NCBI GenBank assembly: GCA_029570835.1
Contig: JAKPTX010000117.1
Span: 17,151 to 81,150, forward strand
Origin: Bacteroidota bacterium
GTDB taxonomy: Bacteria > Bacteroidota > Bacteroidia > Bacteroidales > WCHB1-69
Reading direction: 5' to 3'
DNA length: 64,000 bases
The notes under the pieces are model-generated. The model was not told the DNA's origin. It searched no databases and worked only from the letters and a program-made list of their open reading frames with translations. The position numbers and the translations under genes are program-made. Shown here one piece after another: positions 1-64,000 of the stretch; within the stretch, counting starts at the first letter, position 1, and every line of letters begins with the position of its first letter.

Positions 1-1
1 G

Positions 2-1843
2 CTCGAAAAATTAAGGCTCTTTCAAAGGGCTAAAACCCTTATCTACTGCTCCGATCACTCCATGATCCATTATGCACTACAAAAACCTGAATTTCAGCAC
101 CTGCAATTGATTAGCTGGGGGACTCAAGAGGGAACCTACCGAATTGAAAAAGTAGAAAAAACAGTTTCGGAAACTGTAATTATACTGCAAGATTATGAAG
201 AACCGGTAAGAATCCCCTTTACGGACAGTGCCTCCATTGAAAATGGAATGCAAGTGGTAACGCTCCTACTCCACTTGGGATTCCCAATTGAGCAGATCAA
301 CGAAAAACTAGCTCTGTTATCCCGTCTCTCAATGAGAATGGAAGTGAAAGAAGCGATTAACCGCTCCATTGTAATCAATGACACTTATAGCCTGGATCTC
401 AACTCTTTAGCTATTGCACTGGACTTTTTAAATACACAAACTCAATTTGAAAAGCGAACCCTGATTATCTCCGACTTTGAACAAGTATTGTTAGGTGAAG
501 AGGAGTACAAGCATATCTTTAACATGATTCAGGAACATCGGATCAATCGGGTGTTATGGGTAGGTTCCAAGGTGATCCCTTACCAACATTTTATGAAGAA
601 TGGCACATTGACCATCTTCAAAGATACCCGGGAGCTGTTGGAATATCTCAAATCCGGCAAAATTGGTCAGGAAGCTATTTTGGTCAAAGGAGCCCGGAAA
701 TGGCAGTTTGAACAAGTAGTTCAAAAATTGCAATTGAAAAGTCACCAGACTGTGTTGCAAGTAGATTTAGCCGCTTTGGTTCATAATCTGCACTACTACA
801 GATCCAAAACCGCACCGAATGTCCAATTCATGGCGATGGTCAAAGCCTTTTCATACGGATTGGGAGATGTTGAATTAATCAATGAATTGATTTACCATCA
901 CATTGATTATCTGGCAGTTGCCTATACCGATGAAGGAATTATATTGCGGAAAAGAAAGATAAAAACGCCCATCATTGTGCTAGGTGCCGAAGCGGCAGGA
1001 TTTCATTCCATGATTCAATATCAACTGGAGCCGGAGATCTTTAATTTCCACTACCTCCAAAAATGGATGGAAACGCTGAAACAGTACCCTGAAATTAAAG
1101 ATTATCCGATCCATATTAAAATTGACACCGGCATGCACAGGTTGGGGTTTGATGAGGAACAGATTGATGAACTGGCGGAACTCATTGCTCAAAATCCGCA
1201 GATTAAAGTGCGTTCACTCTTTTCTCACCTGGCTGCTGCCGAAGATCCGAATGAAGACCGGTTTACACATCAACAAGCGCAACTATTTCAGAGAATTTGT
1301 TCTAAAATGGAGCAAAAGTTGGGTTACTCCTTCCTGAAACATATTGCCAACAGTGCGGGAATCACCCGTTTCCCTGAGTATCACTTCGATATGGTTCGCT
1401 TGGGTATCGGCTTGTATGGCTATACCGCTGTAGAAGAAGATCAGCTCCATACCAACAACACCATTACCCTCAAAAGTATCATTACTCAGGTTAAAAAAAT
1501 AAAAAAAGGGGAAAGTATCGGATATAATCGTACTTTTGTGGCAGATAAAGATATGATATTGGCGGTAGTTCCTATAGGGTACGCTGACGGATATCCGAAA
1601 GAGTTAAGTAACGGAGTGGGAAAGATGCTGGTGAAAGGGAAAGAATGTCAAGTGGTAGGTAAAGTGTGTATGGATATTACATTAATCGACATTACAGGAG
1701 TTGATGCAAAAGAAGAGGATGACGTGATTATCTACAATTCTGAGATGAATCTGTATCAAATATCCAAATGGATTGGAAAAATACCTTATGAGCTGCTGAC
1801 CGCCATATCAAAAAGAGTACAAAGAATATATATCAGAGACTAA
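2..1843 (+). CDS. alr: Bifunctional MurF ligase / alanine racemase (5'-truncated by window edge)
   Basis: Frame is open from position 2. MurF C-terminal motifs (INDTYS, LVKGAR) are followed by Alr motifs AMVKAFSYG (PLP lysine), KIDTGMHRLG, GYADG and VCMD. This fusion is typical of Bacteroidota. Confidence 0.95.
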   Translation, partial: LEKLRLFQRAKTLIYCSDHSMIHYALQKPEFQHLQLISWGTQEGTYRIEKVEKTVSETVIILQDYEEPVRIPFTDSASIENGMQVVTLLLHLGFPIEQINEKLALLSRLSMRMEVKEAINRSIVINDTYSLDLNSLAIALDFLNTQTQFEKRTLIISDFEQVLLGEEEYKHIFNMIQEHRINRVLWVGSKVIPYQHFMKNGTLTIFKDTRELLEYLKSGKIGQEAILVKGARKWQFEQVVQKLQLKSHQTVLQVDLAALVHNLHYYRSKTAPNVQFMAMVKAFSYGLGDVELINELIYHHIDYLAVAYTDEGIILRKRKIKTPIIVLGAEAAGFHSMIQYQLEPEIFNFHYLQKWMETLKQYPEIKDYPIHIKIDTGMHRLGFDEEQIDELAELIAQNPQIKVRSLFSHLAAAEDPNEDRFTHQQAQLFQRICSKMEQKLGYSFLKHIANSAGITRFPEYHFDMVRLGIGLYGYTAVEEDQLHTNNTITLKSIITQVKKIKKGESIGYNRTFVADKDMILAVVPIGYADGYPKELSNGVGKMLVKGKECQVVGKVCMDITLIDITGVDAKEEDDVIIYNSEMNLYQISKWIGKIPYELLTAISKRVQRIYIRD

Positions 1844-1847
1844 AGAG

Positions 1848-3737
1848 ATGAAGAAGTTTATTCAAAAAATGAGCGTTTTGCCCTCCTCGGTGATATTAAT
1901 TTTTGATATCTGTTGTGTCTTCATTGCGGCCATTTTGGCAGTCTTTATCCGCGGAAATATTGGATTACCTTCCAAGCTCACAATTGACGACTACCTGATC
2001 GCTCCTTTTATGATTGTTTTGATTCGGTCTCTCGTGTTTTTAGCTTTTGGAACACACCGGATGGTAGTGCGTTATACGGACACCAAAAACCTGCTTACCA
2101 TCTTCTTCGCTTCCGTTATCGGATCCCTGATCCTCTTTATGATCAACTTCTTTATGGATTTTAAAGGACTCCCCCGGATTATCCCTACCTCCATCATTTA
2201 CATTGAACTACCGATTACTATTGCTTTTTTGATCTTCTATAGAATCCAGTTCAAAGCCTACTATCTCGAAACCATCAATCCGACAAAACTGAAGAGAAAT
2301 GTGGTTATTTTTGGTGCCGGAGAGAGTGGAATCGTCACCAAAAGAGTATTTGACAGAGATCAAATCAGCAAATATAATGTGGTTGCCTTTTTTGATGAAG
2401 ACCCCAATAAGATTGGTATGACGCTGGAGAGTTTAAAGGTGCTTCCCTTTTCACAACTATCCGACTTTTTCGCCAAAAACAATATCTCCATTATCATTAT
2501 CTCCATTCAAAACCTGCCGGCAGCCAAGAAAAACGAAATCACCGAGATTGCGCTGCTGCATGATGTGAAAGTATTGGTTGTGCCTCCGGTGTTGAAGTGG
2601 ATTAACGGGGAATTGAGCTTTAAACAGATTAAACAGATAAAAATTGAGGAACTACTTGAAAGAGAGCCGATTCAGATGGATCAATCTTTGGTAAGTCCCG
2701 AAATCTATGGCAAAACGATATGGATTACAGGTGCAGCCGGCTCGATTGGAAGTGAGATTGTGCGCCAGCTCCTCTCCTTCGGATTTAAAAAGTTAGTTCT
2801 GATTGACAATGCCGAAACCCCTATGTTTTATCTCACCAACTTTTGCAATAGTCAAAATTACAGTGGCAGCATTGATATTCTGTTGATGGATATCACCGAC
2901 AAGAAGCGCATTGAAAAAGTGATGCAAGAGGAAACTCCCGACATCATTTACCACGCAGCTGCCTACAAGCATGTTCCTGTAATGGAAGAGAATGTCGGCG
3001 CAGCGATTAAGACCAATGTGGAAGGAACTAAAAACCTGGCTGATTTAGCTGTGCAGTACAAGGTGGATAAATTTGTGATGATCTCCACAGATAAAGCTGT
3101 CAATCCGACCAGTGTAATGGGTGCTTCCAAAAGAATTGCGGAGATTTATGTTCAATCGTTAAACTTTGAGCAGCCTCACACCAAGTTTATTACCACCCGT
3201 TTTGGGAATGTTTTAGGTTCCAATGGTTCCGTTATTCCTCTTTTTAGGAAACAAATAGAAAAGGGGGGACCCCTCACCGTGACCCACCCCGATATCACTC
3301 GTTACTTCATGACCATCTCAGAGGCTTGTCAATTGGTGATTACTGCAGGAGCCATGGGCGATGGAGGAGAGATCTTTATCTTTGATATGGGAGAATCTGT
3401 GAAGATTTACGATTTGGCGGTGAAAATGGTCAAACTCTCCGGACTGACCCTGGGAAAAGATATCAACATCGAATTTACCGGATTGCGCCCCGGAGAAAAG
3501 CTATACGAAGAGTTGTTGGCAAACAAAGAAAACACCAAGCAAACCACCCATGAAAAGATCATGATTGCCAACGTAATCCGCTACCCTTACGACGAAGTAG
3601 TCAATAAAGTTGAATCCCTCATCCGCATGCAAGACGAAGACCCACTACAAATCGTCAAAAAGATGAAAGAGATTGTCCCTGAATTTTACAGCCAAAACTC
3701 CACCTTTGCGGTGTTGAATGGGCCAAAGGTGGGATAG
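1848..3737 (+). CDS. CapD/PglF-like membrane-anchored nucleoside-diphosphate sugar dehydratase
   Basis: Four N-terminal TM segments, GAGESG, TGAAGSIGSE, HAAAYKHVP, ISTDKAVNPTSVMGASKR, RFGNVLGSNGSVIP. Confidence 0.93.
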   Translation: MKKFIQKMSVLPSSVILIFDICCVFIAAILAVFIRGNIGLPSKLTIDDYLIAPFMIVLIRSLVFLAFGTHRMVVRYTDTKNLLTIFFASVIGSLILFMINFFMDFKGLPRIIPTSIIYIELPITIAFLIFYRIQFKAYYLETINPTKLKRNVVIFGAGESGIVTKRVFDRDQISKYNVVAFFDEDPNKIGMTLESLKVLPFSQLSDFFAKNNISIIIISIQNLPAAKKNEITEIALLHDVKVLVVPPVLKWINGELSFKQIKQIKIEELLEREPIQMDQSLVSPEIYGKTIWITGAAGSIGSEIVRQLLSFGFKKLVLIDNAETPMFYLTNFCNSQNYSGSIDILLMDITDKKRIEKVMQEETPDIIYHAAAYKHVPVMEENVGAAIKTNVEGTKNLADLAVQYKVDKFVMISTDKAVNPTSVMGASKRIAEIYVQSLNFEQPHTKFITTRFGNVLGSNGSVIPLFRKQIEKGGPLTVTHPDITRYFMTISEACQLVITAGAMGDGGEIFIFDMGESVKIYDLAVKMVKLSGLTLGKDINIEFTGLRPGEKLYEELLANKENTKQTTHEKIMIANVIRYPYDEVVNKVESLIRMQDEDPLQIVKKMKEIVPEFYSQNSTFAVLNGPKVG

Positions 3738-3872
3738 ATTTTGGATTTGTTATGTTTTCTCTTTTTTTAGTATAACCCTATTATTTCTTTTTCATTATGA
3801 GGTTAATTCAAGAATATTAGACTATAAAAAAACAAAAATTCTTTTGAAACATGTTATTAATTAAAAAATCTG

Positions 3873-3880
3873 TATATTTG
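3873..3880 (+). promoter_or_regulatory. Bacteroidota -7 promoter box (TATATTTG)
   Basis: Matches TAnnTTTG upstream of the 4049/4219 gene pair. Confidence 0.55.
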
Positions 3881-4048
3881 CACCGGTAAATCAAGTGTAA
3901 TCCTATCCAAAAATTGAAGGTCAAATTCAAATATATGAATATACGCAAATGTTGTATTCGTATATCACAAATTAGGTATTATGTTCTAATTTATCAAAGT
4001 TACACGATTGAAAAACTAATTATTTTATAAATAAAATCTAGATAGACT

Positions 4049-4222
4049 ATGGAAACAAATCAAATTAAACTTTTGAATTCTCTTGCAAAGGAAATAAAAA
4101 CCAAAAAAAAAGATAAAACAGGAATTATTATTACTCTTCAATCAGCTAAAATTCTCACAAAGCAAGGTAACTTTACTGGTAAATTTAACAATTTAAACCG
4201 TATCGTGATAACTGCTAAATGA
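4049..4222 (+). CDS. Small basic 57-aa protein, putative antitoxin or partner of the downstream gene (not in the ORF track)
   Basis: Read by hand: METNQIKLLNSLAKEIKTKKKDKTGIIITLQSAKILTKQGNFTGKFNNLNRIVITAK. The stop overlaps the next start as ATGA (4219-4222). Confidence 0.7.
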   Translation: METNQIKLLNSLAKEIKTKKKDKTGIIITLQSAKILTKQGNFTGKFNNLNRIVITAK

Positions 4223-4857
4223 GTATTTACAATAATAGACCAAATCTTACAATTGGGTTTCATGGTTGCGATGAAATCGTAAGAGATAATTTAGTAAATA
4301 ATCCTAATTCAGTTAAGAAAAGCCAGGAAACATATGATTGGCTTGGGAATGGTTTTTATGTGTGGGAAAACAATTATGAGCGAGCACTCCAGTGGGCAAA
4401 AGATAAGAAATTAAGAGGAACACTAGAAGTACCATCAGTCGTTGGTGTTATATATCTGTTGGACTATTGTTTAGATTTTACTGATTCTAAGTTTATTGAT
4501 GTTCTTTCTGAGTATTACCAATTATTCAAAGATGACTTAAAAGTAAGTGGTAAAACTTTACCTAAAAATAAAGACTTACCCAAAGACCAATATCATGACC
4601 TAATCTTAAGAGAATTAGATTGTGCCGTTATTGAATATTTGCATCAGAAAATTGGAGAAAAAATTATTCAAAACAAAACAGAAAAAGGTTTTAGCGAACT
4701 TAGAGCCTTTGATACAGTTAGGGGAATTTTTACAGAAGGCGGACCTGCATTTGATGGAGCTGGAATTCAGTTAAAAAGTCATATTCAGGTTTGTATAAGA
4801 AACCTAAATTGCATAAAGGGTTTTTTTATCCCAAGAAAAGAAATTAAATTTACATAG
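4219..4857 (+). CDS. Hypothetical protein with ADP-ribosyltransferase-like motifs (putative toxin)
   Basis: GFHGC ... WLGNGFYVWE ... HIQVCIR resembles the HG / GxGxY / late-strand layout of PARP/ART-like folds. The fold assignment is inference. Confidence 0.55.
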   Translation: MSIYNNRPNLTIGFHGCDEIVRDNLVNNPNSVKKSQETYDWLGNGFYVWENNYERALQWAKDKKLRGTLEVPSVVGVIYLLDYCLDFTDSKFIDVLSEYYQLFKDDLKVSGKTLPKNKDLPKDQYHDLILRELDCAVIEYLHQKIGEKIIQNKTEKGFSELRAFDTVRGIFTEGGPAFDGAGIQLKSHIQVCIRNLNCIKGFFIPRKEIKFT

Positions 4858-5037
4858 AACCCTGTACATAATACTTAGTTTATCACAAACAGAAGTAGGT
4901 TGTTATTATGATTACTTTCCCTTTCCAACCTCATTTGATTCTTGTGTATAGGTTTGTACTGCCGCACCATAAAATGAGCTAATATTAAAATTGGATTTCG
5001 GGAGGCGGATTTATTTTTGAGTTTCCATTTTTTATTG

Positions 5038-5045
5038 TATCTTTG
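5038..5045 (+). promoter_or_regulatory. Bacteroidota -7 promoter box (TATCTTTG) for the R-M operon
   Basis: TAnnTTTG about 110 nt upstream of the MTase start. Confidence 0.5.
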
Positions 5046-5157
5046 TCTCGTAAATTATACGTCACTAACAAATATAAAATATTTAAAATTTAGAGACAAC
5101 TTTAACCAATTAAAAGCTTTTTAAAAAAATAATCTTGCTAAAATAACTATTGAAAAA

Positions 5158-6123
5158 ATGGAAGTACAAGAGCCGCTATTTGACTACGTTTGTCCGAATA
5201 TCGTTTATACAATTAAAAACGGTGACTGCTTAACTGTTCTTAAAAAAATTGAAGACAACAAATTTGACCTTATATTAACATCTCCACCTTATAATGTGGG
5301 AAAATCATATGAGACAAAAACAAGTATTGAAAAATATCTTGAAACACAAGAAGAAATAATATCTGAACTTACAAGGACATTATCTGACAAGGGAAATCTT
5401 TGTTGGCAAGTTGGTAATTACGTTGATAAAGGAGAGGTTTTCCCACTTGACATATTCTATTATCAAATATTCAAAAAGTACGGTCTGAAACTCCGCAATC
5501 GTATTATTTGGTATTTTGGCCATGGATTGCATGCTAACAAGCGTTTTAGTGGACGTTATGAAACTATACTTTGGTTTAGCAAAACAGACGATTATATTTT
5601 CAATCTTGATAATGTTAGAGTTCCTTCAAAATATCCGGGAAAAAGACATTTTAAAGGTCCCAAAAAAGGTCAACTGTCAGGAAATCCGTTAGGTAAAAAC
5701 CCCAGTGATATATGGGAAATAATTGAACAGGATTGGGATAAAGCAATGTGGAATATACCAAACGTGAAATCAAATCATCCAGAAAAAACCGAGCATCCCT
5801 GCCAGTTTCCTATTGAATTAGTTGAACGCTGTATCTTAGCATTAACGGATGAAAATAGTTGGGTTCTTGATCCATTTGCTGGTGTTGGATCAACAGTAAT
5901 TGGAGCTATAAAAAACAAACGCAATGGAATGGGAATAGAAAAGGAAAAGGAATACTGTGAAATTGCCAATAAACGAATTGAAGATCTCAAAGAAGGGAGA
6001 TTAAAAATTAGACCAATAAATAAACCAATACATAAACCGACAAACAAAGATAAAATTGCTCAAATTCCAAAAGAGTGGGCTGAACTTAAATTTATAAATA
6101 ATAATGAAGTAAACAAACACTAA
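5158..6123 (+). CDS. Site-specific DNA methyltransferase (N4-C/N6-A, beta class)
   Basis: TSPPY catalytic motif precedes HPCQFP and the DPFAGVGST SAM-binding motif. Confidence 0.93.
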   Translation: MEVQEPLFDYVCPNIVYTIKNGDCLTVLKKIEDNKFDLILTSPPYNVGKSYETKTSIEKYLETQEEIISELTRTLSDKGNLCWQVGNYVDKGEVFPLDIFYYQIFKKYGLKLRNRIIWYFGHGLHANKRFSGRYETILWFSKTDDYIFNLDNVRVPSKYPGKRHFKGPKKGQLSGNPLGKNPSDIWEIIEQDWDKAMWNIPNVKSNHPEKTEHPCQFPIELVERCILALTDENSWVLDPFAGVGSTVIGAIKNKRNGMGIEKEKEYCEIANKRIEDLKEGRLKIRPINKPIHKPTNKDKIAQIPKEWAELKFINNNEVNKH

Positions 6124-6737
6124 TGAAAATAGCACAAAAATATTCACACCTGAACGGAGAAGAATACCTTATCGTTCATCACAATAACCTATACGAAGAA
6201 ATTAAACAAGTTATTGAAAGTGTTGATGCTGAGCAATTTAAAACAAAAATCAGTAAAGAAAAGAGAAAAAGTGGTAGCTTTCTTTTCTCTCCAATTGAAT
6301 TAAATAAAGCCTTTAATGCGGAGTTCCATGAAAGAGAATGGGCAGAAAGTAGATACAACTATTACATTACTCTTAATAGAGAATTAATGGAACAAAGTGT
6401 TCTAATGCCTGCTAAAGAACAAAAAGAATTCCTTATTGCTAACGGGGAGATAGAACCAATTTATAGTTACAACCAAACTGACTTTGTTAAAGACAAAATT
6501 GCTGTCGAAGTTCAGTTTGGGAAGTATGCTTTTGTTGCATTTGATTTATTTGTAAAACATATGCTATTTTACTCAGGAGGAGTTATCGACTTGGGAATTG
6601 AAATTCTACCAACAAAGAAAATGCAAACACAAATGAGTAGTGGTGTAGCTTACTACGAAGGAGAAGTTTACAACGTAATGCGCCAAGGACGAAATAATCC
6701 ACCAGTTCCATTGTTAATTTTGGGAATCGAACCATAA
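6123..6737 (+). CDS. BglII/BstYI-family type II restriction endonuclease
   Basis: YSHLNGEEYL start, NQTDFVKDKIAVEVQFGKY (D...ExQ active site), terminal PVPLLILGI. Coupled to the MTase by a TAATG overlap. Confidence 0.85.
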   Translation: MKIAQKYSHLNGEEYLIVHHNNLYEEIKQVIESVDAEQFKTKISKEKRKSGSFLFSPIELNKAFNAEFHEREWAESRYNYYITLNRELMEQSVLMPAKEQKEFLIANGEIEPIYSYNQTDFVKDKIAVEVQFGKYAFVAFDLFVKHMLFYSGGVIDLGIEILPTKKMQTQMSSGVAYYEGEVYNVMRQGRNNPPVPLLILGIEP

Positions 6738-7023
6738 CGAATAAGAAGAAGCCCAGCGTGTAACGTTGTCTATACAATATTTGGGAATTAATTATTTATA
6801 CAGCATTACATTTCCCTCTCAGCACGTCCATTATCAACAGAGACCCAATTCGAAACGGGCAACAACAGTAACGGAAAGCCACCCTTAATTTCAGATCCGG
6901 TGTCTTCGAGAACCTCAGTCACCGGAGTGGAATGTGGTTAGGGCTCTCAAAACTATTGGAACACCAAACTAATCTCGTAACTCTTAATTCCTCTGCCCCC
7001 ATTATTTCCAAAAAGGTATAATT

Positions 7024-7075
7024 TTCCAGAGTGGGGAAATAAAATAACTAAAAAGGAAAGCCTTGTCTGCCCCCC
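7024..7075 (+). repeat. Bipartite motif TTCCAGAGTGGGG-N30-CTGCCCCCC, copy 1
   Basis: Spacer 7037-7066 is 30 nt; followed by a T-tract. Confidence 0.9.
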
Positions 7076-7136
7076 TTTTTTTGAAGGTAGAAATAAGAAG
7101 GAAGAAGGTAGAATTAAAGGCGGAAATCGGAATGAA

Positions 7137-7293
7137 CAATTACGAATTACGAATTACGAAACCGAAAATTTTAATTGAACGCGATTATTGTAGGGACAGG
7201 TCGCGACCTGTCCTGGAGTAATGAATAAAAATAACGTCATGGTCATAGAGATAGGGCATGCCCTGTCTCCATGATGTTGTTATGCAACAGATT
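7137..7293 (+). repeat. 157-bp dispersed repeat, copy 1 (heptamers plus two REP-like palindromes)
   Basis: Three mismatches versus 9702-9858; partial third copy from 14641. Confidence 0.92.
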
Positions 7294-7457
7294 AATTTTT
7301 GTGTCAAATATTTGATATTCAACATTTTTATGGAATCATTAATTCAATTTTTAATTTATGTGTTTGGTTGTACCGCCTGTCCGCCTTCTTTTTATTCGTA
7401 ATTGTTTCTGTATCTTTGCCGTTCAATTAGACGTTGTGTATAATTAAATTAAAAATC

Positions 7458-8180
7458 ATGAGAAATTTTAAATTATTAGCTGTAATGCTTTTAGGAGTGG
7501 TATTTGCTGTTTCATCTTGTAAAAAGGATGATGACCCTGATCAGACCCAAATACCAAAAGATGGTTTAGTTGCATATTATCCATTCAATGGAAATGCAAA
7601 GGATTTAAGCGGCAAAGGAAATCACGGAACTGTTCATGGTGATGTAGTATTAACAACTGACAGAAAAGGAAATAGTAATAGTGCATACGATTTCCCGGGG
7701 GTTGCATTCAATTATATCAGTGTTCCTCATAATCCATCATTAGCATTAGATGTTTTTACAATTAATGCCTGGATTTTTACAAAGACAGACTATGGATATG
7801 GTCAAGTAGTTCAAAAAAACAGAGATATTTTCGGTGGGCATTACGGTCTTTACACCAACTGTGTTATTGGAAAAATAGACTATGAAAATGATGTTCAAGC
7901 CTCATCTCCGGAAAACCCAAGTATTGGAAAATGGCATATGATCACAGGTTCTGTTTCAGGAAAAAAAGCAAAATTTTACATTGATGGAGTATTAATGGAT
8001 GAGTCCATAGCAACCGATAAGTTTGTTTATTCAGGTTCTGATGATTTAGCTATTGGAATGCACTATTATGAAGGTGTTCCGGATCATTGGACATATCCAT
8101 ACAAAGGCAAAATTGACGATATTAGAATATATAACAGAGTACTGAGCGATAAAGAAATTCAAGCCCTCTATAATGAGTAA
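7458..8180 (+). CDS. LamG/concanavalin-A-like domain lipoprotein
   Basis: Lipobox AVSSC; GLVAYYPFNGNA and GKIDDIRIYNRVLS LamG motifs; start placed at ATG 7458. Confidence 0.85.
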   Translation: MRNFKLLAVMLLGVVFAVSSCKKDDDPDQTQIPKDGLVAYYPFNGNAKDLSGKGNHGTVHGDVVLTTDRKGNSNSAYDFPGVAFNYISVPHNPSLALDVFTINAWIFTKTDYGYGQVVQKNRDIFGGHYGLYTNCVIGKIDYENDVQASSPENPSIGKWHMITGSVSGKKAKFYIDGVLMDESIATDKFVYSGSDDLAIGMHYYEGVPDHWTYPYKGKIDDIRIYNRVLSDKEIQALYNE

Positions 8181-8237
8181 ATCAATATCTATTTCACATT
8201 TTTAGTCACAATTGATTCAACTTAAACCTCAACAACC

Positions 8238-8960
8238 ATGATCAGAGTTCTGCTTTTTTTGCAATTATTACTTTTTATTTCCTGTGGTGGACAGCATATG
8301 AAGTACCAAACATCCACTTATGATGATTCGGAATTTGAAAGTTTTGTGAATTCTCAACAGGAAAAGCTTCGGGAACTTGACAAGGCAGAAGTTTTTAGAT
8401 CCATCCATGCAAAATTGTTCACCGCGTTACCCGAAGAACATCAAAATTATTTCACAACAAAACCTGATTACAGACTGCTTAGCTTCGCTAAAGGAGATCT
8501 GTTTTTAAATCAAAAACAAGACTTTGCATTGGTTGTGTACGATGCAAAAAATGTAAGGATTTCAATCCTGGTGATTGATGAAAATAGAAACCGATACAAT
8601 GAACTTTTCAGGGATATAAAAGTTGAAAATGGCTTGGAAAATGTGGAGTGCCATTACCATTCTTCAAGGACTCCCGACTACCAAATTGGTGATGAAATTG
8701 TATATCAGGCTCATTCTCTGATGGAAAACCCGGAAGAATTCCTTGACTTCACTTTGTGTAAGATAACACCCATTTCTAAAGATGAAAGTTTTATCACAGA
8801 TGAGGGATGCTTTTCGATGAATGAGAAAAAAGAGGAATTACTCAATATCAATTCATTATCTGTATCGACAAGTTTTGTGTACAACAACTGGGAATCTCTG
8901 AAATATGACAAAAAGAGAGAGCTGTTTACAATATTTTATGGTCAGGCGTTTGCGGACTAA
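8238..8960 (+). CDS. Hypothetical lipoprotein
   Basis: Signal peptide with FISC lipobox; 240-aa ORF. Confidence 0.75.
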   Translation: MIRVLLFLQLLLFISCGGQHMKYQTSTYDDSEFESFVNSQQEKLRELDKAEVFRSIHAKLFTALPEEHQNYFTTKPDYRLLSFAKGDLFLNQKQDFALVVYDAKNVRISILVIDENRNRYNELFRDIKVENGLENVECHYHSSRTPDYQIGDEIVYQAHSLMENPEEFLDFTLCKITPISKDESFITDEGCFSMNEKKEELLNINSLSVSTSFVYNNWESLKYDKKRELFTIFYGQAFAD

Positions 8961-9062
8961 CATTTTAAAGGTAGAAGGTAGAAGGTAGAAGGCAGAATTA
9001 AAGGCGGAAGGCGGAAGGCGGAAGGCGGAATGAATAAATTTAGAAATTAGAATTATTTAAAA
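8961..9062. repeat. Heptamer tandem arrays J2 (AAGGTAG x3 plus AAGGCAG; AAGGCGG x4)
   Basis: Directly visible at 8968-9030. Confidence 0.9.
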
Positions 9063-9680
9063 ATGAAAACATTATCACTCATCAATCTGTTTTTAATTAT
9101 TGCTTTGTTGGGATGCAATGCTCCTGCAACTGACAATGATCAAAATGATGCAATCATCCAAGAGAGCAATAGTGTCAAAAAAATCGGGGAGGCAAATGGA
9201 GATTCCGGCAAAATTTTAAGTGCTGACAAAGTTGCCATCGGGATGACCATTGACGAGCTTAAAAAAGCATATCCCAATGCGAAATTTATTGAAGAACCTC
9301 TTTATATGTACGGGATTGATAGTGAAGAGTCCGGATTGCTTGTGGTGAACAATAATGAAAAATTACTTTTTGTGTGGGTATCAGAAGATGGTCATATAAA
9401 AGGAATTACAATCTTATCCCCTTCCATTGTAATCGACTCCAATGTTTCTGTCGGCATGAGCTTTCAGGAGTTTCTTAAAAAGTATCCCGATACCCAATTG
9501 ACTGTTAGTCTGGTTGATGAAGGTGTTGAATATTATCACGTAAAAGATAAAAATTACATCATAGAATTTTTGACAAAACCTGATAATAGAGTCGGCGAAT
9601 ATGAGGAGGAAGGCGTGGAAGCCAAATCAATCCGAATTGCAAGACCTAACGCAAAAATTGATAGAATCACGATGAATTGA
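9063..9680 (+). CDS. Hypothetical lipoprotein
   Basis: LLGC lipobox; internal repeat IGMTIDELKKAYP / VGMSFQEFLKKYP. Confidence 0.78.
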   Translation: MKTLSLINLFLIIALLGCNAPATDNDQNDAIIQESNSVKKIGEANGDSGKILSADKVAIGMTIDELKKAYPNAKFIEEPLYMYGIDSEESGLLVVNNNEKLLFVWVSEDGHIKGITILSPSIVIDSNVSVGMSFQEFLKKYPDTQLTVSLVDEGVEYYHVKDKNYIIEFLTKPDNRVGEYEEEGVEAKSIRIARPNAKIDRITMN

Positions 9681-10153
9681 TTTCGGATTTCGGATGGAAT
9701 CCAATTACGAATTACGAATTACGAAACCGAAAATTTTAATTGAACGCGATTATTGTAGGGACAGGTCGCGACCTGTCCTGGAGTAATGAATAAAAATAAC
9801 GTCATGGTCGTAGAGACAGGGCATGCCCTGTCTCCATGATGTTGTTGTGCAACAGATTTATTTTTATGATATATGTTTGACATTCAAGGATTTACGAAGT
9901 TGACAATTTAAATAAAACGCAATTGTAGGGGCAGGGCTTGTCCCTGCCCTTTTCCAGAGTGGGGTGATAAAATAACAAAAGTGCGAAATATGATCTGCCC
10001 CCCATTTTTTTGAAGGCAGAAATAAGAAGGAAGAAGGTAGAATTAAAGGCGGAATTAAAAAAATTCCGCCTTCCGCCTTTTTTCGATTCGTAATTCGTAA
10101 TTCGTAATTGATTTGTATTTTTGCAAATTAAATCAACTAACCGGTGTGATAGT
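9681..10153. repeat. Composite intergenic mosaic J3
   Basis: ATTTCGG x2; 157-bp repeat 9702-9858; REP-like 9925-9949; bipartite motif 9952-10003; TTCCGCC and TCGTAAT arrays; -7 box 10116-10123. Confidence 0.9.
9952..10003 (+). repeat. Bipartite motif, copy 2
   Basis: Spacer 9965-9994 is 30 nt. Confidence 0.9.
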
Positions 10154-11542
10154 ATGAATATTTCAAAATCAAGATTCATTGAAAGTCAAAATTGTCCGAA
10201 AATATTGTGGTTAAACTTGAACCGTATTGAAGAAAAGGCAGAAGAGACTGAAAGTCAAATTGTTCGGATGAATATCGGAACTTCGGTGGGTGTCCTGGCA
10301 CGGGAATATTTTGGGGAGTATGAATTGGTGGACTTTCCGTATGATGAATATTCCAATAAACTCTCGAAAACACAGGAATTGCTGGAAAAAGATACTGAAA
10401 TTATTGCCGAAGCTACCTTTCTGACTGATGGAATTTGCTGTAGCGTCGATATTTTACGGAAAACTGAAAAGGGTTATGATTTGATAGAAGTGAAAAGTGT
10501 CAATAATCTGAAAGGGTATTATCACTACGATATTGCGTTTCAGTATCACGTCCTCAAAAGTTGCGGATTGAACATTGAACACGCCTACCTCATGCACCTC
10601 AACGGAGATTATGTGCGGTGGGGAGAGTTGGATTTACAGCAGCTTTTCAAATTGGATGATGTAACGGATTCTGTTATAGCAAAAAATGCAGAGATTACAG
10701 ATACAGTTAAAATACTGCAAGAAGTTGCAGCTCAGGAACTTGAACCTGAAATTGAAATGGGTAGTCAGTGTGAAAATTTTGTATATGGAGGATATTGTCC
10801 CTATTATGATTATTGCCATCAAAATGAAGAGATTCCCGAAGAGGTTGCAGTTGAAAAGTTTGAGAGAATCGACAAAGATGAGATTGCCAACTTCCTGGAA
10901 AAGTTTTCATATCCAATCTATTTCCTTGATTTTGAGACCTATATGGCGGTAATTCCACCATACGACGGACTCAAGCCTTCGGGACAAACACCTTTTCAAT
11001 ATTCATTACATATTTTACACGAAAATGGAGAATTGGAGCATAAAGAGTATCTTGGATATCCCGATAGTGACCCGCGCGTTGGGTTAATCAAACAGATTTG
11101 TGATGATATTCCTCTAAACGCCTGTGTTGTAGCATATTTTATTCCGTTTGAACGAACTCGCCTGAAAGAATTGGCCTATTTTGCAGAAAACAGGAATGAT
11201 TTGCAACATTATGCGGAGCATTTGAACAATATCTGGGAGAATATGATCGATTTGATTGTGCCTTTCAAAAAAAAATACTACGAAAATGAGGCAATGGAAG
11301 GGCGTTCCAGTATCAAATTGGTGTTGCCTGCCCTCTTCCCCGATGACCCCGAATTGAATTACCATAATCTTGAAGGAGTTCAAAACGGAACGGATGCGAT
11401 GACTATTTATCCTTTGTTAACAACCGACAATTACACCCCTGAAGAGATCGAAGTAAAACGCCAACAACTTCTAAATTACTGCAAATTAGACACTTACGCC
11501 ATGGTGAAGATTTTCCAAAAACTCATTCATGTCATCTCTTGA
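10154..11542 (+). CDS. DUF2779-type protein: Cas4-like PD-(D/E)xK domain fused to a DnaQ/RNase H-like domain
   Basis: ISKSRF..QNCPK, VDIL..LIEVK, DIAFQY, Cys cluster CENFVYGGYCPYYDYC, then FLDFET and YCKLDT; ATG at 10154. Confidence 0.75.
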   Translation: MNISKSRFIESQNCPKILWLNLNRIEEKAEETESQIVRMNIGTSVGVLAREYFGEYELVDFPYDEYSNKLSKTQELLEKDTEIIAEATFLTDGICCSVDILRKTEKGYDLIEVKSVNNLKGYYHYDIAFQYHVLKSCGLNIEHAYLMHLNGDYVRWGELDLQQLFKLDDVTDSVIAKNAEITDTVKILQEVAAQELEPEIEMGSQCENFVYGGYCPYYDYCHQNEEIPEEVAVEKFERIDKDEIANFLEKFSYPIYFLDFETYMAVIPPYDGLKPSGQTPFQYSLHILHENGELEHKEYLGYPDSDPRVGLIKQICDDIPLNACVVAYFIPFERTRLKELAYFAENRNDLQHYAEHLNNIWENMIDLIVPFKKKYYENEAMEGRSSIKLVLPALFPDDPELNYHNLEGVQNGTDAMTIYPLLTTDNYTPEEIEVKRQQLLNYCKLDTYAMVKIFQKLIHVIS

Positions 11543-11564
11543 ACAATTAGTAAAATATCTGAAA

Positions 11565-12395
11565 ATGAAACAATTATCATATCTATTGCTGGCTTTGTTT
11601 ATTTTGACGAGTTGCTCAAATAACAAAGTATCAACTTCTAATCAAGTTGACAATTTAAAACAACACTTTATTCCCATCCTCAACGGGGTTTGGGTTTTGA
11701 CGGATTACATCGAAGAAATTGAAAAAACGCAATCACCTTTAAAGGCATCCGATAAATTAAATGGTATCGTTGCTATGGATATTGATGAAAATATGCAATC
11801 GGATACTATTTTTGTCGGAATCAGTATCAACAATCATGAAGGGTACAACTTTACGACTTATTTTGTGCAAGGACAAAACTCAACCAGCCTGAAAACTAAC
11901 ATTCCGGATTACGATGAAGAGAGTAATTATTTTGAATTGGGTTATGAAACCGGGAATAATCAAACCTTTTTAGTTCTTTATCACTACAACAAAAACAATC
12001 AACTGATTGACAAAAAAGAGTTTACGAAAGTCTCTGACAAAGTACAAAATAGTGATGTTTCCCGAGGATTGCAATATATCGTAAACAAGAAATTATTCTC
12101 AGGCAATTATCTATCGATTGACAGCAAAAACTCCACCGGAAAAGTCAAATTCAACAGTGACGGCTCTTTGACCGGCTTCCCGGACTTCAAAACTTATTAT
12201 GTGATAACCGATTTTTTGGGAGGACCCGTGGCTACTTTTGACGAAATTATATTCAATTTATACGAAGAAAACTCAAAAGGTTTCGCTTTCAAAATCGATG
12301 GTGACACAACATTTTTATACAGCACAACCGGTGATGAGGATAAAGGAGAACCTCTGCAAATTGATAAAGTACAATATAGACTTGCGAGACAATGA
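11565..12395 (+). CDS. Hypothetical lipoprotein
   Basis: MKQLSYLLLALFILTSC lipobox from ATG 11565. Confidence 0.78.
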   Translation: MKQLSYLLLALFILTSCSNNKVSTSNQVDNLKQHFIPILNGVWVLTDYIEEIEKTQSPLKASDKLNGIVAMDIDENMQSDTIFVGISINNHEGYNFTTYFVQGQNSTSLKTNIPDYDEESNYFELGYETGNNQTFLVLYHYNKNNQLIDKKEFTKVSDKVQNSDVSRGLQYIVNKKLFSGNYLSIDSKNSTGKVKFNSDGSLTGFPDFKTYYVITDFLGGPVATFDEIIFNLYEENSKGFAFKIDGDTTFLYSTTGDEDKGEPLQIDKVQYRLARQ

Positions 12396-12402
12396 TCCAA
12401 CA

Positions 12403-12852
12403 ATGAAAAACATAAAAAAAATATTTCACAGGCTCAGTTATCTGCAATATCCTTTGCTGTTGGCAGCCTTTTATTTCCTTATAAAGCCACTATTCAAAGG
12501 ATTTGATTACCTTTCTGCAAATCCTGAATATCTTTTCAATACATACAGTAATGCACTCATACTATTTGGAGTAACCCTTAGTTTTTCAGCTCTGCAAGAC
12601 CCTTCCAGAACATCGCTGCGGTTTGAAAAGAAAATTTGGGAAAATCCCAAAAAAGCGAAACTGCTTTTAAGTATCACCCTGATCACTACTCTCATCTTTT
12701 TTACGGCAGGATTACTTGGATTTTGGATGTCCGGCAGTTCTCAAAAGGAGTTTGCTTTGGGTTCCATAGTATTAGGCATCGGACTTTTAGGCTATTTGAA
12801 ATTTCAAATAGAACTGTTTGAAACTCACAAAGGAAAAGCATCAGAGGAATAA
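12403..12852 (+). CDS. Hypothetical 4-TM membrane protein
   Basis: ATG 12403 follows the upstream stop; four hydrophobic segments. Confidence 0.72.
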   Translation: MKNIKKIFHRLSYLQYPLLLAAFYFLIKPLFKGFDYLSANPEYLFNTYSNALILFGVTLSFSALQDPSRTSLRFEKKIWENPKKAKLLLSITLITTLIFFTAGLLGFWMSGSSQKEFALGSIVLGIGLLGYLKFQIELFETHKGKASEE

Positions 12853-13291
12853 GGATCTTAACGAAGGCGGAGGGCGGAAGGCGGAATCCAATTACGAATT
12901 ACGTTTTGAACTATCACGGAATCAATTCTAAATTCTAAATTCTAATTTCTAAATTTACAATCATGTCACCCCTACGGGGTTATTTGGGCTCTTGGGGTCA
13001 ACATTTTGCTACAATCATGTCACCCCTACGGGGTTATTTAAAAGTCGGAAGGCGAAAGTTTTTGCTATAAATTGAAAATGGTTAAACATCTAATTTATTT
13101 CATTGATATTCAAATAATTCCGAAATCCGAAATCCGAAATTATGTTTATTCCGCCTTCCGCCCTCCGCCTTCCGCCTTTTTTCGATTCGTAATTCGTAAT
13201 TCGTAATTGTTTGGTATTTTTGTAACCAAAAGGGAATTGGTGTTGTCTTATGGGTACAAATAGATTATTCACTTAACAAAAAAACAAAATT
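12853..13291. repeat. Composite intergenic mosaic J4
   Basis: GGCGGAA array at 12863-12886 with its inverted copy at 13149-13172; TTCTAAA array; two 30-bp direct repeats 12956-12985 and 13010-13039; TCCGAAA x3; TCGTAAT x3. Confidence 0.9.
13215..13248 (+). promoter_or_regulatory. Overlapping housekeeping -7 box (TATTTTTG) and putative ECF-sigma promoter (TGTAAC...GTCT)
   Basis: TATTTTTG 13215-13222; TGTAAC 13221-13226; GTCT 13245-13248, directly upstream of an ECF sigma operon. Confidence 0.55.
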
Positions 13292-13678
13292 ATGTTAGTA
13301 GCAGTTATCGCTATTATTTGCGTTGTCGGTTTACCGATAGGATTTGGAATGTATTTGGGGTTAACAGCCATTAGAGCTGAACACAAAGAACGTATGAATT
13401 TGATTAATCAAGGTATTATTCCTCCGGAAAAAATTAAAAGAAAAGCCACTCCCAATCAATTTGTATCACTTCGGAATGGAATTGTTCTCGTTGCACTCGG
13501 AATCGGAATTATTCTAGGATTTTTATGTTCTGAAAAGATGGCTATACCTCAATACAATAAATTTTGGATTATTGCCGCAAGTATCGTGTTCTTTCTCGGA
13601 TTAGGCTATTTGAGCTACTTTTTGATTACACGAAAAATGCCTGATGCACAACAAAAAGAGGAAGTAAAACAAGAATAA
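13292..13678 (+). CDS. DUF6249-like membrane protein
   Basis: TM-KERMNLINQG-...-LRNGIVLVALGIG-TM pattern; first gene of the ECF operon. Confidence 0.7.
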   Translation: MLVAVIAIICVVGLPIGFGMYLGLTAIRAEHKERMNLINQGIIPPEKIKRKATPNQFVSLRNGIVLVALGIGIILGFLCSEKMAIPQYNKFWIIAASIVFFLGLGYLSYFLITRKMPDAQQKEEVKQE

Positions 13679-13688
13679 TCCGCTTTGA

Positions 13689-14255
13689 ATGAACGAAAAA
13701 GAGCAAATACAGCAAGTGCTTTCGGGCAACACGTTCGCATTCAGCTATTTTGTTGAAACCTATCAAGATATGGCGATGACAATCGCCTATCGCATTTGTA
13801 GAAACAGGCAAAACGCGGAGGATATAGTGCAGGATAGTTTTGTAAAAGCATACCGCTACTTACACACTTTCAGAAGTGATGCCAAATTTTCGTCCTGGTT
13901 TTATCGCATTGTTTACAATACAGCAGTTTCGTACACTAAAACAAAAATGTGGGTCAACGATTCTGACATAGAACTCACAGAAATTCAGGAAGAAAATGTC
14001 GACTACAATATAGAAACTCAGATTCTTGCCACTGAACGAACTGAAATAGTGCAAAACGTGTTAAATCAAATGCAGAAAGGTGATGCGTTGCTGCTTACTT
14101 TGTATTATATGGAAGATAACTCGATCAAAGATATTGTAAAAATTACAGGACTCAACGAATCCAATGTAAAAGTGAAACTATTTCGTGCCCGAAACCGATT
14201 TAAAGAGATGATTCTCAAATCAAATGAGTTGAAACTCATTGTATCCACAAAATAA
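13689..14255 (+). CDS. ECF RNA polymerase sigma-70 factor
   Basis: AEDIVQDSFVKAY, FSSWFYRI, region 4 SNVKVKLFRARNRFK. Confidence 0.93.
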   Translation: MNEKEQIQQVLSGNTFAFSYFVETYQDMAMTIAYRICRNRQNAEDIVQDSFVKAYRYLHTFRSDAKFSSWFYRIVYNTAVSYTKTKMWVNDSDIELTEIQEENVDYNIETQILATERTEIVQNVLNQMQKGDALLLTLYYMEDNSIKDIVKITGLNESNVKVKLFRARNRFKEMILKSNELKLIVSTK

Positions 14256-14266
14256 AAACCAAAACG

Positions 14267-14635
14267 ATGAACAAGAAAAATAACATAGATCCCGAAGATG
14301 AATTGATCCGCCAATTGATGCGGTCAGCAAAAGAACAGGCACCTGAAAATTTGAAATACCGGATTATGCAACAGATTAATACTGAAAATGCATTAACCCC
14401 AAAACCCGCTCCAATAAAAAAACGGACAGAAAATGTACTGAGAGATTTTATTGGTATTTTTGGCACCATGTACGCTTTGCTGGCATTACTCACCGGTATC
14501 GCATATCTGTCGAAAGATGAAAATTTTTTGCTGTCGCCTGAATTTATAGGTGTTGTGCTGTTGGTCACTGTGGTTGCCTCAACATTTTGGTTTTTTACGC
14601 GATTGGATGAAAAAATTCGACAAAAACAGAAATAG
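14267..14635 (+). CDS. Putative membrane anti-sigma factor
   Basis: Directly follows the ECF sigma; APENLKYRIMQQI motif plus two C-terminal TM helices. Confidence 0.7.
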   Translation: MNKKNNIDPEDELIRQLMRSAKEQAPENLKYRIMQQINTENALTPKPAPIKKRTENVLRDFIGIFGTMYALLALLTGIAYLSKDENFLLSPEFIGVVLLVTVVASTFWFFTRLDEKIRQKQK

Positions 14636-15086
14636 GAAAAATTACGAATTACGAAACCGAAAATTTTAATTGAACGCGATTATTGAAGGGACAGGTCGCG
14701 ACCTGTCCTAGAATAATGAATAAAAATAACGTCATGGTCGTAGAGACAGGGCTTGTCCCTGCCCTTTTCCAGAGTGGGGAAACAACCACCCCGCCCTTCG
14801 GGCACCCCTCCTTCCCGAGGAGGGGAGTTGAAATAACCAGAGAGTGATGCCTATTCTGCCCCCCATTTTTTTATTTCCAAAATAATATATATAATTAAAT
14901 ATCAACGGGTTATATTAAATAAAGACCTCAACACCAAAATTCCGAAATCCGAAATCCGAAATCCGAAATTATGTTTGAATCCGCCCTCCGCCTTCAAGAA
15001 ATTCTAAATTCTAAAATCTAAATTCTAAATTTTTAATGTATATTTGTTGCGTGAATTAGATAGCGGACAACCATAAAACAAACCCA
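14636..15086. repeat. Composite intergenic mosaic J5
   Basis: Truncated 157-bp repeat from 14641; chimeric REP 14740-14764; interrupted bipartite motif 14767-14864; IHF-consensus 14900-14912; TCCGAAA x4; TTCTAAA array; -7 box 15039-15046. Confidence 0.9.
14767..14864 (+). repeat. Bipartite motif, copy 3, carrying a 46-nt hairpin insertion
   Basis: Removing 14784-14829 restores a 30-nt spacer. Confidence 0.8.
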
Positions 15087-16475
15087 ATGAAAGTCGGATT
15101 AATTTTCCCCAATAAAGACAGAAAAGACAAAACTATCCATGTCGGATTGGGATATCTCGCTTCTTATGCAAGATTGGAACATCCGGAGATTGAATTTTCA
15201 TTGTTGGATACCAGAGTTGCCACGAAAAAGGAAACCAAAAAGTTTTATCAGACTGATTTTGATTTGATTGGTATTACTGTTTTATCTCCCGTTTATTACG
15301 AGGTTATCGAAGTTTTTAATTTCATACGCACAAACAAGCCCGATACTCCAATCTGTTTGGGAGGTCCTTATGTAACAACAATCATGAAGGAAGTTTTTGA
15401 GGATACTCCGGCTGATTTTGCTGTGTATGGAGAGGGTGAAATCACATTCTCACAATTGCTGAGCCATCTGAAAGGTAAAATGCCAATAGAAGAAATTGAA
15501 GGTATCATGTATCAAAAAGATGGAGCAATAGTAACTAATCCGCCACGAGACCAAATTGAGGATTTAGACTCCATACCTTATCCTGCCTACGACCTGTTTA
15601 AGATGGACAGATATCCTATGCATCGTCTTGTATCCAGCAGAGGATGTCCGTACAAATGTGTATTTTGTAATTCATCATCTATTTGGTTGGGGAAATGGAG
15701 AAAACGAGACCCTGAAAAAGTGGTTGATGAGATTGAGTATCTGATCAAGAATTACAAAAAGAAAACGGTCTTTTTTAATGACAACAGCTTTAATGTTGAC
15801 CTAAAAAGAGTTGAAACTTTCTGCCATACGATATTGGAAAGAAATTTGAAAATTCTTTGGTCTACTCCTGTACGGGTTGAAATTATCACCAGTGAGATTG
15901 CTCAGTTAATGAAAAAGTCCGGCTGTTATAATGTTGGAATTGGCATTGAATCTGCCAATAACTCCATTTTGGAAAATATGCAGAAAAAAAACAGTATTGA
16001 AGCGATTCAAAAAGGGATTCGGATTTTCAAAGATGCCGGAATTGAAGTACTGGGACAGTTCGTCATTGGCAGTCCCGGTGATACATACGAAACGGTTAAG
16101 GAATCGATTGAATTTGCTAAGAATTCAGAGTTGGATTTCGTCATGTTTTATTCTATTTTACCCTTTAAAGGAACGGCTCAGTGGGATTATGTTTTGAAGC
16201 ACGGAACACTTTATAATGAGAAAATTCACGAGTATCATTCGATAAAACCCAGGATTGTTTTTGAAACCCCTGAATTCCCATACGCTGACAGATTAAAGGC
16301 AATAAACCTGGCAAAAAAGGAAGGATATTATTCTGATTCAAATGATAGAAATCTATTTTTTGATATCGGTAAAGATTTAGCAACCAAAATACAACAAATT
16401 CTACCTCACAGCATAGCAGAAAAACTCTATATTGCCATGAAAAACATTTACAGAAGAAGATTGAGAAAAAGCTGA
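15087..16475 (+). CDS. B12-binding domain radical SAM protein
   Basis: GLGYLAS and GGPYVT cobalamin-binding region, GEGE, SRGCPYKCVFC (CxxxCxxC), GIESA. Confidence 0.9.
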   Translation: MKVGLIFPNKDRKDKTIHVGLGYLASYARLEHPEIEFSLLDTRVATKKETKKFYQTDFDLIGITVLSPVYYEVIEVFNFIRTNKPDTPICLGGPYVTTIMKEVFEDTPADFAVYGEGEITFSQLLSHLKGKMPIEEIEGIMYQKDGAIVTNPPRDQIEDLDSIPYPAYDLFKMDRYPMHRLVSSRGCPYKCVFCNSSSIWLGKWRKRDPEKVVDEIEYLIKNYKKKTVFFNDNSFNVDLKRVETFCHTILERNLKILWSTPVRVEIITSEIAQLMKKSGCYNVGIGIESANNSILENMQKKNSIEAIQKGIRIFKDAGIEVLGQFVIGSPGDTYETVKESIEFAKNSELDFVMFYSILPFKGTAQWDYVLKHGTLYNEKIHEYHSIKPRIVFETPEFPYADRLKAINLAKKEGYYSDSNDRNLFFDIGKDLATKIQQILPHSIAEKLYIAMKNIYRRRLRKS

Positions 16476-16654
16476 ATAGGACTGCATATTTAAAACGAAT
16501 CGTAAAAAACAAAAAAAATCCGAAATAGTACGAATTTGAGTGTCAGATTAATTCTAAATTCTAATTTCTAAATTTAGGAATCGTAATTCGTAATTCGTAA
16601 TTGTTTCGTATATTTGTACCGTGAATAAAATCTTGCCACTAAATTAAAATAGAC
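16476..16654. repeat. Short mosaic J6 (TTCTAAA and TCGTAAT arrays plus promoter box)
   Basis: TCGTAAT x3 at 16581-16601, followed by TATATTTG 16609-16616. Confidence 0.8.
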
Positions 16655-17209
16655 ATGAAAAAATCCCCAATTGATTACAAGGAGATTCAAAGATTTATTA
16701 TTGAAAGTAGAGAAAATGGTAAAACTGACCAGGAAATTTATAATGAACTGGCTCCGAAATATTACGACAAAAAAACTCTGGCTCTGCTTATCAGAGGTAC
16801 CGTAACCAGGGAAAGAAAGGAAAAATATAAAAGATTAAACGGGCTTCTACTAGCTCTCATTGGCATAGCTATTGTACTCGAAATATTGTGGATCATAGCT
16901 TTTTCAATAACTTATAGTAGTTTTTGGGTTTTAATAGGCATTTTTATTATACCTCTATTTGCCGTTTTTCTTTTCTATCAGGTTTATCGATACAATGCAA
17001 TAGCTTATCAAATGGTTGGAATATTGGGAATTATAATTTTTATGCGTGCATTTCAGCTTACAGATGGTCATCGGCTTGCTATCATTATAAGCATACTGTT
17101 AGGTGGAGGTATTACCTTCCTGGGGTTTTATGTGAAAAACAAACTGATCCCCGGTTACAAACCCAGAAAACTCAAAAAGGATGCCGATGGGGAGTATATA
17201 TTGGATTAA
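16655..17209 (+). CDS. Hypothetical 4-TM membrane protein
   Basis: 184-aa ORF with a soluble N-terminus and four hydrophobic segments. Confidence 0.75.
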   Translation: MKKSPIDYKEIQRFIIESRENGKTDQEIYNELAPKYYDKKTLALLIRGTVTRERKEKYKRLNGLLLALIGIAIVLEILWIIAFSITYSSFWVLIGIFIIPLFAVFLFYQVYRYNAIAYQMVGILGIIIFMRAFQLTDGHRLAIIISILLGGGITFLGFYVKNKLIPGYKPRKLKKDADGEYILD

Positions 17210-17567
17210 ACTTTACCAATCAGCGCCTTCATACTTCTTATTTTTTCCTTATTTTTGAAATAAAAATAAAAAGGGGGATTTTGATTTCGGATTTCGGATT
17301 TCGGATTTCGGAAGTTAGCATTGCGCATTTTATTATATAACCCATTGATTTTTAATTATATATATTATTTTGAAATAAAAAATAAAAGGGGGCAGAATAG
17401 GTATCACTATGTTGATATTCCGTTTCCCCACTCTGGAATCGTAGAGACGCAACGCATTGCGTCTCTACAGCCGATTTAGAGGTCAGGTTTGTTCATCGTA
17501 ATTCGTAATTCGTAATTCGTAATTCGTAATTCGTAATTGGATTTCGACTTTCGACTTTATTATAGCT
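17210..17567. repeat. Composite intergenic mosaic J7 (largely an inverted counterpart of J5)
   Basis: ATTTCGG x4; IHF-consensus 17338-17350; bipartite motif on the minus strand 17388-17438; REP-like 17441-17468; TCGTAAT x6 17496-17537; TTTCGAC x2. Confidence 0.9.
17388..17438 (-). repeat. Bipartite motif, copy 4
   Basis: GGGGGCAG-N30 (17396-17425)-CCCCACTCTGGAA. Confidence 0.9.
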
Positions 17568-18020
17568 CTATTCTTTATTCTTCGTGTCAATCCAAATCGT
17601 AACGGGCCCCCAATTGAGGAGAGAAACATCCATCATGGCGCCGAACTCGCCCTGTGCGACAGGTTTTTGCGTTAATTCACTCAACAGATCAATCATTTGC
17701 AGATAGAGTCGTTTCGCTTTTTCCGGTTCAGCTGCCCGGATAAAAGAGGGTCTGTTGCCCTTCTTGGTCATAGCATGTAATGTGAACTGACTCACCACTA
17801 AAATTGAACCCCCATGTTCCATCACAGAATGATTCATCTGATCCTGATCATCAGGAAAAATCCTCAATTTCACAATCTTGGATGCCAGCCAGTTCAAATC
17901 CTCCTCCCCATCCTCCTCTTCAATGCCTAAAAAAATCAATAACCCCTCTCCTATTGAACCTACCTCTCTGTTCTCTACGTGGACTGCCGCATGACGCACC
18001 CGCTGAATCACTACTCTCAT
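17568..18020 (-). CDS. dtd: D-aminoacyl-tRNA deacylase
   Basis: MRVVIQRV start, VSQFTL, GNRPSF, NWGPVT. Confidence 0.95.
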   Translation of the reverse strand: MRVVIQRVRHAAVHVENREVGSIGEGLLIFLGIEEEDGEEDLNWLASKIVKLRIFPDDQDQMNHSVMEHGGSILVVSQFTLHAMTKKGNRPSFIRAAEPEKAKRLYLQMIDLLSELTQKPVAQGEFGAMMDVSLLNWGPVTIWIDTKNKE

Positions 18021-18142
18021 ACAATACTCAAACTTTAATCGTGAACTTAACAAATAAACGCCCAAAGATATCAATTATTTTTGTGTAAAACTTTGGTCAT
18101 ATTATATTTTTTTACGATATTTGCATATTAAACATTGCACTA

Positions 18143-19255
18143 ATGGAAAGAATTGGCATTATTGGTGGTGGACATCTGGGAACCATGATGGCTGAAGCTG
18201 CCCATCGTATGGGGATGCAGATCATCGTTTTAGATCCACAACCCAACTGTCCCTGTTCTCAGTACGCTGACGAACAGATTGTCGCAGAATTTACTAATCA
18301 AAGCAAAATGGAGGAACTCTGCATCAAAAGTGATCTGGTTACCTACGCTTTTGAAAATGTTCCCTATCACATTATCAAAGAGTTAGGAATTCAATACAAC
18401 ATCCCTCAGGGAGAGATGCCGCTGTTCCTTTCTCAACACCGCTTGCGTGAAAAAATTTCAGCCACCCGCGCCGGTGCCATCTGCGGAGAATATATCCCCG
18501 TCAACAATACTTACGAGTTAATTGAAGGAATCCGTTTGATTGATTACCCTTGTGTTCTGAAAACTTGCGATACTTTCGAAAAGAAAGAGTCCGTTATTCT
18601 CAAAGGGGGTACACAGTTCCCGGAAGCTTCCCGTGTAGTGGAAAATCACCATTCTATTCTGGAAAAGTGGATCAACTTTGATTATGAAGTGAGTATTGTG
18701 GTAGTCAGAAGTATTTTTGGAGATATCAGCACTTTCCCGGTTACCCTGAATATCAACAAAGGCTCCAATCTGCTGATGAGTATTGCTCCTGCTCCCATCC
18801 CTGAAGAGATTATCCACAAAGTTGAATCCACAGCCAAAACAATGATGCGTAACTTTGGATTTGTGGGTACACTGACCATTGAAATGTTTGTGGTTGGAAA
18901 TGAGGTGATCTTTAATGAGATGATTCCCCATCCTCATAATTCAGGAAATTACACCATTGAAGCGTGTGAAGTGGATCAATTTGAACAACATATCAGAGCG
19001 TTAAGCGGACTGCCACTGAAAGAAACTACGCTGCTCCATCCTGCAATTACTGTCAGTTTTTACGGACAAGATGTTGAGGGAGTCAGAATCATAGAGCAAA
19101 GGCAACTGCCCCGAACCTATGTTCATGATTATCTCAAAAATGAGATCCGGGATAACATAAAAGTGGGACATGTTACATTTATTGACTACTCCAAAGAGGA
19201 GGTTGAAAAGCTCATGGATCAGTATTGGAAGAGTCATTTGGAGGAGAGCCAATAA
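18143..19255 (+). CDS. PurK-like ATP-grasp protein (divergent)
   Basis: IGIIGGGHLG, YAFENVP, PHNSG, QFEQHIRA and KVGH are present; the GYDG loop is absent. Confidence 0.8.
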   Translation: MERIGIIGGGHLGTMMAEAAHRMGMQIIVLDPQPNCPCSQYADEQIVAEFTNQSKMEELCIKSDLVTYAFENVPYHIIKELGIQYNIPQGEMPLFLSQHRLREKISATRAGAICGEYIPVNNTYELIEGIRLIDYPCVLKTCDTFEKKESVILKGGTQFPEASRVVENHHSILEKWINFDYEVSIVVVRSIFGDISTFPVTLNINKGSNLLMSIAPAPIPEEIIHKVESTAKTMMRNFGFVGTLTIEMFVVGNEVIFNEMIPHPHNSGNYTIEACEVDQFEQHIRALSGLPLKETTLLHPAITVSFYGQDVEGVRIIEQRQLPRTYVHDYLKNEIRDNIKVGHVTFIDYSKEEVEKLMDQYWKSHLEESQ

Positions 19256-19419
19256 ATGATTTTGAGTATGATATTGGATTCTTCGCCCCACAACAGCAGC
19301 CAACAGGAAATAGATAACCTGACTGCTCAAGGGTTTCAGAAGAGCCACTGAATGTCCTCCCCCCCAATTATTTAAAATAAAAAATAAAAAACAAGAAATT
19401 AGAAATAAGAAATATCAAC

Positions 19420-19905
19420 GTGACTGAAAAGAGAAAAATTAAAAATGTTTTTGCCCAGGGAAACTACAACTGTATCGCTTGTTCTCCCTACAATCCTATC
19501 GGTTTTAAACTCCAATTTTATGAGGAAGGAGATTATATCACCGCTTCGTGGAACCCGCAACACAACTACGAGGGTTACCCGGGAATTTTACATGGCGGCG
19601 TACAGGCTCTGCTTTTAGATGAAATCTCAGCCTGGACTGTTTATATTAAAGCCAAAACGTCGGGAGTTACGGGAAGAATGAGTATCAGATACAAAAAAGA
19701 GGTGACTATCAATCAATCGGAGATCAGATTAAGGGGTAGAATTTTAGAACATCGAAGAAATTTATGTATCCTGGAAGCGCAACTTTTTAATGCGGATGGA
19801 GAATTATGCGCCGAAGCAGAGACTACCTTTTTCTTATTCCCTGTTGAAAAAATGATTGCAGAAGGAACCTATCCGGCACGTTTTGAAGATTTTTATGACG
19901 AGTAA
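19420..19905 (+). CDS. PaaI-family hotdog thioesterase
   Basis: CIACSPYNPIG, EGYPGILHGG..LLDE; GTG start. Confidence 0.85.
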   Translation: MTEKRKIKNVFAQGNYNCIACSPYNPIGFKLQFYEEGDYITASWNPQHNYEGYPGILHGGVQALLLDEISAWTVYIKAKTSGVTGRMSIRYKKEVTINQSEIRLRGRILEHRRNLCILEAQLFNADGELCAEAETTFFLFPVEKMIAEGTYPARFEDFYDE

Positions 19906-19922
19906 TCCCTTTATCGCCCGTT

Positions 19923-20366
19923 ATGTTTTTTTCTGACGAATATTTTATGAAAATCGCCTATCAAGAGGCATTGCAGGCTTATGAACTGGATGAAGTACCG
20001 GTAGGAGCTGTCGTGGTGCTCAATGATCAAATCATTGGGAAAGGACACAATTTAACCCAAACCCTTACTGATGTTACCGCTCACGCCGAAATGTTGGCTA
20101 TCACAGCAGCATCCAATCATTTGACTGCCAAATATTTACAAGATTGCACTCTCTACGTGACTTTGGAGCCCTGTATCATGTGTGCCGGTGCCATTGCGCT
20201 GGCACAAGTCGGAAAGTTGGTCTATGGTGCCCATGACCCCAAAAGAGGCTACACTTTGCTTGGGAAAAATATCTTACATCCTAAAACAGAAGTGGTTACA
20301 GGCATCATGGAAGGAGAGTGCAAAGAATTATTAATCCGTTTTTTTAATCAAAAAAGAGACTCATGA
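19923..20366 (+). CDS. tadA: tRNA adenosine deaminase (TadA-like)
   Basis: EVPVGAVVV, HAE, TLEPCIMC. Confidence 0.88.
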   Translation: MFFSDEYFMKIAYQEALQAYELDEVPVGAVVVLNDQIIGKGHNLTQTLTDVTAHAEMLAITAASNHLTAKYLQDCTLYVTLEPCIMCAGAIALAQVGKLVYGAHDPKRGYTLLGKNILHPKTEVVTGIMEGECKELLIRFFNQKRDS

Positions 20367-21742
20367 CACTAATCAAATCGATTTCCGGAATCAGAGGTAC
20401 CATCGGTGGAAAACCTGACGAAAACCTCACCCCTATAGATGTAGTCAAATTTTGTTCAGCTTTTATTCAAACCCTTCAAAATAGAAATCCGTCGCCAACC
20501 ATTGTGGTAGGACGAGATGCCCGTATTTCCGGTCCCATTTTGAGCCAACTGGTTTGCGCTACCCTTCAAAGTATGGGTGCTCACGTAATTGATGTGGGTT
20601 TGTCGACCACTCCAACCGTTGAAATGAGTGTAATCCAAAAGCAAGCTGACGGAGGAATTATTCTCACCGCCAGTCACAATCCGATGGAATGGAATGCGCT
20701 CAAACTGTTAAACCACAAAGGAGAATTTATCTCCGCGGAAGATGCATCTCAACTGCTTGAAATCGCTGATAATGAGGAGTTTGAATATGCAAAAATAGAT
20801 CAATTGGGAACTTATCAACTGTATGAAAACGCCATCAACGACCATATTGACGCCATATTGGCGCTTCCATTAGTGGATGTTGAAGCGATTCGTCAAGCTC
20901 AATTTAAAGTGGCTGTTGATGCGGTCAATTCAACCGGAGGAATATCGATACCCCCGCTATTGGATCGTTTGGGCGTAGAGTATCATCTGTTGAATGGCGA
21001 ACCCACCGGTATTTTTGCGCATAATCCTGAGCCGTTACCTGAACATTTAGGCGATATTTCGAGACTGGTAGTTGAAAAAAAGCTGGATTTGGGCTTGGTT
21101 ACAGACCCCGATGTCGACCGTTTGGCAATGATTATGGAAAATGGCGAAATGTTCGGTGAAGAGTACACCATTGTCGCCATTGCCGACTATATTTTGCAGC
21201 ACACACCCGGCAATACCGTTTCCAACCTTTCCTCTTCCCGCGCTCTAAGGGATGTCACCCATCGTTACCAAATGCAGTATGAAGCGGCTGCTGTCGGCGA
21301 GGTGAATGTAGTCAAAAAAATGAAAGAGATCAATGCTGTTTTCGGAGGCGAAGGAAACGGAGGGGTGATCTATCCCGAATTACACTACGGCAGGGATGCT
21401 CTCGTAGGAATTGCCCTCTTTTTATCTTGGCTGGCGCACAGCAAACAGAGCATGACGGAGTTGAAAAAGCGCTATCCCGCCTACTCCATCTCTAAAAATA
21501 AACTACCTTTGGAGCCTGGTATGGATGTCAAACGGATCTTAAAAAAAGTTGCCGATCAATTCCGTTCTACCGAGCAAGTAACTGATATTGATGGAGTTAA
21601 GATCGACTACAAATCCGGATGGGTTCACTTAAGAAGTTCCAATACCGAGCCGATTATCCGAATCTACGCCGAAGCTCCCACCATGGAAGAAGCCGACCAA
21701 CTGGTTCAGAAAATCATGCAACTCCTCAAAGAAATTCAATAA
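20363..21742 (+). CDS. glmM: Phosphoglucosamine mutase / alpha-D-phosphohexomutase
   Basis: SISGIRG, TASHNP, DPDVDR, GGEGNGG, RSSNTEP. Confidence 0.88.
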   Translation: MTLIKSISGIRGTIGGKPDENLTPIDVVKFCSAFIQTLQNRNPSPTIVVGRDARISGPILSQLVCATLQSMGAHVIDVGLSTTPTVEMSVIQKQADGGIILTASHNPMEWNALKLLNHKGEFISAEDASQLLEIADNEEFEYAKIDQLGTYQLYENAINDHIDAILALPLVDVEAIRQAQFKVAVDAVNSTGGISIPPLLDRLGVEYHLLNGEPTGIFAHNPEPLPEHLGDISRLVVEKKLDLGLVTDPDVDRLAMIMENGEMFGEEYTIVAIADYILQHTPGNTVSNLSSSRALRDVTHRYQMQYEAAAVGEVNVVKKMKEINAVFGGEGNGGVIYPELHYGRDALVGIALFLSWLAHSKQSMTELKKRYPAYSISKNKLPLEPGMDVKRILKKVADQFRSTEQVTDIDGVKIDYKSGWVHLRSSNTEPIIRIYAEAPTMEEADQLVQKIMQLLKEIQ

Positions 21743-22050
21743 TTATTCTGATTTTTCTGTTTTTATTTTGGAAAAAAAAAGGGGGGCAGATCATATTTCG
21801 CTATTTCGTCAATTCTTTACCCCACTCTAGAATATCTGACCTTTTAGGATATTCTTGATCAATTACGAATTACGAATTACGAATTACGGAATCTTAAATT
21901 TAGAATTTAGAACCCCAACCCCGACATAAATTTCTGGTCTATTGATATGAATACCAATGTGATATGTATAAAAATTAGCTCAATTCCGAAATCCGAAATC
22001 CGAATTCATTCTGACTTTCGCCTTTCGACTTTCGAAATGTCCGTTGATAA
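21743..22050. repeat. Composite intergenic mosaic J8 (no cargo gene)
   Basis: Bipartite motif on the minus strand 21781-21832; AATTACG x4; TTTAGAA x2; TCCGAAA x3; CTTTCGA-type array. Confidence 0.88.
21781..21832 (-). repeat. Bipartite motif, copy 5
   Basis: GGGGGGCAG-N30 (21790-21819)-CCCCACTCTAGAA (one mismatch). Confidence 0.88.
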
Positions 22051-22053
22051 CGA

Positions 22054-22083
22054 AAAAAGGAGCTTTTAATTCGGCTCCTTTTT
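22054..22083. terminator. Rho-independent terminator, possibly bidirectional
   Basis: AAAAAGGAGC-loop-GCTCCTTTTT downstream of nrdJ. Confidence 0.75.
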
Positions 22084-22114
22084 ATTATAGTTAACGGTTT
22101 GAATACACATTACA

Positions 22115-24853
22115 TTATCCACATTTAGAATATCCGCAGCTGGAGCAGGTTAGACAACCCTCCTGGAAATATATTGACTCCATACCACAACTGGGACAAG
22201 TTTTTCCTTTTTGTTTGGTTCCATCGGCAATAAAGCTTTGCAATGCTCTAACCACACCTCTTCGCCAGGAATTGATTGTTTCCTCTCTGAAGTTCAGTCC
22301 ACCAATGATGTTCACAACATTTTCGATTGGAATTTCATGACGCAAGAGAGCTGAAATCATTTTAGCATAGTTCCAAAACTCCGGATTAAAAGTTCTGGAC
22401 AAACCTCCCATGGTTACTTCATACCCATCTTTATCATAATACTTGAAATCGTACTGCTTAACTCCCTCGGGAAGTCTGTTTTTAACAATGAAACCACTTT
22501 CTACCCAACCGGGAACAGGAAAACGCTCCCCTTCAGATTTACCCGTAAAGATCTCGTAAGGTCTTCCATCTCGGGTTCCAATAAAGGCCATCCAATCTTC
22601 ATTATTATTTTTAAACCTTACGATTTTAGCTGCTAACTCTTTTGGTCTTCTTAATTTCTTGGTTTCTTCTTCTGTTCTCTTCGGTTTTGCATCTGTTGAA
22701 ATGAAAATTCCTTCTCTGGAACCCTCTCTGTAAACGGTCATTCCTTTACAGCCGGACTCCCAGGCTTTCACGTAAACAGCACCAACTGTTTCTTCAGTAG
22801 TTTTTTCAGGTACATTAATGGTTACAGAGATCGAGTGATCCACCCATTTTTGAACCATCCCTTGCAGTTCTACTTTTTTAAGGTAATCTGTATCTGCGGC
22901 AGTTGACTTATAATATGGTGATTTCTCAACCAAGGTCCTAATTTCAGATTCCTCCATGTTTTCAAGAAGATTTCTGTCTATTCCTTGAATTTCTGCCCAA
23001 GTTACAAATTTAGGGTGAAACACATGATACTCTTCAAAAAGATCTCCATTCATATCCCGTACCGCTTTACGGTTATTCAAATCGTTAGGATTTACCTTTC
23101 TTCTTCTTTTGTAGTAAACATTAAAAGCGGGTTCAATACCTGAAGTAGTTTGAGTACAAATACTCACACTTCCGGTAGGAGCAATAGTTAGTAAGGCAAT
23201 GTTTCTTCTGCCATATCTAACCATATCTTCATATAATTTTTCATCTGCTTTTTTCAAGCGAAGTACAAAAGGATTTTGAACTTCTTTAATACAGCTATAA
23301 ACCGGAAATGCGCCTCTTTCTTTAGCCATTGTAACTGAGGATCTATAAGCTGATAAAGCGAGTTGCTTATGAACCTCTTCTGAAAAAGCATTCCCTCTAT
23401 CAGAACCATATCTAATATTCAGTGCAGCCAACATGTCTCCTTCCGCAGTAATACCCAATCCTGTTCTTCTGCCTTTCAAAGTTTGTTTTTTAATTTTGTT
23501 CCACAACTCCATCTCTACTCTTTTGATATCATCTGTTTCAGGATCACTCGCCACTTTAGCCAATATTTGGTCAATCTTTTCTATTTCCAAATCGATAATA
23601 TCATCCATTAATCGTTGAGCATACTGAACATGTTGTTTAAAAAGGGTCATATCAAAAAAAGCCTCTTCTGTAAAGGGATTTTTTACGTAGCTATACATAT
23701 TGAGAGCAATCAGGCGACAACTATCATAAGGACAAAGAGGAATTTCCCCGCATGGGTTGGTAGAAACTGTTTTGAATCCTTCATCTTCGTAGCAATCCGG
23801 AATCGCTTCTTTAGCAATTGTATCCCAAAAAAGTACACCGGGTTCTGCAGATTTCCACGCATTATGAATAATTTTATTCCATAATTTGCGAGCATCTATT
23901 TCTTGAGTATAGGTTGGTGTTTCACTATGAATCGGATATTGTTGCGTATAGGAAGTTCCATTTTTAACTGCTTCCATGAATTTATTATCAATTCTCACGG
24001 ATACATTCGCACCGGTAATCTTACCGGGTATCATCTTAGCATCTATAAAATGCTCCGCATCGGGATGTTTAATTGATATTGATAACATGAGTGCTCCTCT
24101 TCTTCCATCCTGAGCTACTTCACGTGTTGAATTGGAATATCTTTCCATAAATGGAACTACTCCTGTAGAAGTAATTGCACAATTCTTCACCTGACTACCT
24201 GAAGGTCTGATATGTGAAAGATCGTGTCCTACTCCACCTCTTCTTTTCATCAACTGCACTTGTTCCTCATCCATTTTCATTATTCCACCATAAGAGTCGG
24301 AACGTGAGTCATTTCCTATTACAAAACAATTTGACAAGGAAGCAATCTGATAATTATTCCCAATTCCTGCCATAGGACTTCCTTGTGGAACAATATAAGC
24401 AAAGTTTTTAAAGAGAGAATAGATCAACTCCTCATCCATAGGATTAACATATTTCTTTTCTATTCTTGCAAACTCTTTGGCTAATCTTCTATGCATTTCA
24501 TCAGGAGTTCTTTCCAACAAAGCCCCTTCGTCATTTTTCAATGCGTACTTATCTATCCAAACTCCCGCAGCTAATTCATCGCCATTAAAATATGCCACCA
24601 CCTCACTGAAAATTTCAGATTTTGTGTATGTTGGTGGTGATAATGGCTCCTCTTCTACTTCCTCTTTTACCATATTAATATCCGTTGAACTCTCCATTTC
24701 CAATCCCTCAAACAGCGTTTGACTGGACGTCAATCGTTCCAATTCTTGCTCTCTTTTTATTACTATTTCATCATTTTTCTTGCGCAAAATAAGCTCCTCT
24801 TCTTCCAAAAAAAGACCTAAATTTTGAGGTTTAAAGGATTGGCTCTCGTTCAT
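22115..24853 (-). CDS. nrdJ: Adenosylcobalamin-dependent ribonucleotide reductase (class II)
   Basis: SLSNCFV, TNPCGE, TIAPTGS, KGMTVYR, C-terminal CPSC..CLTCSSCGYSKC. Confidence 0.95.
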   Translation of the reverse strand: MNESQSFKPQNLGLFLEEEELILRKKNDEIVIKREQELERLTSSQTLFEGLEMESSTDINMVKEEVEEEPLSPPTYTKSEIFSEVVAYFNGDELAAGVWIDKYALKNDEGALLERTPDEMHRRLAKEFARIEKKYVNPMDEELIYSLFKNFAYIVPQGSPMAGIGNNYQIASLSNCFVIGNDSRSDSYGGIMKMDEEQVQLMKRRGGVGHDLSHIRPSGSQVKNCAITSTGVVPFMERYSNSTREVAQDGRRGALMLSISIKHPDAEHFIDAKMIPGKITGANVSVRIDNKFMEAVKNGTSYTQQYPIHSETPTYTQEIDARKLWNKIIHNAWKSAEPGVLFWDTIAKEAIPDCYEDEGFKTVSTNPCGEIPLCPYDSCRLIALNMYSYVKNPFTEEAFFDMTLFKQHVQYAQRLMDDIIDLEIEKIDQILAKVASDPETDDIKRVEMELWNKIKKQTLKGRRTGLGITAEGDMLAALNIRYGSDRGNAFSEEVHKQLALSAYRSSVTMAKERGAFPVYSCIKEVQNPFVLRLKKADEKLYEDMVRYGRRNIALLTIAPTGSVSICTQTTSGIEPAFNVYYKRRRKVNPNDLNNRKAVRDMNGDLFEEYHVFHPKFVTWAEIQGIDRNLLENMEESEIRTLVEKSPYYKSTAADTDYLKKVELQGMVQKWVDHSISVTINVPEKTTEETVGAVYVKAWESGCKGMTVYREGSREGIFISTDAKPKRTEEETKKLRRPKELAAKIVRFKNNNEDWMAFIGTRDGRPYEIFTGKSEGERFPVPGWVESGFIVKNRLPEGVKQYDFKYYDKDGYEVTMGGLSRTFNPEFWNYAKMISALLRHEIPIENVVNIIGGLNFREETINSWRRGVVRALQSFIADGTKQKGKTCPSCGMESIYFQEGCLTCSSCGYSKCG

Positions 24854-25124
24854 TTTTTATGTTATTATTTTATTTATATTTTTACGTTTTTATCACCAAA
24901 AAGGGGTCAAAAAAGGAGATCTTAAGGTATAAGAACAAATGTTAATTTATATATGTGAGTTAAAATCAGTAACTTGTAGAATTAAAATCTCTAAAGAAAC
25001 CCATTTGCTAAAATAGAATAATGAATGGCATTTTATATCTTTTATTTTAACATATTATCAACAAAATATCGTTGATATTTTTTAAAGGTTATCTATCAGG
25101 CGTTTAGATATTTTTATTTAAAAA

Positions 25125-26009
25125 TTATTTTTTTCCTGATAGCTGTGCCGTAGGATCTATTTTTTTAATTAACCCTTGTAAAACCTCACCGGGTCCATAT
25201 TCTATATAGCTATTAAATCCATCTTTCATCATATTCTGGACAGTCATTGTCCACAATACCGGTGCCGTTAATTGCTTAATTAAATTCTGTTTGATTAAAG
25301 CTGGATCTGTTTCCGGAAGAGCGGTATAATTTTGATAAATTGGACAACATGGCGTTTTAAATTGAGTATTATTGATCGCTTCAGCCAACTCCTCTTGTGC
25401 CGGTAACATCAGTGGGGAGTGAAAAGCACCACCCACATTCAACATCATAACACGTTTAGCTCCGGCTTCTTTAATTTTCTCCATCGCTATTTCCAACCCT
25501 TTAAAAGAACCTGAAATTACTAATTGTCCGGGACAATTAAAATTGGCAGGAACAACCACTTCATCAATATCATCACAAATCTCTTTTACTTTTTGATCTT
25601 CAAAACCGATGACCACTGCCATTCCTGAGGGATTTGCCAAACATGCTTTTTGCATTGCATTAGCTCTTCTGGATACCAATTTTAGTCCATCTGCAAAGTC
25701 CAATGCTCCACTTGCAACCAATGCAGAAAATTCACCCAATGAATGTCCTGCAACTCCATCAGGGTTACCCCCCTCATGAAGCATTAAATATGCTATGGTA
25801 GAATGTATAAAAATTGCCGGTTGGGTAATATGAGTTTCTTTCAAATCAGCATCTGTTCCATGGAACATTTTATCTGAGATTGAGAATCCTAATATTTCAT
25901 CAGCTTGAAGAAAGAGACGCTTAGCTTCAGGAAATTGGTCAAATAATTCTTTACCCATTCCTACAAATTGAGCTCCTTGTCCCGGAAAAACGCATGCCTT
26001 CTTATTCAT
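25125..26009 (-). CDS. fabD: ACP S-malonyltransferase
   Basis: VFPGQG, GHSLGE, GAFHS; start at ATG 26009. Confidence 0.95.
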   Translation of the reverse strand: MNKKACVFPGQGAQFVGMGKELFDQFPEAKRLFLQADEILGFSISDKMFHGTDADLKETHITQPAIFIHSTIAYLMLHEGGNPDGVAGHSLGEFSALVASGALDFADGLKLVSRRANAMQKACLANPSGMAVVIGFEDQKVKEICDDIDEVVVPANFNCPGQLVISGSFKGLEIAMEKIKEAGAKRVMMLNVGGAFHSPLMLPAQEELAEAINNTQFKTPCCPIYQNYTALPETDPALIKQNLIKQLTAPVLWTMTVQNMMKDGFNSYIEYGPGEVLQGLIKKIDPTAQLSGKK

Positions 26010-26157
26010 AAATTTTAATTTTAATAATGAGTTTGCAAAGATATCGATTTTTTTCGATAGTGCAGCAGATTTCCTCCCCCCTTTTTTTTTATTAAAAATA
26101 AAGAGAAAAGGAGTATATTTCACAAAAAACCATTATCTTTGCGCAAAATTTCCGAAT

Positions 26158-26862
26158 ATGATCTATCGTCGTATCTTATTAAAACTGAGCGGAGAATCTT
26201 TGATGGGAAAAGATGGGTATGGTATTGATTACAATGCAGTTAGCCATTATGCTTTAGAAATAAAAAGTGCTGTTGAGTTGGGTGTTCAGGTTGGAGTTGT
26301 AATTGGAGGCGGAAATATTTTTAGAGGAGTAAAAGGGTCAGATCGTGGTTTTGATAGAAGACAAGGAGATCAGATGGGAATGTTGGCAACCTTAATTAAT
26401 GGATTAGCACTACAAACCGTATTGGAAGAGCATGGTATCGCTACACAACTTCTTTCTGCTCTTTCTATTGATGGAATCGTTTCAAAAACTTCTTTCCGCA
26501 AAGCTGTTTCTCACCTTGAAAATAATGAAGTCGTTATTTTTGTTGGAGGAACCGGTAACTCTTTTTTCACCACTGATACAGCCGCTGCTTTACGTGCTGT
26601 TGAAATTCAGGCAGATCTATTGTTAAAAGGAACTCGTGTAGATGGAGTTTACGATGCTGATCCGGAAAAAGTGCTTACAGCAAAGAAATTCGACCAGATT
26701 TCTTATGAACAAGCGTACACTATGGGACTTAATATCTTAGACTTGACCGCATTTACCCTTTGTCAAGAAAATCAAATGCCTATTTACGTGTATAATGCAA
26801 ACATTCCTAAAAATCTTTTGAAAATTTTACAGGGTGAACATATTGGAACAATAATAAATTAA
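26158..26862 (+). CDS. pyrH: UMP kinase
   Basis: LLKLSGE, GGGNIFRG, FFTTDTAA. Confidence 0.96.
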   Translation: MIYRRILLKLSGESLMGKDGYGIDYNAVSHYALEIKSAVELGVQVGVVIGGGNIFRGVKGSDRGFDRRQGDQMGMLATLINGLALQTVLEEHGIATQLLSALSIDGIVSKTSFRKAVSHLENNEVVIFVGGTGNSFFTTDTAAALRAVEIQADLLLKGTRVDGVYDADPEKVLTAKKFDQISYEQAYTMGLNILDLTAFTLCQENQMPIYVYNANIPKNLLKILQGEHIGTIIN

Positions 26863-26868
26863 GGATTT

Positions 26869-27222
26869 ATGGAGCAGAATCAAAACCAAATTAATGAGTA
26901 TGGTCCCCTTTTTAACAAAGCAAAAAAAAGGGTTAATTTTAAAATCCATGCTGCTATTTACCTCATAATTTTAGCCATATTATGGGTAATTTGGGGTTTT
27001 ATCTTTAAAAATAGCTCCGCTGAAACTTCTATTTTTTTAAAATCGATTCTCTTTATTACCATTATATGGAGTATCATATTAATTGCCCATTATCTCTACG
27101 CTTTTAAATGGAACTCTGCCTTGGTTGAACGAGAGTTACAACGCATGATAAAACAGATGGAGAAGGATAAAAAGAGTGAAACAGAATTAAATCAGGAAAC
27201 AAAAAATAACGACGAACTATAA
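26869..27222 (+). CDS. 2TM-domain membrane protein
   Basis: AKKRVNFKIHAAIY plus two TM helices and a conserved-looking W..L.AH. Confidence 0.7.
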   Translation: MEQNQNQINEYGPLFNKAKKRVNFKIHAAIYLIILAILWVIWGFIFKNSSAETSIFLKSILFITIIWSIILIAHYLYAFKWNSALVERELQRMIKQMEKDKKSETELNQETKNNDEL

Positions 27223-27256
27223 AATAAAATATTAATCACAATAAAAATTTAAAAAA

Positions 27257-27817
27257 ATGGACGAAATAACAATATGTATTGATACTGCAAGAGAGGGAAT
27301 GTTACAAACGGTTGCTTTTTTTGAAAAAGAACTTCAAAAATTGAGAGCCGGAAAAGCATCACCCCAAATGTTAGATGGAATTAAAGTTGATTATTATGGT
27401 AATCCTACTCCTATTGAACAAGTTAGCAATATTTCAACCCCGGATGCTAGACAAATCATCATTCAGCCTTGGGAAAGAAATATGTTACAACCTATTGAAA
27501 AGGCCATTATTAATGCTAACATTGATGTAACTCCACAAAATAATGGAGAATTTATCAGGCTTGTAGTTCCCACTCCTACCGAAGAAAAAAGAAGAGATAT
27601 GGTAAGAAAAGCTAAACAAGAGGCCGAGCAAGCAAAAATAGGTGTTAGAAATACTCGTAGAACAGCTAACGAAACTGCAAAAAAATTAAAAGATGAGGGT
27701 CTCCCTGAAGACACTGCTATAAAACTTGAAGGAGATATTCAAAAATTAACTGACGACTTTATTTCAAAAATTGATAAAATTACTGAAATGAAAGAGAAAG
27801 AAATTATGACCATTTAA
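27257..27817 (+). CDS. frr: Ribosome recycling factor
   Basis: LRAGKASP, VDYYG, EKEIMTI. Confidence 0.96.
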   Translation: MDEITICIDTAREGMLQTVAFFEKELQKLRAGKASPQMLDGIKVDYYGNPTPIEQVSNISTPDARQIIIQPWERNMLQPIEKAIINANIDVTPQNNGEFIRLVVPTPTEEKRRDMVRKAKQEAEQAKIGVRNTRRTANETAKKLKDEGLPEDTAIKLEGDIQKLTDDFISKIDKITEMKEKEIMTI

Positions 27818-27870
27818 TTTATACATTAATCATAAAAATAGTCACTATTTATTTATTTAAAAATCGAATT

Positions 27871-28248
27871 ATGAACATGCCAAGTAATCTTAAATTTACA
27901 GAAGACCACGAATGGGTTGTTATTGAAGGTGATATTGCTATTGTAGGTGTAACTGCTTATGCTGCCGATCAATTAGGAGATATCGTATTCGTTGACGTTG
28001 CAACTGTTGGAGAAACCCTCGATGGAGGAGAGATATATGGTTCAATTGAAGCTGTTAAAACTGTTTCTGATCTTTTCTTACCTATCGGTGGTGAAATTAT
28101 TGAGTTTAACGAAGAGGTGGAAGCAAATCCTGCTATTATTAATGAAGATCCGTACGGAGCCGGTTGGATTATCAAAATTAAACCTACCGATCCTGCTGAA
28201 ATGGATAACCTCCTCTCCCATGAAGAGTACTTAAAAATTACTGAATAG
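27871..28248 (+). CDS. gcvH: Glycine cleavage system H protein
   Basis: HEWV, LGDIVFV, EAVKTVSD lipoyl lysine, DPYGAGW. Confidence 0.96.
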   Translation: MNMPSNLKFTEDHEWVVIEGDIAIVGVTAYAADQLGDIVFVDVATVGETLDGGEIYGSIEAVKTVSDLFLPIGGEIIEFNEEVEANPAIINEDPYGAGWIIKIKPTDPAEMDNLLSHEEYLKITE

Positions 28249-28378
28249 TTAAAATTATTACTTTATTGTATTGTAAATATCGTAATATTTTGTATCTTTG
28301 CGCAATATTTATAATCCATTTAGAGTTATAATGATAAGACTAATAACCTATTCATAATTTTAAAAAACCGAGTACAAA

Positions 28379-29062
28379 ATGATTAGAAAAAAGTCCGACA
28401 AAGGAGACTTAGAAGTGAGACGCACCACCTTCCTATTGATAGGATTAGTTGTTGTTCTTGCTTTGGTTTACGCTGGGTTTGAACTGTTTGCTACAGCTGA
28501 ACGAGCCGCTGAGATGGTTCTCGCTGATGATGAAGTATTCGTGATTGTCGATGACGTCGTTCAAAATACGGATGTTCAACCTCCTCCCCCACCACCAGAC
28601 CCGATGCAAAACAAAGAGGTAGTCATTGAAGTGGTTGATAACCTGATAAAAGTACAACCCACTTTTGACTTCACGCAAGATTTTAGTTTTGACGAAGAGA
28701 TCCCTGATTTTGAAATCCAAATGGTTGAAGAGGAAGTTGATTTACCCCCACCAGTATATTGGGTTGAGGAAATGCCTGAGTTCCCCGGTGGAATGGATGC
28801 ACTACCCGAATATCTTAAAAAAGAGATCAGATATCCTGAAGTATGCCGTACTCTAGGTATCACAGGTGTGGTTCAAGTTGAATTTGTGGTTGAGCGTGAC
28901 GGTTCCATTAGTAACGTTAGGGTACTAGACCCGGTATATAAAGATCTTGATGCAGAAGCTGTACGTGTAATCTCGGGATTCCCTAAATGGAAACCGGGAA
29001 AACAAATGGGTAAACCTGTTCGTGTATTTTACCAAATTCCTATCAGATTTACTTTGAACTAG
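28379..29062 (+). CDS. tonB: Energy transducer TonB, copy 1
   Basis: N-terminal TM, poly-Pro linker, MPEFPGG..YP..WKPG TonB C-domain. Confidence 0.9.
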   Translation: MIRKKSDKGDLEVRRTTFLLIGLVVVLALVYAGFELFATAERAAEMVLADDEVFVIVDDVVQNTDVQPPPPPPDPMQNKEVVIEVVDNLIKVQPTFDFTQDFSFDEEIPDFEIQMVEEEVDLPPPVYWVEEMPEFPGGMDALPEYLKKEIRYPEVCRTLGITGVVQVEFVVERDGSISNVRVLDPVYKDLDAEAVRVISGFPKWKPGKQMGKPVRVFYQIPIRFTLN

Positions 29063-29082
29063 CAGTTTCTGTTATGGTAATT

Positions 29083-29116
29083 AAAAAGCTCTCAATAATT
29101 TGAGAGCTTTTTTTTT
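29083..29116 (+). terminator. Rho-independent terminator
   Basis: AAAAGCTCTCA-loop-TGAGAGCTTTT plus T-run. Confidence 0.85.
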
Positions 29117-29272
29117 GAAACTAATCTCATGAAAAGTACTCATCAATTGTCGAATGATTAAAATTATTACTTTTCACGTTAAAATTGATTCTTTGTACAA
29201 CATTTATTACCCAAATGGAGTTATAATACTAAGATAAGTAACCTATCCATAATTTGAAAACCCGAGTACAAA

Positions 29273-29962
29273 ATGATTAGAAAAAAATCCAACAGAGGAG
29301 ACTTGGAGGTCAGACGCACTACCTACCTATTAATCGGGTTGGTTGTTGTTTTGGCCCTTGTTTACGCTGGGTTTGAACTGTTTGCTGCTGCTGAACGAAG
29401 CCCTGAAATGGTTTTTGCTGATGATGAGGTATTCGTGATGGTTGAAGATGATATTGTAAGCACAGACGTTCAACCCCCTCCCCCACCACCGGATCCGGTA
29501 CAACACAGAGATGTAATCCTTGTAACGGTGAGTAACCTGATAGATGTACATCCTATTACTGACCTTTTTCCACCAGAGTGGGACCCCTATGCTGATATCC
29601 CTGATTATGATGACATCAAGCCTGTCGAACCAGAGGTTGATTTACCACCTCCGGAATATTGGGTCGATGAGATGCCTGAGTTCCCCGGTGGAATGGAAGC
29701 ATTACCCACATATCTTAAAAGAGAGGTTAGATATCCTGAACCATGTCGTGCTTTGGGTATTACAGGGGTAGTGCATGTTGAGTTTGTGGTTGAACGTGAC
29801 GGTTCAATTAGCAATGTTAAAGTGCTGGAGCCGGTGTATAGAGATCTTGACGCAGAAGCTGTACGTGTAATCTCAGAATTCCCTAGGTGGAAACCCGGGG
29901 AAAAAATGGGAAAACCTGTTCGTGTATTTTACCAAATTCCTATCAGATTTACTTTAAACTAA
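29273..29962 (+). CDS. tonB: Energy transducer TonB, copy 2 (tandem paralog)
   Basis: Highly similar to 28379-29062, including flanks. Confidence 0.9.
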   Translation: MIRKKSNRGDLEVRRTTYLLIGLVVVLALVYAGFELFAAAERSPEMVFADDEVFVMVEDDIVSTDVQPPPPPPDPVQHRDVILVTVSNLIDVHPITDLFPPEWDPYADIPDYDDIKPVEPEVDLPPPEYWVDEMPEFPGGMEALPTYLKREVRYPEPCRALGITGVVHVEFVVERDGSISNVKVLEPVYRDLDAEAVRVISEFPRWKPGEKMGKPVRVFYQIPIRFTLN

Positions 29963-29982
29963 CAGTTTCTGTTATAATGATT

Positions 29983-30015
29983 AAAAAAGCTCTCGATATG
30001 TTGGGAGCTTTTTTT
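29983..30015 (+). terminator. Rho-independent terminator
   Basis: AAAAAGCTCTC-loop-GGGAGCTTTTTTT, paralogous to 29083. Confidence 0.8.
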
Positions 30016-30109
30016 ATGAATATAAGAATCAATCCTTAGAAAATGCAGAATTAAGTTTTAGAAATGTCAAAAAATTAATGTATTTTTGCGGGTCATATAA
30101 AAAGCTCTT

Positions 30110-31060
30110 ATGGTAAGCAGACGTTATTTGAGAATCAAGGTAATGCAGGAGATATTTGCATTTAAAGCTAATGAAAAGGGGAACCTTGAGCAGGCAGAAA
30201 AAAAGTTGGATCATGCCATTCAGGGGTGTTATACTCTTTTTTGTTACTTTTTTTCACTCTTCCCTGAACTCAAAAGATATAGACTCAATAAGCTGGAAGA
30301 TCTTAAAACTAAATTTAAACCTACTTATGATGATCTTCACCCTAATAGAAAATTTGTTGATAATTTGGTGATTGACCAAATAGAAAACAACATTACACTT
30401 AACCGACTGTGGAATAATTTGAGAATCAATTGGGATGATCAAGGTGATTTTATAGCTCAGATTTTTCAAGAAATTGCCAAAGAGGAGTTCTATACACTAT
30501 ATTTAAATGATAAAAACTCAAGTTATATTCAGGATCAGGAGTTTCTTCTAGATGTGATTGAAACCTGCTTCGCTAACAGTGAACTACTACATTGGCATTT
30601 TCAAGAGATGAATCTCCATTGGTTTGATGACTACAACGAAGCTTTGTTAATGTTTTATAAAAACATCAAACAATTTAAAGAAAACAAGGGAAATGAAAAT
30701 AAAATTTTCCCTCTCTTTAAGAATGCAACTGAAGATAAAGAGTTCTACAAAAATCTATTCCAAAATACATTACTCAATGATGATCAATATGACACCATTA
30801 TAGAAAATAAATTACAAAATTGGGAGTTGGAAAGACTTAATGGAATCGATATCATTCTAATGAAAATGGCTATCACTGAGTTCCAGCACTTTCATGATAT
30901 CCCCATTAAAGTAACTATTAATGAGTATATTGAGTTGGCAAAATGGTACAGCTCCAATAAAAGCGGTGCATTTATCAATGGGTTATTGGATCAAATTGTA
31001 CTGACTCTCAAAGAGGAAGGGAAAATTACCAAAATGGGAAAAGGATTATTAAATAATTGA
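30110..31060 (+). CDS. nusB: Transcription antitermination factor NusB (long Bacteroidota form)
   Basis: RRYLRIKVMQ, IPIKVTINEYIELAKWYS, FINGLLD. Confidence 0.92.
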   Translation: MVSRRYLRIKVMQEIFAFKANEKGNLEQAEKKLDHAIQGCYTLFCYFFSLFPELKRYRLNKLEDLKTKFKPTYDDLHPNRKFVDNLVIDQIENNITLNRLWNNLRINWDDQGDFIAQIFQEIAKEEFYTLYLNDKNSSYIQDQEFLLDVIETCFANSELLHWHFQEMNLHWFDDYNEALLMFYKNIKQFKENKGNENKIFPLFKNATEDKEFYKNLFQNTLLNDDQYDTIIENKLQNWELERLNGIDIILMKMAITEFQHFHDIPIKVTINEYIELAKWYSSNKSGAFINGLLDQIVLTLKEEGKITKMGKGLLNN

Positions 31061-31521
31061 TTAAAATGATGCAAAAATTTTTAATTTTTATTGTTTTATT
31101 ACTTCTTATTGCTGGGTGTGGAAGAAAAAGTTCTACTGAAATTGGTGTTGAGAGTATCAATAATCCTGCAACTGCAGAAGGTATTGATCCTGCACGTGCA
31201 GAAAGGATGCCGGTCATCACTTTCGAAAAAATAGTTCATGATTTTGGCTATGTTACCAAAGGTGAACGTTTAAGCTATAACTTCAAGTTTAAAAATACAG
31301 GAAACTCTGATTTAATTATCAGCTATGTTGAGTCCTCCTGTGGATGTACAACCTCATCACCTCCCAAAGCACCTATAAAACCGGGTGGTTCCGGAGAGAT
31401 TAAAGTTACTTTTGACTCTAAAACCAAAAGCGGTATCACTGAAAATCAAGTGATGATTGTCGCCAATACTTACCCTGTTAAAACCGTATTAACAGTGATT
31501 GCAGATGTTAAAAATCCATAA
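31057..31521 (+). CDS. DUF1573 domain lipoprotein
   Basis: IAGC lipobox, HDFG..FKFKNTG..SSCGCT; nusB-yajC context. Confidence 0.85.
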   Translation: MIKMMQKFLIFIVLLLLIAGCGRKSSTEIGVESINNPATAEGIDPARAERMPVITFEKIVHDFGYVTKGERLSYNFKFKNTGNSDLIISYVESSCGCTTSSPPKAPIKPGGSGEIKVTFDSKTKSGITENQVMIVANTYPVKTVLTVIADVKNP

Positions 31522-31537
31522 ATAAAAATTTAAAAGT

Positions 31538-31861
31538 ATGAACATGATTTCTTTATTATTATTCGCACCGGCCGGAGATGGAAAACAAGGAGGAGGTGGA
31601 TTTACAATGCTTATTTTCTTAGGATTGATGATCTTAATATTTTATTTTTTCATGATCCGTCCTCAACAAAAGAAACAGAAACAGATTCAACAATTTAGAG
31701 AAAATATCAAAAAAGGTGACAACATTATCACTATTGGCGGTATTCATGGCAAAGTAGTTGATGTAAAAGAGAACACCTTTGTTATAGAAGTCGCTGACAA
31801 CGTCAGAATGACTATTGAAAAAGCAGCTGTCGCTATTGATGGCAATGAAACCAAAAAATAA
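31538..31861 (+). CDS. yajC: Preprotein translocase subunit YajC
   Basis: FYFFMIRPQQKK, GDNIITIGGIHG. Confidence 0.95.
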   Translation: MNMISLLLFAPAGDGKQGGGGFTMLIFLGLMILIFYFFMIRPQQKKQKQIQQFRENIKKGDNIITIGGIHGKVVDVKENTFVIEVADNVRMTIEKAAVAIDGNETKK

Positions 31862-31881
31862 TCCTCTCGGATCTGATCAAA

Positions 31882-32298
31882 ATGAACAAACAAAGTCCTA
31901 AAACAATATTGACCTCCACAACATTCCTGATTTGCTTTATCATTGCGGTTTTGGGGTGGTTCGTTATTACATTTTCCAAAGAATATGTCCAAACCTTACC
32001 TTGTGAGGTTGTTCTGCATGAGATTCCGGAGAATGTTAAAACTATTTCAACTTCCGACTCTGTTGTTCTTATCACTTTTAAAGCAAAAGGGTTCAATTAT
32101 TTAAAAAACAGTTTTACTGATAAATACACTACTCTCAATCTTTCAGTTACTAATTTAACCGCAAAAAAAGGGAAAAAGAATGTGTATGCTTTTTCAAAAA
32201 GAGAACTCAGCAGTTATATTAAAGAGTATTCCCTGTACGGTAACTCATTTGTTGAAATTGAGAAGCCGGAATCTCTTTCAATATATATTAAAAGATAA
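31882..32298 (+). CDS. Short YbbR/CdaR-like membrane-anchored protein
   Basis: TM ending W..FSKEY; located between yajC and coaE. Confidence 0.55.
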   Translation: MNKQSPKTILTSTTFLICFIIAVLGWFVITFSKEYVQTLPCEVVLHEIPENVKTISTSDSVVLITFKAKGFNYLKNSFTDKYTTLNLSVTNLTAKKGKKNVYAFSKRELSSYIKEYSLYGNSFVEIEKPESLSIYIKR

Positions 32299-32301
32299 AT
32301 C

Positions 32302-32823
32302 ATGATTAAGATTGTTTTAACCGGAGGAATAGGAACCGGGAAAACCCATTTATCAAAACATTTTATTGAAATGGGTATTCCCGTTTTTTATGCTGATGAA
32401 GAGGCTAAAAAGTTATATTCAGAACCTGAAGTAATCCGTTTTTTTTCCTCTACTTTTGGAAATATAGTGCTCTCAGATGGGAAGATAGATTTTAAAAAAC
32501 TAAGTGACCTGATCTTTTCTGACGAGAAGGCAAGAGCCAAGGTGAATCAATATATTCATCCTCTGCTTTTTGAAAGTTTTAATCAATGGGGGAAAAAGCA
32601 AAAGTGCAACATTATCATGATGGAAAGCGCTATTGTTTTTGAAGCGGGTCTGGATCACCACTTTGACAAAATTATTGTTGTGGATTCCCCCATGGAGGTG
32701 CGATTGGAGCGGATTCGTAAAAAGTATCCACATTGGAGTGAGGATGAGATCCAAAAAAGAATTACCACCCAACTCTCTCAAGAAGAAAAGTGTAAACGAG
32801 CTGACCTTATACTCCTAAACTAA
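32302..32823 (+). CDS. coaE: Dephospho-CoA kinase
   Basis: LTGGIGTGKT, ADEEAK, IHP, ESAIVFE. Confidence 0.93.
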   Translation: MIKIVLTGGIGTGKTHLSKHFIEMGIPVFYADEEAKKLYSEPEVIRFFSSTFGNIVLSDGKIDFKKLSDLIFSDEKARAKVNQYIHPLLFESFNQWGKKQKCNIIMMESAIVFEAGLDHHFDKIIVVDSPMEVRLERIRKKYPHWSEDEIQKRITTQLSQEEKCKRADLILLN

Positions 32824-32825
32824 GT

Positions 32826-33767
32826 TTAACGTGTCAATGCTGCTGCTCCTAAAATGGCAACATCATTGGTGGGTAATGAGGAGAGTAGAATAGGAATCTC
32901 TCTATCATAAATAAAGAGTTTATGTTTCTTGAAAGACCTTCGGATTGGATCCAGGAACACCTCTCCTGCCTGAATTGGACCACCCATTAGAAAGATTGCT
33001 TCAGGAGAAGAGAAAGTAACAGCATTGGCTAATGCAATACCCAGTAGATATCCTGTCCTTTCATAAGTTGCTATAGCTAATGGATCATTTTGTTTAGCAG
33101 CATCCGAGACAGTTTTACCGGTCATCACTTCAAAAGGAATAGAGCATAAAATTGAATCGGGAAATTGCGGCATCAATTCCAGACAATTGAGAACAATACC
33201 ACTTGTTGATGCATATTTTTCTACACATCCTTTATTTCCACAACTACACTGTCTTCCTTCAGGGATGAGAATAGCGTGACCCATCTCCCCGGCTAAACCA
33301 TCGGCACCATAGACCAATTTCCCATCAATAACGATGCCGCTACCAATGCCTGTCCCGAGAGTGTACATAATAAAATGAGACATCCCTTTAGCCCCCCCAT
33401 ATATCATCTCTCCATAAGTAGCCGCATTAGCATCATTAGTAACTACCACTTTAAAAGGAAAGCGCTCCTCAAACAAAGATCGAATGGGAACCACCCCTTT
33501 AAAATTCAAATTTGTAGCATTTTCAATATTCCCTGAATAATAATTAGTAGCCGGAGCTCCAATTCCTATCCCTGAAACTAACGCTACATCTACATTTTTA
33601 AGCAGTTGTTTAATCTGCTCCGAAATCTGATCCACATAAACTACAGGATCATGAAAATCAGCAGTCTTAATATTAGCTCTACTGATCACCTTTCCACTTC
33701 CGTTAACTAAACCGATATCTGTATTGGTTCCTCCAATATCGATCCCGATTGAAAATATCTCATTCAT
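32826..33767 (-). CDS. ROK-family sugar kinase (glucokinase-like)
   Basis: GIDIGGT, NDANAA, TLGTGIGSG, GEMGH, CSCGNKGCVE. Confidence 0.92.
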   Translation of the reverse strand: MNEIFSIGIDIGGTNTDIGLVNGSGKVISRANIKTADFHDPVVYVDQISEQIKQLLKNVDVALVSGIGIGAPATNYYSGNIENATNLNFKGVVPIRSLFEERFPFKVVVTNDANAATYGEMIYGGAKGMSHFIMYTLGTGIGSGIVIDGKLVYGADGLAGEMGHAILIPEGRQCSCGNKGCVEKYASTSGIVLNCLELMPQFPDSILCSIPFEVMTGKTVSDAAKQNDPLAIATYERTGYLLGIALANAVTFSSPEAIFLMGGPIQAGEVFLDPIRRSFKKHKLFIYDREIPILLSSLPTNDVAILGAAALTR

Positions 33768-35035
33768 TTTTGTAAATTTATAGTTGTAGTTCCAATTAAT
33801 TTATCGTAAGAAGTTCCCTCTTCTCTCAAGTAAACTAACACAGTATACATATTCTGCGTTTGCCAATGAGAACCCTCAATATAAGTTTCATCAATTATCG
33901 TTGACCCCTTGGGAACATACACATATTGATAATTATAAAAACCCTGTTTCAAATATAGTGCTGTTTCCCAATAATGGGTATCCGGATTATAAATTAATTT
34001 TGCATCAGGATCTAAATTCCAATCAGTCAACTCTCCAAAAACATAAACATCTCCCTTTGAAAAATCATAATCTGACTTTAAGGAAAAATAAGTTAACACA
34101 TAATCCTCCGTATTTTCACCTTTAAAATCAAGATTTTTCCAATAGCATGCTCCTTGCAATGTCGGATCTGTTTCGTAAACTCCAAAAGGTCGTGCAATAT
34201 CCTCCATCACATAGGCTTGATTGATCCTATCTCTGAAGTTAATAGATACAATTCGATCTGATAAATTGCGTAAAGTACGAATATCAAATCTCCTAAATTC
34301 CGATCCTCCGGAAAAGAGTGTTTTATTCAGCTGTTCATACTGAAAGCTAAACTCTCCGGGTTTCAGAGAACGGTAAGTCAAACCCATAATTGCATTATCC
34401 CATCTGCCGTTTTGCACGATGGTGGCATGTAAATAAAGGGCCGGATTTCTAATAATATAATTCCCGGAATAAACAATAAAATCGACCTGCTGTTTGGTCT
34501 CTTTATAATTTACATCCGTGGCAGCTTCCACACGTGCCGATATACCTACTGTGGAAGGTTCCACCACCATAATACGACGTGTTAACACCGGATGATTGAT
34601 GTCAGTATCATACACGACTAATAAATAGTTCCCCGACTTGGTAATTCGCAACAAATCTGTTGGAAAAATTAATTCATAATGAGTATAATGTTGGATTGTG
34701 TTAAACGAAAAAGTATAATTTACAACCTCATCCTCCATAAAACCATCCAAATACTCTATAGGATTAAGAGCGGAGTATTGCCAATCATGGGTACAGTGAA
34801 TAAGGGTATATTTTAGGTAGCGATCATATTGTTCTAAATCATCAAAAACCAATTTCAACTTTTCATTACTATTGAGCGTAATGATCGGCAATCCAAATTG
34901 TACATCCTGGTTGGTAATTTTGACACTGAATATATCCTGATCAAAGATTTGATTCACGGGATCAAAAAGGTATGTTTGTTGTGCCGAAACAAACAGAGGA
35001 ATGATCCAGATTAAAAAAAATATCCGGTATTTCAT
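33764..35035 (-). CDS. DUF5103 / type IX secretion system plug-like protein
   Basis: Signal peptide; FDDL..Y.L.HC..DW, SFNT..YTHY, SGNYLL, LKQGFYNYQY. Confidence 0.75.
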   Translation of the reverse strand: MKYRIFFLIWIIPLFVSAQQTYLFDPVNQIFDQDIFSVKITNQDVQFGLPIITLNSNEKLKLVFDDLEQYDRYLKYTLIHCTHDWQYSALNPIEYLDGFMEDEVVNYTFSFNTIQHYTHYELIFPTDLLRITKSGNYLLVVYDTDINHPVLTRRIMVVEPSTVGISARVEAATDVNYKETKQQVDFIVYSGNYIIRNPALYLHATIVQNGRWDNAIMGLTYRSLKPGEFSFQYEQLNKTLFSGGSEFRRFDIRTLRNLSDRIVSINFRDRINQAYVMEDIARPFGVYETDPTLQGACYWKNLDFKGENTEDYVLTYFSLKSDYDFSKGDVYVFGELTDWNLDPDAKLIYNPDTHYWETALYLKQGFYNYQYVYVPKGSTIIDETYIEGSHWQTQNMYTVLVYLREEGTSYDKLIGTTTINLQK

Positions 35036-35098
35036 AATAAGCACTTTAACCCGCAAATATACTGAATTAACCTAATACAATCGGAACTTTTTAAAAAA

Positions 35099-35863
35099 TT
35101 ATTGACACAAAACAAAAAGATCGTCTCTTTCATTCAAACAGAGTACCGGTACTCCTTCCGAATTTCCAATAATTTTAGATTCTTTGGGTCCGAATAGCCA
35201 ATCAATCAAACCGAAAAATCGAGTCATTATAATCAAAGTAACTCCTGCTCCCTCTCGCATCGCATAAGAAACCGACTCCTGATCTATATGCATCGAAGCC
35301 TGTTGAGGTTCAATGGTGTAATCTACCTCCAAATTCATAAAGAGTTTCTCAATAAAACTAAGATTATTGTCCACCTTCTTCTGCGTAACCTCCTCCTTAT
35401 GTTGAGTGTGGATTACTCGAATCTCCGCTTTAATATCCTGTTTTTTATAAAAGCGAACAAAATAACTCGCCCACATTGCCTTCTCTTTTGCTTGTCTATC
35501 CACATCCACAGGAAGAATCACCTTTTGATACCCTGTAGGAAGAGGAAGAGCCTCTCCAACAACCAATACTGGAATTCGGGATCCCCTGATAAAATAGATT
35601 CCCTTTTTTACTGTGAAAAAACTTTGTACCCTACCTTTTATTCTCTTGGTTGGATCTGAAATCCCCATCACAAAAAGAATCACATTTTGTGCTTCAGCGT
35701 ATATATAAAGTTGCTCCGGAAGAAATCGTTTGTCCATCATGATCACTTCCATCTCAGATTGAAACAGTTGCGCCATCAATTGACCATGCTCCCGGGCAGC
35801 TGTTCCTGCTAAAGAATGATCCGACAATACCAATATTTTTGTTTTTTTAACCTCTTCTTTCAT
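35099..35863 (-). CDS. Universal stress protein family (tandem Usp domains)
   Basis: KILVLSD, IPVLVV, KVILPVD, VPVLCLN. Confidence 0.75.
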   Translation of the reverse strand: MKEEVKKTKILVLSDHSLAGTAAREHGQLMAQLFQSEMEVIMMDKRFLPEQLYIYAEAQNVILFVMGISDPTKRIKGRVQSFFTVKKGIYFIRGSRIPVLVVGEALPLPTGYQKVILPVDVDRQAKEKAMWASYFVRFYKKQDIKAEIRVIHTQHKEEVTQKKVDNNLSFIEKLFMNLEVDYTIEPQQASMHIDQESVSYAMREGAGVTLIIMTRFFGLIDWLFGPKESKIIGNSEGVPVLCLNERDDLFVLCQ

Positions 35864-35866
35864 AAT

Positions 35867-36580
35867 TTAATCGGAATAAAGTCCCTTAACGGTTGATTTT
35901 ACTGGAATATAATCTTTCAAATAGAATGGTTCAAAATAGGCAGTATCTTCAAACTCTTGTTTTCGATATTTTTCCAAAACAGGCTGAATCATATTTTGGG
36001 CAGATAGGGTGGCATCCGAAAAGAGAGCGTTAGTGTTCCTTTTCATCAACGATTTAAATTTAGCACTCCCATTACCACAAAATAGAATCGCTTCTTTTTC
36101 CAGAAATTCCCGAAATGAGTTCTCATCCAAAACTTCTGAGTGTATCTCATTAAGTCGGACTCCATTCCAGTCATAAAGCGTGGTATAAACCTCCATCCTT
36201 CTGGCATCAATCATAGGAGCGATCCGGTATTGATCCGGAGTAGCAACACTCTTTTTTGCACCCAAAGCAATATTTAAGAGCGTGGAGATTGCAATCACCG
36301 GTATCTCCATTGCATACGCCAATCCTTTCACTGTGGAAACCCCGATTCGAAGTCCGGTATAAGACCCCGGACCGATACTTACTGCTACGGCATCCAGGTC
36401 GGATGTTTTGAGTTGATTCCTTTCCAACACCTCATTAATCAACTGCATCAATTTTTCTGCATGAGAAAAACTTTGGTCATAATCAATCACTTGAAGAAGA
36501 CGATCTCCCCGGGATAAAGCAACAGAACAAACCTCAGTAGCAGTTTCTACATGTAAAATAAGTGGATTATTTTTTATCAT
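35867..36580 (-). CDS. tsaB: tRNA threonylcarbamoyladenosine biosynthesis protein TsaB
   Basis: ETATEVCSVA, GPGSYTGLRIG, DARRMEVY, EPFYLK. Confidence 0.94.
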   Translation of the reverse strand: MIKNNPLILHVETATEVCSVALSRGDRLLQVIDYDQSFSHAEKLMQLINEVLERNQLKTSDLDAVAVSIGPGSYTGLRIGVSTVKGLAYAMEIPVIAISTLLNIALGAKKSVATPDQYRIAPMIDARRMEVYTTLYDWNGVRLNEIHSEVLDENSFREFLEKEAILFCGNGSAKFKSLMKRNTNALFSDATLSAQNMIQPVLEKYRKQEFEDTAYFEPFYLKDYIPVKSTVKGLYSD

Positions 36581-36600
36581 TTGAGTTCCATTTAAAAAAA

Positions 36601-37542
36601 TTAAGCATAAAACCATCTACTCATGGTTTCTTCTTTCCAGTTTCGGGTCAACGCCACAAAGATATAAGTAATTATGAAAGCATAGATCAATCTGAAGATA
36701 AAAACACCGGAATAGTGAGCTCCAATAGAAATCATCAACAGGGAATCCTCAATCAAACTATGACAGAGCGACATCAACAGTAAAGCATTAAAGAGATCTC
36801 TTTTATTGAGTTGACTTTGCTCTACTTCATTGATAATCAGGGCACCTCCATACGCTAATCCCATTGTCATTCCCAACACAGTGATAGGTATCAGTTCCTG
36901 AGAGATTCCCAACCATTTCAAAATAGGAGAAAAGAGCTTATTAATAAACCGAATCAAACCACTTCTTTTCAAGAGATCCAGCAGGATTATGAGCAGCACG
37001 ATAATAATGAAAATCAGCAAATAATTTCTTAATTCCCCGATGAACCATCCCCCCCAAGATTGATTCTTATCTTGCATAACAATCTGAGTAACATTTTCTG
37101 GAGAATAATCCAACCAACCACCCATTCGATAGATATGATATATCAACACTCCTCCCAGCAAGGCAAAGAGAAAACGAGCTAAAAAAAGGGCATACACTTT
37201 CCCTCCTGATTTTCGGGTAACCCCTAGCTCAATAGGGAGTGCATGAGCGATCAGAATCACTGTTGACAAAGTTGTAATTTGCGCTACTGTCAGCGTAGGA
37301 GCAATCGCAAAATAGGCAATCAGACCGGCATAAATATTCCCCAACATGGCAGAAGCCCATACAAGCCCCATCTCTCCGGGAAGTCCCATCCAGCCCATCA
37401 GGGGTGCCAAAGCATCTCCGATATGGTTAATCATACCCGTTTCTTGCAATATTTTCACTACAATAGAAACAGGAATCATGATTTTAAATATCTTCAATGC
37501 ACTCTTCCAACCTTGTGCCAACCATGTATACAACAATTTCAT
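36601..37542 (-). CDS. Nucleoside-recognition Gate-domain membrane protein
   Basis: Multi-TM; LAPLMGWMGLPGE, GLAYGG, CHSLIED. Confidence 0.75.
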   Translation of the reverse strand: MKLLYTWLAQGWKSALKIFKIMIPVSIVVKILQETGMINHIGDALAPLMGWMGLPGEMGLVWASAMLGNIYAGLIAYFAIAPTLTVAQITTLSTVILIAHALPIELGVTRKSGGKVYALFLARFLFALLGGVLIYHIYRMGGWLDYSPENVTQIVMQDKNQSWGGWFIGELRNYLLIFIIIVLLIILLDLLKRSGLIRFINKLFSPILKWLGISQELIPITVLGMTMGLAYGGALIINEVEQSQLNKRDLFNALLLMSLCHSLIEDSLLMISIGAHYSGVFIFRLIYAFIITYIFVALTRNWKEETMSRWFYA

Positions 37543-37615
37543 CTGAAAAGATCTAAAATAGTTGGCAAAAATACATGATTTTTTCCTATATTTGCCATCT
37601 CAACCAAATATTACT

Positions 37616-39724
37616 ATGCAACCTCAACTGCTTGATACTCCCATTGAATTTCTGAAAGGTGTAGGACCCAAAAAGGCACAACTTTTTAAAAAAGAGTTTG
37701 AAATCTACACTTTTGAGGATCTGCTTCATTATTACCCATATCGCCACATAGACAAATCCCAAATGCACCTAATCAAAGATATCGTTAGTGAAGGTGCATA
37801 CATTCAATTAAGAGGAAAAGTAGTCTCCTTTGAAATTTTAGGTGAACGGTACAGTAAAAGATTAGTTGCTCAATTTCAGGATCAGAGTGGAAGAATTGAT
37901 TTAGTTTGGTTTAACTCCATCAAGTGGATTGAGGATCTGTTGAAACGCAAACACGAATTTATTGTTTTTGGACGACCTACCCTATTTAATGGACGTTGGA
38001 ATATTACTCATCCGGAATTGGATGACCCTATGAATCAGTCTCAATCAACGGTTTCAGTTGCTTTTCAACCGCTCTATAATAGTAGTGAAAAATCAAAAAA
38101 GGGGGGATTAGATTCCCGCGCTATATCCAAACTGATGGTTACGCTACTCAATAACATTAAAGGTACTGTACAGGAGCGGCTAAGTCCACAATTGATCTCA
38201 AAATATAAACTTCTCCCTATTGAGGAAGCATTAGAAAATATCCACTACCCAAAAAATAACGAATTATTATCGCAAGCCAAACTGAGAATTAAATTTGATG
38301 AACTTTTCTTCACCCAACTGAAAATGCTCAAAATCAAGGTTGAAAATTCAATAAAAAATAAAGGTTTTTTATTCCCTATTGTTGGGGAAACTTTTCATGA
38401 TTATTATAAAAATCACCTCCCTTTTGAGTTAACCAATGCCCAAAAAAGAGTGATTAAAGAGATTCATGCTGACCTTAAAAGCGGTAAACAGATGAATCGC
38501 TTATTGCAAGGTGATGTTGGGAGCGGCAAAACAATCACCGCATTAATGATAATGTTGATTGCTAAAGATAACGGATTCCAATCCTGCATGATGGCACCTA
38601 CTGAAATTCTGGCAACACAACATTATGAATCACTTAAACGCTTGCTGAAAGAGACCAAAGTCAGTGTCGGTTTTCTATCCGGTTCCACTAAAGAGAGTGA
38701 ACGAAAAGTGTTGTTGGAACAACTCTCTACAGGAGCAATAGATATCATAGTTGGAACCCATGCCCTCATTGAAGATCGGGTACAATTTTCTAACTTAGGC
38801 CTGGTTATAATCGATGAACAACATCGTTTTGGGGTTGAACAGCGAGCCAAATTGTGGAAAAAAAATGTTATCTTTCCACATGTACTGGTGATGACAGCCA
38901 CTCCTATTCCAAGAACTTTAGCAATGACTGTATATGGAGACCTGGACCTGTCAGTAATCGATGAACTCCCTAAAGGACGGAAACCAATCATTACAAAACT
39001 TTTGTTTGAAAAGGATCGATTGGCACTTATCGGATTTATCAGACAACAGATTCATTTGGGACGACAAGTGTTTGTTGTTTACCCACTTATTGAAGAATCT
39101 GAAAAGATGGATCTTTTCGACCTGATGGCCGGTTATGAAGTAATGAGCCACCACTTCCCCTACCCGGAGTATGGTGTCGGAATTGTACATGGTAAGATGA
39201 AAGCAGAAGATAAAGATGGGGGAATGCAAAACTTTATTGAGAAAAGAACACATATCCTATTGTCCACTACTGTTATTGAGGTTGGAATTGACATTCCCAA
39301 CGCTTCTGTTATGGTAATTGAAAATGCAGAAAGGTTTGGTCTCTCTCAATTGCACCAACTCCGAGGACGTGTAGGGAGAGGGGCTGAACAATCATATTGT
39401 ATCTTGATGGGGGGACAAAAGATAAGTAAAGAGGGTAGAGAGCGATTACGCGCTATGGTAGAGACTCAAGATGGCTTTGAGATCGCCAATATAGACCTGA
39501 AATTAAGGGGTCCGGGGGAATTGGAAGGTACCAAACAGAGTGGTATTTTGGATTTTAAACTGGCAGATATTGTAAAAGACGAAAAATTGGTCGCATTTAC
39601 CCGCAATCTGGCTAAAAAACTGTTAGAACAGGATCCCGAACTGAAAAAAATAGAACACGAACCGATCAAACAATATCTGGATCGGATCATTAATAAAAAT
39701 CAACATTGGAGCAAAATTAGTTAA
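37616..39724 (+). CDS. recG: ATP-dependent DNA helicase RecG
   Basis: GDVGSGKT, DEQHRFG, TATPIPR, QLRGRVGRG; start at ATG 37616 after TATATTTG 37587-37594. Confidence 0.97.
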   Translation: MQPQLLDTPIEFLKGVGPKKAQLFKKEFEIYTFEDLLHYYPYRHIDKSQMHLIKDIVSEGAYIQLRGKVVSFEILGERYSKRLVAQFQDQSGRIDLVWFNSIKWIEDLLKRKHEFIVFGRPTLFNGRWNITHPELDDPMNQSQSTVSVAFQPLYNSSEKSKKGGLDSRAISKLMVTLLNNIKGTVQERLSPQLISKYKLLPIEEALENIHYPKNNELLSQAKLRIKFDELFFTQLKMLKIKVENSIKNKGFLFPIVGETFHDYYKNHLPFELTNAQKRVIKEIHADLKSGKQMNRLLQGDVGSGKTITALMIMLIAKDNGFQSCMMAPTEILATQHYESLKRLLKETKVSVGFLSGSTKESERKVLLEQLSTGAIDIIVGTHALIEDRVQFSNLGLVIIDEQHRFGVEQRAKLWKKNVIFPHVLVMTATPIPRTLAMTVYGDLDLSVIDELPKGRKPIITKLLFEKDRLALIGFIRQQIHLGRQVFVVYPLIEESEKMDLFDLMAGYEVMSHHFPYPEYGVGIVHGKMKAEDKDGGMQNFIEKRTHILLSTTVIEVGIDIPNASVMVIENAERFGLSQLHQLRGRVGRGAEQSYCILMGGQKISKEGRERLRAMVETQDGFEIANIDLKLRGPGELEGTKQSGILDFKLADIVKDEKLVAFTRNLAKKLLEQDPELKKIEHEPIKQYLDRIINKNQHWSKIS

Positions 39725-39727
39725 AGC

Positions 39728-40201
39728 ATGAAAATCAAATTGATTTGTATCGGGAAAAAAGAGGCTGATTTATTTCAGGAAGCAATCCAATTTTATCAAA
39801 AAAAACTTGAATATTACTGTACTTTTGAATCCATTACAATACCCTACCTAAAAAATGCTCAATCCCTATCTGTAGAAGAACAAAAAAAAAGAGAGGGTGA
39901 ACTATTGTTAAGTAAAATGAATCCCGGAGATCATGTAATCCTTCTAGATGAACAAGGGAAAGAATATGATTCCGTTGCTTTTTCTGAAGCAGTACAACAG
40001 TGGCTCAACAGAGGAATTAAAACTCTAATTTTCGTCATTGGAGGCGCCTATGGATTCTCCGATGAGATCTATCATCGAGGCAATAAAAAGCTCTCTTTAT
40101 CTAAAATGACCTTCACCCATTTGATGACTCGATTAATATTTATTGAACAATTATATCGCGCATTTACTATCATAAATCATGAACCTTATCACCACAAGTA
40201 A
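39728..40201 (+). CDS. rlmH: 23S rRNA pseudouridine1915 N3-methyltransferase
   Basis: FVIGGAYG, LSKMTFTH, EQLYRA, PYHH. Confidence 0.95.
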   Translation: MKIKLICIGKKEADLFQEAIQFYQKKLEYYCTFESITIPYLKNAQSLSVEEQKKREGELLLSKMNPGDHVILLDEQGKEYDSVAFSEAVQQWLNRGIKTLIFVIGGAYGFSDEIYHRGNKKLSLSKMTFTHLMTRLIFIEQLYRAFTIINHEPYHHK

Positions 40202-40313
40202 TCTATAAATCAGGTAATCAATGAGTTAAAAATTTTAAAAAATATCCTTTTGTTCCGATTTTTTTATTATTTTTGTGGGGTTGTATTGAAATTAAAAATC
40301 AAAAAATAAATTT

Positions 40314-42554
40314 ATGAAAAAATCTATTCTTTTATTCGTTTTGATGACGGTAGTAACGTTTGCTTTTGCAACTCCTGTTATTCCTGTTGAAGACGCAAAA
40401 CTGATTTCAAAAAACTTTATAACTGAAATCTCAGGTAACTCAAATTTTCAATTATCAGATTTTGCATTAGTTCATACTGAAACTGATGAAAATGGGGAAA
40501 GTTTATACTACTGTTTTCAAATCCGTGACAATGGATTCATTATGATCTCTGCAACTTCATTAGCACATCCTATTTTAGGATTCTCTTTTGAAGAAAATTT
40601 CACAGATAATGATAAGAGCAACTATTTTATGTTGAAACACCGTGATCAACTTTCTTTCTTAAAAAAGAATCCCGGCCAAGCTAAAAATCACTCTGCCGCT
40701 TGGAGTCGTTATAACACTACTTCCTTTGTACCTAATCAATCTAAAAATGGTAGTGTAGGTGTTGAGCCATTGCTCACAACAACTTGGAGTCAAGAAAAGT
40801 ATTACAACGCCTATTGTCCTTTTGATTCAAGACCTAGTCAAACAGGAACTTCGGCTTCCCGTGATTACAGAGCTTATAATGGCTGCGTTGCTGTAAACTT
40901 AACCAACCTGATGTTCTTTCACAGATGGCCTGCTACCGGAAGTGGTGGTATATCTTATATTCCTGTAGATTATAACGTTGATCCTCCTCACGTTTATCCA
41001 CGTCAAACTGTGAACTTTGGACAAAACTCATACAATTACGACGTAATGTATGAAGGTAGACTCGAAAGTTATGTTAATGAACTCGCCAAATTGTTCTATC
41101 ATGCCGGAGTTTCTGTAAATATGTCTTACGGGAATGAAGGTTCCGGATCTAACTCTTTGGAAGCAGTTAACGCATTGAAAACGAACTGGAAAATGAATCA
41201 ATTTTTATTTAACTTGAGAGAATCTGACTTGAGTGAAAATGCATTCATTGACTCTATGATTACACAACTTGATAAAAATCTTCCTCTCTATTTTTCGGCT
41301 ACAGTTGGTGGAGAAGATGGACACGCATTTATGATTGATGGCTATATGAATATTGACTCAACAACAACCTATTTCCACTGTAACTTTGGTTGGGGAGGAA
41401 GCAAAAATGGATATTACCTATTCAATAACCTTGACGGATACAATGCCGATGAAAGTATCTTGATGAATGTTATACCCAATACCGATGATATCGACGTACT
41501 CAAACCTCTAACTTCTAATGATACTATCACTGCCACTTTAGGAACCATTTCTGATGGATCAGGTGCATACAAATATCAACCAAACACAGAACGTTCTTGG
41601 TTATTTAATACACCAAATGCAACTAGATATACCTTCAATTTTTCAAAAATCAAAACTGAAGCCAATGGTGATATCATCACTATTTACAATGGACCTACTA
41701 TAGCTTCAGGAGTTAAAGCTCAATTTAGCGGTAACTATTTAATGAAAGCAACCAATGATCCCTATGGTGCAATTCAAAGTGTGTTTCCAGGTACTCCACT
41801 TCCAGGACCTGTTGTTGTTAACAGTTCTTCAGTCCTAGTTACTTTTACATCTAACAGTAATGATATTACTGACTATGGATTTGTAATGAACTATAAAGCA
41901 ACAACTTCAAATGTTCCTGAAATGTGCGCTAGTGTAACTATTATTCCAGGAACAGAAGTTATTGGTATAATTAGTGATAAGAATCTTAGTGCTGATGATA
42001 ATTTAAACTATGCAGCTGACAAAGAATGTCAATTTATTGGTAGACTTTTTAACTACGTGGATGGCTTTGCCATGGCTTTTACAAAGTTTGATCTTTTGGA
42101 AGGAGACTATGTTGATGTATGGGATATTTCAAACCAAAATATTCCAGAATTGGTTAAACGCTTCGACATAAACAATATGCCTAATGGTCCTTTCAATGTT
42201 AGCGCCCGTAAATTCCAGGTTAACTTCGTTTCTGACAACTGGAGACAAGGAACAGGTTTCAAATTACAATATTATGCTATCCTCGGAGTTAACAATAATA
42301 GCGGACTTGACAATGTAGCTGTTTATCCTAATCCGACTTCAGGTAATATCAATATTGCTATTTCTACCGACTTAAATGAAACTATGCAATTCCAAATCTT
42401 TGATATGACCGGTAAAATGATCTCTTCAGAGAGTGCTGAAGTTTCAGGTGACTACGTTTACACCACTTCAACAAATCATTTAGCCACAGGAATCTATATG
42501 GTTCATATTAATACATCTAAAGGTAAGAGCGTTCACAAATTTATCGTTGAATAA
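40314..42554 (+). CDS. C10-family (SpeB-like) cysteine peptidase with CUB-like domains and a T9SS C-terminal sorting domain
   Basis: Signal and prodomain, WSQ, GCVA (Cys), GHAF (His), NFGWGG; C-terminal VYPNP..GIYMV..KFIVE. Confidence 0.9.
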   Translation: MKKSILLFVLMTVVTFAFATPVIPVEDAKLISKNFITEISGNSNFQLSDFALVHTETDENGESLYYCFQIRDNGFIMISATSLAHPILGFSFEENFTDNDKSNYFMLKHRDQLSFLKKNPGQAKNHSAAWSRYNTTSFVPNQSKNGSVGVEPLLTTTWSQEKYYNAYCPFDSRPSQTGTSASRDYRAYNGCVAVNLTNLMFFHRWPATGSGGISYIPVDYNVDPPHVYPRQTVNFGQNSYNYDVMYEGRLESYVNELAKLFYHAGVSVNMSYGNEGSGSNSLEAVNALKTNWKMNQFLFNLRESDLSENAFIDSMITQLDKNLPLYFSATVGGEDGHAFMIDGYMNIDSTTTYFHCNFGWGGSKNGYYLFNNLDGYNADESILMNVIPNTDDIDVLKPLTSNDTITATLGTISDGSGAYKYQPNTERSWLFNTPNATRYTFNFSKIKTEANGDIITIYNGPTIASGVKAQFSGNYLMKATNDPYGAIQSVFPGTPLPGPVVVNSSSVLVTFTSNSNDITDYGFVMNYKATTSNVPEMCASVTIIPGTEVIGIISDKNLSADDNLNYAADKECQFIGRLFNYVDGFAMAFTKFDLLEGDYVDVWDISNQNIPELVKRFDINNMPNGPFNVSARKFQVNFVSDNWRQGTGFKLQYYAILGVNNNSGLDNVAVYPNPTSGNINIAISTDLNETMQFQIFDMTGKMISSESAEVSGDYVYTTSTNHLATGIYMVHINTSKGKSVHKFIVE

Positions 42555-42574
42555 TTTTTATCTTTGCATAGCAT

Positions 42575-42600
42575 AAAGGCGGTTTGAACCGCCTTTTTTT
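42575..42600 (+). terminator. Rho-independent terminator
   Basis: AAAGGCGGTT-TG-AACCGCCTTT plus T-run. Confidence 0.85.
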
Positions 42601-42672
42601 ATAAAAAATAAAATATAAAAATTTTGATAGCGTTTTCAATTTTATATAGATCAATCTAAAACTCTATGCCCT

Positions 42673-43716
42673 ATGAAAAAAATCTTAATTACAGGAGGTG
42701 CCGGATTTATTGGATCACATGTGGTACGTCTTTTTGTTCAAAAATACCCTTTCTACGAAATCTATAACGTAGATAAACTAACTTATGCCGGGAACCTGGA
42801 GAACTTAAAAGATGTTGAAAAGGCGCCTAACTATCATTTTATTCAGGCTGATATCGTGGATTCTGACTTAATGCTGGAACTTTTTAAAAAATATCAATTT
42901 GATGGAGTCCTCCATCTGGCAGCTGAATCTCATGTGGATCGATCTATTGAAAGTCCTATGGAGTTTATCTATACTAATGTGGTTGGAACCGTTAACTTAC
43001 TGAATTGCGCACGTGCAATCTGGAAAGATCAGTATCAGGGAAAACGTTTTTACCATATTTCCACCGACGAGGTATACGGATCTTTATCTGAAGAGGGTTT
43101 ATTCACAGAAACAACACCCTATGATCCACATAGTCCATACTCTGCATCAAAAGCTGCTTCAGATCACTTCGTGAGAGCTTACCACGACACTTACGGTCTA
43201 CCCGTAGTGATTTCCAACTGCTCCAATAATTATGGCCCCAATCAGTTTCCCGAAAAGTTGATCCCTCTCTTTATTCATAATATTAAAAACAATATTCCAC
43301 TTCCGGTATATGGAAAAGGAATCAATGTGAGAGACTGGTTATATGTTGAAGATCATGCTAAAGCTATAGACCTGTTGTTTCACCAGGCTAAAGTGGGAGA
43401 AACCTACAATATCGGAGGAAATAATGAGTGGCGTAATATTGACCTCATCAAGCAATTGATTGCCATTATGGACCGCAAATTGGGCAGACCGGAAGGAACT
43501 TCTCTTTCACTCATCACTTATGTAACAGACAGAGCAGGACACGATTTACGCTATGCAATTGATGCTTCCAAAATTAAAAATGATTTGGGATGGGAGCCTA
43601 CCATACAGTTTATTGAAGGATTTGAAAAAACCATCGACTGGTACCTGGCAAATGAAGAGTGGCTGGATAATATTGTCTCCGGTGAATATAAAAATTACGT
43701 TCCATCTCATCCATGA
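42673..43716 (+). CDS. rfbB: dTDP-glucose 4,6-dehydratase
   Basis: TGGAGFIG, HLAAESHVDRS, STDEVYG, YSASK, NNYGP. Confidence 0.96.
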   Translation: MKKILITGGAGFIGSHVVRLFVQKYPFYEIYNVDKLTYAGNLENLKDVEKAPNYHFIQADIVDSDLMLELFKKYQFDGVLHLAAESHVDRSIESPMEFIYTNVVGTVNLLNCARAIWKDQYQGKRFYHISTDEVYGSLSEEGLFTETTPYDPHSPYSASKAASDHFVRAYHDTYGLPVVISNCSNNYGPNQFPEKLIPLFIHNIKNNIPLPVYGKGINVRDWLYVEDHAKAIDLLFHQAKVGETYNIGGNNEWRNIDLIKQLIAIMDRKLGRPEGTSLSLITYVTDRAGHDLRYAIDASKIKNDLGWEPTIQFIEGFEKTIDWYLANEEWLDNIVSGEYKNYVPSHP

Positions 43717-44627
43717 TTCGATATTTAGAATCTTCCGATATTGACCCTCAACAGTGGGACCGCTGTATTGCTGCTTCCGCCTACTCTACTATTTTTGCCT
43801 CTTTTGACTTCTTGTCCGCAGCAAGTGACAGGTGGGGTGCTCTGGTGACAGAGTATTATGAAAGTGTAATGCCTTTGCCCTACCGCAACAAATTTGGAAT
43901 GCGCTACGTCTTCTCTCCCCCCTTTATTTCTAGATTAGGAATATATTCAAAAAAAGAAATAGATCACGCTTTGGAAAAAAAGATGATCGAAATGATTCCT
44001 AAAAAATTTGTGCTTACTGATCTAATTTTGCATCCTCTCCATCAATATCCCGAAACGACAACTCATGTTTCATACCAACTTGCTCTGAATCAGGAATATG
44101 AACAATTAAAAAAGCAATACAACGAAAACACCAAGCGAAATCTTAAAAAAATCAATGAAGAGGAGCTAATATACTCACAAGATGTTACAACTGAGCAAGT
44201 TATAGATCTTTTTTCCAATAATAGAGGAGAAAATGTGAAGCTACCCAACCATTTTTACAGTACATTAGTCCGACTGGCAGAAGAAGCCGATAAGCAGAAT
44301 CGTTTGGAGAAAAAAGCAGTTTATGATCGATCGGGGAACCTGCTTGCCGGTGCGCTTTTTTTGCATGATTATCAAAGGGTTTGGTTTTGGTTTTCCGGTC
44401 GGGATCAAGCAAAAAGTGATCAAATGGGAATGTTTTATCTTATTGATCAATGGATTCGTCAAAATGTCAACCACAATCTGATTTTGGATTTCAACGGCTC
44501 TAATAATCCCAATATTGCCCGCTTTTATCATGGATTTGGAGCAGAAAAATATGAGTATCCTTTCTATCAAAAGAAAAAAAAAGGAATAAAAATGATAATT
44601 TCTGCCTATCGATATCTAATAAAATAG
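43713..44627 (+). CDS. GNAT/FemAB-like acyltransferase-fold protein
   Basis: NTKRNLKK and DFNGSNNPNIARFYHGFGA motifs. Confidence 0.7.
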   Translation: MIRYLESSDIDPQQWDRCIAASAYSTIFASFDFLSAASDRWGALVTEYYESVMPLPYRNKFGMRYVFSPPFISRLGIYSKKEIDHALEKKMIEMIPKKFVLTDLILHPLHQYPETTTHVSYQLALNQEYEQLKKQYNENTKRNLKKINEEELIYSQDVTTEQVIDLFSNNRGENVKLPNHFYSTLVRLAEEADKQNRLEKKAVYDRSGNLLAGALFLHDYQRVWFWFSGRDQAKSDQMGMFYLIDQWIRQNVNHNLILDFNGSNNPNIARFYHGFGAEKYEYPFYQKKKKGIKMIISAYRYLIK

Positions 44628-44652
44628 TATCTTTACGGAAAAAATAAGAATC

Positions 44653-45315
44653 ATGTTAACAGTACACAATTTAGGAGCCACCAATTCGATTTTCAATCAG
44701 TTTATTGCTGAGATCAGAAGTATTAAAGATCAAGGAGATAGCATGCGTTTCAGACGCAATATGGAACGAATGGGTGAAATTTTTGCGTATGAAATCAGTA
44801 AAACTTTGCGATATAAAAAAGAGGAGATCTCGACTCCTTTTGGTATTACTTCGCTTCCATTAATTCAGAGACAACCTGTCATCGCGACCATTTTACGTGC
44901 CGGTTTGCCGCTTCATCAAGGGTTTCTCAACTATTTTGACAAAGCTGAAAATGCTTTTGTATCCGCTTACCGTAAGCATCACCGTGACAGAAGTTTTGAG
45001 ATCCAGCTCGATTATATCTCTTGTCCCGAGATTACCAATAAGACCTTAATTATTACGGATCCGATGATTGCCACCGGACAGTCGATGTGTATTGTTTACG
45101 AAGCGCTGCTTGAGAACGGAAAACCCAAACATACTCACATTGTTACCTCCATCATTAGTTCTCAGGGGTTAGAGTATCTGCAATCGCATCTTCCGCCGTT
45201 GAAATGCACTCTCTGGGTAGGCGCAATAGATGATGGTTTAACAGCACAATCTTATATTGTGCCCGGTTTGGGTGATGCCGGTGATTTGGCGTTTGGCAAT
45301 AAAGCCCAAGATTAA
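44653..45315 (+). CDS. upp: Uracil phosphoribosyltransferase
   Basis: ILRAG, DPMIATG, YIVPGLGDAGD. Confidence 0.95.
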   Translation: MLTVHNLGATNSIFNQFIAEIRSIKDQGDSMRFRRNMERMGEIFAYEISKTLRYKKEEISTPFGITSLPLIQRQPVIATILRAGLPLHQGFLNYFDKAENAFVSAYRKHHRDRSFEIQLDYISCPEITNKTLIITDPMIATGQSMCIVYEALLENGKPKHTHIVTSIISSQGLEYLQSHLPPLKCTLWVGAIDDGLTAQSYIVPGLGDAGDLAFGNKAQD

Positions 45316-45350
45316 TTTAGTTTATTACTTTTCTTTTGGAAATAAAAAAA

Positions 45351-45378
45351 AGGGGGGGACGCAAATTCCCCCCTCTTT
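45351..45378. terminator. Likely bidirectional terminator between upp and gcvP
   Basis: A-tract, GGGGGGA-loop-TCCCCCC, then T-rich tail. Confidence 0.6.
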
Positions 45379-45384
45379 GATTCT

Positions 45385-48249
45385 TTATTCGTAGTAATCT
45401 TCACAACTACACATTAAGTTCCTGTCCCCATGAGCTTCGTTCACTTTACTTACTGTTGGCCAATATTTTTCAGTGTGTGGCTGTGGGAATGCTGCTCTTT
45501 GACGAGTATAAGGTCTTGTCCACTCATCGGCACAAATCACTTGCATGGTGTGTGGAGCATTCTTGATTAAGTTGTTCTCACGATCTGCTTTACCCTCTTC
45601 AATCTCTCTGATCTCCTCACGGATTGAGATGAGGGCATCACATAATCTGTCTATTTCACTTAGTGGTTCACTTTCAGTAGGCTCAATCATCAATGTTCCA
45701 TGTACCGGGAATGCCACTGTTGGAGCGTGGAAACCGTAGTCCATCAAACGTTTCGCAATATCTCCTACCAGAACACCTGCTGTCTTATCAAACTCATTGC
45801 AATCGATAATAAATTCATGAGCGCACATACCTTTCTCACCGGTGTACAAAATAGGATAATGATCTTGTAAACGCACTCTCATATAGTTGGCATTTAATAT
45901 GGCCATCTCAGTAGCTGACTTCAATCCGGGACCACCTAACATTTTCAGATAACCGTAAGTGGTGGGTAATGCTGCCGGACTACCATAAGGAGCTGCAGAA
46001 ACCTGACTTCCATGAGTTCCACCGGTTGGTACCAACACGTGGTTAGGTAGGAAATCCACTAAATGTTCAGCCACACCGATAGGTCCAATTCCGGGACCAC
46101 CACCACCGTGAGGAATCGCAAAAGTTTTATGCAGATTCAAGTGACAAACATCAGCTCCCATGTAGCCTGGGGAGGTTAAGCCTACCTGAGCATTCATGTT
46201 AGCTCCGTCCATATAAACTTGTCCGCCATTTTCGTGAATAATATTGATAATCTCTAAGATTGCTTCTTCAAACACCCCGTGAGTTGATGGATAAGTTACC
46301 ATCAAGCAGGAAAGTTTATCTCTGTGTTCTACCGCTTTAGCTCTCAAGTCTTCCACGTCAATCTCCCCTTTATCAGTAGATTTCACGATTACAATATCCA
46401 AACCGGCTTTAGCAGCTGATGCAGGATTAGTACCGTGAGCAGAAGCAGGAATCAAACAAACAGTTCTGTGTCCCTCTCCTTTACTAATTTGATAGTTACG
46501 GATCGTGGTTAAACCGGCATACTCTCCGGCAGCCCCCGAATTAGGTTGGAAAGAGATCGCTTTGAAGCCCGTAATTAAACTCAACCACTCATCCATCTCC
46601 TCAATCATTTCCATAAAGCCTTCTGCTTGATCAAGCGGAGCAAATGGGTGAATAGCTCCCACTTCTGTCCAGGTTAATGGGAATACCTCAGCAGCTGCGT
46701 TCAACTTCATGGTACAAGATCCAAGAGGAATCATTGCTCTGTTTAAAGAAAGATCCTTCACCTCAAGCAGTTTCATATATCTCATCATTTCTGTCTCAGA
46801 GTGATATTTGTGGAACACTTCGTGAGTCATAAAATCAGAGGTACGATGTAAAGATTCAGGAATATGCAATGCCGGAACACAATTACCGGTGCAAACATAA
46901 GGCTTATGCTCTTTATTAACAGCTTTTGCCAACACTTCCAAAATCTCATTCACATCCTCTAACAATACAGTTTCATCCAATGAGATAGTTAAACACTCAT
47001 CGCACCAGTAGTAGAAGTTGATTTGATGTTCTAGTGCTACCTTTTTAACTTGTTCTGTATTAAACCCTTGTGGAACCTGCAAGCAAACTGTATCGAAAAA
47101 GTTTTGATTGTGTTGTTTATATCCCAATTTTTCAGCTTCGTTAGCCAAAATACCGGTCAAAACATTAATTTTTGTTGCTTTATCTTTCAATCCTTTTGGA
47201 CCATGCCACAATGCGTAAAATCCGGCTGATATAGCAGAAAGTACAGATGCGGTACAGATATTGGAGGTTGCTCTTTCTCTCTTGATATGTTGCTCTCTGG
47301 TTTGAAGTGCCATTCTCAACGCTTTATTTCCTTGTGCGTCAATGGTTACTCCGATAATTCTACCGGGCATCTGCCTCTTCATGCTCTCATTACAAGCAAA
47401 GTAACCTGCATGAGGTCCACCAAAGCCCATTGTAGCTCCAAAACGTTGGGTATTCCCTACCACACCATCAGCACCCCATTCTCCCGGAGGAGTTAAAAGA
47501 GTCAGAGCCAAAAGATCAGCAGCAACTCCTACGAAAATTCCTTTTTCTTTGGCATCTTTAACAAATGAGGTATAATCAACAACTCGTCCCCAACTACCGG
47601 GATATTGAAGCATCAAACCAAAGTAAGTATTATCCAATGTGGTTTTAAACGGATCACCTGAAACTACCTCAATACCTTGTGGTCTGGCATTTGTTTTGAT
47701 CACCTCTAAAGTTTGAGGGAAAAGGTCTTCAGCTACAAAAAATTTGTTTACGTTGTTTTTAACCATGTCACGAGGTCTGCTGTTGAAAAACATCAACATC
47801 AACTCAGCCGCAGATGTTGCCTCATCCAGCATAGATGCGTTTGCCAAATCCATTCCGGTTAAATCGCATAACATGGTTTGATAATTCAATAATGCTTCCA
47901 AACGCCCTTGGGCAATCTCCGCCTGATAGGGAGTATAAGCCGTGTACCATCCGGGATTTTCAGTAATATTTCTCTGAATTACAGCGGGAGTATAGGAATT
48001 GTAATAACCCATTCCTATATAGGATTTATAAATCTTATTTTTGGCAAACAATGCTCTTACATGTTTTAAATAAACCCCTTCGGTCATCCCTTCGGGAAGA
48101 GGAAGATCCTCTTTGAAACGAATTGCAGCAGGAACAGTTTGTTCAATCAACTCCTCCATACTGTTCACTCCGATTCTTTTCAACATCACGTCCACCTCTT
48201 CCGGAGTTGGCCCATTATGTCTGTCCTTAAAGTCGTCTTTAATAATCAT
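45385..48249 (-). CDS. gcvP: Glycine dehydrogenase (aminomethyl-transferring)
   Basis: YTPYQAEIAQGRLE, TSNICT, PLGSCTMK, LNLHKTF; start at ATG 48249. Confidence 0.97.
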   Translation of the reverse strand: MIIKDDFKDRHNGPTPEEVDVMLKRIGVNSMEELIEQTVPAAIRFKEDLPLPEGMTEGVYLKHVRALFAKNKIYKSYIGMGYYNSYTPAVIQRNITENPGWYTAYTPYQAEIAQGRLEALLNYQTMLCDLTGMDLANASMLDEATSAAELMLMFFNSRPRDMVKNNVNKFFVAEDLFPQTLEVIKTNARPQGIEVVSGDPFKTTLDNTYFGLMLQYPGSWGRVVDYTSFVKDAKEKGIFVGVAADLLALTLLTPPGEWGADGVVGNTQRFGATMGFGGPHAGYFACNESMKRQMPGRIIGVTIDAQGNKALRMALQTREQHIKRERATSNICTASVLSAISAGFYALWHGPKGLKDKATKINVLTGILANEAEKLGYKQHNQNFFDTVCLQVPQGFNTEQVKKVALEHQINFYYWCDECLTISLDETVLLEDVNEILEVLAKAVNKEHKPYVCTGNCVPALHIPESLHRTSDFMTHEVFHKYHSETEMMRYMKLLEVKDLSLNRAMIPLGSCTMKLNAAAEVFPLTWTEVGAIHPFAPLDQAEGFMEMIEEMDEWLSLITGFKAISFQPNSGAAGEYAGLTTIRNYQISKGEGHRTVCLIPASAHGTNPASAAKAGLDIVIVKSTDKGEIDVEDLRAKAVEHRDKLSCLMVTYPSTHGVFEEAILEIINIIHENGGQVYMDGANMNAQVGLTSPGYMGADVCHLNLHKTFAIPHGGGGPGIGPIGVAEHLVDFLPNHVLVPTGGTHGSQVSAAPYGSPAALPTTYGYLKMLGGPGLKSATEMAILNANYMRVRLQDHYPILYTGEKGMCAHEFIIDCNEFDKTAGVLVGDIAKRLMDYGFHAPTVAFPVHGTLMIEPTESEPLSEIDRLCDALISIREEIREIEEGKADRENNLIKNAPHTMQVICADEWTRPYTRQRAAFPQPHTEKYWPTVSKVNEAHGDRNLMCSCEDYYE

Positions 48250-48377
48250 ATACAATCTATATTTTACGTTAAACATCCGTTTGTTTCGGGAAAAACCCAA
48301 TCTGCAAAGATATAAAAAATAATTGTGTTATACCCTATTAGAGGAGATCATAAAAAAGTTGTATTTTTGCATTTTAT

Positions 48378-49544
48378 ATGAAAATTGTAGTCCTTTTATC
48401 GCGAGTTCCTTATCCCTTGGAAAAGGGTGATAAGTTGCGTGCATACTACCAGATCAGAGAGCTCTCAAAAAATCATGAGATCTATCTGGTAGCACTGAAC
48501 GACACTCAGTTACATCCCGATGCCATCAAAAAGCTACAACCACTCTGTAAAGAGTTGATCATTCTGAATCTTTCCTGGTGGACACACTTTTTGGGGCTGA
48601 TCAAAGCATTTTTTACTAAAATTCCTTTTCAATGCGGATATTTCTATTCTCGTAAAGCGAAAAAACAGTTTCATCAACATGTGGAGCGGATTCAACCGGA
48701 TCATATCTATGCTCAAATTATTCGTGTTGCGGAATATGTCAAGATGCTACCCTACCCCAAAACATTGGATTATCAGGATGTTTTTTCAATGGGGATTTAT
48801 CGTCGTTTTCAAAAAGCTCCTTTTTATCTGAAACCTATCTTTTTGTGGGAATACAAGAAATTGCAACGCTATGAAAATCATGTTTTCTCCCTGTTTGACA
48901 ACCTTACCATTATCACAGCGATTGACCGCAGTTTGATTCCTCATCCGGATAGAAATCAAATCCATGTGATCGCCAACGGCGTTGATCTTTCCATCTACAA
49001 CTCGATCAATGTGCGTAAAAACTATGATCTTATTTTCTCCGGAAACATGAACTATCCGCCCAATATTGATGCAGCAGAATACTTGGCAAAGAAGATCTTC
49101 CCGGAATTGAAAGAAACCTATCCCTACCTGAAACTGGTTCTGTGTGGTGCTTCTCCTCATGCCCGTGTAAAAGCCTTAGCCAACGAAGATATTATTGTTA
49201 CCGGATGGGTCGATTCCATGGTAGATTACTATGCCCAATCCAAAATATTTATCGCTCCCATGCGTTTGGGTACCGGTTTACAAAACAAACTGATGGAAGC
49301 AATGGCCATGAAACTCCCCTGTATCACCTCTCCACTAGCGGGGAAACCCCTCGAAGGAATCCAATATAATCGGGATATCATCGTTTGTGAATCTACTGAC
49401 GATTACATAGAAGCAGTGAAAATGCTGATCGAAAATCCGGATAAGTACCATGAAATAAGAAACAACGGGTACCAATTTGTAAAAGAACGATACAACTGGG
49501 AGAAAATCACTGCCAAGTTGGAGCAACTCATGAGTGAAAAATAA
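48378..49544 (+). CDS. Glycosyltransferase family 4
   Basis: PYPLEKGDKLR, FSGNMNYPPN, NKLMEAMAM. Confidence 0.88.
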   Translation: MKIVVLLSRVPYPLEKGDKLRAYYQIRELSKNHEIYLVALNDTQLHPDAIKKLQPLCKELIILNLSWWTHFLGLIKAFFTKIPFQCGYFYSRKAKKQFHQHVERIQPDHIYAQIIRVAEYVKMLPYPKTLDYQDVFSMGIYRRFQKAPFYLKPIFLWEYKKLQRYENHVFSLFDNLTIITAIDRSLIPHPDRNQIHVIANGVDLSIYNSINVRKNYDLIFSGNMNYPPNIDAAEYLAKKIFPELKETYPYLKLVLCGASPHARVKALANEDIIVTGWVDSMVDYYAQSKIFIAPMRLGTGLQNKLMEAMAMKLPCITSPLAGKPLEGIQYNRDIIVCESTDDYIEAVKMLIENPDKYHEIRNNGYQFVKERYNWEKITAKLEQLMSEK

Positions 49545-49557
49545 CTAAATTTAAAAG

Positions 49558-50970
49558 ATGAGTAAAAAATTAAGTCCATATATTCTGGAGAATATAGAGA
49601 TCATTGATATTGGGTCTGAAGGTAAAAGTATTGCTAAACAGGAAGGGATGGTAATTTTTATCCCAATGGGAGTACCCGGCGATATTGTTGATATTCGGAT
49701 TATTAAGAAAAGAAAAGGATATATGGAGGGGATCATTACTCAAATCAAACAACCCTCTCCGCTTCGTATTGCACCACGCTGCTCTCATTTTGGAGTATGT
49801 GGCGGCTGTAAATGGCAAATTTTACCCTATCAGCAACAGCTCCAATTCAAACAACAGCAAATATATGATAACTTTAAGCATTTAGGTAAGTTTGAATTTC
49901 CTGAAATGGAGCCGATTTTGGGATCAGAAAATGAGTATTACTACAGAAATAAGCTGGAGTTTACTTTCTCTGACTCCCGTTGGCTGGATCAGGAGGATCT
50001 GGAACATCGCGATCAGTTGAATCTCAATGGGTTAGGATTTCACGTTCCGGGAAAATTTGACAAAGTGGTGGATATTGAACATTGCTACCTCCAGGAGGAC
50101 CCCAGCAATCAAATCCGATTGGCAGTTAAAAAGCAAGCTTTAGCGAAAGGAATTCCCTTTTACAATATCAAAACACATACAGGCATACTGCGCAATCTGA
50201 TTATCCGAACGCATGGTCCCGGACAATTAATGGTAATTTTAGTAGTTAAAAGTGTTACTCCTGAAGTAATGGAACTGCTCCAATTCCTGGTTGAACAGTT
50301 CCCTGAAATCAGCTCTTTGCACTATGTCATCAATACCAAACTCAACGACTCTATCTCCGATCTCCCCACTGAACTATTCCATGGGAATCCTCATGTTAAA
50401 GCCAAAATGGAAGAGCTGGAGTTTATCATCAGTCCCGTTTCATTCTATCAGACCAACTCACAACAAGCTTATCGCTTGTACCAGGTTGTTCGGGAATGGG
50501 CTGAAATTCAACCCGATGAGATTGTGTACGACCTCTATACCGGAACAGGTACGATTGCCAACTTTGTTGCCCACCAGGCAAAAAAAGTAGTAGGAATTGA
50601 ATATGTTGAAAGTGCGATTGAAGATGCATGGGTCAACTCCCGCAACAACGGAATTGAAAATAGTTTCTTTATTGCCGGCGATATCAAGGATATTCTCACC
50701 TCTTCCTTTGTGAAAGAGCAAGGTAAACCCAATGTGGTGATCACCGACCCTCCACGTGCCGGAATGCATCCTGCCGTTGTTGAACAACTTTTGAAAATTT
50801 TACCGGATCGAATTGTATATGTGAGCTGCAATCCGGCTACTCAGGCTCGTGACATTACATTATTGGCAGCCCACTACAAAGTAGTCAAAGTGCAACCTGT
50901 AGATATGTTTCCTCATACTCACCATTTAGAAAATGTGGTGCTCCTGAAAAGAAACACCACACTCAATTAA
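49558..50970 (+). CDS. rlmD: 23S rRNA (uracil-1939-C5)-methyltransferase
   Basis: TRAM domain, CSHFGVCGGC, SFYQTN, DPPRAG, YVSCNP, DMFPHTHH. Confidence 0.94.
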   Translation: MSKKLSPYILENIEIIDIGSEGKSIAKQEGMVIFIPMGVPGDIVDIRIIKKRKGYMEGIITQIKQPSPLRIAPRCSHFGVCGGCKWQILPYQQQLQFKQQQIYDNFKHLGKFEFPEMEPILGSENEYYYRNKLEFTFSDSRWLDQEDLEHRDQLNLNGLGFHVPGKFDKVVDIEHCYLQEDPSNQIRLAVKKQALAKGIPFYNIKTHTGILRNLIIRTHGPGQLMVILVVKSVTPEVMELLQFLVEQFPEISSLHYVINTKLNDSISDLPTELFHGNPHVKAKMEELEFIISPVSFYQTNSQQAYRLYQVVREWAEIQPDEIVYDLYTGTGTIANFVAHQAKKVVGIEYVESAIEDAWVNSRNNGIENSFFIAGDIKDILTSSFVKEQGKPNVVITDPPRAGMHPAVVEQLLKILPDRIVYVSCNPATQARDITLLAAHYKVVKVQPVDMFPHTHHLENVVLLKRNTTLN

Positions 50971-50989
50971 TCCGATAAAATCACTGCTT

Positions 50990-52600
50990 TTAGTAGTGAT
51001 TAATCTGTTTATCTTTAGGATATTTCAACGTATATTTCAACGTCACGACCTTCATTTCATTGGAGTTGAGATTCAAATTCCATTCCACTCTTCCGCGCTC
51101 TTTGTCTAACTTACCACCATCCAAATCAACAACATCGACACTGATTTCTCCTACTTTTGAAATCGGAACCTGATCAGCTATCATAATATTGATTGGATAA
51201 GATTTATTGTTTCTCACGGTAATTTTATAAGACGCATTTTCCCTTCTATTGCTTCCGATGATCGTTTTCTCCGAATAGTTTTCTACTCGCTCACGTTTCA
51301 CAATAACGTTATGATCTACGCCAAAAGAGAGTTGTAAAGTATCTTGATATTGTCCGGTATTGAGTCTTGATTCCCCCACATAACTATTCTCCATAAACAA
51401 CTTGGCAACACCACTCGCCAATTCAGCTTTTTTCCAATCATGAATTTTAGCAATCAAATACACTTTTTCACTTAATTTAGGTACAGCCTGATACTCAAAA
51501 GAAGCATCTACTTTGGTTTCTCCGTAAGAAATCAACATCGATTTAGGAGAAGAGGGGATCGTTTGACGAGCCGCTACTTTATACTCCTTAATGATCTCCA
51601 TTTGAGAAAATCCCGAGGTTTCGGGAATAGCTTCGTCAAAACTCTCTTGTGAAAATTCAAATGTTATCTCTTCTTTTGAACGAGGTGACGCAGCTTTATT
51701 CGACATTATTGCTCCTCCTACAACCATAGGCTGAGGAGTTACAAAGGACAAAAAGTAAGGATACAGTGTCGGTATTTGAGCTGAAAGCTGAGGTTGTGCC
51801 GTAGAAAGCAGAATTGAAACTTTTTCCCAATCTACTTGTGTTTGTTGTAGAATATTAGCATAATAGGTTATTTCCAATGGTTTATCAAAGCCTACAAACT
51901 TAATATCATAGCTTGGGTACCAGGAAGCGTTATGAGTATAAACTGAAAAAGAGAGTTTTGAACTCTTATTCGCTTTAGCTTGAATAGTTAGCGTTAAAAC
52001 TCCTGAAGGAGTTGAAGGTATGCGAGTTAGAGTTCCCAATTGATTATTTAGCTTATCCAACTCCTCTCTATATTTTTTAACTGTCCGATCTCTTTTTTGA
52101 ATATCCAAAGTCAAAGCCTCCAGATTGCTCCCATAAATTTGGTTCATCTGTTTAAAATTTTCCGGAGAAATCGGATCATTTTTCCCGGAAAGCTGTTTGT
52201 TTTGATTTAGAAAATCGATCTTATCGCGATTCACCTTGATCATAATCTCCTCATCTTCAATTTTAAAAGTCAACTCCTCAACCTGCTTTTTCAACTGTTT
52301 AATCTCATCACTTTTAGGATTTTCCGTCAGATAATCGGTACTCACCTGAACATTGACTATTGAGAAATTAGGATCCGATACCACTCTGATACTCTCCTGA
52401 CTGATGTTAGGAAGTAAATTGGGAATAACCAATGTCATAGGACCGGCTTGTGCTTGGAAATCAGCAATATACTCTAGTTGAGCTCCAATAGGATATACAA
52501 TTACCTGATCAATTTTTGCCTGAACTTTTTTCTCAACCTGAGCTGATAAAAAACAGGTCGTACCCAATAATAACAAGGTAAACAGCATTAATCTCTTCAT
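50990..52600 (-). CDS. DUF4140/DUF4139 (MuiA-like) secreted protein
   Basis: Signal peptide, coiled coil, ASWYPSYD, LSTAQP, AVPKL, LSFGVD. Confidence 0.82.
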   Translation of the reverse strand: MKRLMLFTLLLLGTTCFLSAQVEKKVQAKIDQVIVYPIGAQLEYIADFQAQAGPMTLVIPNLLPNISQESIRVVSDPNFSIVNVQVSTDYLTENPKSDEIKQLKKQVEELTFKIEDEEIMIKVNRDKIDFLNQNKQLSGKNDPISPENFKQMNQIYGSNLEALTLDIQKRDRTVKKYREELDKLNNQLGTLTRIPSTPSGVLTLTIQAKANKSSKLSFSVYTHNASWYPSYDIKFVGFDKPLEITYYANILQQTQVDWEKVSILLSTAQPQLSAQIPTLYPYFLSFVTPQPMVVGGAIMSNKAASPRSKEEITFEFSQESFDEAIPETSGFSQMEIIKEYKVAARQTIPSSPKSMLISYGETKVDASFEYQAVPKLSEKVYLIAKIHDWKKAELASGVAKLFMENSYVGESRLNTGQYQDTLQLSFGVDHNVIVKRERVENYSEKTIIGSNRRENASYKITVRNNKSYPINIMIADQVPISKVGEISVDVVDLDGGKLDKERGRVEWNLNLNSNEMKVVTLKYTLKYPKDKQINHY

Positions 52601-52682
52601 GATATAAAATTTAAGGTTATAATCGTTTAGACCCCCTCTACTTTAAAAAGTTAAGTATAAAAGAGTCCCATTTTAAAAATTT

Positions 52683-53567
52683 CTACTTGGATTGCCGCAT
52701 AAACAGGAACAATTTATACAGATTAAATAAAAAGATAGAACTATTTCCATTTTTGAGCAGGAAGAGTAGTAATGGATTGGTTATCAATCCAATGGGATTC
52801 AAAATAAATTTCCATTTTTTTACTTTCTCGTACACCCGCAACAATCTCACCTGTTCTACCAAATAAGGATTATCTTTGTTTTTCAGGTAAATCTGATACA
52901 AGTTTTCCACTCCTTGTTTGGTTTTTTCCAGAAAAACCGGGTTAGTTTCGATATCTCCATTCAAAATTGGATTCTCTATATGCAAAATCTGCACTCCTCT
53001 TTCCAGTAATTGCAATCCAAACAGCGTATCCTCGTGTCCATACTGCGTTAACTGTTCATCAAACTGCACCTGTTCCAGCAACGCTTTCGATATCAGGAAG
53101 TTATTAGTCATAAAGGAACTGTTCGGGTTTTCTTTTCTTTTCCATGCCGGTTCACTTTCCACCCGATGTCCATATTTCCATCTTAATTTTTTATTTCCTT
53201 TTAATAATTGGGGGGGATAAACCCTCCCTCCACACACTATTTGTGGCTTGCTATCGAGCAGATTGAGGTACTGCTCCAGGAACTGATCCGATATAATCAA
53301 CGCATCGCAATCCAGGAAAAGTAAGTAGGGATAGCTCGCATACTGCAAAAACAGATTTCTGATTTTCGCGCGCCCTACGTTTTTTTCCAGCTCAATATAG
53401 CGGCAGGAATCAGCAAAAGTTCTGTAAATCTCTCTGTATTTCTCTTCCGAAGCATCATCAATCAGGATCAAATCTGCCGGTTGATCCAATTGATCGATCT
53501 GTTTGATGAGTTCCCGAATTAAGGGAGAGGCATCAAAGTTAAACAGAGGAATACAGACAGAAATCAT
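52683..53567 (-). CDS. Glycosyltransferase family 2
   Basis: ISVCIP, IDDAS, FLDCD, YGHED. Confidence 0.9.
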   Translation of the reverse strand: MISVCIPLFNFDASPLIRELIKQIDQLDQPADLILIDDASEEKYREIYRTFADSCRYIELEKNVGRAKIRNLFLQYASYPYLLFLDCDALIISDQFLEQYLNLLDSKPQIVCGGRVYPPQLLKGNKKLRWKYGHRVESEPAWKRKENPNSSFMTNNFLISKALLEQVQFDEQLTQYGHEDTLFGLQLLERGVQILHIENPILNGDIETNPVFLEKTKQGVENLYQIYLKNKDNPYLVEQVRLLRVYEKVKKWKFILNPIGLITNPLLLFLLKNGNSSIFLFNLYKLFLFMRQSK

Positions 53568-54856
53568 GGATTCAAGCGCTTTTCAACCTGATGGGAAATA
53601 TTCTCCCAAGGTTGGGCATAATCTGACCCGGTTGGCTGTTGATAAATTTCCAGGTCAAAGAACTCTGCAGCAGCCAAAATATGATCAAAGATACTCGCTA
53701 CAATCCCTTCATACTCAATCCATACGGAGGTATTGGTAAAACAGTAAATTTCCATAGGAATTCCTTTATCCTCAATAGATAACTGTCTGACCATTAGGGT
53801 CATATCTTTTCTGATATCGGGTCTGTTTCTCAGATAATTTTCCAAATAGATTCTAAAGGATCCGATATTGGTCATTCTTCTTCCATTGATATCATATTCT
53901 ACATCAATCTGATGCTCATCATTATAAGCATCAATTTCAGCTTGTCTCTCCTCCACATAATCGGCAATCAAGTGAATCTTTTTGTAATTTTCACGAATCT
54001 CTTCATCAATAAACTTTACAGTTCTGACATTGATATAGATTGCCCTTTTGATTCTTCTGCTTCCACTTTCCGACATATAGCGCCAATTTTTAAAGCTCTC
54101 TGTTAGAAAGTTGTGAGTAGGAATAGTGGTTACAGTTTTATCAAAATTCATCACTCTCACTGATGTCAAATTAATGGAAACCACATCTCCATCCGCACCA
54201 AATTTAGGCATCTCAATCCAGTCTCCCACTCTCACCGTATCTCCGGTTGCCATCTGTATACTGGCAACCAACCCTAAAATCGTATCTTTGAAAACCAACA
54301 TCATCACTGCGGTCATGGTTCCAAAAACCCCCAAGAAGACTGCCGGTGACTTATTAAGCAATATTGATAAAATCAAAATTCCAGTTGCGATATAAAGAAT
54401 GATTCGGATCAGTTGAAATAAACCTGCAATAGGTTTGTCCTTAAAAGCAGCTGTTTGTCCCAATGCATAATGACCTAATCTCAAAAAGGCGTTGACAATC
54501 AGTATAAAAACAATAATAAGGTAAATATCCGTAATTTTGTTAACCCACGGAAGCAGATTCGGAAAGTCTCTAAATATCATTTGCAGAGCACCACGCAGTA
54601 CAATAGCGGGAATCAAGTGAGCTACATGATTAAACACCTGAAACTTCACCAACGCATCATCCCAGGAAAAATTAGTTTTTAAGAAAAAGCGGTAAATCCC
54701 CTTAATCACGAGATGTTTCATGATCCAGAATAGAATCAATGCCAACAAACCTGCCGCTACAATCAGCACCACCAATCTCAGGTTGACAGCCACTGCTTCT
54801 GCAACACCCCATCTCATCAAGACGGCTTCAACCCAACGTTCCGTAAACTTCATCAT
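53564..54856 (-). CDS. Mechanosensitive channel MscS family (YbdG-like)
   Basis: FKDTILGLVASIQ, GDWIEMPKFGADG, NFDKT, TNIGSFR. Confidence 0.92.
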   Translation of the reverse strand: MMKFTERWVEAVLMRWGVAEAVAVNLRLVVLIVAAGLLALILFWIMKHLVIKGIYRFFLKTNFSWDDALVKFQVFNHVAHLIPAIVLRGALQMIFRDFPNLLPWVNKITDIYLIIVFILIVNAFLRLGHYALGQTAAFKDKPIAGLFQLIRIILYIATGILILSILLNKSPAVFLGVFGTMTAVMMLVFKDTILGLVASIQMATGDTVRVGDWIEMPKFGADGDVVSINLTSVRVMNFDKTVTTIPTHNFLTESFKNWRYMSESGSRRIKRAIYINVRTVKFIDEEIRENYKKIHLIADYVEERQAEIDAYNDEHQIDVEYDINGRRMTNIGSFRIYLENYLRNRPDIRKDMTLMVRQLSIEDKGIPMEIYCFTNTSVWIEYEGIVASIFDHILAAAEFFDLEIYQQPTGSDYAQPWENISHQVEKRLNP

Positions 54857-54928
54857 ATCTATATTATTTTTAAATTAATAAATTCAAGTATAACTTGCAA
54901 AGATATAAAAAAGTTCCAATATGCCTGA

Positions 54929-56074
54929 TTATAGTCGCAGAAACAGTTCGAAGCTAAAAAAATGGGCATCCCAATAACTCAAAACACGGGCATCCCAACT
55001 GTAGGGAATGAAGTGATAATTGATTTGCGCTCCCAAATAGGTGGATTTCATAATCGGAATTAGAGCAGAAATACCTAAAGCCGTGTAGAGTGTCATGGGA
55101 TAATAATAGTTCACCTCATCTACGCCAAACGTTTCATAAATTGAAGTATAAATCCAGTCCACTCCCAACCCGGCTTGCGGATAGATTAAAAGTGAACGAG
55201 TAGCTGTTAATGGAATTTGAGTGCTGCGATACCCCAAATGAAATCCAGCAGTAGAAAGTACATTGGGTTTAACCTCAAAGTATTGCTGCATTGCTTCAAA
55301 ATTGAGTATATCGTACCGATAGGGAAAGCGAAACGACAAAAACCCATCAAAAAGCCACCGTTTGGCTAAAGGAGAAGAAAAACCTATTCGTACTGTTTGC
55401 GCATAGCCGACCTGAGTTGCAATGCCGATCTGCCGCATCAAACCCAATCCCACTACAAAACCCGGATATTGATCCCGCTCCTTCCGGAACTCATTGCGCA
55501 TATAACGCCCAATAGTGCTTTTCCTGTATTTTCTTTTTATCGATTTGGATTCAAAAAGATCAATATCACCCGAAAAGAGCGTCAGAATTAATTCCTCATC
55601 TTGTTGATATTGAGATGTTTCCAGTAGTTCTCCCGCATTCTTTTGGAGAATAGAATCCAGTGGGGACCTGAGGGGAAGATAGCCGTAATATGTTTTATTG
55701 ACATCGTAATAATTATAATAGTCCGATTCCCGGGCATCCTGCATACGGTTATAAAACTGCTCATAGTAGCCCATATCAAAGTAAGAGGAGACAGCCCAAT
55801 CGACAGGTTGCTGATGGATCAATTCATACATCATCAAAGTGCGCAATGTCGGTTCATGGTAACCGCAGGAGTCGATCCAAAGATCCAGGGTAGGGAAAAA
55901 GTTATCCCACTGCCGATGGTGAAACTGGAGTTGCAGGTGCGACGCCACTTGCGGGGTAATCCGAATTGCCCGTGCAGAATCAAAATCGCTCTGCGTAGTG
56001 TCCGCAGGCGGAGGCGTTCCTCCCCATACGGTTACACTCCAAAAAAGCACCCAAATCAAACTAACCCGACGCAT
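54929..56074 (-). CDS. Hypothetical exported protein with a probable C-terminal beta-barrel
   Basis: Signal peptide from ATG 56074; amphipathic C-terminal strands. Confidence 0.65.
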   Translation of the reverse strand: MRRVSLIWVLFWSVTVWGGTPPPADTTQSDFDSARAIRITPQVASHLQLQFHHRQWDNFFPTLDLWIDSCGYHEPTLRTLMMYELIHQQPVDWAVSSYFDMGYYEQFYNRMQDARESDYYNYYDVNKTYYGYLPLRSPLDSILQKNAGELLETSQYQQDEELILTLFSGDIDLFESKSIKRKYRKSTIGRYMRNEFRKERDQYPGFVVGLGLMRQIGIATQVGYAQTVRIGFSSPLAKRWLFDGFLSFRFPYRYDILNFEAMQQYFEVKPNVLSTAGFHLGYRSTQIPLTATRSLLIYPQAGLGVDWIYTSIYETFGVDEVNYYYPMTLYTALGISALIPIMKSTYLGAQINYHFIPYSWDARVLSYWDAHFFSFELFLRL

Positions 56075-56886
56075 TAGAATTTTTTTGCAAAGATATAACA
56101 AAAAGGTAGAAGATAGAAGGTAGATGGCGGAATGATTTCGGATTTCGGATTTCGGATTTCGGAATCAAAATTTAGAATTTAGAATTTAGAATTACTTAAT
56201 TATCAAGCATTTAGAAATATATTTCTTTCATATTTTTAATTTCTTTCTTTTTTTTGAAATAAAAATAAAAGGGGGGCAGGAAACCCTTCACAATCTTGTT
56301 ATTTCTTCACCCCACTCTGGAATATTAGACCTTTTAGGATATGCAGGATCAATTACGATTTTACAAGGTAGAAGGTAGAAGGTAGAAGGTAGAAGGTTCA
56401 CTCGGGGTGCGACTTCAAGTTATGAACCGAGTAGGGAGTTACACGAGTAGTAGTCGCGCCCCGAGTAGCCTAATTTAAAAAAACTTTCGACTTTCGACTT
56501 TCGACTTTCGACTTCAAAATAACCCCGAAGGGGTGACATGATTGTAAATTTAGAATTTTAAAATTTGACGATAATTTTATTTAACTGCTTGATATTCAAT
56601 CATATAAATTGCCACGTCTCTTTAGGGCGTGGATAGGAATAACCCCCGGAACACAAGGGCTTTAGCCCAAATTTACAAAATATGAAGTAAGAAATAAGAA
56701 ATATGAAATAAAGAGAATGTAGATCATAACACCTTGATAATCAAGTTTTAAATCCGAAATCATTCCGACTTTTAAATAGTCCCGAAGTGGTGATAGGATT
56801 AAAATTTTTGAATTATTGATAGTGTTTTATTGTGCAAAGGTTGAATTAAAAAACGAGTTAGAGATATTTCAGCCTTATAAGTTCAG
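56075..56886. repeat. Composite intergenic mosaic J9
   Basis: ATTTCGG x4, TTTAGAA x3, bipartite motif 56271-56322, AAGGTAG x4, inverted repeat 56400-56466, CTTTCGA x4, 30-bp hairpin repeat 56517-56546, palindromes 56609-56670, three IHF-consensus sites. Confidence 0.9.
56271..56322 (-). repeat. Bipartite motif, copy 6
   Basis: GGGGGGCAG-N30 (56280-56309)-CCCCACTCTGGAA. Confidence 0.9.
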
Positions 56887-57330
56887 TTACTTCAAATACT
56901 CAATTTTATACAGATGAAAATCTTTTCCCTTTATTTTATACCGACGAGATTTTCTTTTCTTTATTTTAGACTTTAAGTAATATTTACACTTATCAGTCTT
57001 AATTATTATAAAATTCATGTGATGATATCTGAACGGAATTGAAAAAGGAATTATTATTTTAGTTTTTCCTTTTTTTTCCAAAATGGAACGCAAACAGCTC
57101 CTGCTCGTGGAATAATCCTTATAATAAAAAGTATCAGGCTTACAAGAAGGAGTAATAATTAATGTGTCATAATCTAGCGAATACTCAATATATTCCAGTT
57201 GTATAGAGGTGGTTGTATCTAAAATTTCTGAATAAAAAATGAATCTATTATTAATTAATCCAATCTGCCCAAAAAAAGTACTAGGCAATACCATAAAAAA
57301 TATTACAAATAAAACCTTTATTTTATTCAT
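56887..57330 (-). CDS. AT-rich orphan exported protein with a basic C-terminus
   Basis: MNKIKVLFVIFFMVLPSTFFGQ signal peptide; TATCTTTG promoter box on the minus strand near 57377-57384. Confidence 0.6.
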   Translation of the reverse strand: MNKIKVLFVIFFMVLPSTFFGQIGLINNRFIFYSEILDTTTSIQLEYIEYSLDYDTLIITPSCKPDTFYYKDYSTSRSCLRSILEKKGKTKIIIPFSIPFRYHHMNFIIIKTDKCKYYLKSKIKKRKSRRYKIKGKDFHLYKIEYLK

Positions 57331-57788
57331 GATCCTGTCCACTCCTTTCTTTTATATCTTTTGGAAATTGATTTTGCAAAGATAAAAATAAAAGGCGGAA
57401 GGCGAAAGGCGAAAATTCAATTACGAATTACGAATTAGACCTCCCCTAGCCCCTCCTTTGGAGGGGAACAATCGATAAAAACAATGAAAAAGGTCATAAA
57501 AATGGCTGTAGAGACGCAATGCTTTGCGTCTCTCGACCGTATGCGATCAAAAATTTATTACCCCGAAATTTGTGTCGTTTTCAAAAAGGTATGATTTCCA
57601 GAGTGGGGTGATGAAATAACCTATAAAGAAAGTTTTATCTGCCCCCCATTTATTTTTATTTCAAAAATAAGAAGATAGAAATTAGCATTATTATTCAGGT
57701 ATTTCGACTTCGCTTAATGAACGGAATCTTAAGGTTATATTCCAAAAAAATATGTACTTTTGCCCTTATGAATTTAAATATATAAAAG
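57331..57788. repeat. Composite intergenic mosaic J10
   Basis: AAGGCGG/AAGGCGA and AATTACG arrays; CCCCTCC-TTT-GGAGGGG hairpin 57439-57467; REP-like 57508-57533; bipartite motif 57596-57647. Confidence 0.88.
57596..57647 (+). repeat. Bipartite motif, copy 7
   Basis: TTCCAGAGTGGGG-N30 (57609-57638)-CTGCCCCCC. Confidence 0.9.
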
Positions 57789-58304
57789 ATGAAAACACAC
57801 ATTAAAATTCTGGGATTCTTAGTTGCCTTTTTGGCGGTAATCAGCATGACACAGGCACAAAAGTGTAAGTACGATTATCAGAAGACCGATGAAATAACAG
57901 GAAAAGCCCTTAAAGGGATCAGTACCGAATTGGATGGCGATTGGAAACTTACCTTGCATAAGGAAGATGAAAGTTATTGTTTGGAACTTCGTTTCGAAAA
58001 GATGGCCGGTCAATTGACTGAAGAGTTGGCAAAAGGAAGTCCGCTTGTACTAAAATTAGAAAATGGGGAGTTAATCAATTTAGTATCTAAAGAGAAGGTT
58101 ACACCCAGAGCCGAAGTAGCCGGATTTGTGGTGGTCATTGTTTATTATATTAAATATGATATTTCAGCTGAAGATGTTAAAAAAATGTCGGAACAGGCGT
58201 TGACTTTCGGAAGGATAGAAGTACAAAACACTACTTTTGACATCAGTGTGGAGAAAAAACCGGCGAAAAAATTTAAGCAAGCAGCTGTTTGTATTTTACA
58301 ATAA
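57789..58304 (+). CDS. Hypothetical secreted protein
   Basis: Signal peptide ending AQ; DEITG motif. Confidence 0.72.
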   Translation: MKTHIKILGFLVAFLAVISMTQAQKCKYDYQKTDEITGKALKGISTELDGDWKLTLHKEDESYCLELRFEKMAGQLTEELAKGSPLVLKLENGELINLVSKEKVTPRAEVAGFVVVIVYYIKYDISAEDVKKMSEQALTFGRIEVQNTTFDISVEKKPAKKFKQAAVCILQ

Positions 58305-58369
58305 TTATTTTATTTCTCCTGAAAATCAAGCTCAAATTGTAGACAAAAACTACAACTTTACAGCACAAA

Positions 58370-58401
58370 AAAAGGCAACAAACCGATGTCTGCTGCCTTT
58401 T
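58370..58401. terminator. Probable bidirectional terminator
   Basis: AAAAGGCA...TGCCTTTT between convergent genes. Confidence 0.6.
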
Positions 58402-58429
58402 CGTAGATTAGAGTATAAATCTGAGGGTT

Positions 58430-58792
58430 TTACTGATCTTCCATTTTAATCATATCACACAACATAGCCGGAACATTCACTTGTTCAACTTCTATTTTTT
58501 CTATCATGGTTAAGCCTTCATCGGTGAGTGAAAAGTTCATTCTTCGTTTGTCAGAGTGCCCTGATTCTCTTTTGATCAAACCTTTTTTCTCTACGGAAGT
58601 GATGATTTTGGAAGCATTTGAAGCCGTCACTCCCAACTCCTCAGCAATCTCTCCGGCAGTCAATACCCCTTTGGAAGAAACACTGCATAACAACATCCCC
58701 TCATTCATACTGAGATTGTAAGTCGCCTGGAATTGCTCTTCAAATTGTGCAATCGCCCGATAAATATCTCTAATTCTACATATTGTTCTCAT
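58430..58792 (-). CDS. MarR-family transcriptional regulator
   Basis: wHTH AGEIAEELGVTASNASKII, DKRR motif. Confidence 0.88.
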   Translation of the reverse strand: MRTICRIRDIYRAIAQFEEQFQATYNLSMNEGMLLCSVSSKGVLTAGEIAEELGVTASNASKIITSVEKKGLIKRESGHSDKRRMNFSLTDEGLTMIEKIEVEQVNVPAMLCDMIKMEDQ

Positions 58793-58818
58793 GTCAAAGA
58801 ATCCCTTATAAAATTGAT

Positions 58819-59184
58819 CTATTTTACTTTTAATACATCATTGATCACTTCAATCAACGTGTTTTTAGGTAATGCACCTTGTGCAATTTGTGGTTTGTCA
58901 TTCATCGGAATGAACAACAATGTCGGAATACTCTGAATACCAAATACTGCCGCTAACTCTTGCTCAGTTTCAGTATCCACTTTATAAACGTATATTTTTC
59001 CTTCATACTCTTTAGCCAACTCTTCCAATACGGGACCTACCATTTTGCATGGACCACACCAGTCAGCATAAAAATCGACTATGGCGGGTTTGTCACCTAA
59101 ATAGTTCCACTCATTGGGAGAGGTTTCGTAGTTTACCACTTTGGTTAAAAAGTCTGCTTTAGTTAATTGAATCGCTTTTTTCAT
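58819..59184 (-). CDS. trxA: Thioredoxin
   Basis: DFYADWCGPC, IQSIPT. Confidence 0.95.
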   Translation of the reverse strand: MKKAIQLTKADFLTKVVNYETSPNEWNYLGDKPAIVDFYADWCGPCKMVGPVLEELAKEYEGKIYVYKVDTETEQELAAVFGIQSIPTLLFIPMNDKPQIAQGALPKNTLIEVINDVLKVK

Positions 59185-59227
59185 TGTTTATTTTAATTTT
59201 AAAGGTTTTATATCATTTTTAATAAAT

Positions 59228-59485
59228 TTATTCAACATGATCTGTTGCTCCTGACTCTTCTTTTACTTTGGGTTTCTCTTTTTTGAAGAGACCAAAAAGC
59301 AACCCTCCGAACAACATCCCGTATAGCGTACTGCTGATAGGATTTGCAGTGATGGGACAAGCACCACTCGGACATCCAATGAAGTACCAATAAAGATAAC
59401 CTCCTATCGCTCCAACCGGAACTCCCCAAATGATCAGTCTGTTGTTCCTATAAAATTGTTTCAATCTCTCTTTCATTTCTCGCAT
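59228..59485 (-). CDS. DUF6132-like small membrane protein
   Basis: GAIGGYLYWYFIGCPSGACPIT motif; start at 59485 or 59476. Confidence 0.78.
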   Translation of the reverse strand: MREMKERLKQFYRNNRLIIWGVPVGAIGGYLYWYFIGCPSGACPITANPISSTLYGMLFGGLLFGLFKKEKPKVKEESGATDHVE

Positions 59486-59497
59486 TAATTTTGATGA

Positions 59498-59542
59498 CAA
59501 AAGTATATAAAAATTTCCAATGGAAACTATTTCCATCGGAAA
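59498..59542 (-). promoter_or_regulatory. Promoter (-7 TACTTTTG) with tandem palindromic operator TTTCC-N3-GGAAA x2
   Basis: CAAAAGTA at 59498-59505; palindromes at 59514-59526 and 59530-59542. Confidence 0.65.
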
Positions 59543-59621
59543 CTATTTGAGGATAAACAAACCTTAGGCAAATCGCTCTTCAGGTATTGTTTTGATTAAA
59601 TCAATAGGAGATATTGATGGT

Positions 59622-60422
59622 TTAGATGACCTCTTCCACCAATTTTTTCGCAAAATTTTCAAATTGTTTCACCACAATGGGGTCTGACTGGTTGAAAATG
59701 GTCATCCCTTTTTCTGCCATTTCACCCACTTCAGCAACCAGCGGAATTTGTCCCAAAAGAGGAACGCCTGCTTCTTCGGCTAACATTTGTCCGCCACCGC
59801 TTCCAAAAATGTAATATTTTTCTTCAGGGTGATTCAAAGGAGTAAACCAGGACATATTTTCAACAATTCCCAAAACGGGAACCTTAATATGGGGATCCAT
59901 CAACATGGAAACCGCTTTACGTGCGTCGTTTACTGCTACTTCCTGAGGTGTTGTTACCACAATAGCACCGGTAAGGTTCAATTTTTGCAGTGTTGTCAAT
60001 TGGATATCGCCTGTTCCGGGAGGGAAGTCTATAATCATATAATCGATTTCTCCCCACTCCGTATTTTCAAACAGCTGTGTTAAAGCACTTGCTGCCATGG
60101 GTCCTCTCCAGATCAGAGGTTTTTCCTTAGAAATAAAGAATCCGATTGAAATCATCTTCACACCAAATCTTTCCACAGGATGGAAAACCTCTTTTTCATC
60201 GATATAATCCACCTGAGGTTGATAATCTTCCACACCCATCATTCTGGGGATTGAAGGTCCGTATAAGTCGGCGTCAATCAAGCCCACTTTCATACCTTGT
60301 CTTGCCAACGCCACTGCTAAATTCACAGCAACTGTTGATTTACCTACGCCCCCTTTCCCGGATGCCACAACAATGGTGTTTTTCACACCTTTCATTTCAA
60401 TTTTAGGATTTAATAAGTCCAT
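59622..60422 (-). CDS. mrp: Mrp/NBP35 (ApbC) Fe-S cluster carrier ATPase
   Basis: SGKGGVGKST, DADLYGPS, WRGPM, DFPPGTGD, VENMS. Confidence 0.92.
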   Translation of the reverse strand: MDLLNPKIEMKGVKNTIVVASGKGGVGKSTVAVNLAVALARQGMKVGLIDADLYGPSIPRMMGVEDYQPQVDYIDEKEVFHPVERFGVKMISIGFFISKEKPLIWRGPMAASALTQLFENTEWGEIDYMIIDFPPGTGDIQLTTLQKLNLTGAIVVTTPQEVAVNDARKAVSMLMDPHIKVPVLGIVENMSWFTPLNHPEEKYYIFGSGGGQMLAEEAGVPLLGQIPLVAEVGEMAEKGMTIFNQSDPIVVKQFENFAKKLVEEVI

Positions 60423-60604
60423 ATAATGTGTATTTTATTATTAGTAATTTTAATTCCCGGCAAAAGTAATGAACATTTGTCAATGAAGTAGCATAAAAAG
60501 TCGAAAATTTTAAGTTTCCCTGTTTTTCCTAATTTATTTGTACCTTTGTTGTTTGTGCCAATCAGTGTCTCATTTTTATCTAACTATTTGCAAATCATTG
60601 ATGT

Positions 60605-63493
60605 ATGAATAGAAAACAGCAATTCTTTCTCCTTATTTTAACTGTAATGATCCCATTTTCTCTATTTTCTCAGACGGTAAACTCAACCAGTTGGGCTGAA
60701 AAACAGCTTCAAAAGATGAGTTTGGAAGAAAAAATTGCTCAATTGATGGTTATTCGGATTCATTCCAATCAGGATGAAAATTACAATCTGAAGAAGATCG
60801 AAGAGATTAAGCAATACCAACCCGGAGGAGTCTGTTTTTTTCAGGGTGGTCCGGTACGGGAGATCGCATTAACCAACCGGATTCAAGCTGTAAGCAAAGT
60901 TCCGCTGTTGATTTCTATGGATGCTGAGTGGGGTCCTTCCATGCGATTGGACAGCATGCCGGTTTTTCCACGCAATATGACTTTAGGTGCTTTGGCTCCC
61001 CAATATGACAACCTGATTTACCAAATGGGTAAACAGATTGGTCTAGAGTTAAGAACTTTGGGAATTCATGTCAATTATGCTCCGGTGGTGGATGTGAACA
61101 ACAATAATAAAAATCCGGTGATCAACAGCAGGTCCTTTGGAGAGCAGAAAAACAGAGTTGTTGTCAAAGGATTGGCATATATGCGGGGCTTACGCGACGG
61201 GGGTGCCGTGCCTTGTGCCAAGCATTTTCCCGGACATGGAGATACCGATGTGGACTCCCACCTGGGACTCCCCACTATTTTAAAATCCAGGAAAGAGTTG
61301 GATGAGACAGAACTGTATCCTTTCCGCGAAATGATTAATCAGAATGTGGAGATGATTATGGTCTCTCATTTGAATATTCCCGCACTGGATGATTCCGAAA
61401 ATTCGATTGCGTCGCTCTCCTACCCTATTGTTACCGATTTGCTCAAAAAGGAGATGCGTTTCAAAGGCATTGTCATATCGGATGGAATGGAGATGGATGG
61501 GATTCGCAAATATCACAAAGAGGGTGCTGAAGCGGAAATTCTCTGCTTAAAAGCCGGTGTTGATCAACTCTGTTTGCCTGCGGATTTGAGTATTGTGATT
61601 CCTGAAATTGCCAAAGCTGTTCGGGAAGGAATCATCTCTGAAAAAGAGATCAATGATAAATGTCTCAAGATTTTACAACTCAAAGAGCGTTTGGGATTGA
61701 CTCACTACACCCCACTATCAACTCAAGTAGAACATTTAGTGAACAACAAAGAGGCTGATGATTTAATCAAAGAGATTGAAACTAAAGCATTGACACTGCT
61801 TACTAATCAGGGAATTATTCCTCTGATTGACAAAACGGAAACAACCCTTTTAATTGTGGGAGATACCCAAACGATTCCATACAGTAAGAAAGTTGCTGAA
61901 GAGCAAAATCTACCCTATATTGAACTCAACAGAGAGTTTAAACCGAAAGAAGCAGATCAGGTTTTGCAATTCCTAAGTAACTATCAGGAGGTGATTGTGT
62001 TATACAGCAACACCAATCAAAACCCTGCCCGTCAATATGGAATTACGGAGCAAGCCGTACAATTGTTTGAAAAACTTGCCAAATCAAAAAAGGTTGTTTT
62101 AGCTCTTTTCGGTAATCCTTATGCATTGGAGCAATTCAAAAAAGTGGATCATTTCGAGGCTGTGATCATTGGATATCAACGTACGGAGAACAGCATCCGT
62201 GGTGCCGTTCAGGGAATTCTGGGGGAACTACCTTTTAAAGGATTACTTCCTGTTTCAACACTCCATTTTAAATCGGGAGAAAACTTTTATTCTCAAACTG
62301 CTTCGAAAGAGAATTTATCCCGGATTTCTCCTGTCAATGCGGCTTTGATTGACTCCATTGTAATAGACGGAATCCAGCGAAATATCTATCCCGGATGCCA
62401 GGTGATGGTAGTCAAAAGTGGAGAAACCGTGTTCAAGAAAAGTTATGGCACTTTAGATGGAGATCCGGCACATCCGGTTGAAGAGAACACCCTTTATGAT
62501 ATCGCTTCCATCACCAAGATTGCTTCTACCACATTGGCTGTCATGAAGTTATATGAGGAGGGGAAGATCAAGCTACGTCACCATGTGGAGGAATATCTTC
62601 CATTTTATGAAGATACTCCTGTTGGAAAAACAAGAATTGAAGAACTGCTCACACACACTTCCGGTTTACCGGCTTACATTCCTTTTCATCAACTGTTGAA
62701 AAGCGACAGCATGCGCTATCTCTACCTTAATGATATTTCCAACGAACGTTTTAATGTTCCGGTTGCAAAAAATCTTTTTGTAAGTTCCGATTTTCAGCAA
62801 TGGATTAGAAATGAGATCAAAAACTGCAAATTGAACAAACAAAGATATGTATACAGTGATTTGGGGTTCATTTTACTCTGTGACATCATTGAAAAGATCT
62901 CCGGAGAATCATTAGACAGATACGTAAAAAAACATTTCTACATCCCTTTGGGCATGCACAACACTTGTTATAATCCGTTATTGCAAGGGGTTTATGAGCA
63001 AAGGATTGCACCTACCGAAAATGATACGTTGTTCCGGATGCAATTGGTTCGGGGCTACGTTCATGATCAAAATTGTGCATTGATGGGTGGCGTTTGCGGA
63101 CATGCCGGTATTTTTTCAACCACAGAAGATCTGGCAATCCTTTTTCAAATGTTACAGCAAGAGGGAAAATATAATGGTAAAACCTACTTCAAAAAATCAA
63201 CCGTAAAACTCTTCACATCTCCTTATGAGATTCATCGCACTTCTATTCGAGGTTTAGGTTTTTACACACCCAATGCGGAGGAAAAGAGTTCTATTCTTCC
63301 TGTTCAAGCCGGTGCTCAAACTTATGGACATCAAGGATTTACCGGAACAGTGATTTGGAGTGATCCTGATGCAGAGTTGATTTACATTTTTCTTTCCAAT
63401 CGAGTTTACCCCAATGCTGAGCCTAATCTTCTTTCTCAAAGCAAGATAAGACTCATTTTGCATGAAAAATTTTATGAATTTTTAACACAATAA
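60605..63493 (+). CDS. GH3 beta-N-acetylglucosaminidase fused to a serine hydrolase (beta-lactamase-like) domain
   Basis: KHFPGHGDTDVDSH; C-terminal ASITK, YSDLG, GHQGFTG. Confidence 0.92.
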   Translation: MNRKQQFFLLILTVMIPFSLFSQTVNSTSWAEKQLQKMSLEEKIAQLMVIRIHSNQDENYNLKKIEEIKQYQPGGVCFFQGGPVREIALTNRIQAVSKVPLLISMDAEWGPSMRLDSMPVFPRNMTLGALAPQYDNLIYQMGKQIGLELRTLGIHVNYAPVVDVNNNNKNPVINSRSFGEQKNRVVVKGLAYMRGLRDGGAVPCAKHFPGHGDTDVDSHLGLPTILKSRKELDETELYPFREMINQNVEMIMVSHLNIPALDDSENSIASLSYPIVTDLLKKEMRFKGIVISDGMEMDGIRKYHKEGAEAEILCLKAGVDQLCLPADLSIVIPEIAKAVREGIISEKEINDKCLKILQLKERLGLTHYTPLSTQVEHLVNNKEADDLIKEIETKALTLLTNQGIIPLIDKTETTLLIVGDTQTIPYSKKVAEEQNLPYIELNREFKPKEADQVLQFLSNYQEVIVLYSNTNQNPARQYGITEQAVQLFEKLAKSKKVVLALFGNPYALEQFKKVDHFEAVIIGYQRTENSIRGAVQGILGELPFKGLLPVSTLHFKSGENFYSQTASKENLSRISPVNAALIDSIVIDGIQRNIYPGCQVMVVKSGETVFKKSYGTLDGDPAHPVEENTLYDIASITKIASTTLAVMKLYEEGKIKLRHHVEEYLPFYEDTPVGKTRIEELLTHTSGLPAYIPFHQLLKSDSMRYLYLNDISNERFNVPVAKNLFVSSDFQQWIRNEIKNCKLNKQRYVYSDLGFILLCDIIEKISGESLDRYVKKHFYIPLGMHNTCYNPLLQGVYEQRIAPTENDTLFRMQLVRGYVHDQNCALMGGVCGHAGIFSTTEDLAILFQMLQQEGKYNGKTYFKKSTVKLFTSPYEIHRTSIRGLGFYTPNAEEKSSILPVQAGAQTYGHQGFTGTVIWSDPDAELIYIFLSNRVYPNAEPNLLSQSKIRLILHEKFYEFLTQ

Positions 63494-63666
63494 GCTAAAA
63501 AATCCTATTATTTTGAACTTTAGTAACTTAAAATACAAAAAAACTGAATTTTGTGTTAAAAAATAGCGATTTTTTCCTTATCTTTGCAGGTTCAATTCAT
63601 TTTCAATAAATTGAAATAAAAAAACGAAAATATATTTATTAAATAATCAAATCAATATTAAAAATC

Positions 63667-64000
63667 ATGATGAAAAATTTAAAAAATTTACTTTTCATAA
63701 GTTTAGTAGCACTTTTGGTAGCTAGCTGCGGATTTGGTAAAATGGTGCCCAAATCACAAGTGCAAATGAAACTTGAAAACCAGGATTTAGAAAACAAGGG
63801 TGGCAAGGTTGAATATACAGTAAAAGGTACTGTTCCCCCTAAATTTCTTAAAAAGAGAGCATCTATGGATATTCAAGTTCCCGTTTTAATGACTGATGCT
63901 GACGGAAAAACCAAAGAAGTAATTAAAACAGTTAAACTTGTAGGACAAAAATCCAAAGAAGAAGGTGTTCGTATTCCATATAAAACCGGTGGTTCTTTTA
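63667..64000 (+). CDS. Lipoprotein (3'-truncated by window edge)
   Basis: MMKNLKNLLFISLVALLVASC lipobox; frame open to the window end. Confidence 0.75.
   Translation, partial: MMKNLKNLLFISLVALLVASCGFGKMVPKSQVQMKLENQDLENKGGKVEYTVKGTVPPKFLKKRASMDIQVPVLMTDADGKTKEVIKTVKLVGQKSKEEGVRIPYKTGGSF

Follow-up and report, generated by a model that had tools for sequence, protein, structure and literature searches.

The intergenic sequences considered here are best likened to mosaic repeats of the BIME, BOX and STRR type. A preliminary description had compared the locus with integron cassettes or pdif modules, from which it differs in that its junctions have no common site, order or orientation and in that no recombinase is linked to it. 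In other phyla, a role as regulator sites has been proposed for heptamer repeats near start codons (PMC4679880). The locus occupies positions 3738 to 17567 of a window of 64,000 nt (the whole stretch analysed). It is probably a chromosomal stretch of variable accessory-gene content in an uncultured member of the Bacteroidales, with long spacers colonised by genome-wide mosaic repeats that probably promoted its variation.

The stretch is anchored on the left by a conserved capD-like polysaccharide biosynthesis gene (1848–3737, + strand; Pfam Polysacc_synt_2, 1.9e-117) and on the right by dtd (17568–18074, - strand). The capD-like protein displayed 97% amino acid identity in the sister species G002 and 71–74% in other genomes of the genus. 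The alr-capD adjacency was kept in 6 of 80 related loci, also in G004 and G006, and the divergent dtd/purK pair was kept in G004, elsewhere in the chromosome. The single orientation and functional unrelatedness of the units, both claimed earlier, were confirmed: all 14 ORFs of at least 60 aa between the anchors (3738–17209) and a further 57-aa ORF (4049–4222) lay on the + strand, and Pfam, NCBIfam, PADLOC and atlas assignments pointed to unrelated functions. Co-orientation is nevertheless no property of the array as such, because the same-strand run around the locus comprised 27 genes (C62:78–34359), upstream core genes included, and 11 of the 776 same-strand runs of the genome reached at least 15 genes. 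The order of the units specific to G000, the genome of the locus, was read from one metagenome-assembled contig.

All units described below are on the + strand. The first is a toxin-like pair of low GC content (4049–4857), in which the 57-aa ORF overlaps the start of a DUF3990-like protein of 212 aa. Pfam and NCBIfam scans gave no match for the pair; the larger protein weakly matched PADLOC PD-T4-9_A (4.6e-6) and was nearest to the atlas cluster 'DUF3990 domain-containing protein' (score 0.97). It is followed by a type II restriction-modification pair (5158–6737), composed of an N6/N4 methylase (Pfam N6_N4_Mtase, 7.2e-54; PADLOC MTase_II, 1.5e-77) and a BglII-type endonuclease (Pfam Endonuc-BglII, 3e-28; PADLOC REase_II, 2.9e-75), with a GC content of 0.30–0.35 in this part versus 0.377 for the genome. 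A three-gene segment (7434–9680) encodes a Laminin_G_3 protein (Pfam, 3.2e-20), o8238 and o9063, and had only distant relatives within the genus. The DUF2779/Cas4-like nuclease (10121–11542; Pfam DUF2779, 4.6e-38; PADLOC Cas4, 3e-8) was not found in five further genomes of the genus. Two ORFs without assigned function overlap each other (11529–12395 and 12238–12852); they are possibly one frameshifted gene and matched no family in Pfam, NCBIfam or PADLOC scans. An operon (13292–14635) encodes a DUF6249 membrane protein, not found in five genomes of the genus, an ECF sigma factor and a putative anti-sigma factor (Pfam; weak NCBIfam matches for the latter). The B12-binding radical SAM enzyme (15087–16475; Pfam) was 100% identical in G002 at the amino acid level and 60–61% identical in G004 and G005, where its genes lie at unlinked loci. 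The last unit encodes a 184-aa protein of unknown function (16655–17209), which displayed near-identical ends and a diverged centre in comparison with G002 and had 38–40% relatives in two of five genomes of the genus.

The seven junctions of the array (J1 to J7) had been described as mosaics of the same modules. Comparing the 1157 intergenic regions of the genome all against all bore this out, each junction matching many other regions (its partners). J1 (6738–7433; 130 partners) harbored a copy of the module mod60 (7004–7082), degenerate GAAGG-type heptamers (7070–7125), (AATTACG)3 with a 186-nt composite containing two palindromes (7137–7322) and a TATCTTTG box at 7411. J2, a short spacer inside the three-gene segment (8961–9062; 19 partners), displayed (GAAGGTA)3 and (GAAGGCG)4 arrays directly 3' of a stop codon. 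J3 (9681–10120; 123 partners) was composed of GATTTCG units, (AATTACG)3 with the 186-nt composite, a GC-rich palindrome, mod60 (9950–10010), a GGCGGAATT hairpin with a T-run, (TTCGTAA)3 and a TATTTTTG box. In J4 (12853–13291; 134 partners, compared as region 12396–13291), GAAGGCG units, AATTACG units, (AATTCTA)3 and two CACCCC...GGGG hairpin elements were accompanied by (TCCGAAA)3, CCGCCTT units, (TTCGTAA)3 and again a TATTTTTG box. J5 (14636–15086; 91 partners) contained a diverged copy of the 186-nt composite, mod60 (14811–14871), (TCCGAAA)4, CCGCC units, AATTCTA units and a TATATTTG box, and J6 (16476–16654; 95 partners) AATTCTA units and (TCGTAAT)3 directly upstream of a TATATTTG box. J7 (17210–17567; 81 partners) carried (GATTTCG)4, an inverted mod60, a GTAGAGACGCAA palindrome, (TCGTAAT)6 and CGACTTT units. 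Mod60 lay in + orientation in J1, J3 and J5 and in the opposite one in J7; J2, J4 and J6 had no copy, and no site, order or polarity was constant across the junctions. Spacers left of 6738 had one and zero partners and spacer 8181–8237 had none. As also stated earlier, the modules recurred at 21.8 kb, between core genes for a glmM-like phosphoglucosamine mutase and ribonucleotide reductase (21743–22114; 113 partners), and at 56–58 kb, in two mosaic spacers flanking a 151-aa ORF (56102–57788; 147 partners for 56102–56886 and 108 for 57343–57788).

Genome-wide, 201 of the 1157 intergenic regions had at least five partner regions, spacers between core genes included. Exact heptamer arrays of at least three units numbered 246, of which 228 belonged to six related unit types; arrays with periods of 5, 6, 8, 9 and 10 numbered 8, 10, 1, 1 and 0, respectively. 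Twelve of these heptamer arrays fell in the 13.8 kb of the locus, the densest cluster of the genome (mean of 1.16 per 13.8 kb), a density which passive colonisation alone does not explain. Mod60, a module of ~60–75 nt with conserved GGGG and CCCCCC ends, was present in 126 copies on 48 contigs. Further repeats were short GC-rich palindromes reading GTAG...CTAC and composites of ~190–300 nt built from all these elements. Heptamer types paired strand-specifically with particular modules: (AATTCGT)n preceded 48 of 125 mod60 copies, (AATTACG)n preceded 12 of 31 GGGACAGG palindromes, and the CACCCC hairpin was flanked by (AAATTCT)n on one side and (AAAGTCG)n on the other. Inverted heptamer arrays could bound whole clusters. 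(AATTACG)3 occurred 148 times in G000, 89 times in G002, where the junction modules were likewise abundant, 12 times in G016 and zero to two times in each of 28 other genomes. It was absent from G004, a complete genome of the same genus, 60 kb of which contained no heptamer arrays. The junction repeats are lineage-specific, dispersed and recently expanded.

Across the genome, the motif TAnnTTTG was most frequent 20–40 nt before ORF starts (445 of 990 genes). The units starting at 5158, 7434, 13292, 15087 and 16655 were preceded by it, and it was read by eye at about 10110, ahead of the DUF2779 gene; most units carry their own promoter-like -7 box of the Bacteroidetes type. The mosaics might be mainly functional regulatory DNA (terminators, insulators, or simple repeats upstream of promoters that adjust or phase-vary the expression of neighbouring accessory genes through their copy number), the array being a set of individually regulated units. 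Several observations speak for such a role, apart from the proposal for heptamers in other phyla cited above: (TTCGTAA)n or (TCCGAAA)n arrays ended directly at -33 upstream of TAnnTTTG boxes, the array upstream of o16655 was missing in G002, a terminator-like site at 10046–10072 in J3 consisted of a hairpin of inverted CCGCCTT units followed by a T-run, and convergent spacers were most often occupied (35%, versus 15% of tandem and 13% of divergent spacers). We nevertheless regard it as rather improbable, as neither heptamer arrays nor mod60 displayed polarity relative to genes, terminator-like and sigma-70-like sites were as frequent as in shuffled sequences (13 versus 13.7 and 66 versus 62.3, respectively), the fold of mod60 was weak (alifold about -4 to -5, z about -1.1), Rfam gave no matches and whole mosaics were dispensable at orthologous spacers (see below).

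Gene content and order proved not to be fixed, since three events distinguished the locus from G002, the reference for this comparison. G002 keeps capD, segment 6807–7082 (aligned at 79%), the DUF2779 gene (96% nucleotide identity), which is the sole island gene left of J5 kept there, and 14974–21870. The toxin-like pair, the three-gene segment and the 13292–14635 operon were absent from G002 at the DNA level; the restriction-modification pair was replaced by an ORF of 335 aa without family assignment, and the 11529–12852 ORFs by a frameshifted membrane-protein gene, unrelated at the DNA level. The expectation that breakpoints fall inside junctions held for one event in three. The three-gene unit (7.1–10.1 kb), specific to G000, had both ends in modules and was flanked by direct repeats D1 (186 nt, 95%) and D8 (56 nt, 96%). 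The two other events, namely the defence-gene swap (3741–6807) and the one that breaks at the stop codon of the DUF2779 gene, had at least one end outside modules. The swap is bordered on the right by a single-copy non-coding segment common to G002 (6807–6990), in which repeat depth was below three before 6961 and which had no Rfam match at E <= 1. Homologous recombination between junctions, one of the drives suggested previously, may have been at work. In G002, J7 was collinear with two TCGTAAT units instead of six, and the J6 orthologue lacked the (TCGTAAT)3 block (zero units versus three).

It is very improbable that the unit order results from chimeric joining across repeats during metagenome assembly and that no such array exists. 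The G000 assembly does comprise 277 contigs with 4.75% contamination, contigs of both genomes often end in junction repeats (G002 contig C34 ends inside J5), and segments 7.1–10.1 kb and 11.5–15.0 kb had no counterpart in G002. However, repeat copies were diverged (68–96%) and exact arrays did not exceed 42 nt, so that unique assembly paths exist, and G002 independently supports both the succession capD, 6807–7082, DUF2779 and the stretch 14974–21870. Furthermore, 13 sequencing runs contained at least 92% of the sampled 31-mers of 6700–15200, and the 20 positive runs came from 12 studies, which attests presence, not order.

The association of repeats with variation extended beyond the locus. 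Over 394 kb of G000 sampled and aligned to G002, spacers with repeats represented 12 of 23 spacers at the edges of species-specific segments versus 16 of 116 at conserved adjacencies, an enrichment of about 7-fold (OR 6.8, p = 1.5e-4); corresponding figures were 11/21 versus 13/107 without the locus contig and 10/16 versus 10/51 for spacers of at least 100 nt. The modules do occur between core genes, as in the glmM spacer, and also in the spacer next to dtd; they are commoner at segment edges. Edge enrichment need not be causal in this comparison of two genomes; it could share a cause with indels, namely spacers tolerating both insertions and breakpoints. Among 23 indels of at least 300 bp, repeats were found at both edges of 13, at one edge of four and at neither of six. 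Flanking direct repeats were present in only two of 11 tested indels (gene-bearing or larger), so simple recombination between flanking repeats is not the general route. Three orthologous spacers contained a mosaic of 488–706 bp in G002, one ending in perfect inverted (GATTTCG)n arrays, and nothing in G000, gene content being unchanged. The repeats evolve through slippage of units and through the acquisition or loss of entire mosaics of 0.5–0.7 kb.

The preliminary description had correctly noted the lack of integrase and transposase genes in the window, neither family being found by a Pfam scan of 60 window ORFs. A linked tyrosine recombinase or HUH/Y1 (RAYT) enzyme, whose search it had suggested, was not found by the genome scan: the matches to PF00589 (10) and PF01797 (three) all lay on other contigs, and these searches and Pfam scans revealed no integrase, Y1 or other recombinase on the 82.5-kb contig and no mobilising enzyme for the junction repeats. 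The one full-length Y1 transposase of the genome (C113:608–1069) was considered as mobiliser and rejected, since its own flanking hairpins occur at that locus only and differ from the junction palindromes. A true repeat-guided gene capture and shuffling platform, in which cassettes would recombine at the mosaics under a drive in trans or through homologous recombination (e.g. Campbell-type integration of circles carrying a junction copy), is unlikely. It would agree with the repeats around the three-gene unit, far closer than the usual 68–80% of the family, with the edge enrichment, with the density of heptamers at the locus and with the location of three of three nearby synteny breaks versus G004 in repeat-bearing spacers (17210–17567, 19256–19419 and 21743–22114). 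The integron or pdif analogy is not supported, in view of the genome-wide spread of the modules, the lack of a constant junction site and of a linked recombinase, the two events with at least one end outside modules, the mosaics gained or lost without genes, the 16 repeat-bearing spacers at conserved adjacencies, the mixed gene orientation at other repeat-dense loci of the genome and the promoter-like boxes of individual units.

In the preferred reading, a variable stretch with spacers colonised by mosaic repeats, the latter would behave as non-autonomous selfish DNA that survives solely where a spacer separates independent transcription units. There, homology between scattered copies and a tendency to form hairpins may promote deletions, insertions and rearrangements, of which the three-gene unit bracketed by 95–96% direct repeats would be a clear example. 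The cassette-like appearance (short units, own promoter-like boxes, similar junctions) would then be a by-product, no site-specific capture machine being involved, and the repeats mark places of gene-content change.

Between the capD-like gene (1848-3737, plus strand) and dtd (17568-18074, minus strand), the plus strand carried all ORFs of at least 60 aa, as the preliminary description had stated. The first unit of the accessory island between these genes consisted of a 57-aa ORF and a DUF3990-like protein weakly resembling PD-T4-9_A. The other units were an N6/N4 methylase and its BglII-type endonuclease; a Laminin_G_3 protein and two ORFs of unknown function; a DUF2779/Cas4-like nuclease with two overlapping ORFs, also unknown, after it; a DUF6249 protein, an ECF sigma factor and a weakly supported anti-sigma; a B12-radical SAM enzyme; and a 184-aa unknown. 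The ORFs at 11529-12852 (288 and 204 aa, neither with a family) overlapped by 158 nt in different frames and may be one frameshifted gene. About 25% of the 13.8-kb island was non-coding (sum of spacer lengths, 12238-12852 being taken as coding), against ~10% of the whole genome according to crude ORF calls. The same-strand run at the island comprised 27 genes, core genes upstream of it included; runs of at least 15 genes numbered 11 out of 776 in this genome. TAnnTTTG boxes were recognized in the sequence 23-120 nt upstream of the ORFs starting at 5158, 7434, 13292, 15087 and 16655, so that most units displayed a box of their own, at a spacing typical of the genome. The order of the units specific to this genome rests on one assembled contig (assembly of 2.92 Mb, 277 contigs, 37.7% GC), and at least 92% of sampled words of 6700-15200 were found in 13 sequencing runs, which shows their presence and not their order. 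The locus was encountered in 20 runs from 12 studies of activated sludge, wastewater, digesters, manure and bioreactors. Outside the island, two adjacent TonB_C genes at 28216-29962 formed a ~0.9-kb tandem duplication with ~80% identity (repeat families D2, D3 and D20).

The spacers between units had been described as mosaics of common modules, and this was confirmed here by reading of the junctions and by a repeat search. The seven junctions concerned (J1, 6738-7433; J2, 8961-9062; J3, 9681-10120; J4, 12853-13291; J5, 14636-15086; J6, 16476-16654; J7, 17210-17567) were composed of four kinds of part. These were tandem heptamers (AATTACG, GATTTCG, GAAGGCG, GAAGGTA, TAAATTC, CGAAAGT and their complements); a ~60-nt module, mod60, whose ends (CAGAGTGGGG ... 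CTGCCCCC) were conserved and whose centre of ~30 nt varied; short GC-rich palindromes reading GTAG...CTAC; and a 186-nt composite, D1. Order, number and orientation of the parts varied among junctions: J2, J4 and J6 lacked mod60, J7 had it inverted, and J1, J3 and J5 carried it in plus orientation. Neither an attC-like constant element nor, on reading the junctions, a single 28-bp site common to all seven was found. Four palindrome families started with GTAG, the tag being paired within the stem. Their copy numbers were low, the commonest stem words occurring 7-20 times among exact hairpins with 8-bp stems, and looser patterns yielding 8-31 copies per family.

Several candidate functions were discarded. 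As a structured RNA or terminator, mod60 was unconvincing, its folding being confined to a GGGG/CCCC stem of 4 bp, with alifold values of -4.2 and -5.3 and a mean z of ~-1.1. The whole window gave no Rfam match at gathering scores, nor did 6600-7500 at E <= 1. Intrinsic terminators and sigma-70-type promoters did not exceed shuffled controls, and the full TTTG-N-TAnnTTTG pattern gave 8 matches versus 6.0 expected. A hypervariable mod60 core, as seen in J7, was not general: 32 of the 35 copies found in the sister species (G002) were tested, with noisy mapping; nine of these had full-length matches, and in two of the nine the cores were 97% identical.

The preliminary description had also reported the modules at places outside the array, and rightly so, since the glmM spacer and two spacers at 56-58 kb matched many regions. 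Exact heptamer arrays of at least three units numbered 246 in the genome, 228 of them from six unit types, against 8, 10, 1, 1 and 0 arrays with periods 5, 6, 8, 9 and 10. Depending on the unit type, only 2-14 of 53-155 arrays of at least two units lay inside ORFs. In an all-against-all comparison of intergenic regions, 201 of 1157 spacers (17%) matched at least five others and 165 matched at least 20; repeat-bearing spacers made up 35% of the convergent class, 15% of the tandem class and 13% of the divergent class. J1-J7 had 19 to 134 partner regions each and the glmM/ribonucleotide reductase spacer had 113, repeats thus also occurring between core genes. A total of 126 copies of mod60 on 48 contigs displayed no polarity relative to neighbouring genes, and no orientation bias relative to genes was detected for the heptamer arrays. 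An (AATTCGT)n array preceded 48 of 125 mod60 copies on the 5' side; because given heptamer types accompany given modules in a strand-specific manner, the parts form composite elements. The island was the densest heptamer cluster of the genome (12 arrays in 13.8 kb versus a mean of 1.16), and similar spacer occupancy was found on contigs C59 (~86-95 kb) and C84 (~31-41 kb), where genes pointed both ways. It is the genome as a whole, and not this locus, that the modules characterize. What had looked like a new gene capture system is explained away by the present findings.

Among relatives, (AATTACG)3 was present in 148 copies in the genome under study, 89 in the sister species, 12 in a further relative (G016) and 0-2 in 28 others. 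It was absent from the complete genome of the same genus (G004), of which 60 kb contained no heptamer arrays. The repeat expansion is young. A multi-copy sequence of 1.5-2.6 kb beside AATTACG arrays had the look of a transposon and turned out to consist of paralogous genes for a ~885-aa protein. Genes of this family (~850-900 aa, 81-91% identical at the DNA level) were located in the genome under study at C40:177156-179807 and C40:7713-10418 and on contigs C274, C260 and C194; they were frequent at contig ends and next to AATTACG arrays.

The sister species was collinear with the genome under study over most of a 0.4-Mb sample, with 81-97% nucleotide identity. Its version of the locus began with capD and a 335-aa ORF of no known family replacing 3741-6806, the low-GC stretch that carries the toxin-like pair and the restriction-modification pair. 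Next came the single-copy segment 6807-7082, common to both species, then a single short mosaic, then the DUF2779 gene at 96% identity and a different, frameshifted membrane-protein gene, before the contig ended inside a mod60 copy. The gene downstream of DUF2779, split there into ORFs of 66 and 318 aa (L002:219-1287, on a contig also numbered C40), looks like a frameshifted membrane protein. A second contig of the sister species matched 14974-21870 throughout, and J6 and J7 are therefore conserved. At the DNA level, the sister species lacked the restriction-modification genes as well as the Laminin_G unit and the ECF operon. In the 184-aa ORF at 16655-17209 (o16655), both ends were near-identical between the two species and the central ~300 nt far less so; the mod60 core in J7 was likewise diverged between near-identical flanks. 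These sequence patterns suggest local replacement by recombination.

Three events between the two species could be resolved at the locus. The exchange of 3741-6806 for L002:3179-4296 is a classic defence-gene swap between the same flanks, and both of its ends lay outside repeated modules. Traits of a defence island were confined to 3741-6806 (GC 0.30-0.35, a restriction-modification pair, a PD-T4-9_A-like gene and another gene in the sister species), and the replacing ORF matched nothing in NCBIfam or PADLOC. To the right of the swap lay ~180 nt of single-copy non-coding sequence (6807-6990), 79% conserved between the species and preceded by wholly different genes; it had no Rfam match and might represent a small RNA, or else a 3' element, marking the fixed right edge of the swap site. 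The second event, concerning a 3-gene unit at 7.1-10.1 kb, had modules at both ends, with direct repeats (186 nt, 95%; 56 nt, 96%) on either side of the unit. The third, a replacement downstream of DUF2779, started at the stop codon, where no module was present.

Five other genomes of the genus (completeness 57-97%) yielded no DUF2779 or DUF6249 protein, and the Laminin_G protein had distant matches only. Relatives of o16655 (38-40%) occurred in two of these five. Radical SAM orthologues were 100% identical in the sister species and 60-61% identical in two of the four other genus genomes searched (G004 and G005). A survey of the capD context in 80 related loci revealed no island gene within 10 kb, and a metagenome scan with the DUF2779 protein returned only five relatives of 28-31% identity, hence no strain-level variants. 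In G004, capD was followed after ~2.1 kb by glmM, o19923 and 4HBT in inverted arrangement; dtd-purK and the gene for the radical SAM enzyme lay at unlinked positions. Synteny therefore breaks locally in the repeat-bearing spacers 17210-17567, 19256-19419 and 21743-22114. The adjacencies conserved in G004 (alr-capD, dtd-purK and 4HBT-o19923-glmM) were repeat-free.

Breakpoints had been expected to fall inside the junctions, which held in part. In 394 kb in alignment chains with the sister species, repeats were carried by 16 of 116 spacers with both flanking genes aligned, by 12 of 23 at the edge of an unaligned, species-specific segment and by 6 of 27 inside such segments (edge versus conserved: odds ratio 6.8, p = 1.5e-4). 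The difference persisted without contig C62, which carries the island (11/21 versus 13/107, p = 1.2e-4), and among spacers of at least 100 nt (10/16 versus 10/51, p = 0.003), and had the same direction in all three orientation classes. Edges were thus enriched. Of 23 indels or replacements of at least 300 bp, 13 displayed repeats at both edges, four at one edge and six at neither. One of these six was a 10.9-kb segment with a tyrosine-recombinase match (C92:94257-94724). Flanking direct repeats, considered as a general route to indels, were present at only two of 11 sites. A 5.9-kb segment absent from the sister species (C84:24661-30277; eight minus-strand ORFs, GC 0.25-0.42) had its left edge in a repeat-bearing spacer and internal spacers devoid of repeats. 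The association of repeats with breakpoints may have a common cause, in that mosaics and breakpoints alike would be tolerated only in spacers separating independent transcription units.

A bolder reading would take the heptamer-armed mosaics, after their burst in one Bacteroidales lineage, as portable junctions between which units are gained, lost and re-ordered by general recombination, without a dedicated integrase. The mosaics might then bring upstream promoter sequence, hairpins and dispersed homology. It would explain both the ~7-fold repeat enrichment at edges of species-specific segments and the position of core units (dtd-purK, 4HBT-glmM, radical SAM) between junctions here, these being unlinked in G004. 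Such a homology-driven counterpart of cassette systems is considered improbable.

Mosaics also came and went without genes. At three orthologous spacers, the sister species carried a mosaic of 488, 520 or 706 bp where the genome under study had a short empty site. The flanking genes were unchanged and no clear target duplication was visible at these three sites; one of the mosaics ended in perfect inverted (GATTTCG)n arrays of at least 24 nt. An orthologous array comprised six TCGTAAT units in the genome under study versus two in the sister species, and a three-unit TCGTAAT block directly upstream of the TATATTTG box of o16655 was restricted to the former. Recently acquired low-GC segments (3738-5157; C84, 24.6-30 kb) had repeat-free internal spacers, which fits lineage-resident repeats spreading into spacers with time.

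The absence of an integrase or transposase, remarked on before from the sequence, was borne out by a family scan of 60 window ORFs. All ten PF00589 matches of the genome lay on other contigs, leaving no IntI-type tyrosine recombinase with attI beside the array, and C62 had no PF01797 match. Three PF01797 matches were found in the genome. Only one was a full-length Y1 transposase (C113:608-1069), flanked by hairpins of its own that occurred only at that locus; the other two loci had none of the junction palindromes. At C113:492-1302, the IS200-like Y1 gene (154 aa) was accompanied on both sides by direct copies of ~120 nt with several hairpins, a layout that appears REPtron-like. Like integron and pdif arrays, the island combined short, unrelated units of one orientation with related non-coding junctions and a content varying between relatives. 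Integron cassettes are mostly promoterless, are read from a common promoter and carry at their 3' ends an attC-type imperfect palindrome of constant polarity; pdif genes are flanked by 28-bp XerC/XerD sites whose orientation alternates. Unlike such arrays, the island had no integrase in the window or contig and no single junction site of constant structure and polarity; its units had promoter-like boxes of their own, its modules occurred in 17% of the spacers of the genome, and its mosaics turned over without genes.

Other parallels were offered by families of intergenic repeats. Cyanobacterial STRR arrays of heptamers reportedly contain nested small dispersed repeats (Elhai and co-workers, 2008). 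The present repeats agree with them in the few intergenic heptamer unit types, the very small dispersed elements in or beside arrays and the nested mosaics, and differ in phylum, unit sequences and core elements. As in STRRs, an excess of period 7, an intergenic location and copy numbers varying between the two sister species were found here. The BOX elements of Streptococcus pneumoniae are intergenic, non-autonomous and modular, built of a few boxes with a variable number of internal tandem units. BrickBuilt, a MITE with an internal minisatellite, is described from Porphyromonas gingivalis, also of the order Bacteroidales (PMC4596501). The present repeats resembled both in their modular, non-autonomous boxes with internal tandem units of variable number; they differed in unit sizes and sequences. 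Of the terminal inverted repeats and target duplication of a MITE, only the inverted heptamer arrays closing one cluster were seen.

According to PMC4679880, which cites a survey of Mrazek et al., intergenic TAACTGA heptamers are found in Beggiatoaceae and Cyanobacteria and in five Bacteroidetes; most precede a start codon by a few nucleotides and have one orientation. Shared features were abundant intergenic heptamers with one preferred period and a sporadic, lineage-specific distribution that includes Bacteroidetes, whereas the repeats examined here had six other unit types, no orientation bias and connections with other modules. REPs characteristically end in GTAG (PMC3733652) and BIMEs are composite REP structures (PMC2817692). 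The likeness consisted in GC-rich palindromes gathered with other motifs in mosaic clusters, confined to spacers and commonest at gene 3' ends, with several families per genome and variation between close relatives. Unlike the unpaired tag of REPs, GTAG was here part of the stem; copy numbers were low, heptamer arrays formed much of the mosaic, and the Y1 genes were not flanked by junction palindromes as in REP/RAYT systems. The list in PMC3733652 names Proteobacteria, Cyanobacteria, Chloroflexi and PVC as holders of GTAG repeats, and not Bacteroidetes. In its general kind, the family belongs with REP/BIME clusters, the heptamer arrays of other phyla, the cyanobacterial mosaics and BOX/BrickBuilt. 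A literature search, supplementary files excluded, yielded no account of these heptamer units or of such a mosaic in Bacteroidales.

On the most economical interpretation, a variable stretch of accessory genes follows capD, and a family of lineage-specific mosaic repeats has come to fill its spacers. The data show that these repeats are dispersed and unstable, that they have expanded recently and that they are overrepresented where variable segments begin or end. Slippage and movement as non-autonomous elements would account for their spread, and some indels, such as that of the 3-gene unit, may be promoted by their hairpins and their homology. They explain the fragmentation of assemblies of this lineage into many contigs. 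What emerges is a recent and undescribed mosaic-repeat expansion in an uncultured member of the Bacteroidales that is common in sludge and digesters, an expansion measurably associated with the sites at which sister species differ in gene content. If this association is causal, these repeats would offer a natural and tractable example of how an accessory genome is shaped by small non-coding repeats.

What the first reader, a model, noticed from the sequence alone, without database searches (positions are those of the whole stretch)
7024..57647. Dispersed bipartite element with an invariant 30-nt spacer: TTCCAGAGTGGGG-N30-CTGCCCCC-(T-tract), seven copies
Seen at 7024(+), 9952(+), 14767(+, interrupted), 17388(-), 21781(-), 56271(-) and 57596(+). 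The arms are almost invariant (one mismatch). The spacer is exactly 30 nt in every copy but divergent in sequence: AAATAAAATAACTAAAAAGGAAAGCCTTGT; TGATAAAATAACAAAAGTGCGAAATATGAT; AAAC^GAAATAACCAGAGAGTGATGCCTATT; AAACGGAATATCAACATAGTGATACCTATT; TAAAGAATTGACGAAATAGCGAAATATGAT; TGAAGAAATAACAAGATTGTGAAGGGTTTC; TGATGAAATAACCTATAAAGAAAGTTTTAT. A weak AAATAAC core sits at positions 6-12. Four copies are preceded by AAAAGGT-N5-6; the other three abut a GTAG palindrome. Conserved length without conserved sequence (about 3 helical turns) suggests selection on geometry. Inference: a two-site protein-binding or recombination site, a mobile-element end, or a small structured RNA with a variable loop. I do not recognise it as a named element.
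Basis: partly seen in the sequence, partly recalled or inferred. Interest (0 to 1): 0.85.

Follow-up and report, generated by a model that had tools for sequence, protein, structure and literature searches.

The report
Lineage-specific mosaic intergenic repeat family
The seven sites belong to a very abundant short repeat found between genes in one narrow group of uncultured Bacteroidales, with two G/C-rich boxes around an A-rich middle that is swapped between copies; it is a new repeat family, not a folded RNA.

Summary
All seven window sites exist. The genome holds 146 copies of GAGTGGGG-N(26-34)-CTGCCCCC, against 2 and 5 in two motif controls.

- The spacer is not invariant: 30 nt in 98 copies, 31 in 26, 29 in 16, 32 in 3, other in 3.
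- The spacer is not sequence-free. It has an A-rich consensus with eight positions at 82-96%.

No RNA or ssDNA fold is supported, and Rfam has no hit.

The element is the core of a roughly 115-nt module (head, core, T-rich tail). These modules sit at the outer borders of mosaic intergenic islands, tails pointing outward. Neighbours under 1.5 kb apart are 18 head-to-head, 0 tail-to-tail and 1 tandem.

The family is abundant only in this genome and one close relative among 101 family genomes searched.

Between near-identical strains the spacer, head and tail are exchanged as cassettes, with junctions at the boxes. The boxes themselves never changed (0 of 240 positions, against 29 of 452 in the spacer).

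Best reading: a new BIME/NIME-like, recombination-driven repeat family built on a terminator-like G-run/C-run/T-tract scaffold. No enzyme was identified and transcription was not tested.

The parts
7024..7074 (+). Copy 1 of the core (TTCCA-GAGTGGGG, 30-nt spacer, CTGCCCCC). The head AAAAAGGTATAATT lies just upstream; the tail is a T-run followed by GAAGGTA-type heptamers.
   Evidence: Exact match; flanks; model R1 hit 7013-7082, 70.1 bits.
6993..7000 (+). Orphan right box CTGCCCCC followed by ATTATTTCC, 24 nt upstream of copy 1. Likely a remnant of an adjacent unit.
   Evidence: sequence shown.
9952..10002 (+). Copy 2 of the core, directly preceded by a GTAG-headed hairpin.
   Evidence: R1 hit of 63.2 bits.
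9925..9949 (+). GTAG-headed palindrome (REP-like hairpin) abutting copy 2. The same hairpin type abuts the left box at the same junction in about 10 genome copies.
   Evidence: genome list.
14767..14863 (+). Copy 3 of the core, interrupted after spacer position 4.
   Evidence: R1 splits it into 14764-14784 and 14812-14876.
14784..14829 (+). 46-nt G+C-rich nested insert with two small hairpins. It has 9 copies in the genome, 7 of them nested in copies of this element.
   Evidence: fold.
14740..14764 (+). GTAG-headed palindrome abutting copy 3.
17388..17438 (-). Copy 4 of the core. At the orthologous site in the close relative G002 both boxes and both flanks are kept, but 16 of the 30 spacer positions differ.
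   Evidence: alignment (pair 3).
17441..17468 (-). Second type of GTAG-headed palindrome, abutting copy 4 on its head side.
21782..21832 (-). Copy 5 of the core, with one mismatch in the variable first five bases of the left arm.
   Evidence: R1 hit of 60.1 bits.
56272..56322 (-). Copy 6 of the core. It forms a head-to-head pair with copy 7, 1.27 kb apart.
   Evidence: R1 hit of 70.7 bits.
57596..57646 (+). Copy 7 of the core.
   Evidence: R1 hit of 67.3 bits.
45336..45386 (-). Not a family member. This is a canonical short-loop terminator-like hairpin (G-run, 7-nt loop, C-run, T-run, then ATTTCCAAA) right after the stop of the ORF at 45385-48300(-). It shows the native scaffold that the boxes and tail resemble.
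   Evidence: R1 partial hit; sequence; genome survey.

Best explanation
The seven sites are copies of the core of a new, lineage-restricted, non-coding dispersed repeat family in an uncultured Bacteroidales lineage.

Structure of one unit (about 115 nt):
- A head, in several interchangeable types: a (CGTAATT)n-GATC..CATATC-AAAAGG block, or one of two GTAG hairpins.
- A core: GAGTGGGG, then a 29-32-nt A-rich spacer with its own consensus, then CTGCCCCC(C).
- A T-rich tail.

Placement. Units sit at the outer edges of mosaic intergenic islands made of heptamer arrays and small hairpin repeats. Their tails point outward to the flanking genes, so that two units bracket an island as a long imperfect inverted repeat.

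Resemblance. The two boxes plus the tail look like the G-run, C-run and T-tract of this genome's short-loop terminators, but with a 33-nt loop.

How it evolves (inferred). The family spreads and is reshuffled mainly by exchange between copies and between strains. This could be gene conversion, template switching or a still unknown site-specific enzyme. The junctions fall at the invariant boxes, so spacer, head and tail behave as swappable cassettes. The boxes stay unchanged at each locus, either through selection on a local function or through constant homogenisation.

Shown here: abundance, anatomy, orientation rule, lineage restriction, lack of fold, cassette replacement, box invariance.
Inferred: the exchange mechanism, and any host function such as weak outward-facing termination or insulation.
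For: Abundance and chance:
- 146 copies in 2.92 Mb, against 2 and 5 for the reversed and swapped motif controls.
- 0 expected in the window.

Intergenic location (crude ORF calls):
- 12 of 146 copies lie inside an ORF.
- Copies occupy 34 of 79 convergent, 17 of 112 divergent and 63 of 330 co-directional spacers (chi-square p=3.5e-6).

Orientation rule:
- Neighbours under 600 nt apart: 15 head-to-head, 0 tail-to-tail, 1 tandem.
- Neighbours under 1500 nt apart: 18, 0 and 1. Orientation is random at larger distances.

Lineage restriction:
- The exact pattern occurs in 2 of 41 relatives: G000 with 72 copies and G002 with 70.
- With the sequence model, 2 of 101 family genomes saturate the hit cap and one has a single good copy. 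The other 5 genomes of the same genus have none.
- 0 hits in viral contigs and 0 in plasmids.

Cassette exchange:
- Of 49 orthologous site groups, 22 show a replaced spacer. This includes 3 of 17 pairs whose tail-side anchor is >=99% identical.
- In one pair, 110 nt of head and 76 nt of tail are 100% identical while the spacer is 14 of 30 identical.
- Window copy 17388 shows the same pattern against G002.
- Other pairs keep the spacer but have swapped head or tail exactly at the boxes (pairs 22, 44, 47).
- Identical 30-nt spacers sit at different loci with different heads and tails.
- 5 of 15 replaced alleles from other strains have a >=94% identical copy at another G000 locus.

Box constraint:
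- In 15 site groups that kept their spacer, the boxes differ at 0 of 240 positions.
- The spacer differs at 29 of 452 and the first five arm bases at 4 of 75. Anchor divergence is 5.0% (Fisher p=3.8e-6).

Terminator resemblance:
- Of 276 C-run+T-tract sites in the genome, 92 have a GGGG 31-34 nt upstream, which is this family.
- Short-loop sites with the same tail exist, for example window 45336-45386.
Against: - No transposase or recombinase co-occurs with the family. Y1_Tnp and IS110-type genes are present in G000 but were not found in G002, which is 98% complete and has about as many copies. The G000 Y1 gene is flanked by a different repeat.
- No target-site duplication or clean empty site was seen in the 5 presence/absence cases examined. 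Those indels are whole composite blocks with ambiguous AT-rich ends.
- Boxes of 8-13 nt are short for RecA-type recombination, so the proposed exchange mechanism is unproven.
- Invariant boxes at orthologous loci are not what purely selfish, decaying repeats predict. They hint at a host-level or protein-binding function that I could not identify.
- The box test carries some ascertainment bias, because copies were found by their boxes with at most 1 mismatch each.
- The orthologous sites come from MAG and metagenome contigs of unknown strain relationships. Some pairs may be paralogues.
Confidence: 0.55

Rival explanations
1. Outward-facing intrinsic terminator or insulator module. GGGG pairs with CCCC and is followed by a U-tract, stopping transcripts that leave the repeat islands or that come from upstream co-oriented genes. 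The spacer is a tolerated large loop.
For: - The box-plus-tail anatomy matches the G-run/C-run/T-tract of short-loop terminator-like sites in the same genome, including the ATTTCCAAA tail.
- Tails always face outward from the islands.
- Copies are enriched at convergent gene ends.
- 74 of 120 head-side gene ends are 3' ends.
- In a subset of copies an internal GGGGC..G block pairs with CTGCCCC to give a proper short hairpin (loop-11 class).
- Invariant boxes at orthologous sites fit a locus-level function.
Against: - The consensus stem is only 4 bp with a 33-nt loop. RNAalifold gives -4.3 kcal/mol.
- Single copies fold no better than shuffles, with z from -1.5 to +0.9.
- The terminator scan called 1 of 5 elements in 6500-22500, and that call was on the opposite strand.
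- In co-directional spacers both orientations occur: 29 same and 21 opposite in the strict set.
- 72 of 128 tail-side gene ends are 3' ends, which meet the element in antisense.
- The median distance from the head-side gene is 257 nt.
- A terminator role does not explain the sequence-specific GAGT and CTG, or the head.
Confidence: 0.18
2. Dispersed recognition site for a dedicated site-specific recombinase or other two-domain DNA-binding protein. The two boxes, about three helical turns apart, are bound and cut or exchanged, giving programmed cassette swapping. This is the mechanism that Bentley et al. hypothesised for dRS3 in neisserial NIME arrays.
For: - Junctions of exchanged segments coincide with the boxes at many independent sites.
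- Spacer length is held to 29-32 nt.
- Boxes are invariant while the spacer drifts at the neutral rate.
- The same spacer types are found at different loci in different strains.
- The G+C pattern (G/C-rich boxes, A/T-rich spacer) parallels the NIME G+C wave described in PMC1797815 (passages read).
Against: - No candidate enzyme was found. The Y1 and IS110 families do not co-occur with the element, and other recombinase families were not tested.
- Mosaic joints also occur inside the spacer at its conserved mid-block. The 5' part carrying the nested insert is joined to three different 3' halves. That pattern fits homology-guided exchange better than cutting at fixed sites.
- Because the boxes are identical everywhere, any exchange would appear to end in them.
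Confidence: 0.12
3. Family of small RNA genes. A promoter in the head (TTGATC-N18-TATAAY) would start transcription near GAGUGGGG and the U-tract would end it. This would give ~55-65-nt RNAs with constant handles and a variable middle.
For: - Many heads read as a sigma-70-like -35/-10 pair placed so that a start would fall at the first invariant base (my reading of the sequences).
- The T-tract follows the C-run.
- The constant-variable-constant layout.
Against: - About a quarter of copies have a hairpin or other head with no such motif.
- The -10-like positions are only 37-68% conserved.
- Bacteroidetes housekeeping promoters are recalled to use TTTG/TAnnTTTG, which is absent here. This comes from recall, not a call.
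- The middle is not free. It has a family consensus and no fold.
- There is no Rfam hit.
- Expression could not be tested.
Confidence: 0.08

Closest known systems
Neisserial intergenic mosaic elements (NIME: dRS3 boxes flanking RS segments)
   Same: - Short conserved G/C-rich boxes flank families of A/T-richer variable segments.
- Both are intergenic, and syntenic sites differ between strains in repeat content.
- Recombination at the boxes has been proposed.
- Other small repeats nest in the arrays (passages of PMC1797815 read; here).
   Different: - There is no sequence similarity.
- dRS3 is a 20-bp unit with 6-bp terminal inverted repeats, used in long alternating arrays.
- Here the two boxes are different, occur once per unit, and are 29-32 nt apart.
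- The spacer here is one family with a consensus, not over 100 families of 50-150 bp.
- The phylum is different. The paper states that NIMEs had not been seen outside Neisseria.
REP / BIME / REPIN elements mobilised by RAYT (Y1) transposases
   Same: - High copy number and an extragenic location.
- A mosaic arrangement with other motifs.
- Inverted pairs.
- Lineage-specific families.
- GTAG-headed hairpins directly abut several copies.
   Different: - The element itself is not a palindrome and has no GTAG or CGTC tag.
- Inverted pairs have variable spacing of 24-498 nt, not a fixed REPIN spacing.
- The one full Y1 gene in G000 is flanked by another repeat, and G002 has none.
- The REP/RAYT papers were seen only as a search listing with abstracts.
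MITEs such as Correia elements
   Same: - Size class of roughly 100-150 nt.
- Abundance and an intergenic position.
- Two units can act as long inverted ends around variable content.
- Presence/absence polymorphism between close strains.
   Different: - There are no terminal inverted repeats within a unit.
- No target-site duplication was seen.
- No parent IS was found.
- Polymorphisms are replacements of blocks rather than clean insertions.
Intrinsic (Rho-independent) terminators
   Same: A G-run, a C-run and a T-tract, sharing their tail with canonical short-loop sites of the same genome.
   Different: A 4-bp consensus stem with a 33-nt loop, no fold signal, both orientations relative to genes, and strong sequence specificity outside the stem.

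Membership tests
REP/REPIN-RAYT | Unit is a 20-40-nt imperfect palindrome forming a stem-loop | tested here: not met
   Only the invariant GGGG:CCCC 4-bp stem is predicted on 138 copies. The spacer-shuffle z is 0.00 on both strands over 188 copies.
REP/REPIN-RAYT | GTAG or CGTC tag at one end of the palindrome | tested here: not met
   The core has no such tag. GTAG hairpins are separate neighbouring modules. The feature itself is taken from the abstract of PMC3733652 in the search listing.
REP/REPIN-RAYT | A cognate Y1 (RAYT) gene flanked by the same repeats | tested here: not met
   PF01797 gives 3 matches in G000, and the full one (C113) is flanked by a different repeat. G002 (98% complete) has no match although it holds about 70 exact copies.
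REP/REPIN-RAYT | Inverted doublets at a fixed spacing | tested here: not met
   There are 15 head-to-head pairs under 600 nt apart, but the inner distances range from 24 to 498 nt.
MITE | Terminal inverted repeats on each unit | tested here: not met
   The head and tail of a unit are unrelated. Only pairs of units are inverted relative to each other.
MITE | Target-site duplication at filled versus empty sites | tested here: inconclusive
   Five G002-present/G000-absent sites were aligned. The indels are composite blocks with AT-rich, ambiguous ends, and no duplication is evident.
MITE | A parent IS sharing the ends | tested here: inconclusive
   The 9 left-arm orphans are mostly inside ORFs, and the 84 right-box orphans are degenerate copies, another hairpin repeat or chance matches. 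No ORF bounded by the boxes was seen. The genome is in 277 contigs and ISfinder was not available.
NIME (dRS3/RS) | 20-bp dRS3 boxes with 6-bp terminal inverted repeats flanking RS segments, in arrays | tested here: not met
   The boxes differ from each other and from the dRS3 consensus quoted in PMC1797815. Each unit has one pair of boxes and there are no alternating arrays.
Intrinsic terminator | G+C-rich stem of 5 bp or more, loop of 3-8 nt, then a T-tract | tested here: not met
   The consensus has a 4-bp stem and a 33-nt loop. The scan flagged 1 of 5 elements in 6500-22500, on the opposite strand. A T-tract is present.
Any Rfam family | Covariance-model match | tested here: not met
   0 matches at gathering thresholds. 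At E<=5 there are 4 weak matches, none on an element.
Small RNA gene | A discrete transcript with defined 5' and 3' ends | not testable with these tools
   RNA runs holding the region were found only as contigs.

The most novel reading that the evidence does not exclude
The boxes are crossover or handle sites of a dedicated system that swaps about 30-nt cassettes among roughly 150 dispersed loci. One possibility is a site-specific recombinase acting as proposed for neisserial dRS3. Another is an RNA- or template-switch-based copying step that uses the G-run and C-run as primers. If so, this lineage maintains a programmed, box-delimited shuffling of intergenic cassettes, or a library of small RNAs with constant handles, which has not been described in Bacteroidota.
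Probability: 0.12. Interest if true: 0.8.

Novelty: new variant of a known kind. Interest (0 to 1): 0.45.

Why it matters
This is one of the densest short-repeat systems one could expect in a 2.9-Mb Bacteroidales genome. Intergenic DNA is built from interchangeable modules that turn over faster than point substitutions accumulate. In 3 of 17 site pairs with >=99% identical flanks the spacer is already replaced.

It offers a non-proteobacterial counterpart to BIME and NIME mosaics. It is also a natural case for asking how 8-13-nt boxes can direct precise cassette replacement, and why such boxes stay invariant.

In practice the family explains contig breaks in MAGs of this lineage. It could serve as a strain-typing marker in anaerobic digesters and wastewater communities. 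Those habitat words come from the run and record labels, not from laid reads.

If the boxes prove to be enzyme or RNA handles, the interest would be much higher.

Tried and rejected
Hypotheses tested and dropped:
- Structured RNA or ssDNA. I ran single-copy folds, column mutual information, spacer-shuffle z-scores and RNAalifold. All were negative.
- Coding peptide. The frame reads open across some 30-nt copies by eye, but spacer lengths of 29, 31 and 32 nt in 45 of 146 copies break the frame. I did not pursue it further.
- CRISPR-like unit. The boxes are too short and unlike each other, and the spacers share a consensus.
- DGR-like mutagenesis. Differences between replaced spacers are not confined to one base (read by eye).
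- Inversion of islands as the source of spacer swaps. At the one two-element site I compared (pairs 0 and 1), the new spacer is not the partner's spacer.
- Uptake-sequence-like signal. Copies are almost all intergenic.
- Bacteroidetes-type promoter in head or tail. I found no TAnnTTTG-like box by eye. That motif is recalled, not taken from a call.

Searches that found nothing:
- Known mobile DNA: viral contigs 0, plasmids 0, and in phages only a 42-nt AT-rich tail match.
- Enzyme link: PF01797 and PF01548 do not co-occur with the element.
- Literature string search for the boxes returned only unrelated eukaryotic papers (listing only).

Full report
**1. Observation**

- The pattern TTCCAGAGTGGGG-N(25-35)-CTGCCCCC matches five times in the window, always with N=30. 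No match occurred in 100 shuffles.
- The left arm with up to 2 mismatches gives seven sites.
- The sixth copy is 21782-21832(-), with one mismatch. The seventh is 14767-14863(+), split by a 46-nt G+C-rich insert at 14784-14829.
- All eight CTGCCCCC strings in the window belong to these seven copies or to an orphan box at 6993-7000, just before copy 1.

**2. Genome-wide picture**

- The window lies in a 2.92-Mb, 277-contig assembly with 37.7% G+C.
- With the invariant cores GAGTGGGG and CTGCCCCC (at most 1 mismatch each) there are 146 copies. Spacers are 30 nt (98 copies), 31 (26), 29 (16), 32 (3) and other (3). Reversed motifs give 2 matches and swapped order gives 5.
- The spacer has a clear A-rich consensus, with eight positions at 82-96%.
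- The first five bases of the left arm vary.
- Conservation continues into a head of about 30 nt and a T-rich tail of about 35-40 nt.

**3. Not a folded RNA**

- Mutual information over 129 distinct 30-nt copies shows no Watson-Crick covariation. The top pairs reflect subfamilies and a 7-nt periodicity in the flanks.
- Shuffling only the spacer changes nothing: mean z is 0.00 on both strands over 188 copies.
- RNAalifold on 138 copies keeps only GGGG:CCCC, which is invariant, with a covariation term of -0.01.
- Rfam gives no match at gathering thresholds and none on the elements at E<=5.

**4. Context and architecture**

- By crude ORF calls, 12 of 146 copies lie inside an ORF.
- The rest occupy 34 of 79 convergent, 17 of 112 divergent and 63 of 330 co-directional spacers longer than 150 nt.
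- The strongest regularity is orientation. Neighbours closer than 1.5 kb are 18 head-to-head, 0 tail-to-tail and 1 tandem.
- The 15 closest pairs bracket islands made of tandem heptamers, GTAG hairpins and small tetraloop-type hairpins. The T-rich tails face the flanking genes, and each island is a long imperfect palindrome.
- The window itself is full of such heptamer arrays.
- Copies 6 and 7 form such a pair, 1.27 kb apart.

**5. Distribution**

- The exact pattern occurs in 2 of 41 relatives, G000 and the same-genus G002, with 72 and 70 hits.
The other five same-genus genomes have none.
- Titled records holding the pattern are mostly MAGs labelled Bacteroidales.
- Many metagenome contigs hold it. 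Viral contigs, plasmids and phages do not.
- Other species of the genus carry quite different intergenic repeat arrays. The genus is repeat-prone and this family is one lineage's version.

**6. Turnover**

- G002 is about 93% identical to G000 over window 17065-21871.
- At the site of copy 4 the flanks and both boxes are conserved, but 16 of 30 spacer positions differ.
- I defined orthologous sites by a 300-nt anchor on the tail side, across G000, G002 loci and metagenome contigs, and scored spacers with gapped alignment. That gave 68 pairs in 49 site groups, of which 22 groups contain a replaced spacer (under 75% identity).

| Tail-anchor identity | Spacer kept | Spacer replaced |
|---|---|---|
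| >=99% | 14 | 3 |
| 95-99% | 14 | 15 |
| <95% | 11 | 11 |

- Replaced pairs are 42-71% identical (gapped), close to the roughly 51% ungapped mean for random family members.
- One pair has 110 nt of head and 76 nt of tail identical, with the spacer 14 of 30 identical.
- Another pair keeps a locus-specific 13-nt head segment plus both boxes between two replaced segments, although the flanks are 99% identical.
- Conversely, several sites keep the spacer but have a different head or tail starting exactly at a box.
- Identical spacers occur at different loci with different heads and tails.
- 5 of 15 foreign alleles at replaced sites have a >=94% identical copy elsewhere in G000.
- Presence/absence differences are whole composite blocks without visible target-site duplications.

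**7. Constraint on the boxes**

- In the 15 site groups that kept their spacer (anchors under 99.5% identical, mean divergence 5.0%), the two 8-nt boxes show 0 differences in 240 positions.
- The spacer shows 29 in 452 and the first five arm bases 4 in 75 (Fisher p=3.8e-6).
- The spacer therefore drifts at about the neutral rate while the boxes do not.
- Caveats: copies were found by their boxes, and two groups are non-family matches that contribute no differences.

**8. What the boxes resemble**

- Partial model hits in the window include a textbook-like hairpin at 45336-45386(-): a G-run, a 7-nt loop, a C-run, a T-run, then the same ATTTCCAAA tail, right after an ORF stop.
- Genome-wide there are 276 C-run+T-tract sites. 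Of these, 92 have a GGGG 31-34 nt upstream (this family), about 20 have loops of 5-15 nt (roughly half of them internal to family copies) and 152 have no G-run within 70 nt.
- The element looks like a terminator scaffold with a 33-nt loop.
- As a terminator it is poor: a 4-bp stem, no fold signal, both orientations relative to genes, and tails often facing gene 3' ends in antisense.

**9. Enzymes**

- Y1 (RAYT/IS200-type) and IS110-type genes are present in G000. Neither was found in G002, which has as many copies.
- The full Y1 gene of G000 is flanked by an unrelated repeat.
- No gene bounded by the boxes was seen.
- MAG assemblies often lose IS copies, so absence is weak evidence.

**10. Reading**

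- The best-supported account is a new, lineage-restricted mosaic intergenic repeat family. It works like BIME and NIME mosaics, with modules exchanged at short invariant G/C-rich boxes.
- The exchange mechanism is inferred. The candidates are template switching at the G-run and C-run, short-patch conversion, or an unknown site-specific enzyme.
- A host function for the boxes, such as weak outward termination or protein binding, is possible and would explain their invariance.
- The closest described analogue by logic is the neisserial NIME (passages read), whose authors noted it had not been seen outside Neisseria.
- Membership in REP/REPIN, MITE, NIME, terminator or any Rfam family fails on tested defining features.
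- No paper in the held library contains the box strings in a bacterial context. REP/RAYT papers were seen only as a listing, and PMC2884548 only as an outline.

**11. Limits**

- ISfinder and paper supplements were not available.
- Gene calls are crude ORFs.
- Orthology rests on MAG and metagenome contigs.

Noticed in passing
window 7138-7160, 8968-9030, 9703-9725, 10086-10109, 12863-13208, 14941-15031, 16550-16602, 17283-17312, 17496-17538, 21861-22004, 56134-56193, 56365-56514, 57391-57414: Intergenic DNA is packed with perfect tandem heptamer arrays of 3-6 copies. The recurrent units are AATTACG, AAGGTAG, AAGGCGG, TCCGAAA, AATTCTA and ACTTTCG. They are arranged symmetrically inside the repeat islands, and CGTAATT arrays typically lead straight into the element's head.
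   Followed up: partly
window 9925-9949, 14740-14764, 17441-17468, 57508-57535: Two types of GTAG-headed palindromes (REP-like). They abut the left box at a fixed junction in about 10 genome copies. No cognate Y1 gene flanked by them was found.
   Followed up: partly
window 14784-14829: A 46-nt G+C-rich double-hairpin mini-element with 9 copies in the genome, 7 of them nested in this family. In four of those the nested copy splits the left arm and supplies a strand complementary to it, turning the arm into a hairpin.
   Followed up: partly
G000 contigs C59, C55, C84, C104, C126, C208 (one search list): Another dispersed repeat, GACCTCCCC-CTGCCCCC-TCCGAAGGAGGGGG. This G/C hairpin contains the right-box string and accounts for about 10 of the right-box orphans.
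   Followed up: no
L080, L087, L089 (G004); L079 (G006): Other species of the same genus carry unrelated, very long intergenic tandem arrays (units of about 29-30 nt and about 60 nt). Some flank Y1 transposase genes. The genus as a whole seems unusually tolerant of intergenic repeats.
   Followed up: no
window 6123-6737 (+): An ORF with a full-length BglII-type restriction endonuclease domain (E=3e-28) lies next to copy 1. The ORF just upstream (5158-6123) was not examined.
   Followed up: no
G000 C62:171-602 (about 17 kb upstream of the window) and C60:985-1416: IS110-family (DEDD) transposase genes in the window's genome. No link to the element was found.
   Followed up: partly
G002 contigs C1, C29, C40 (element at 94-144 in each): Several contigs of the close relative begin with the same 93 nt followed by a copy of the element. 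Assemblies of this lineage therefore break at these repeat islands.
   Followed up: no
window 56887-57342 (-): A 151-aa ORF without any Pfam match lies between the head-to-head copies 6 and 7. It may be a spurious ORF inside a large island or a small island-borne gene.
   Followed up: no
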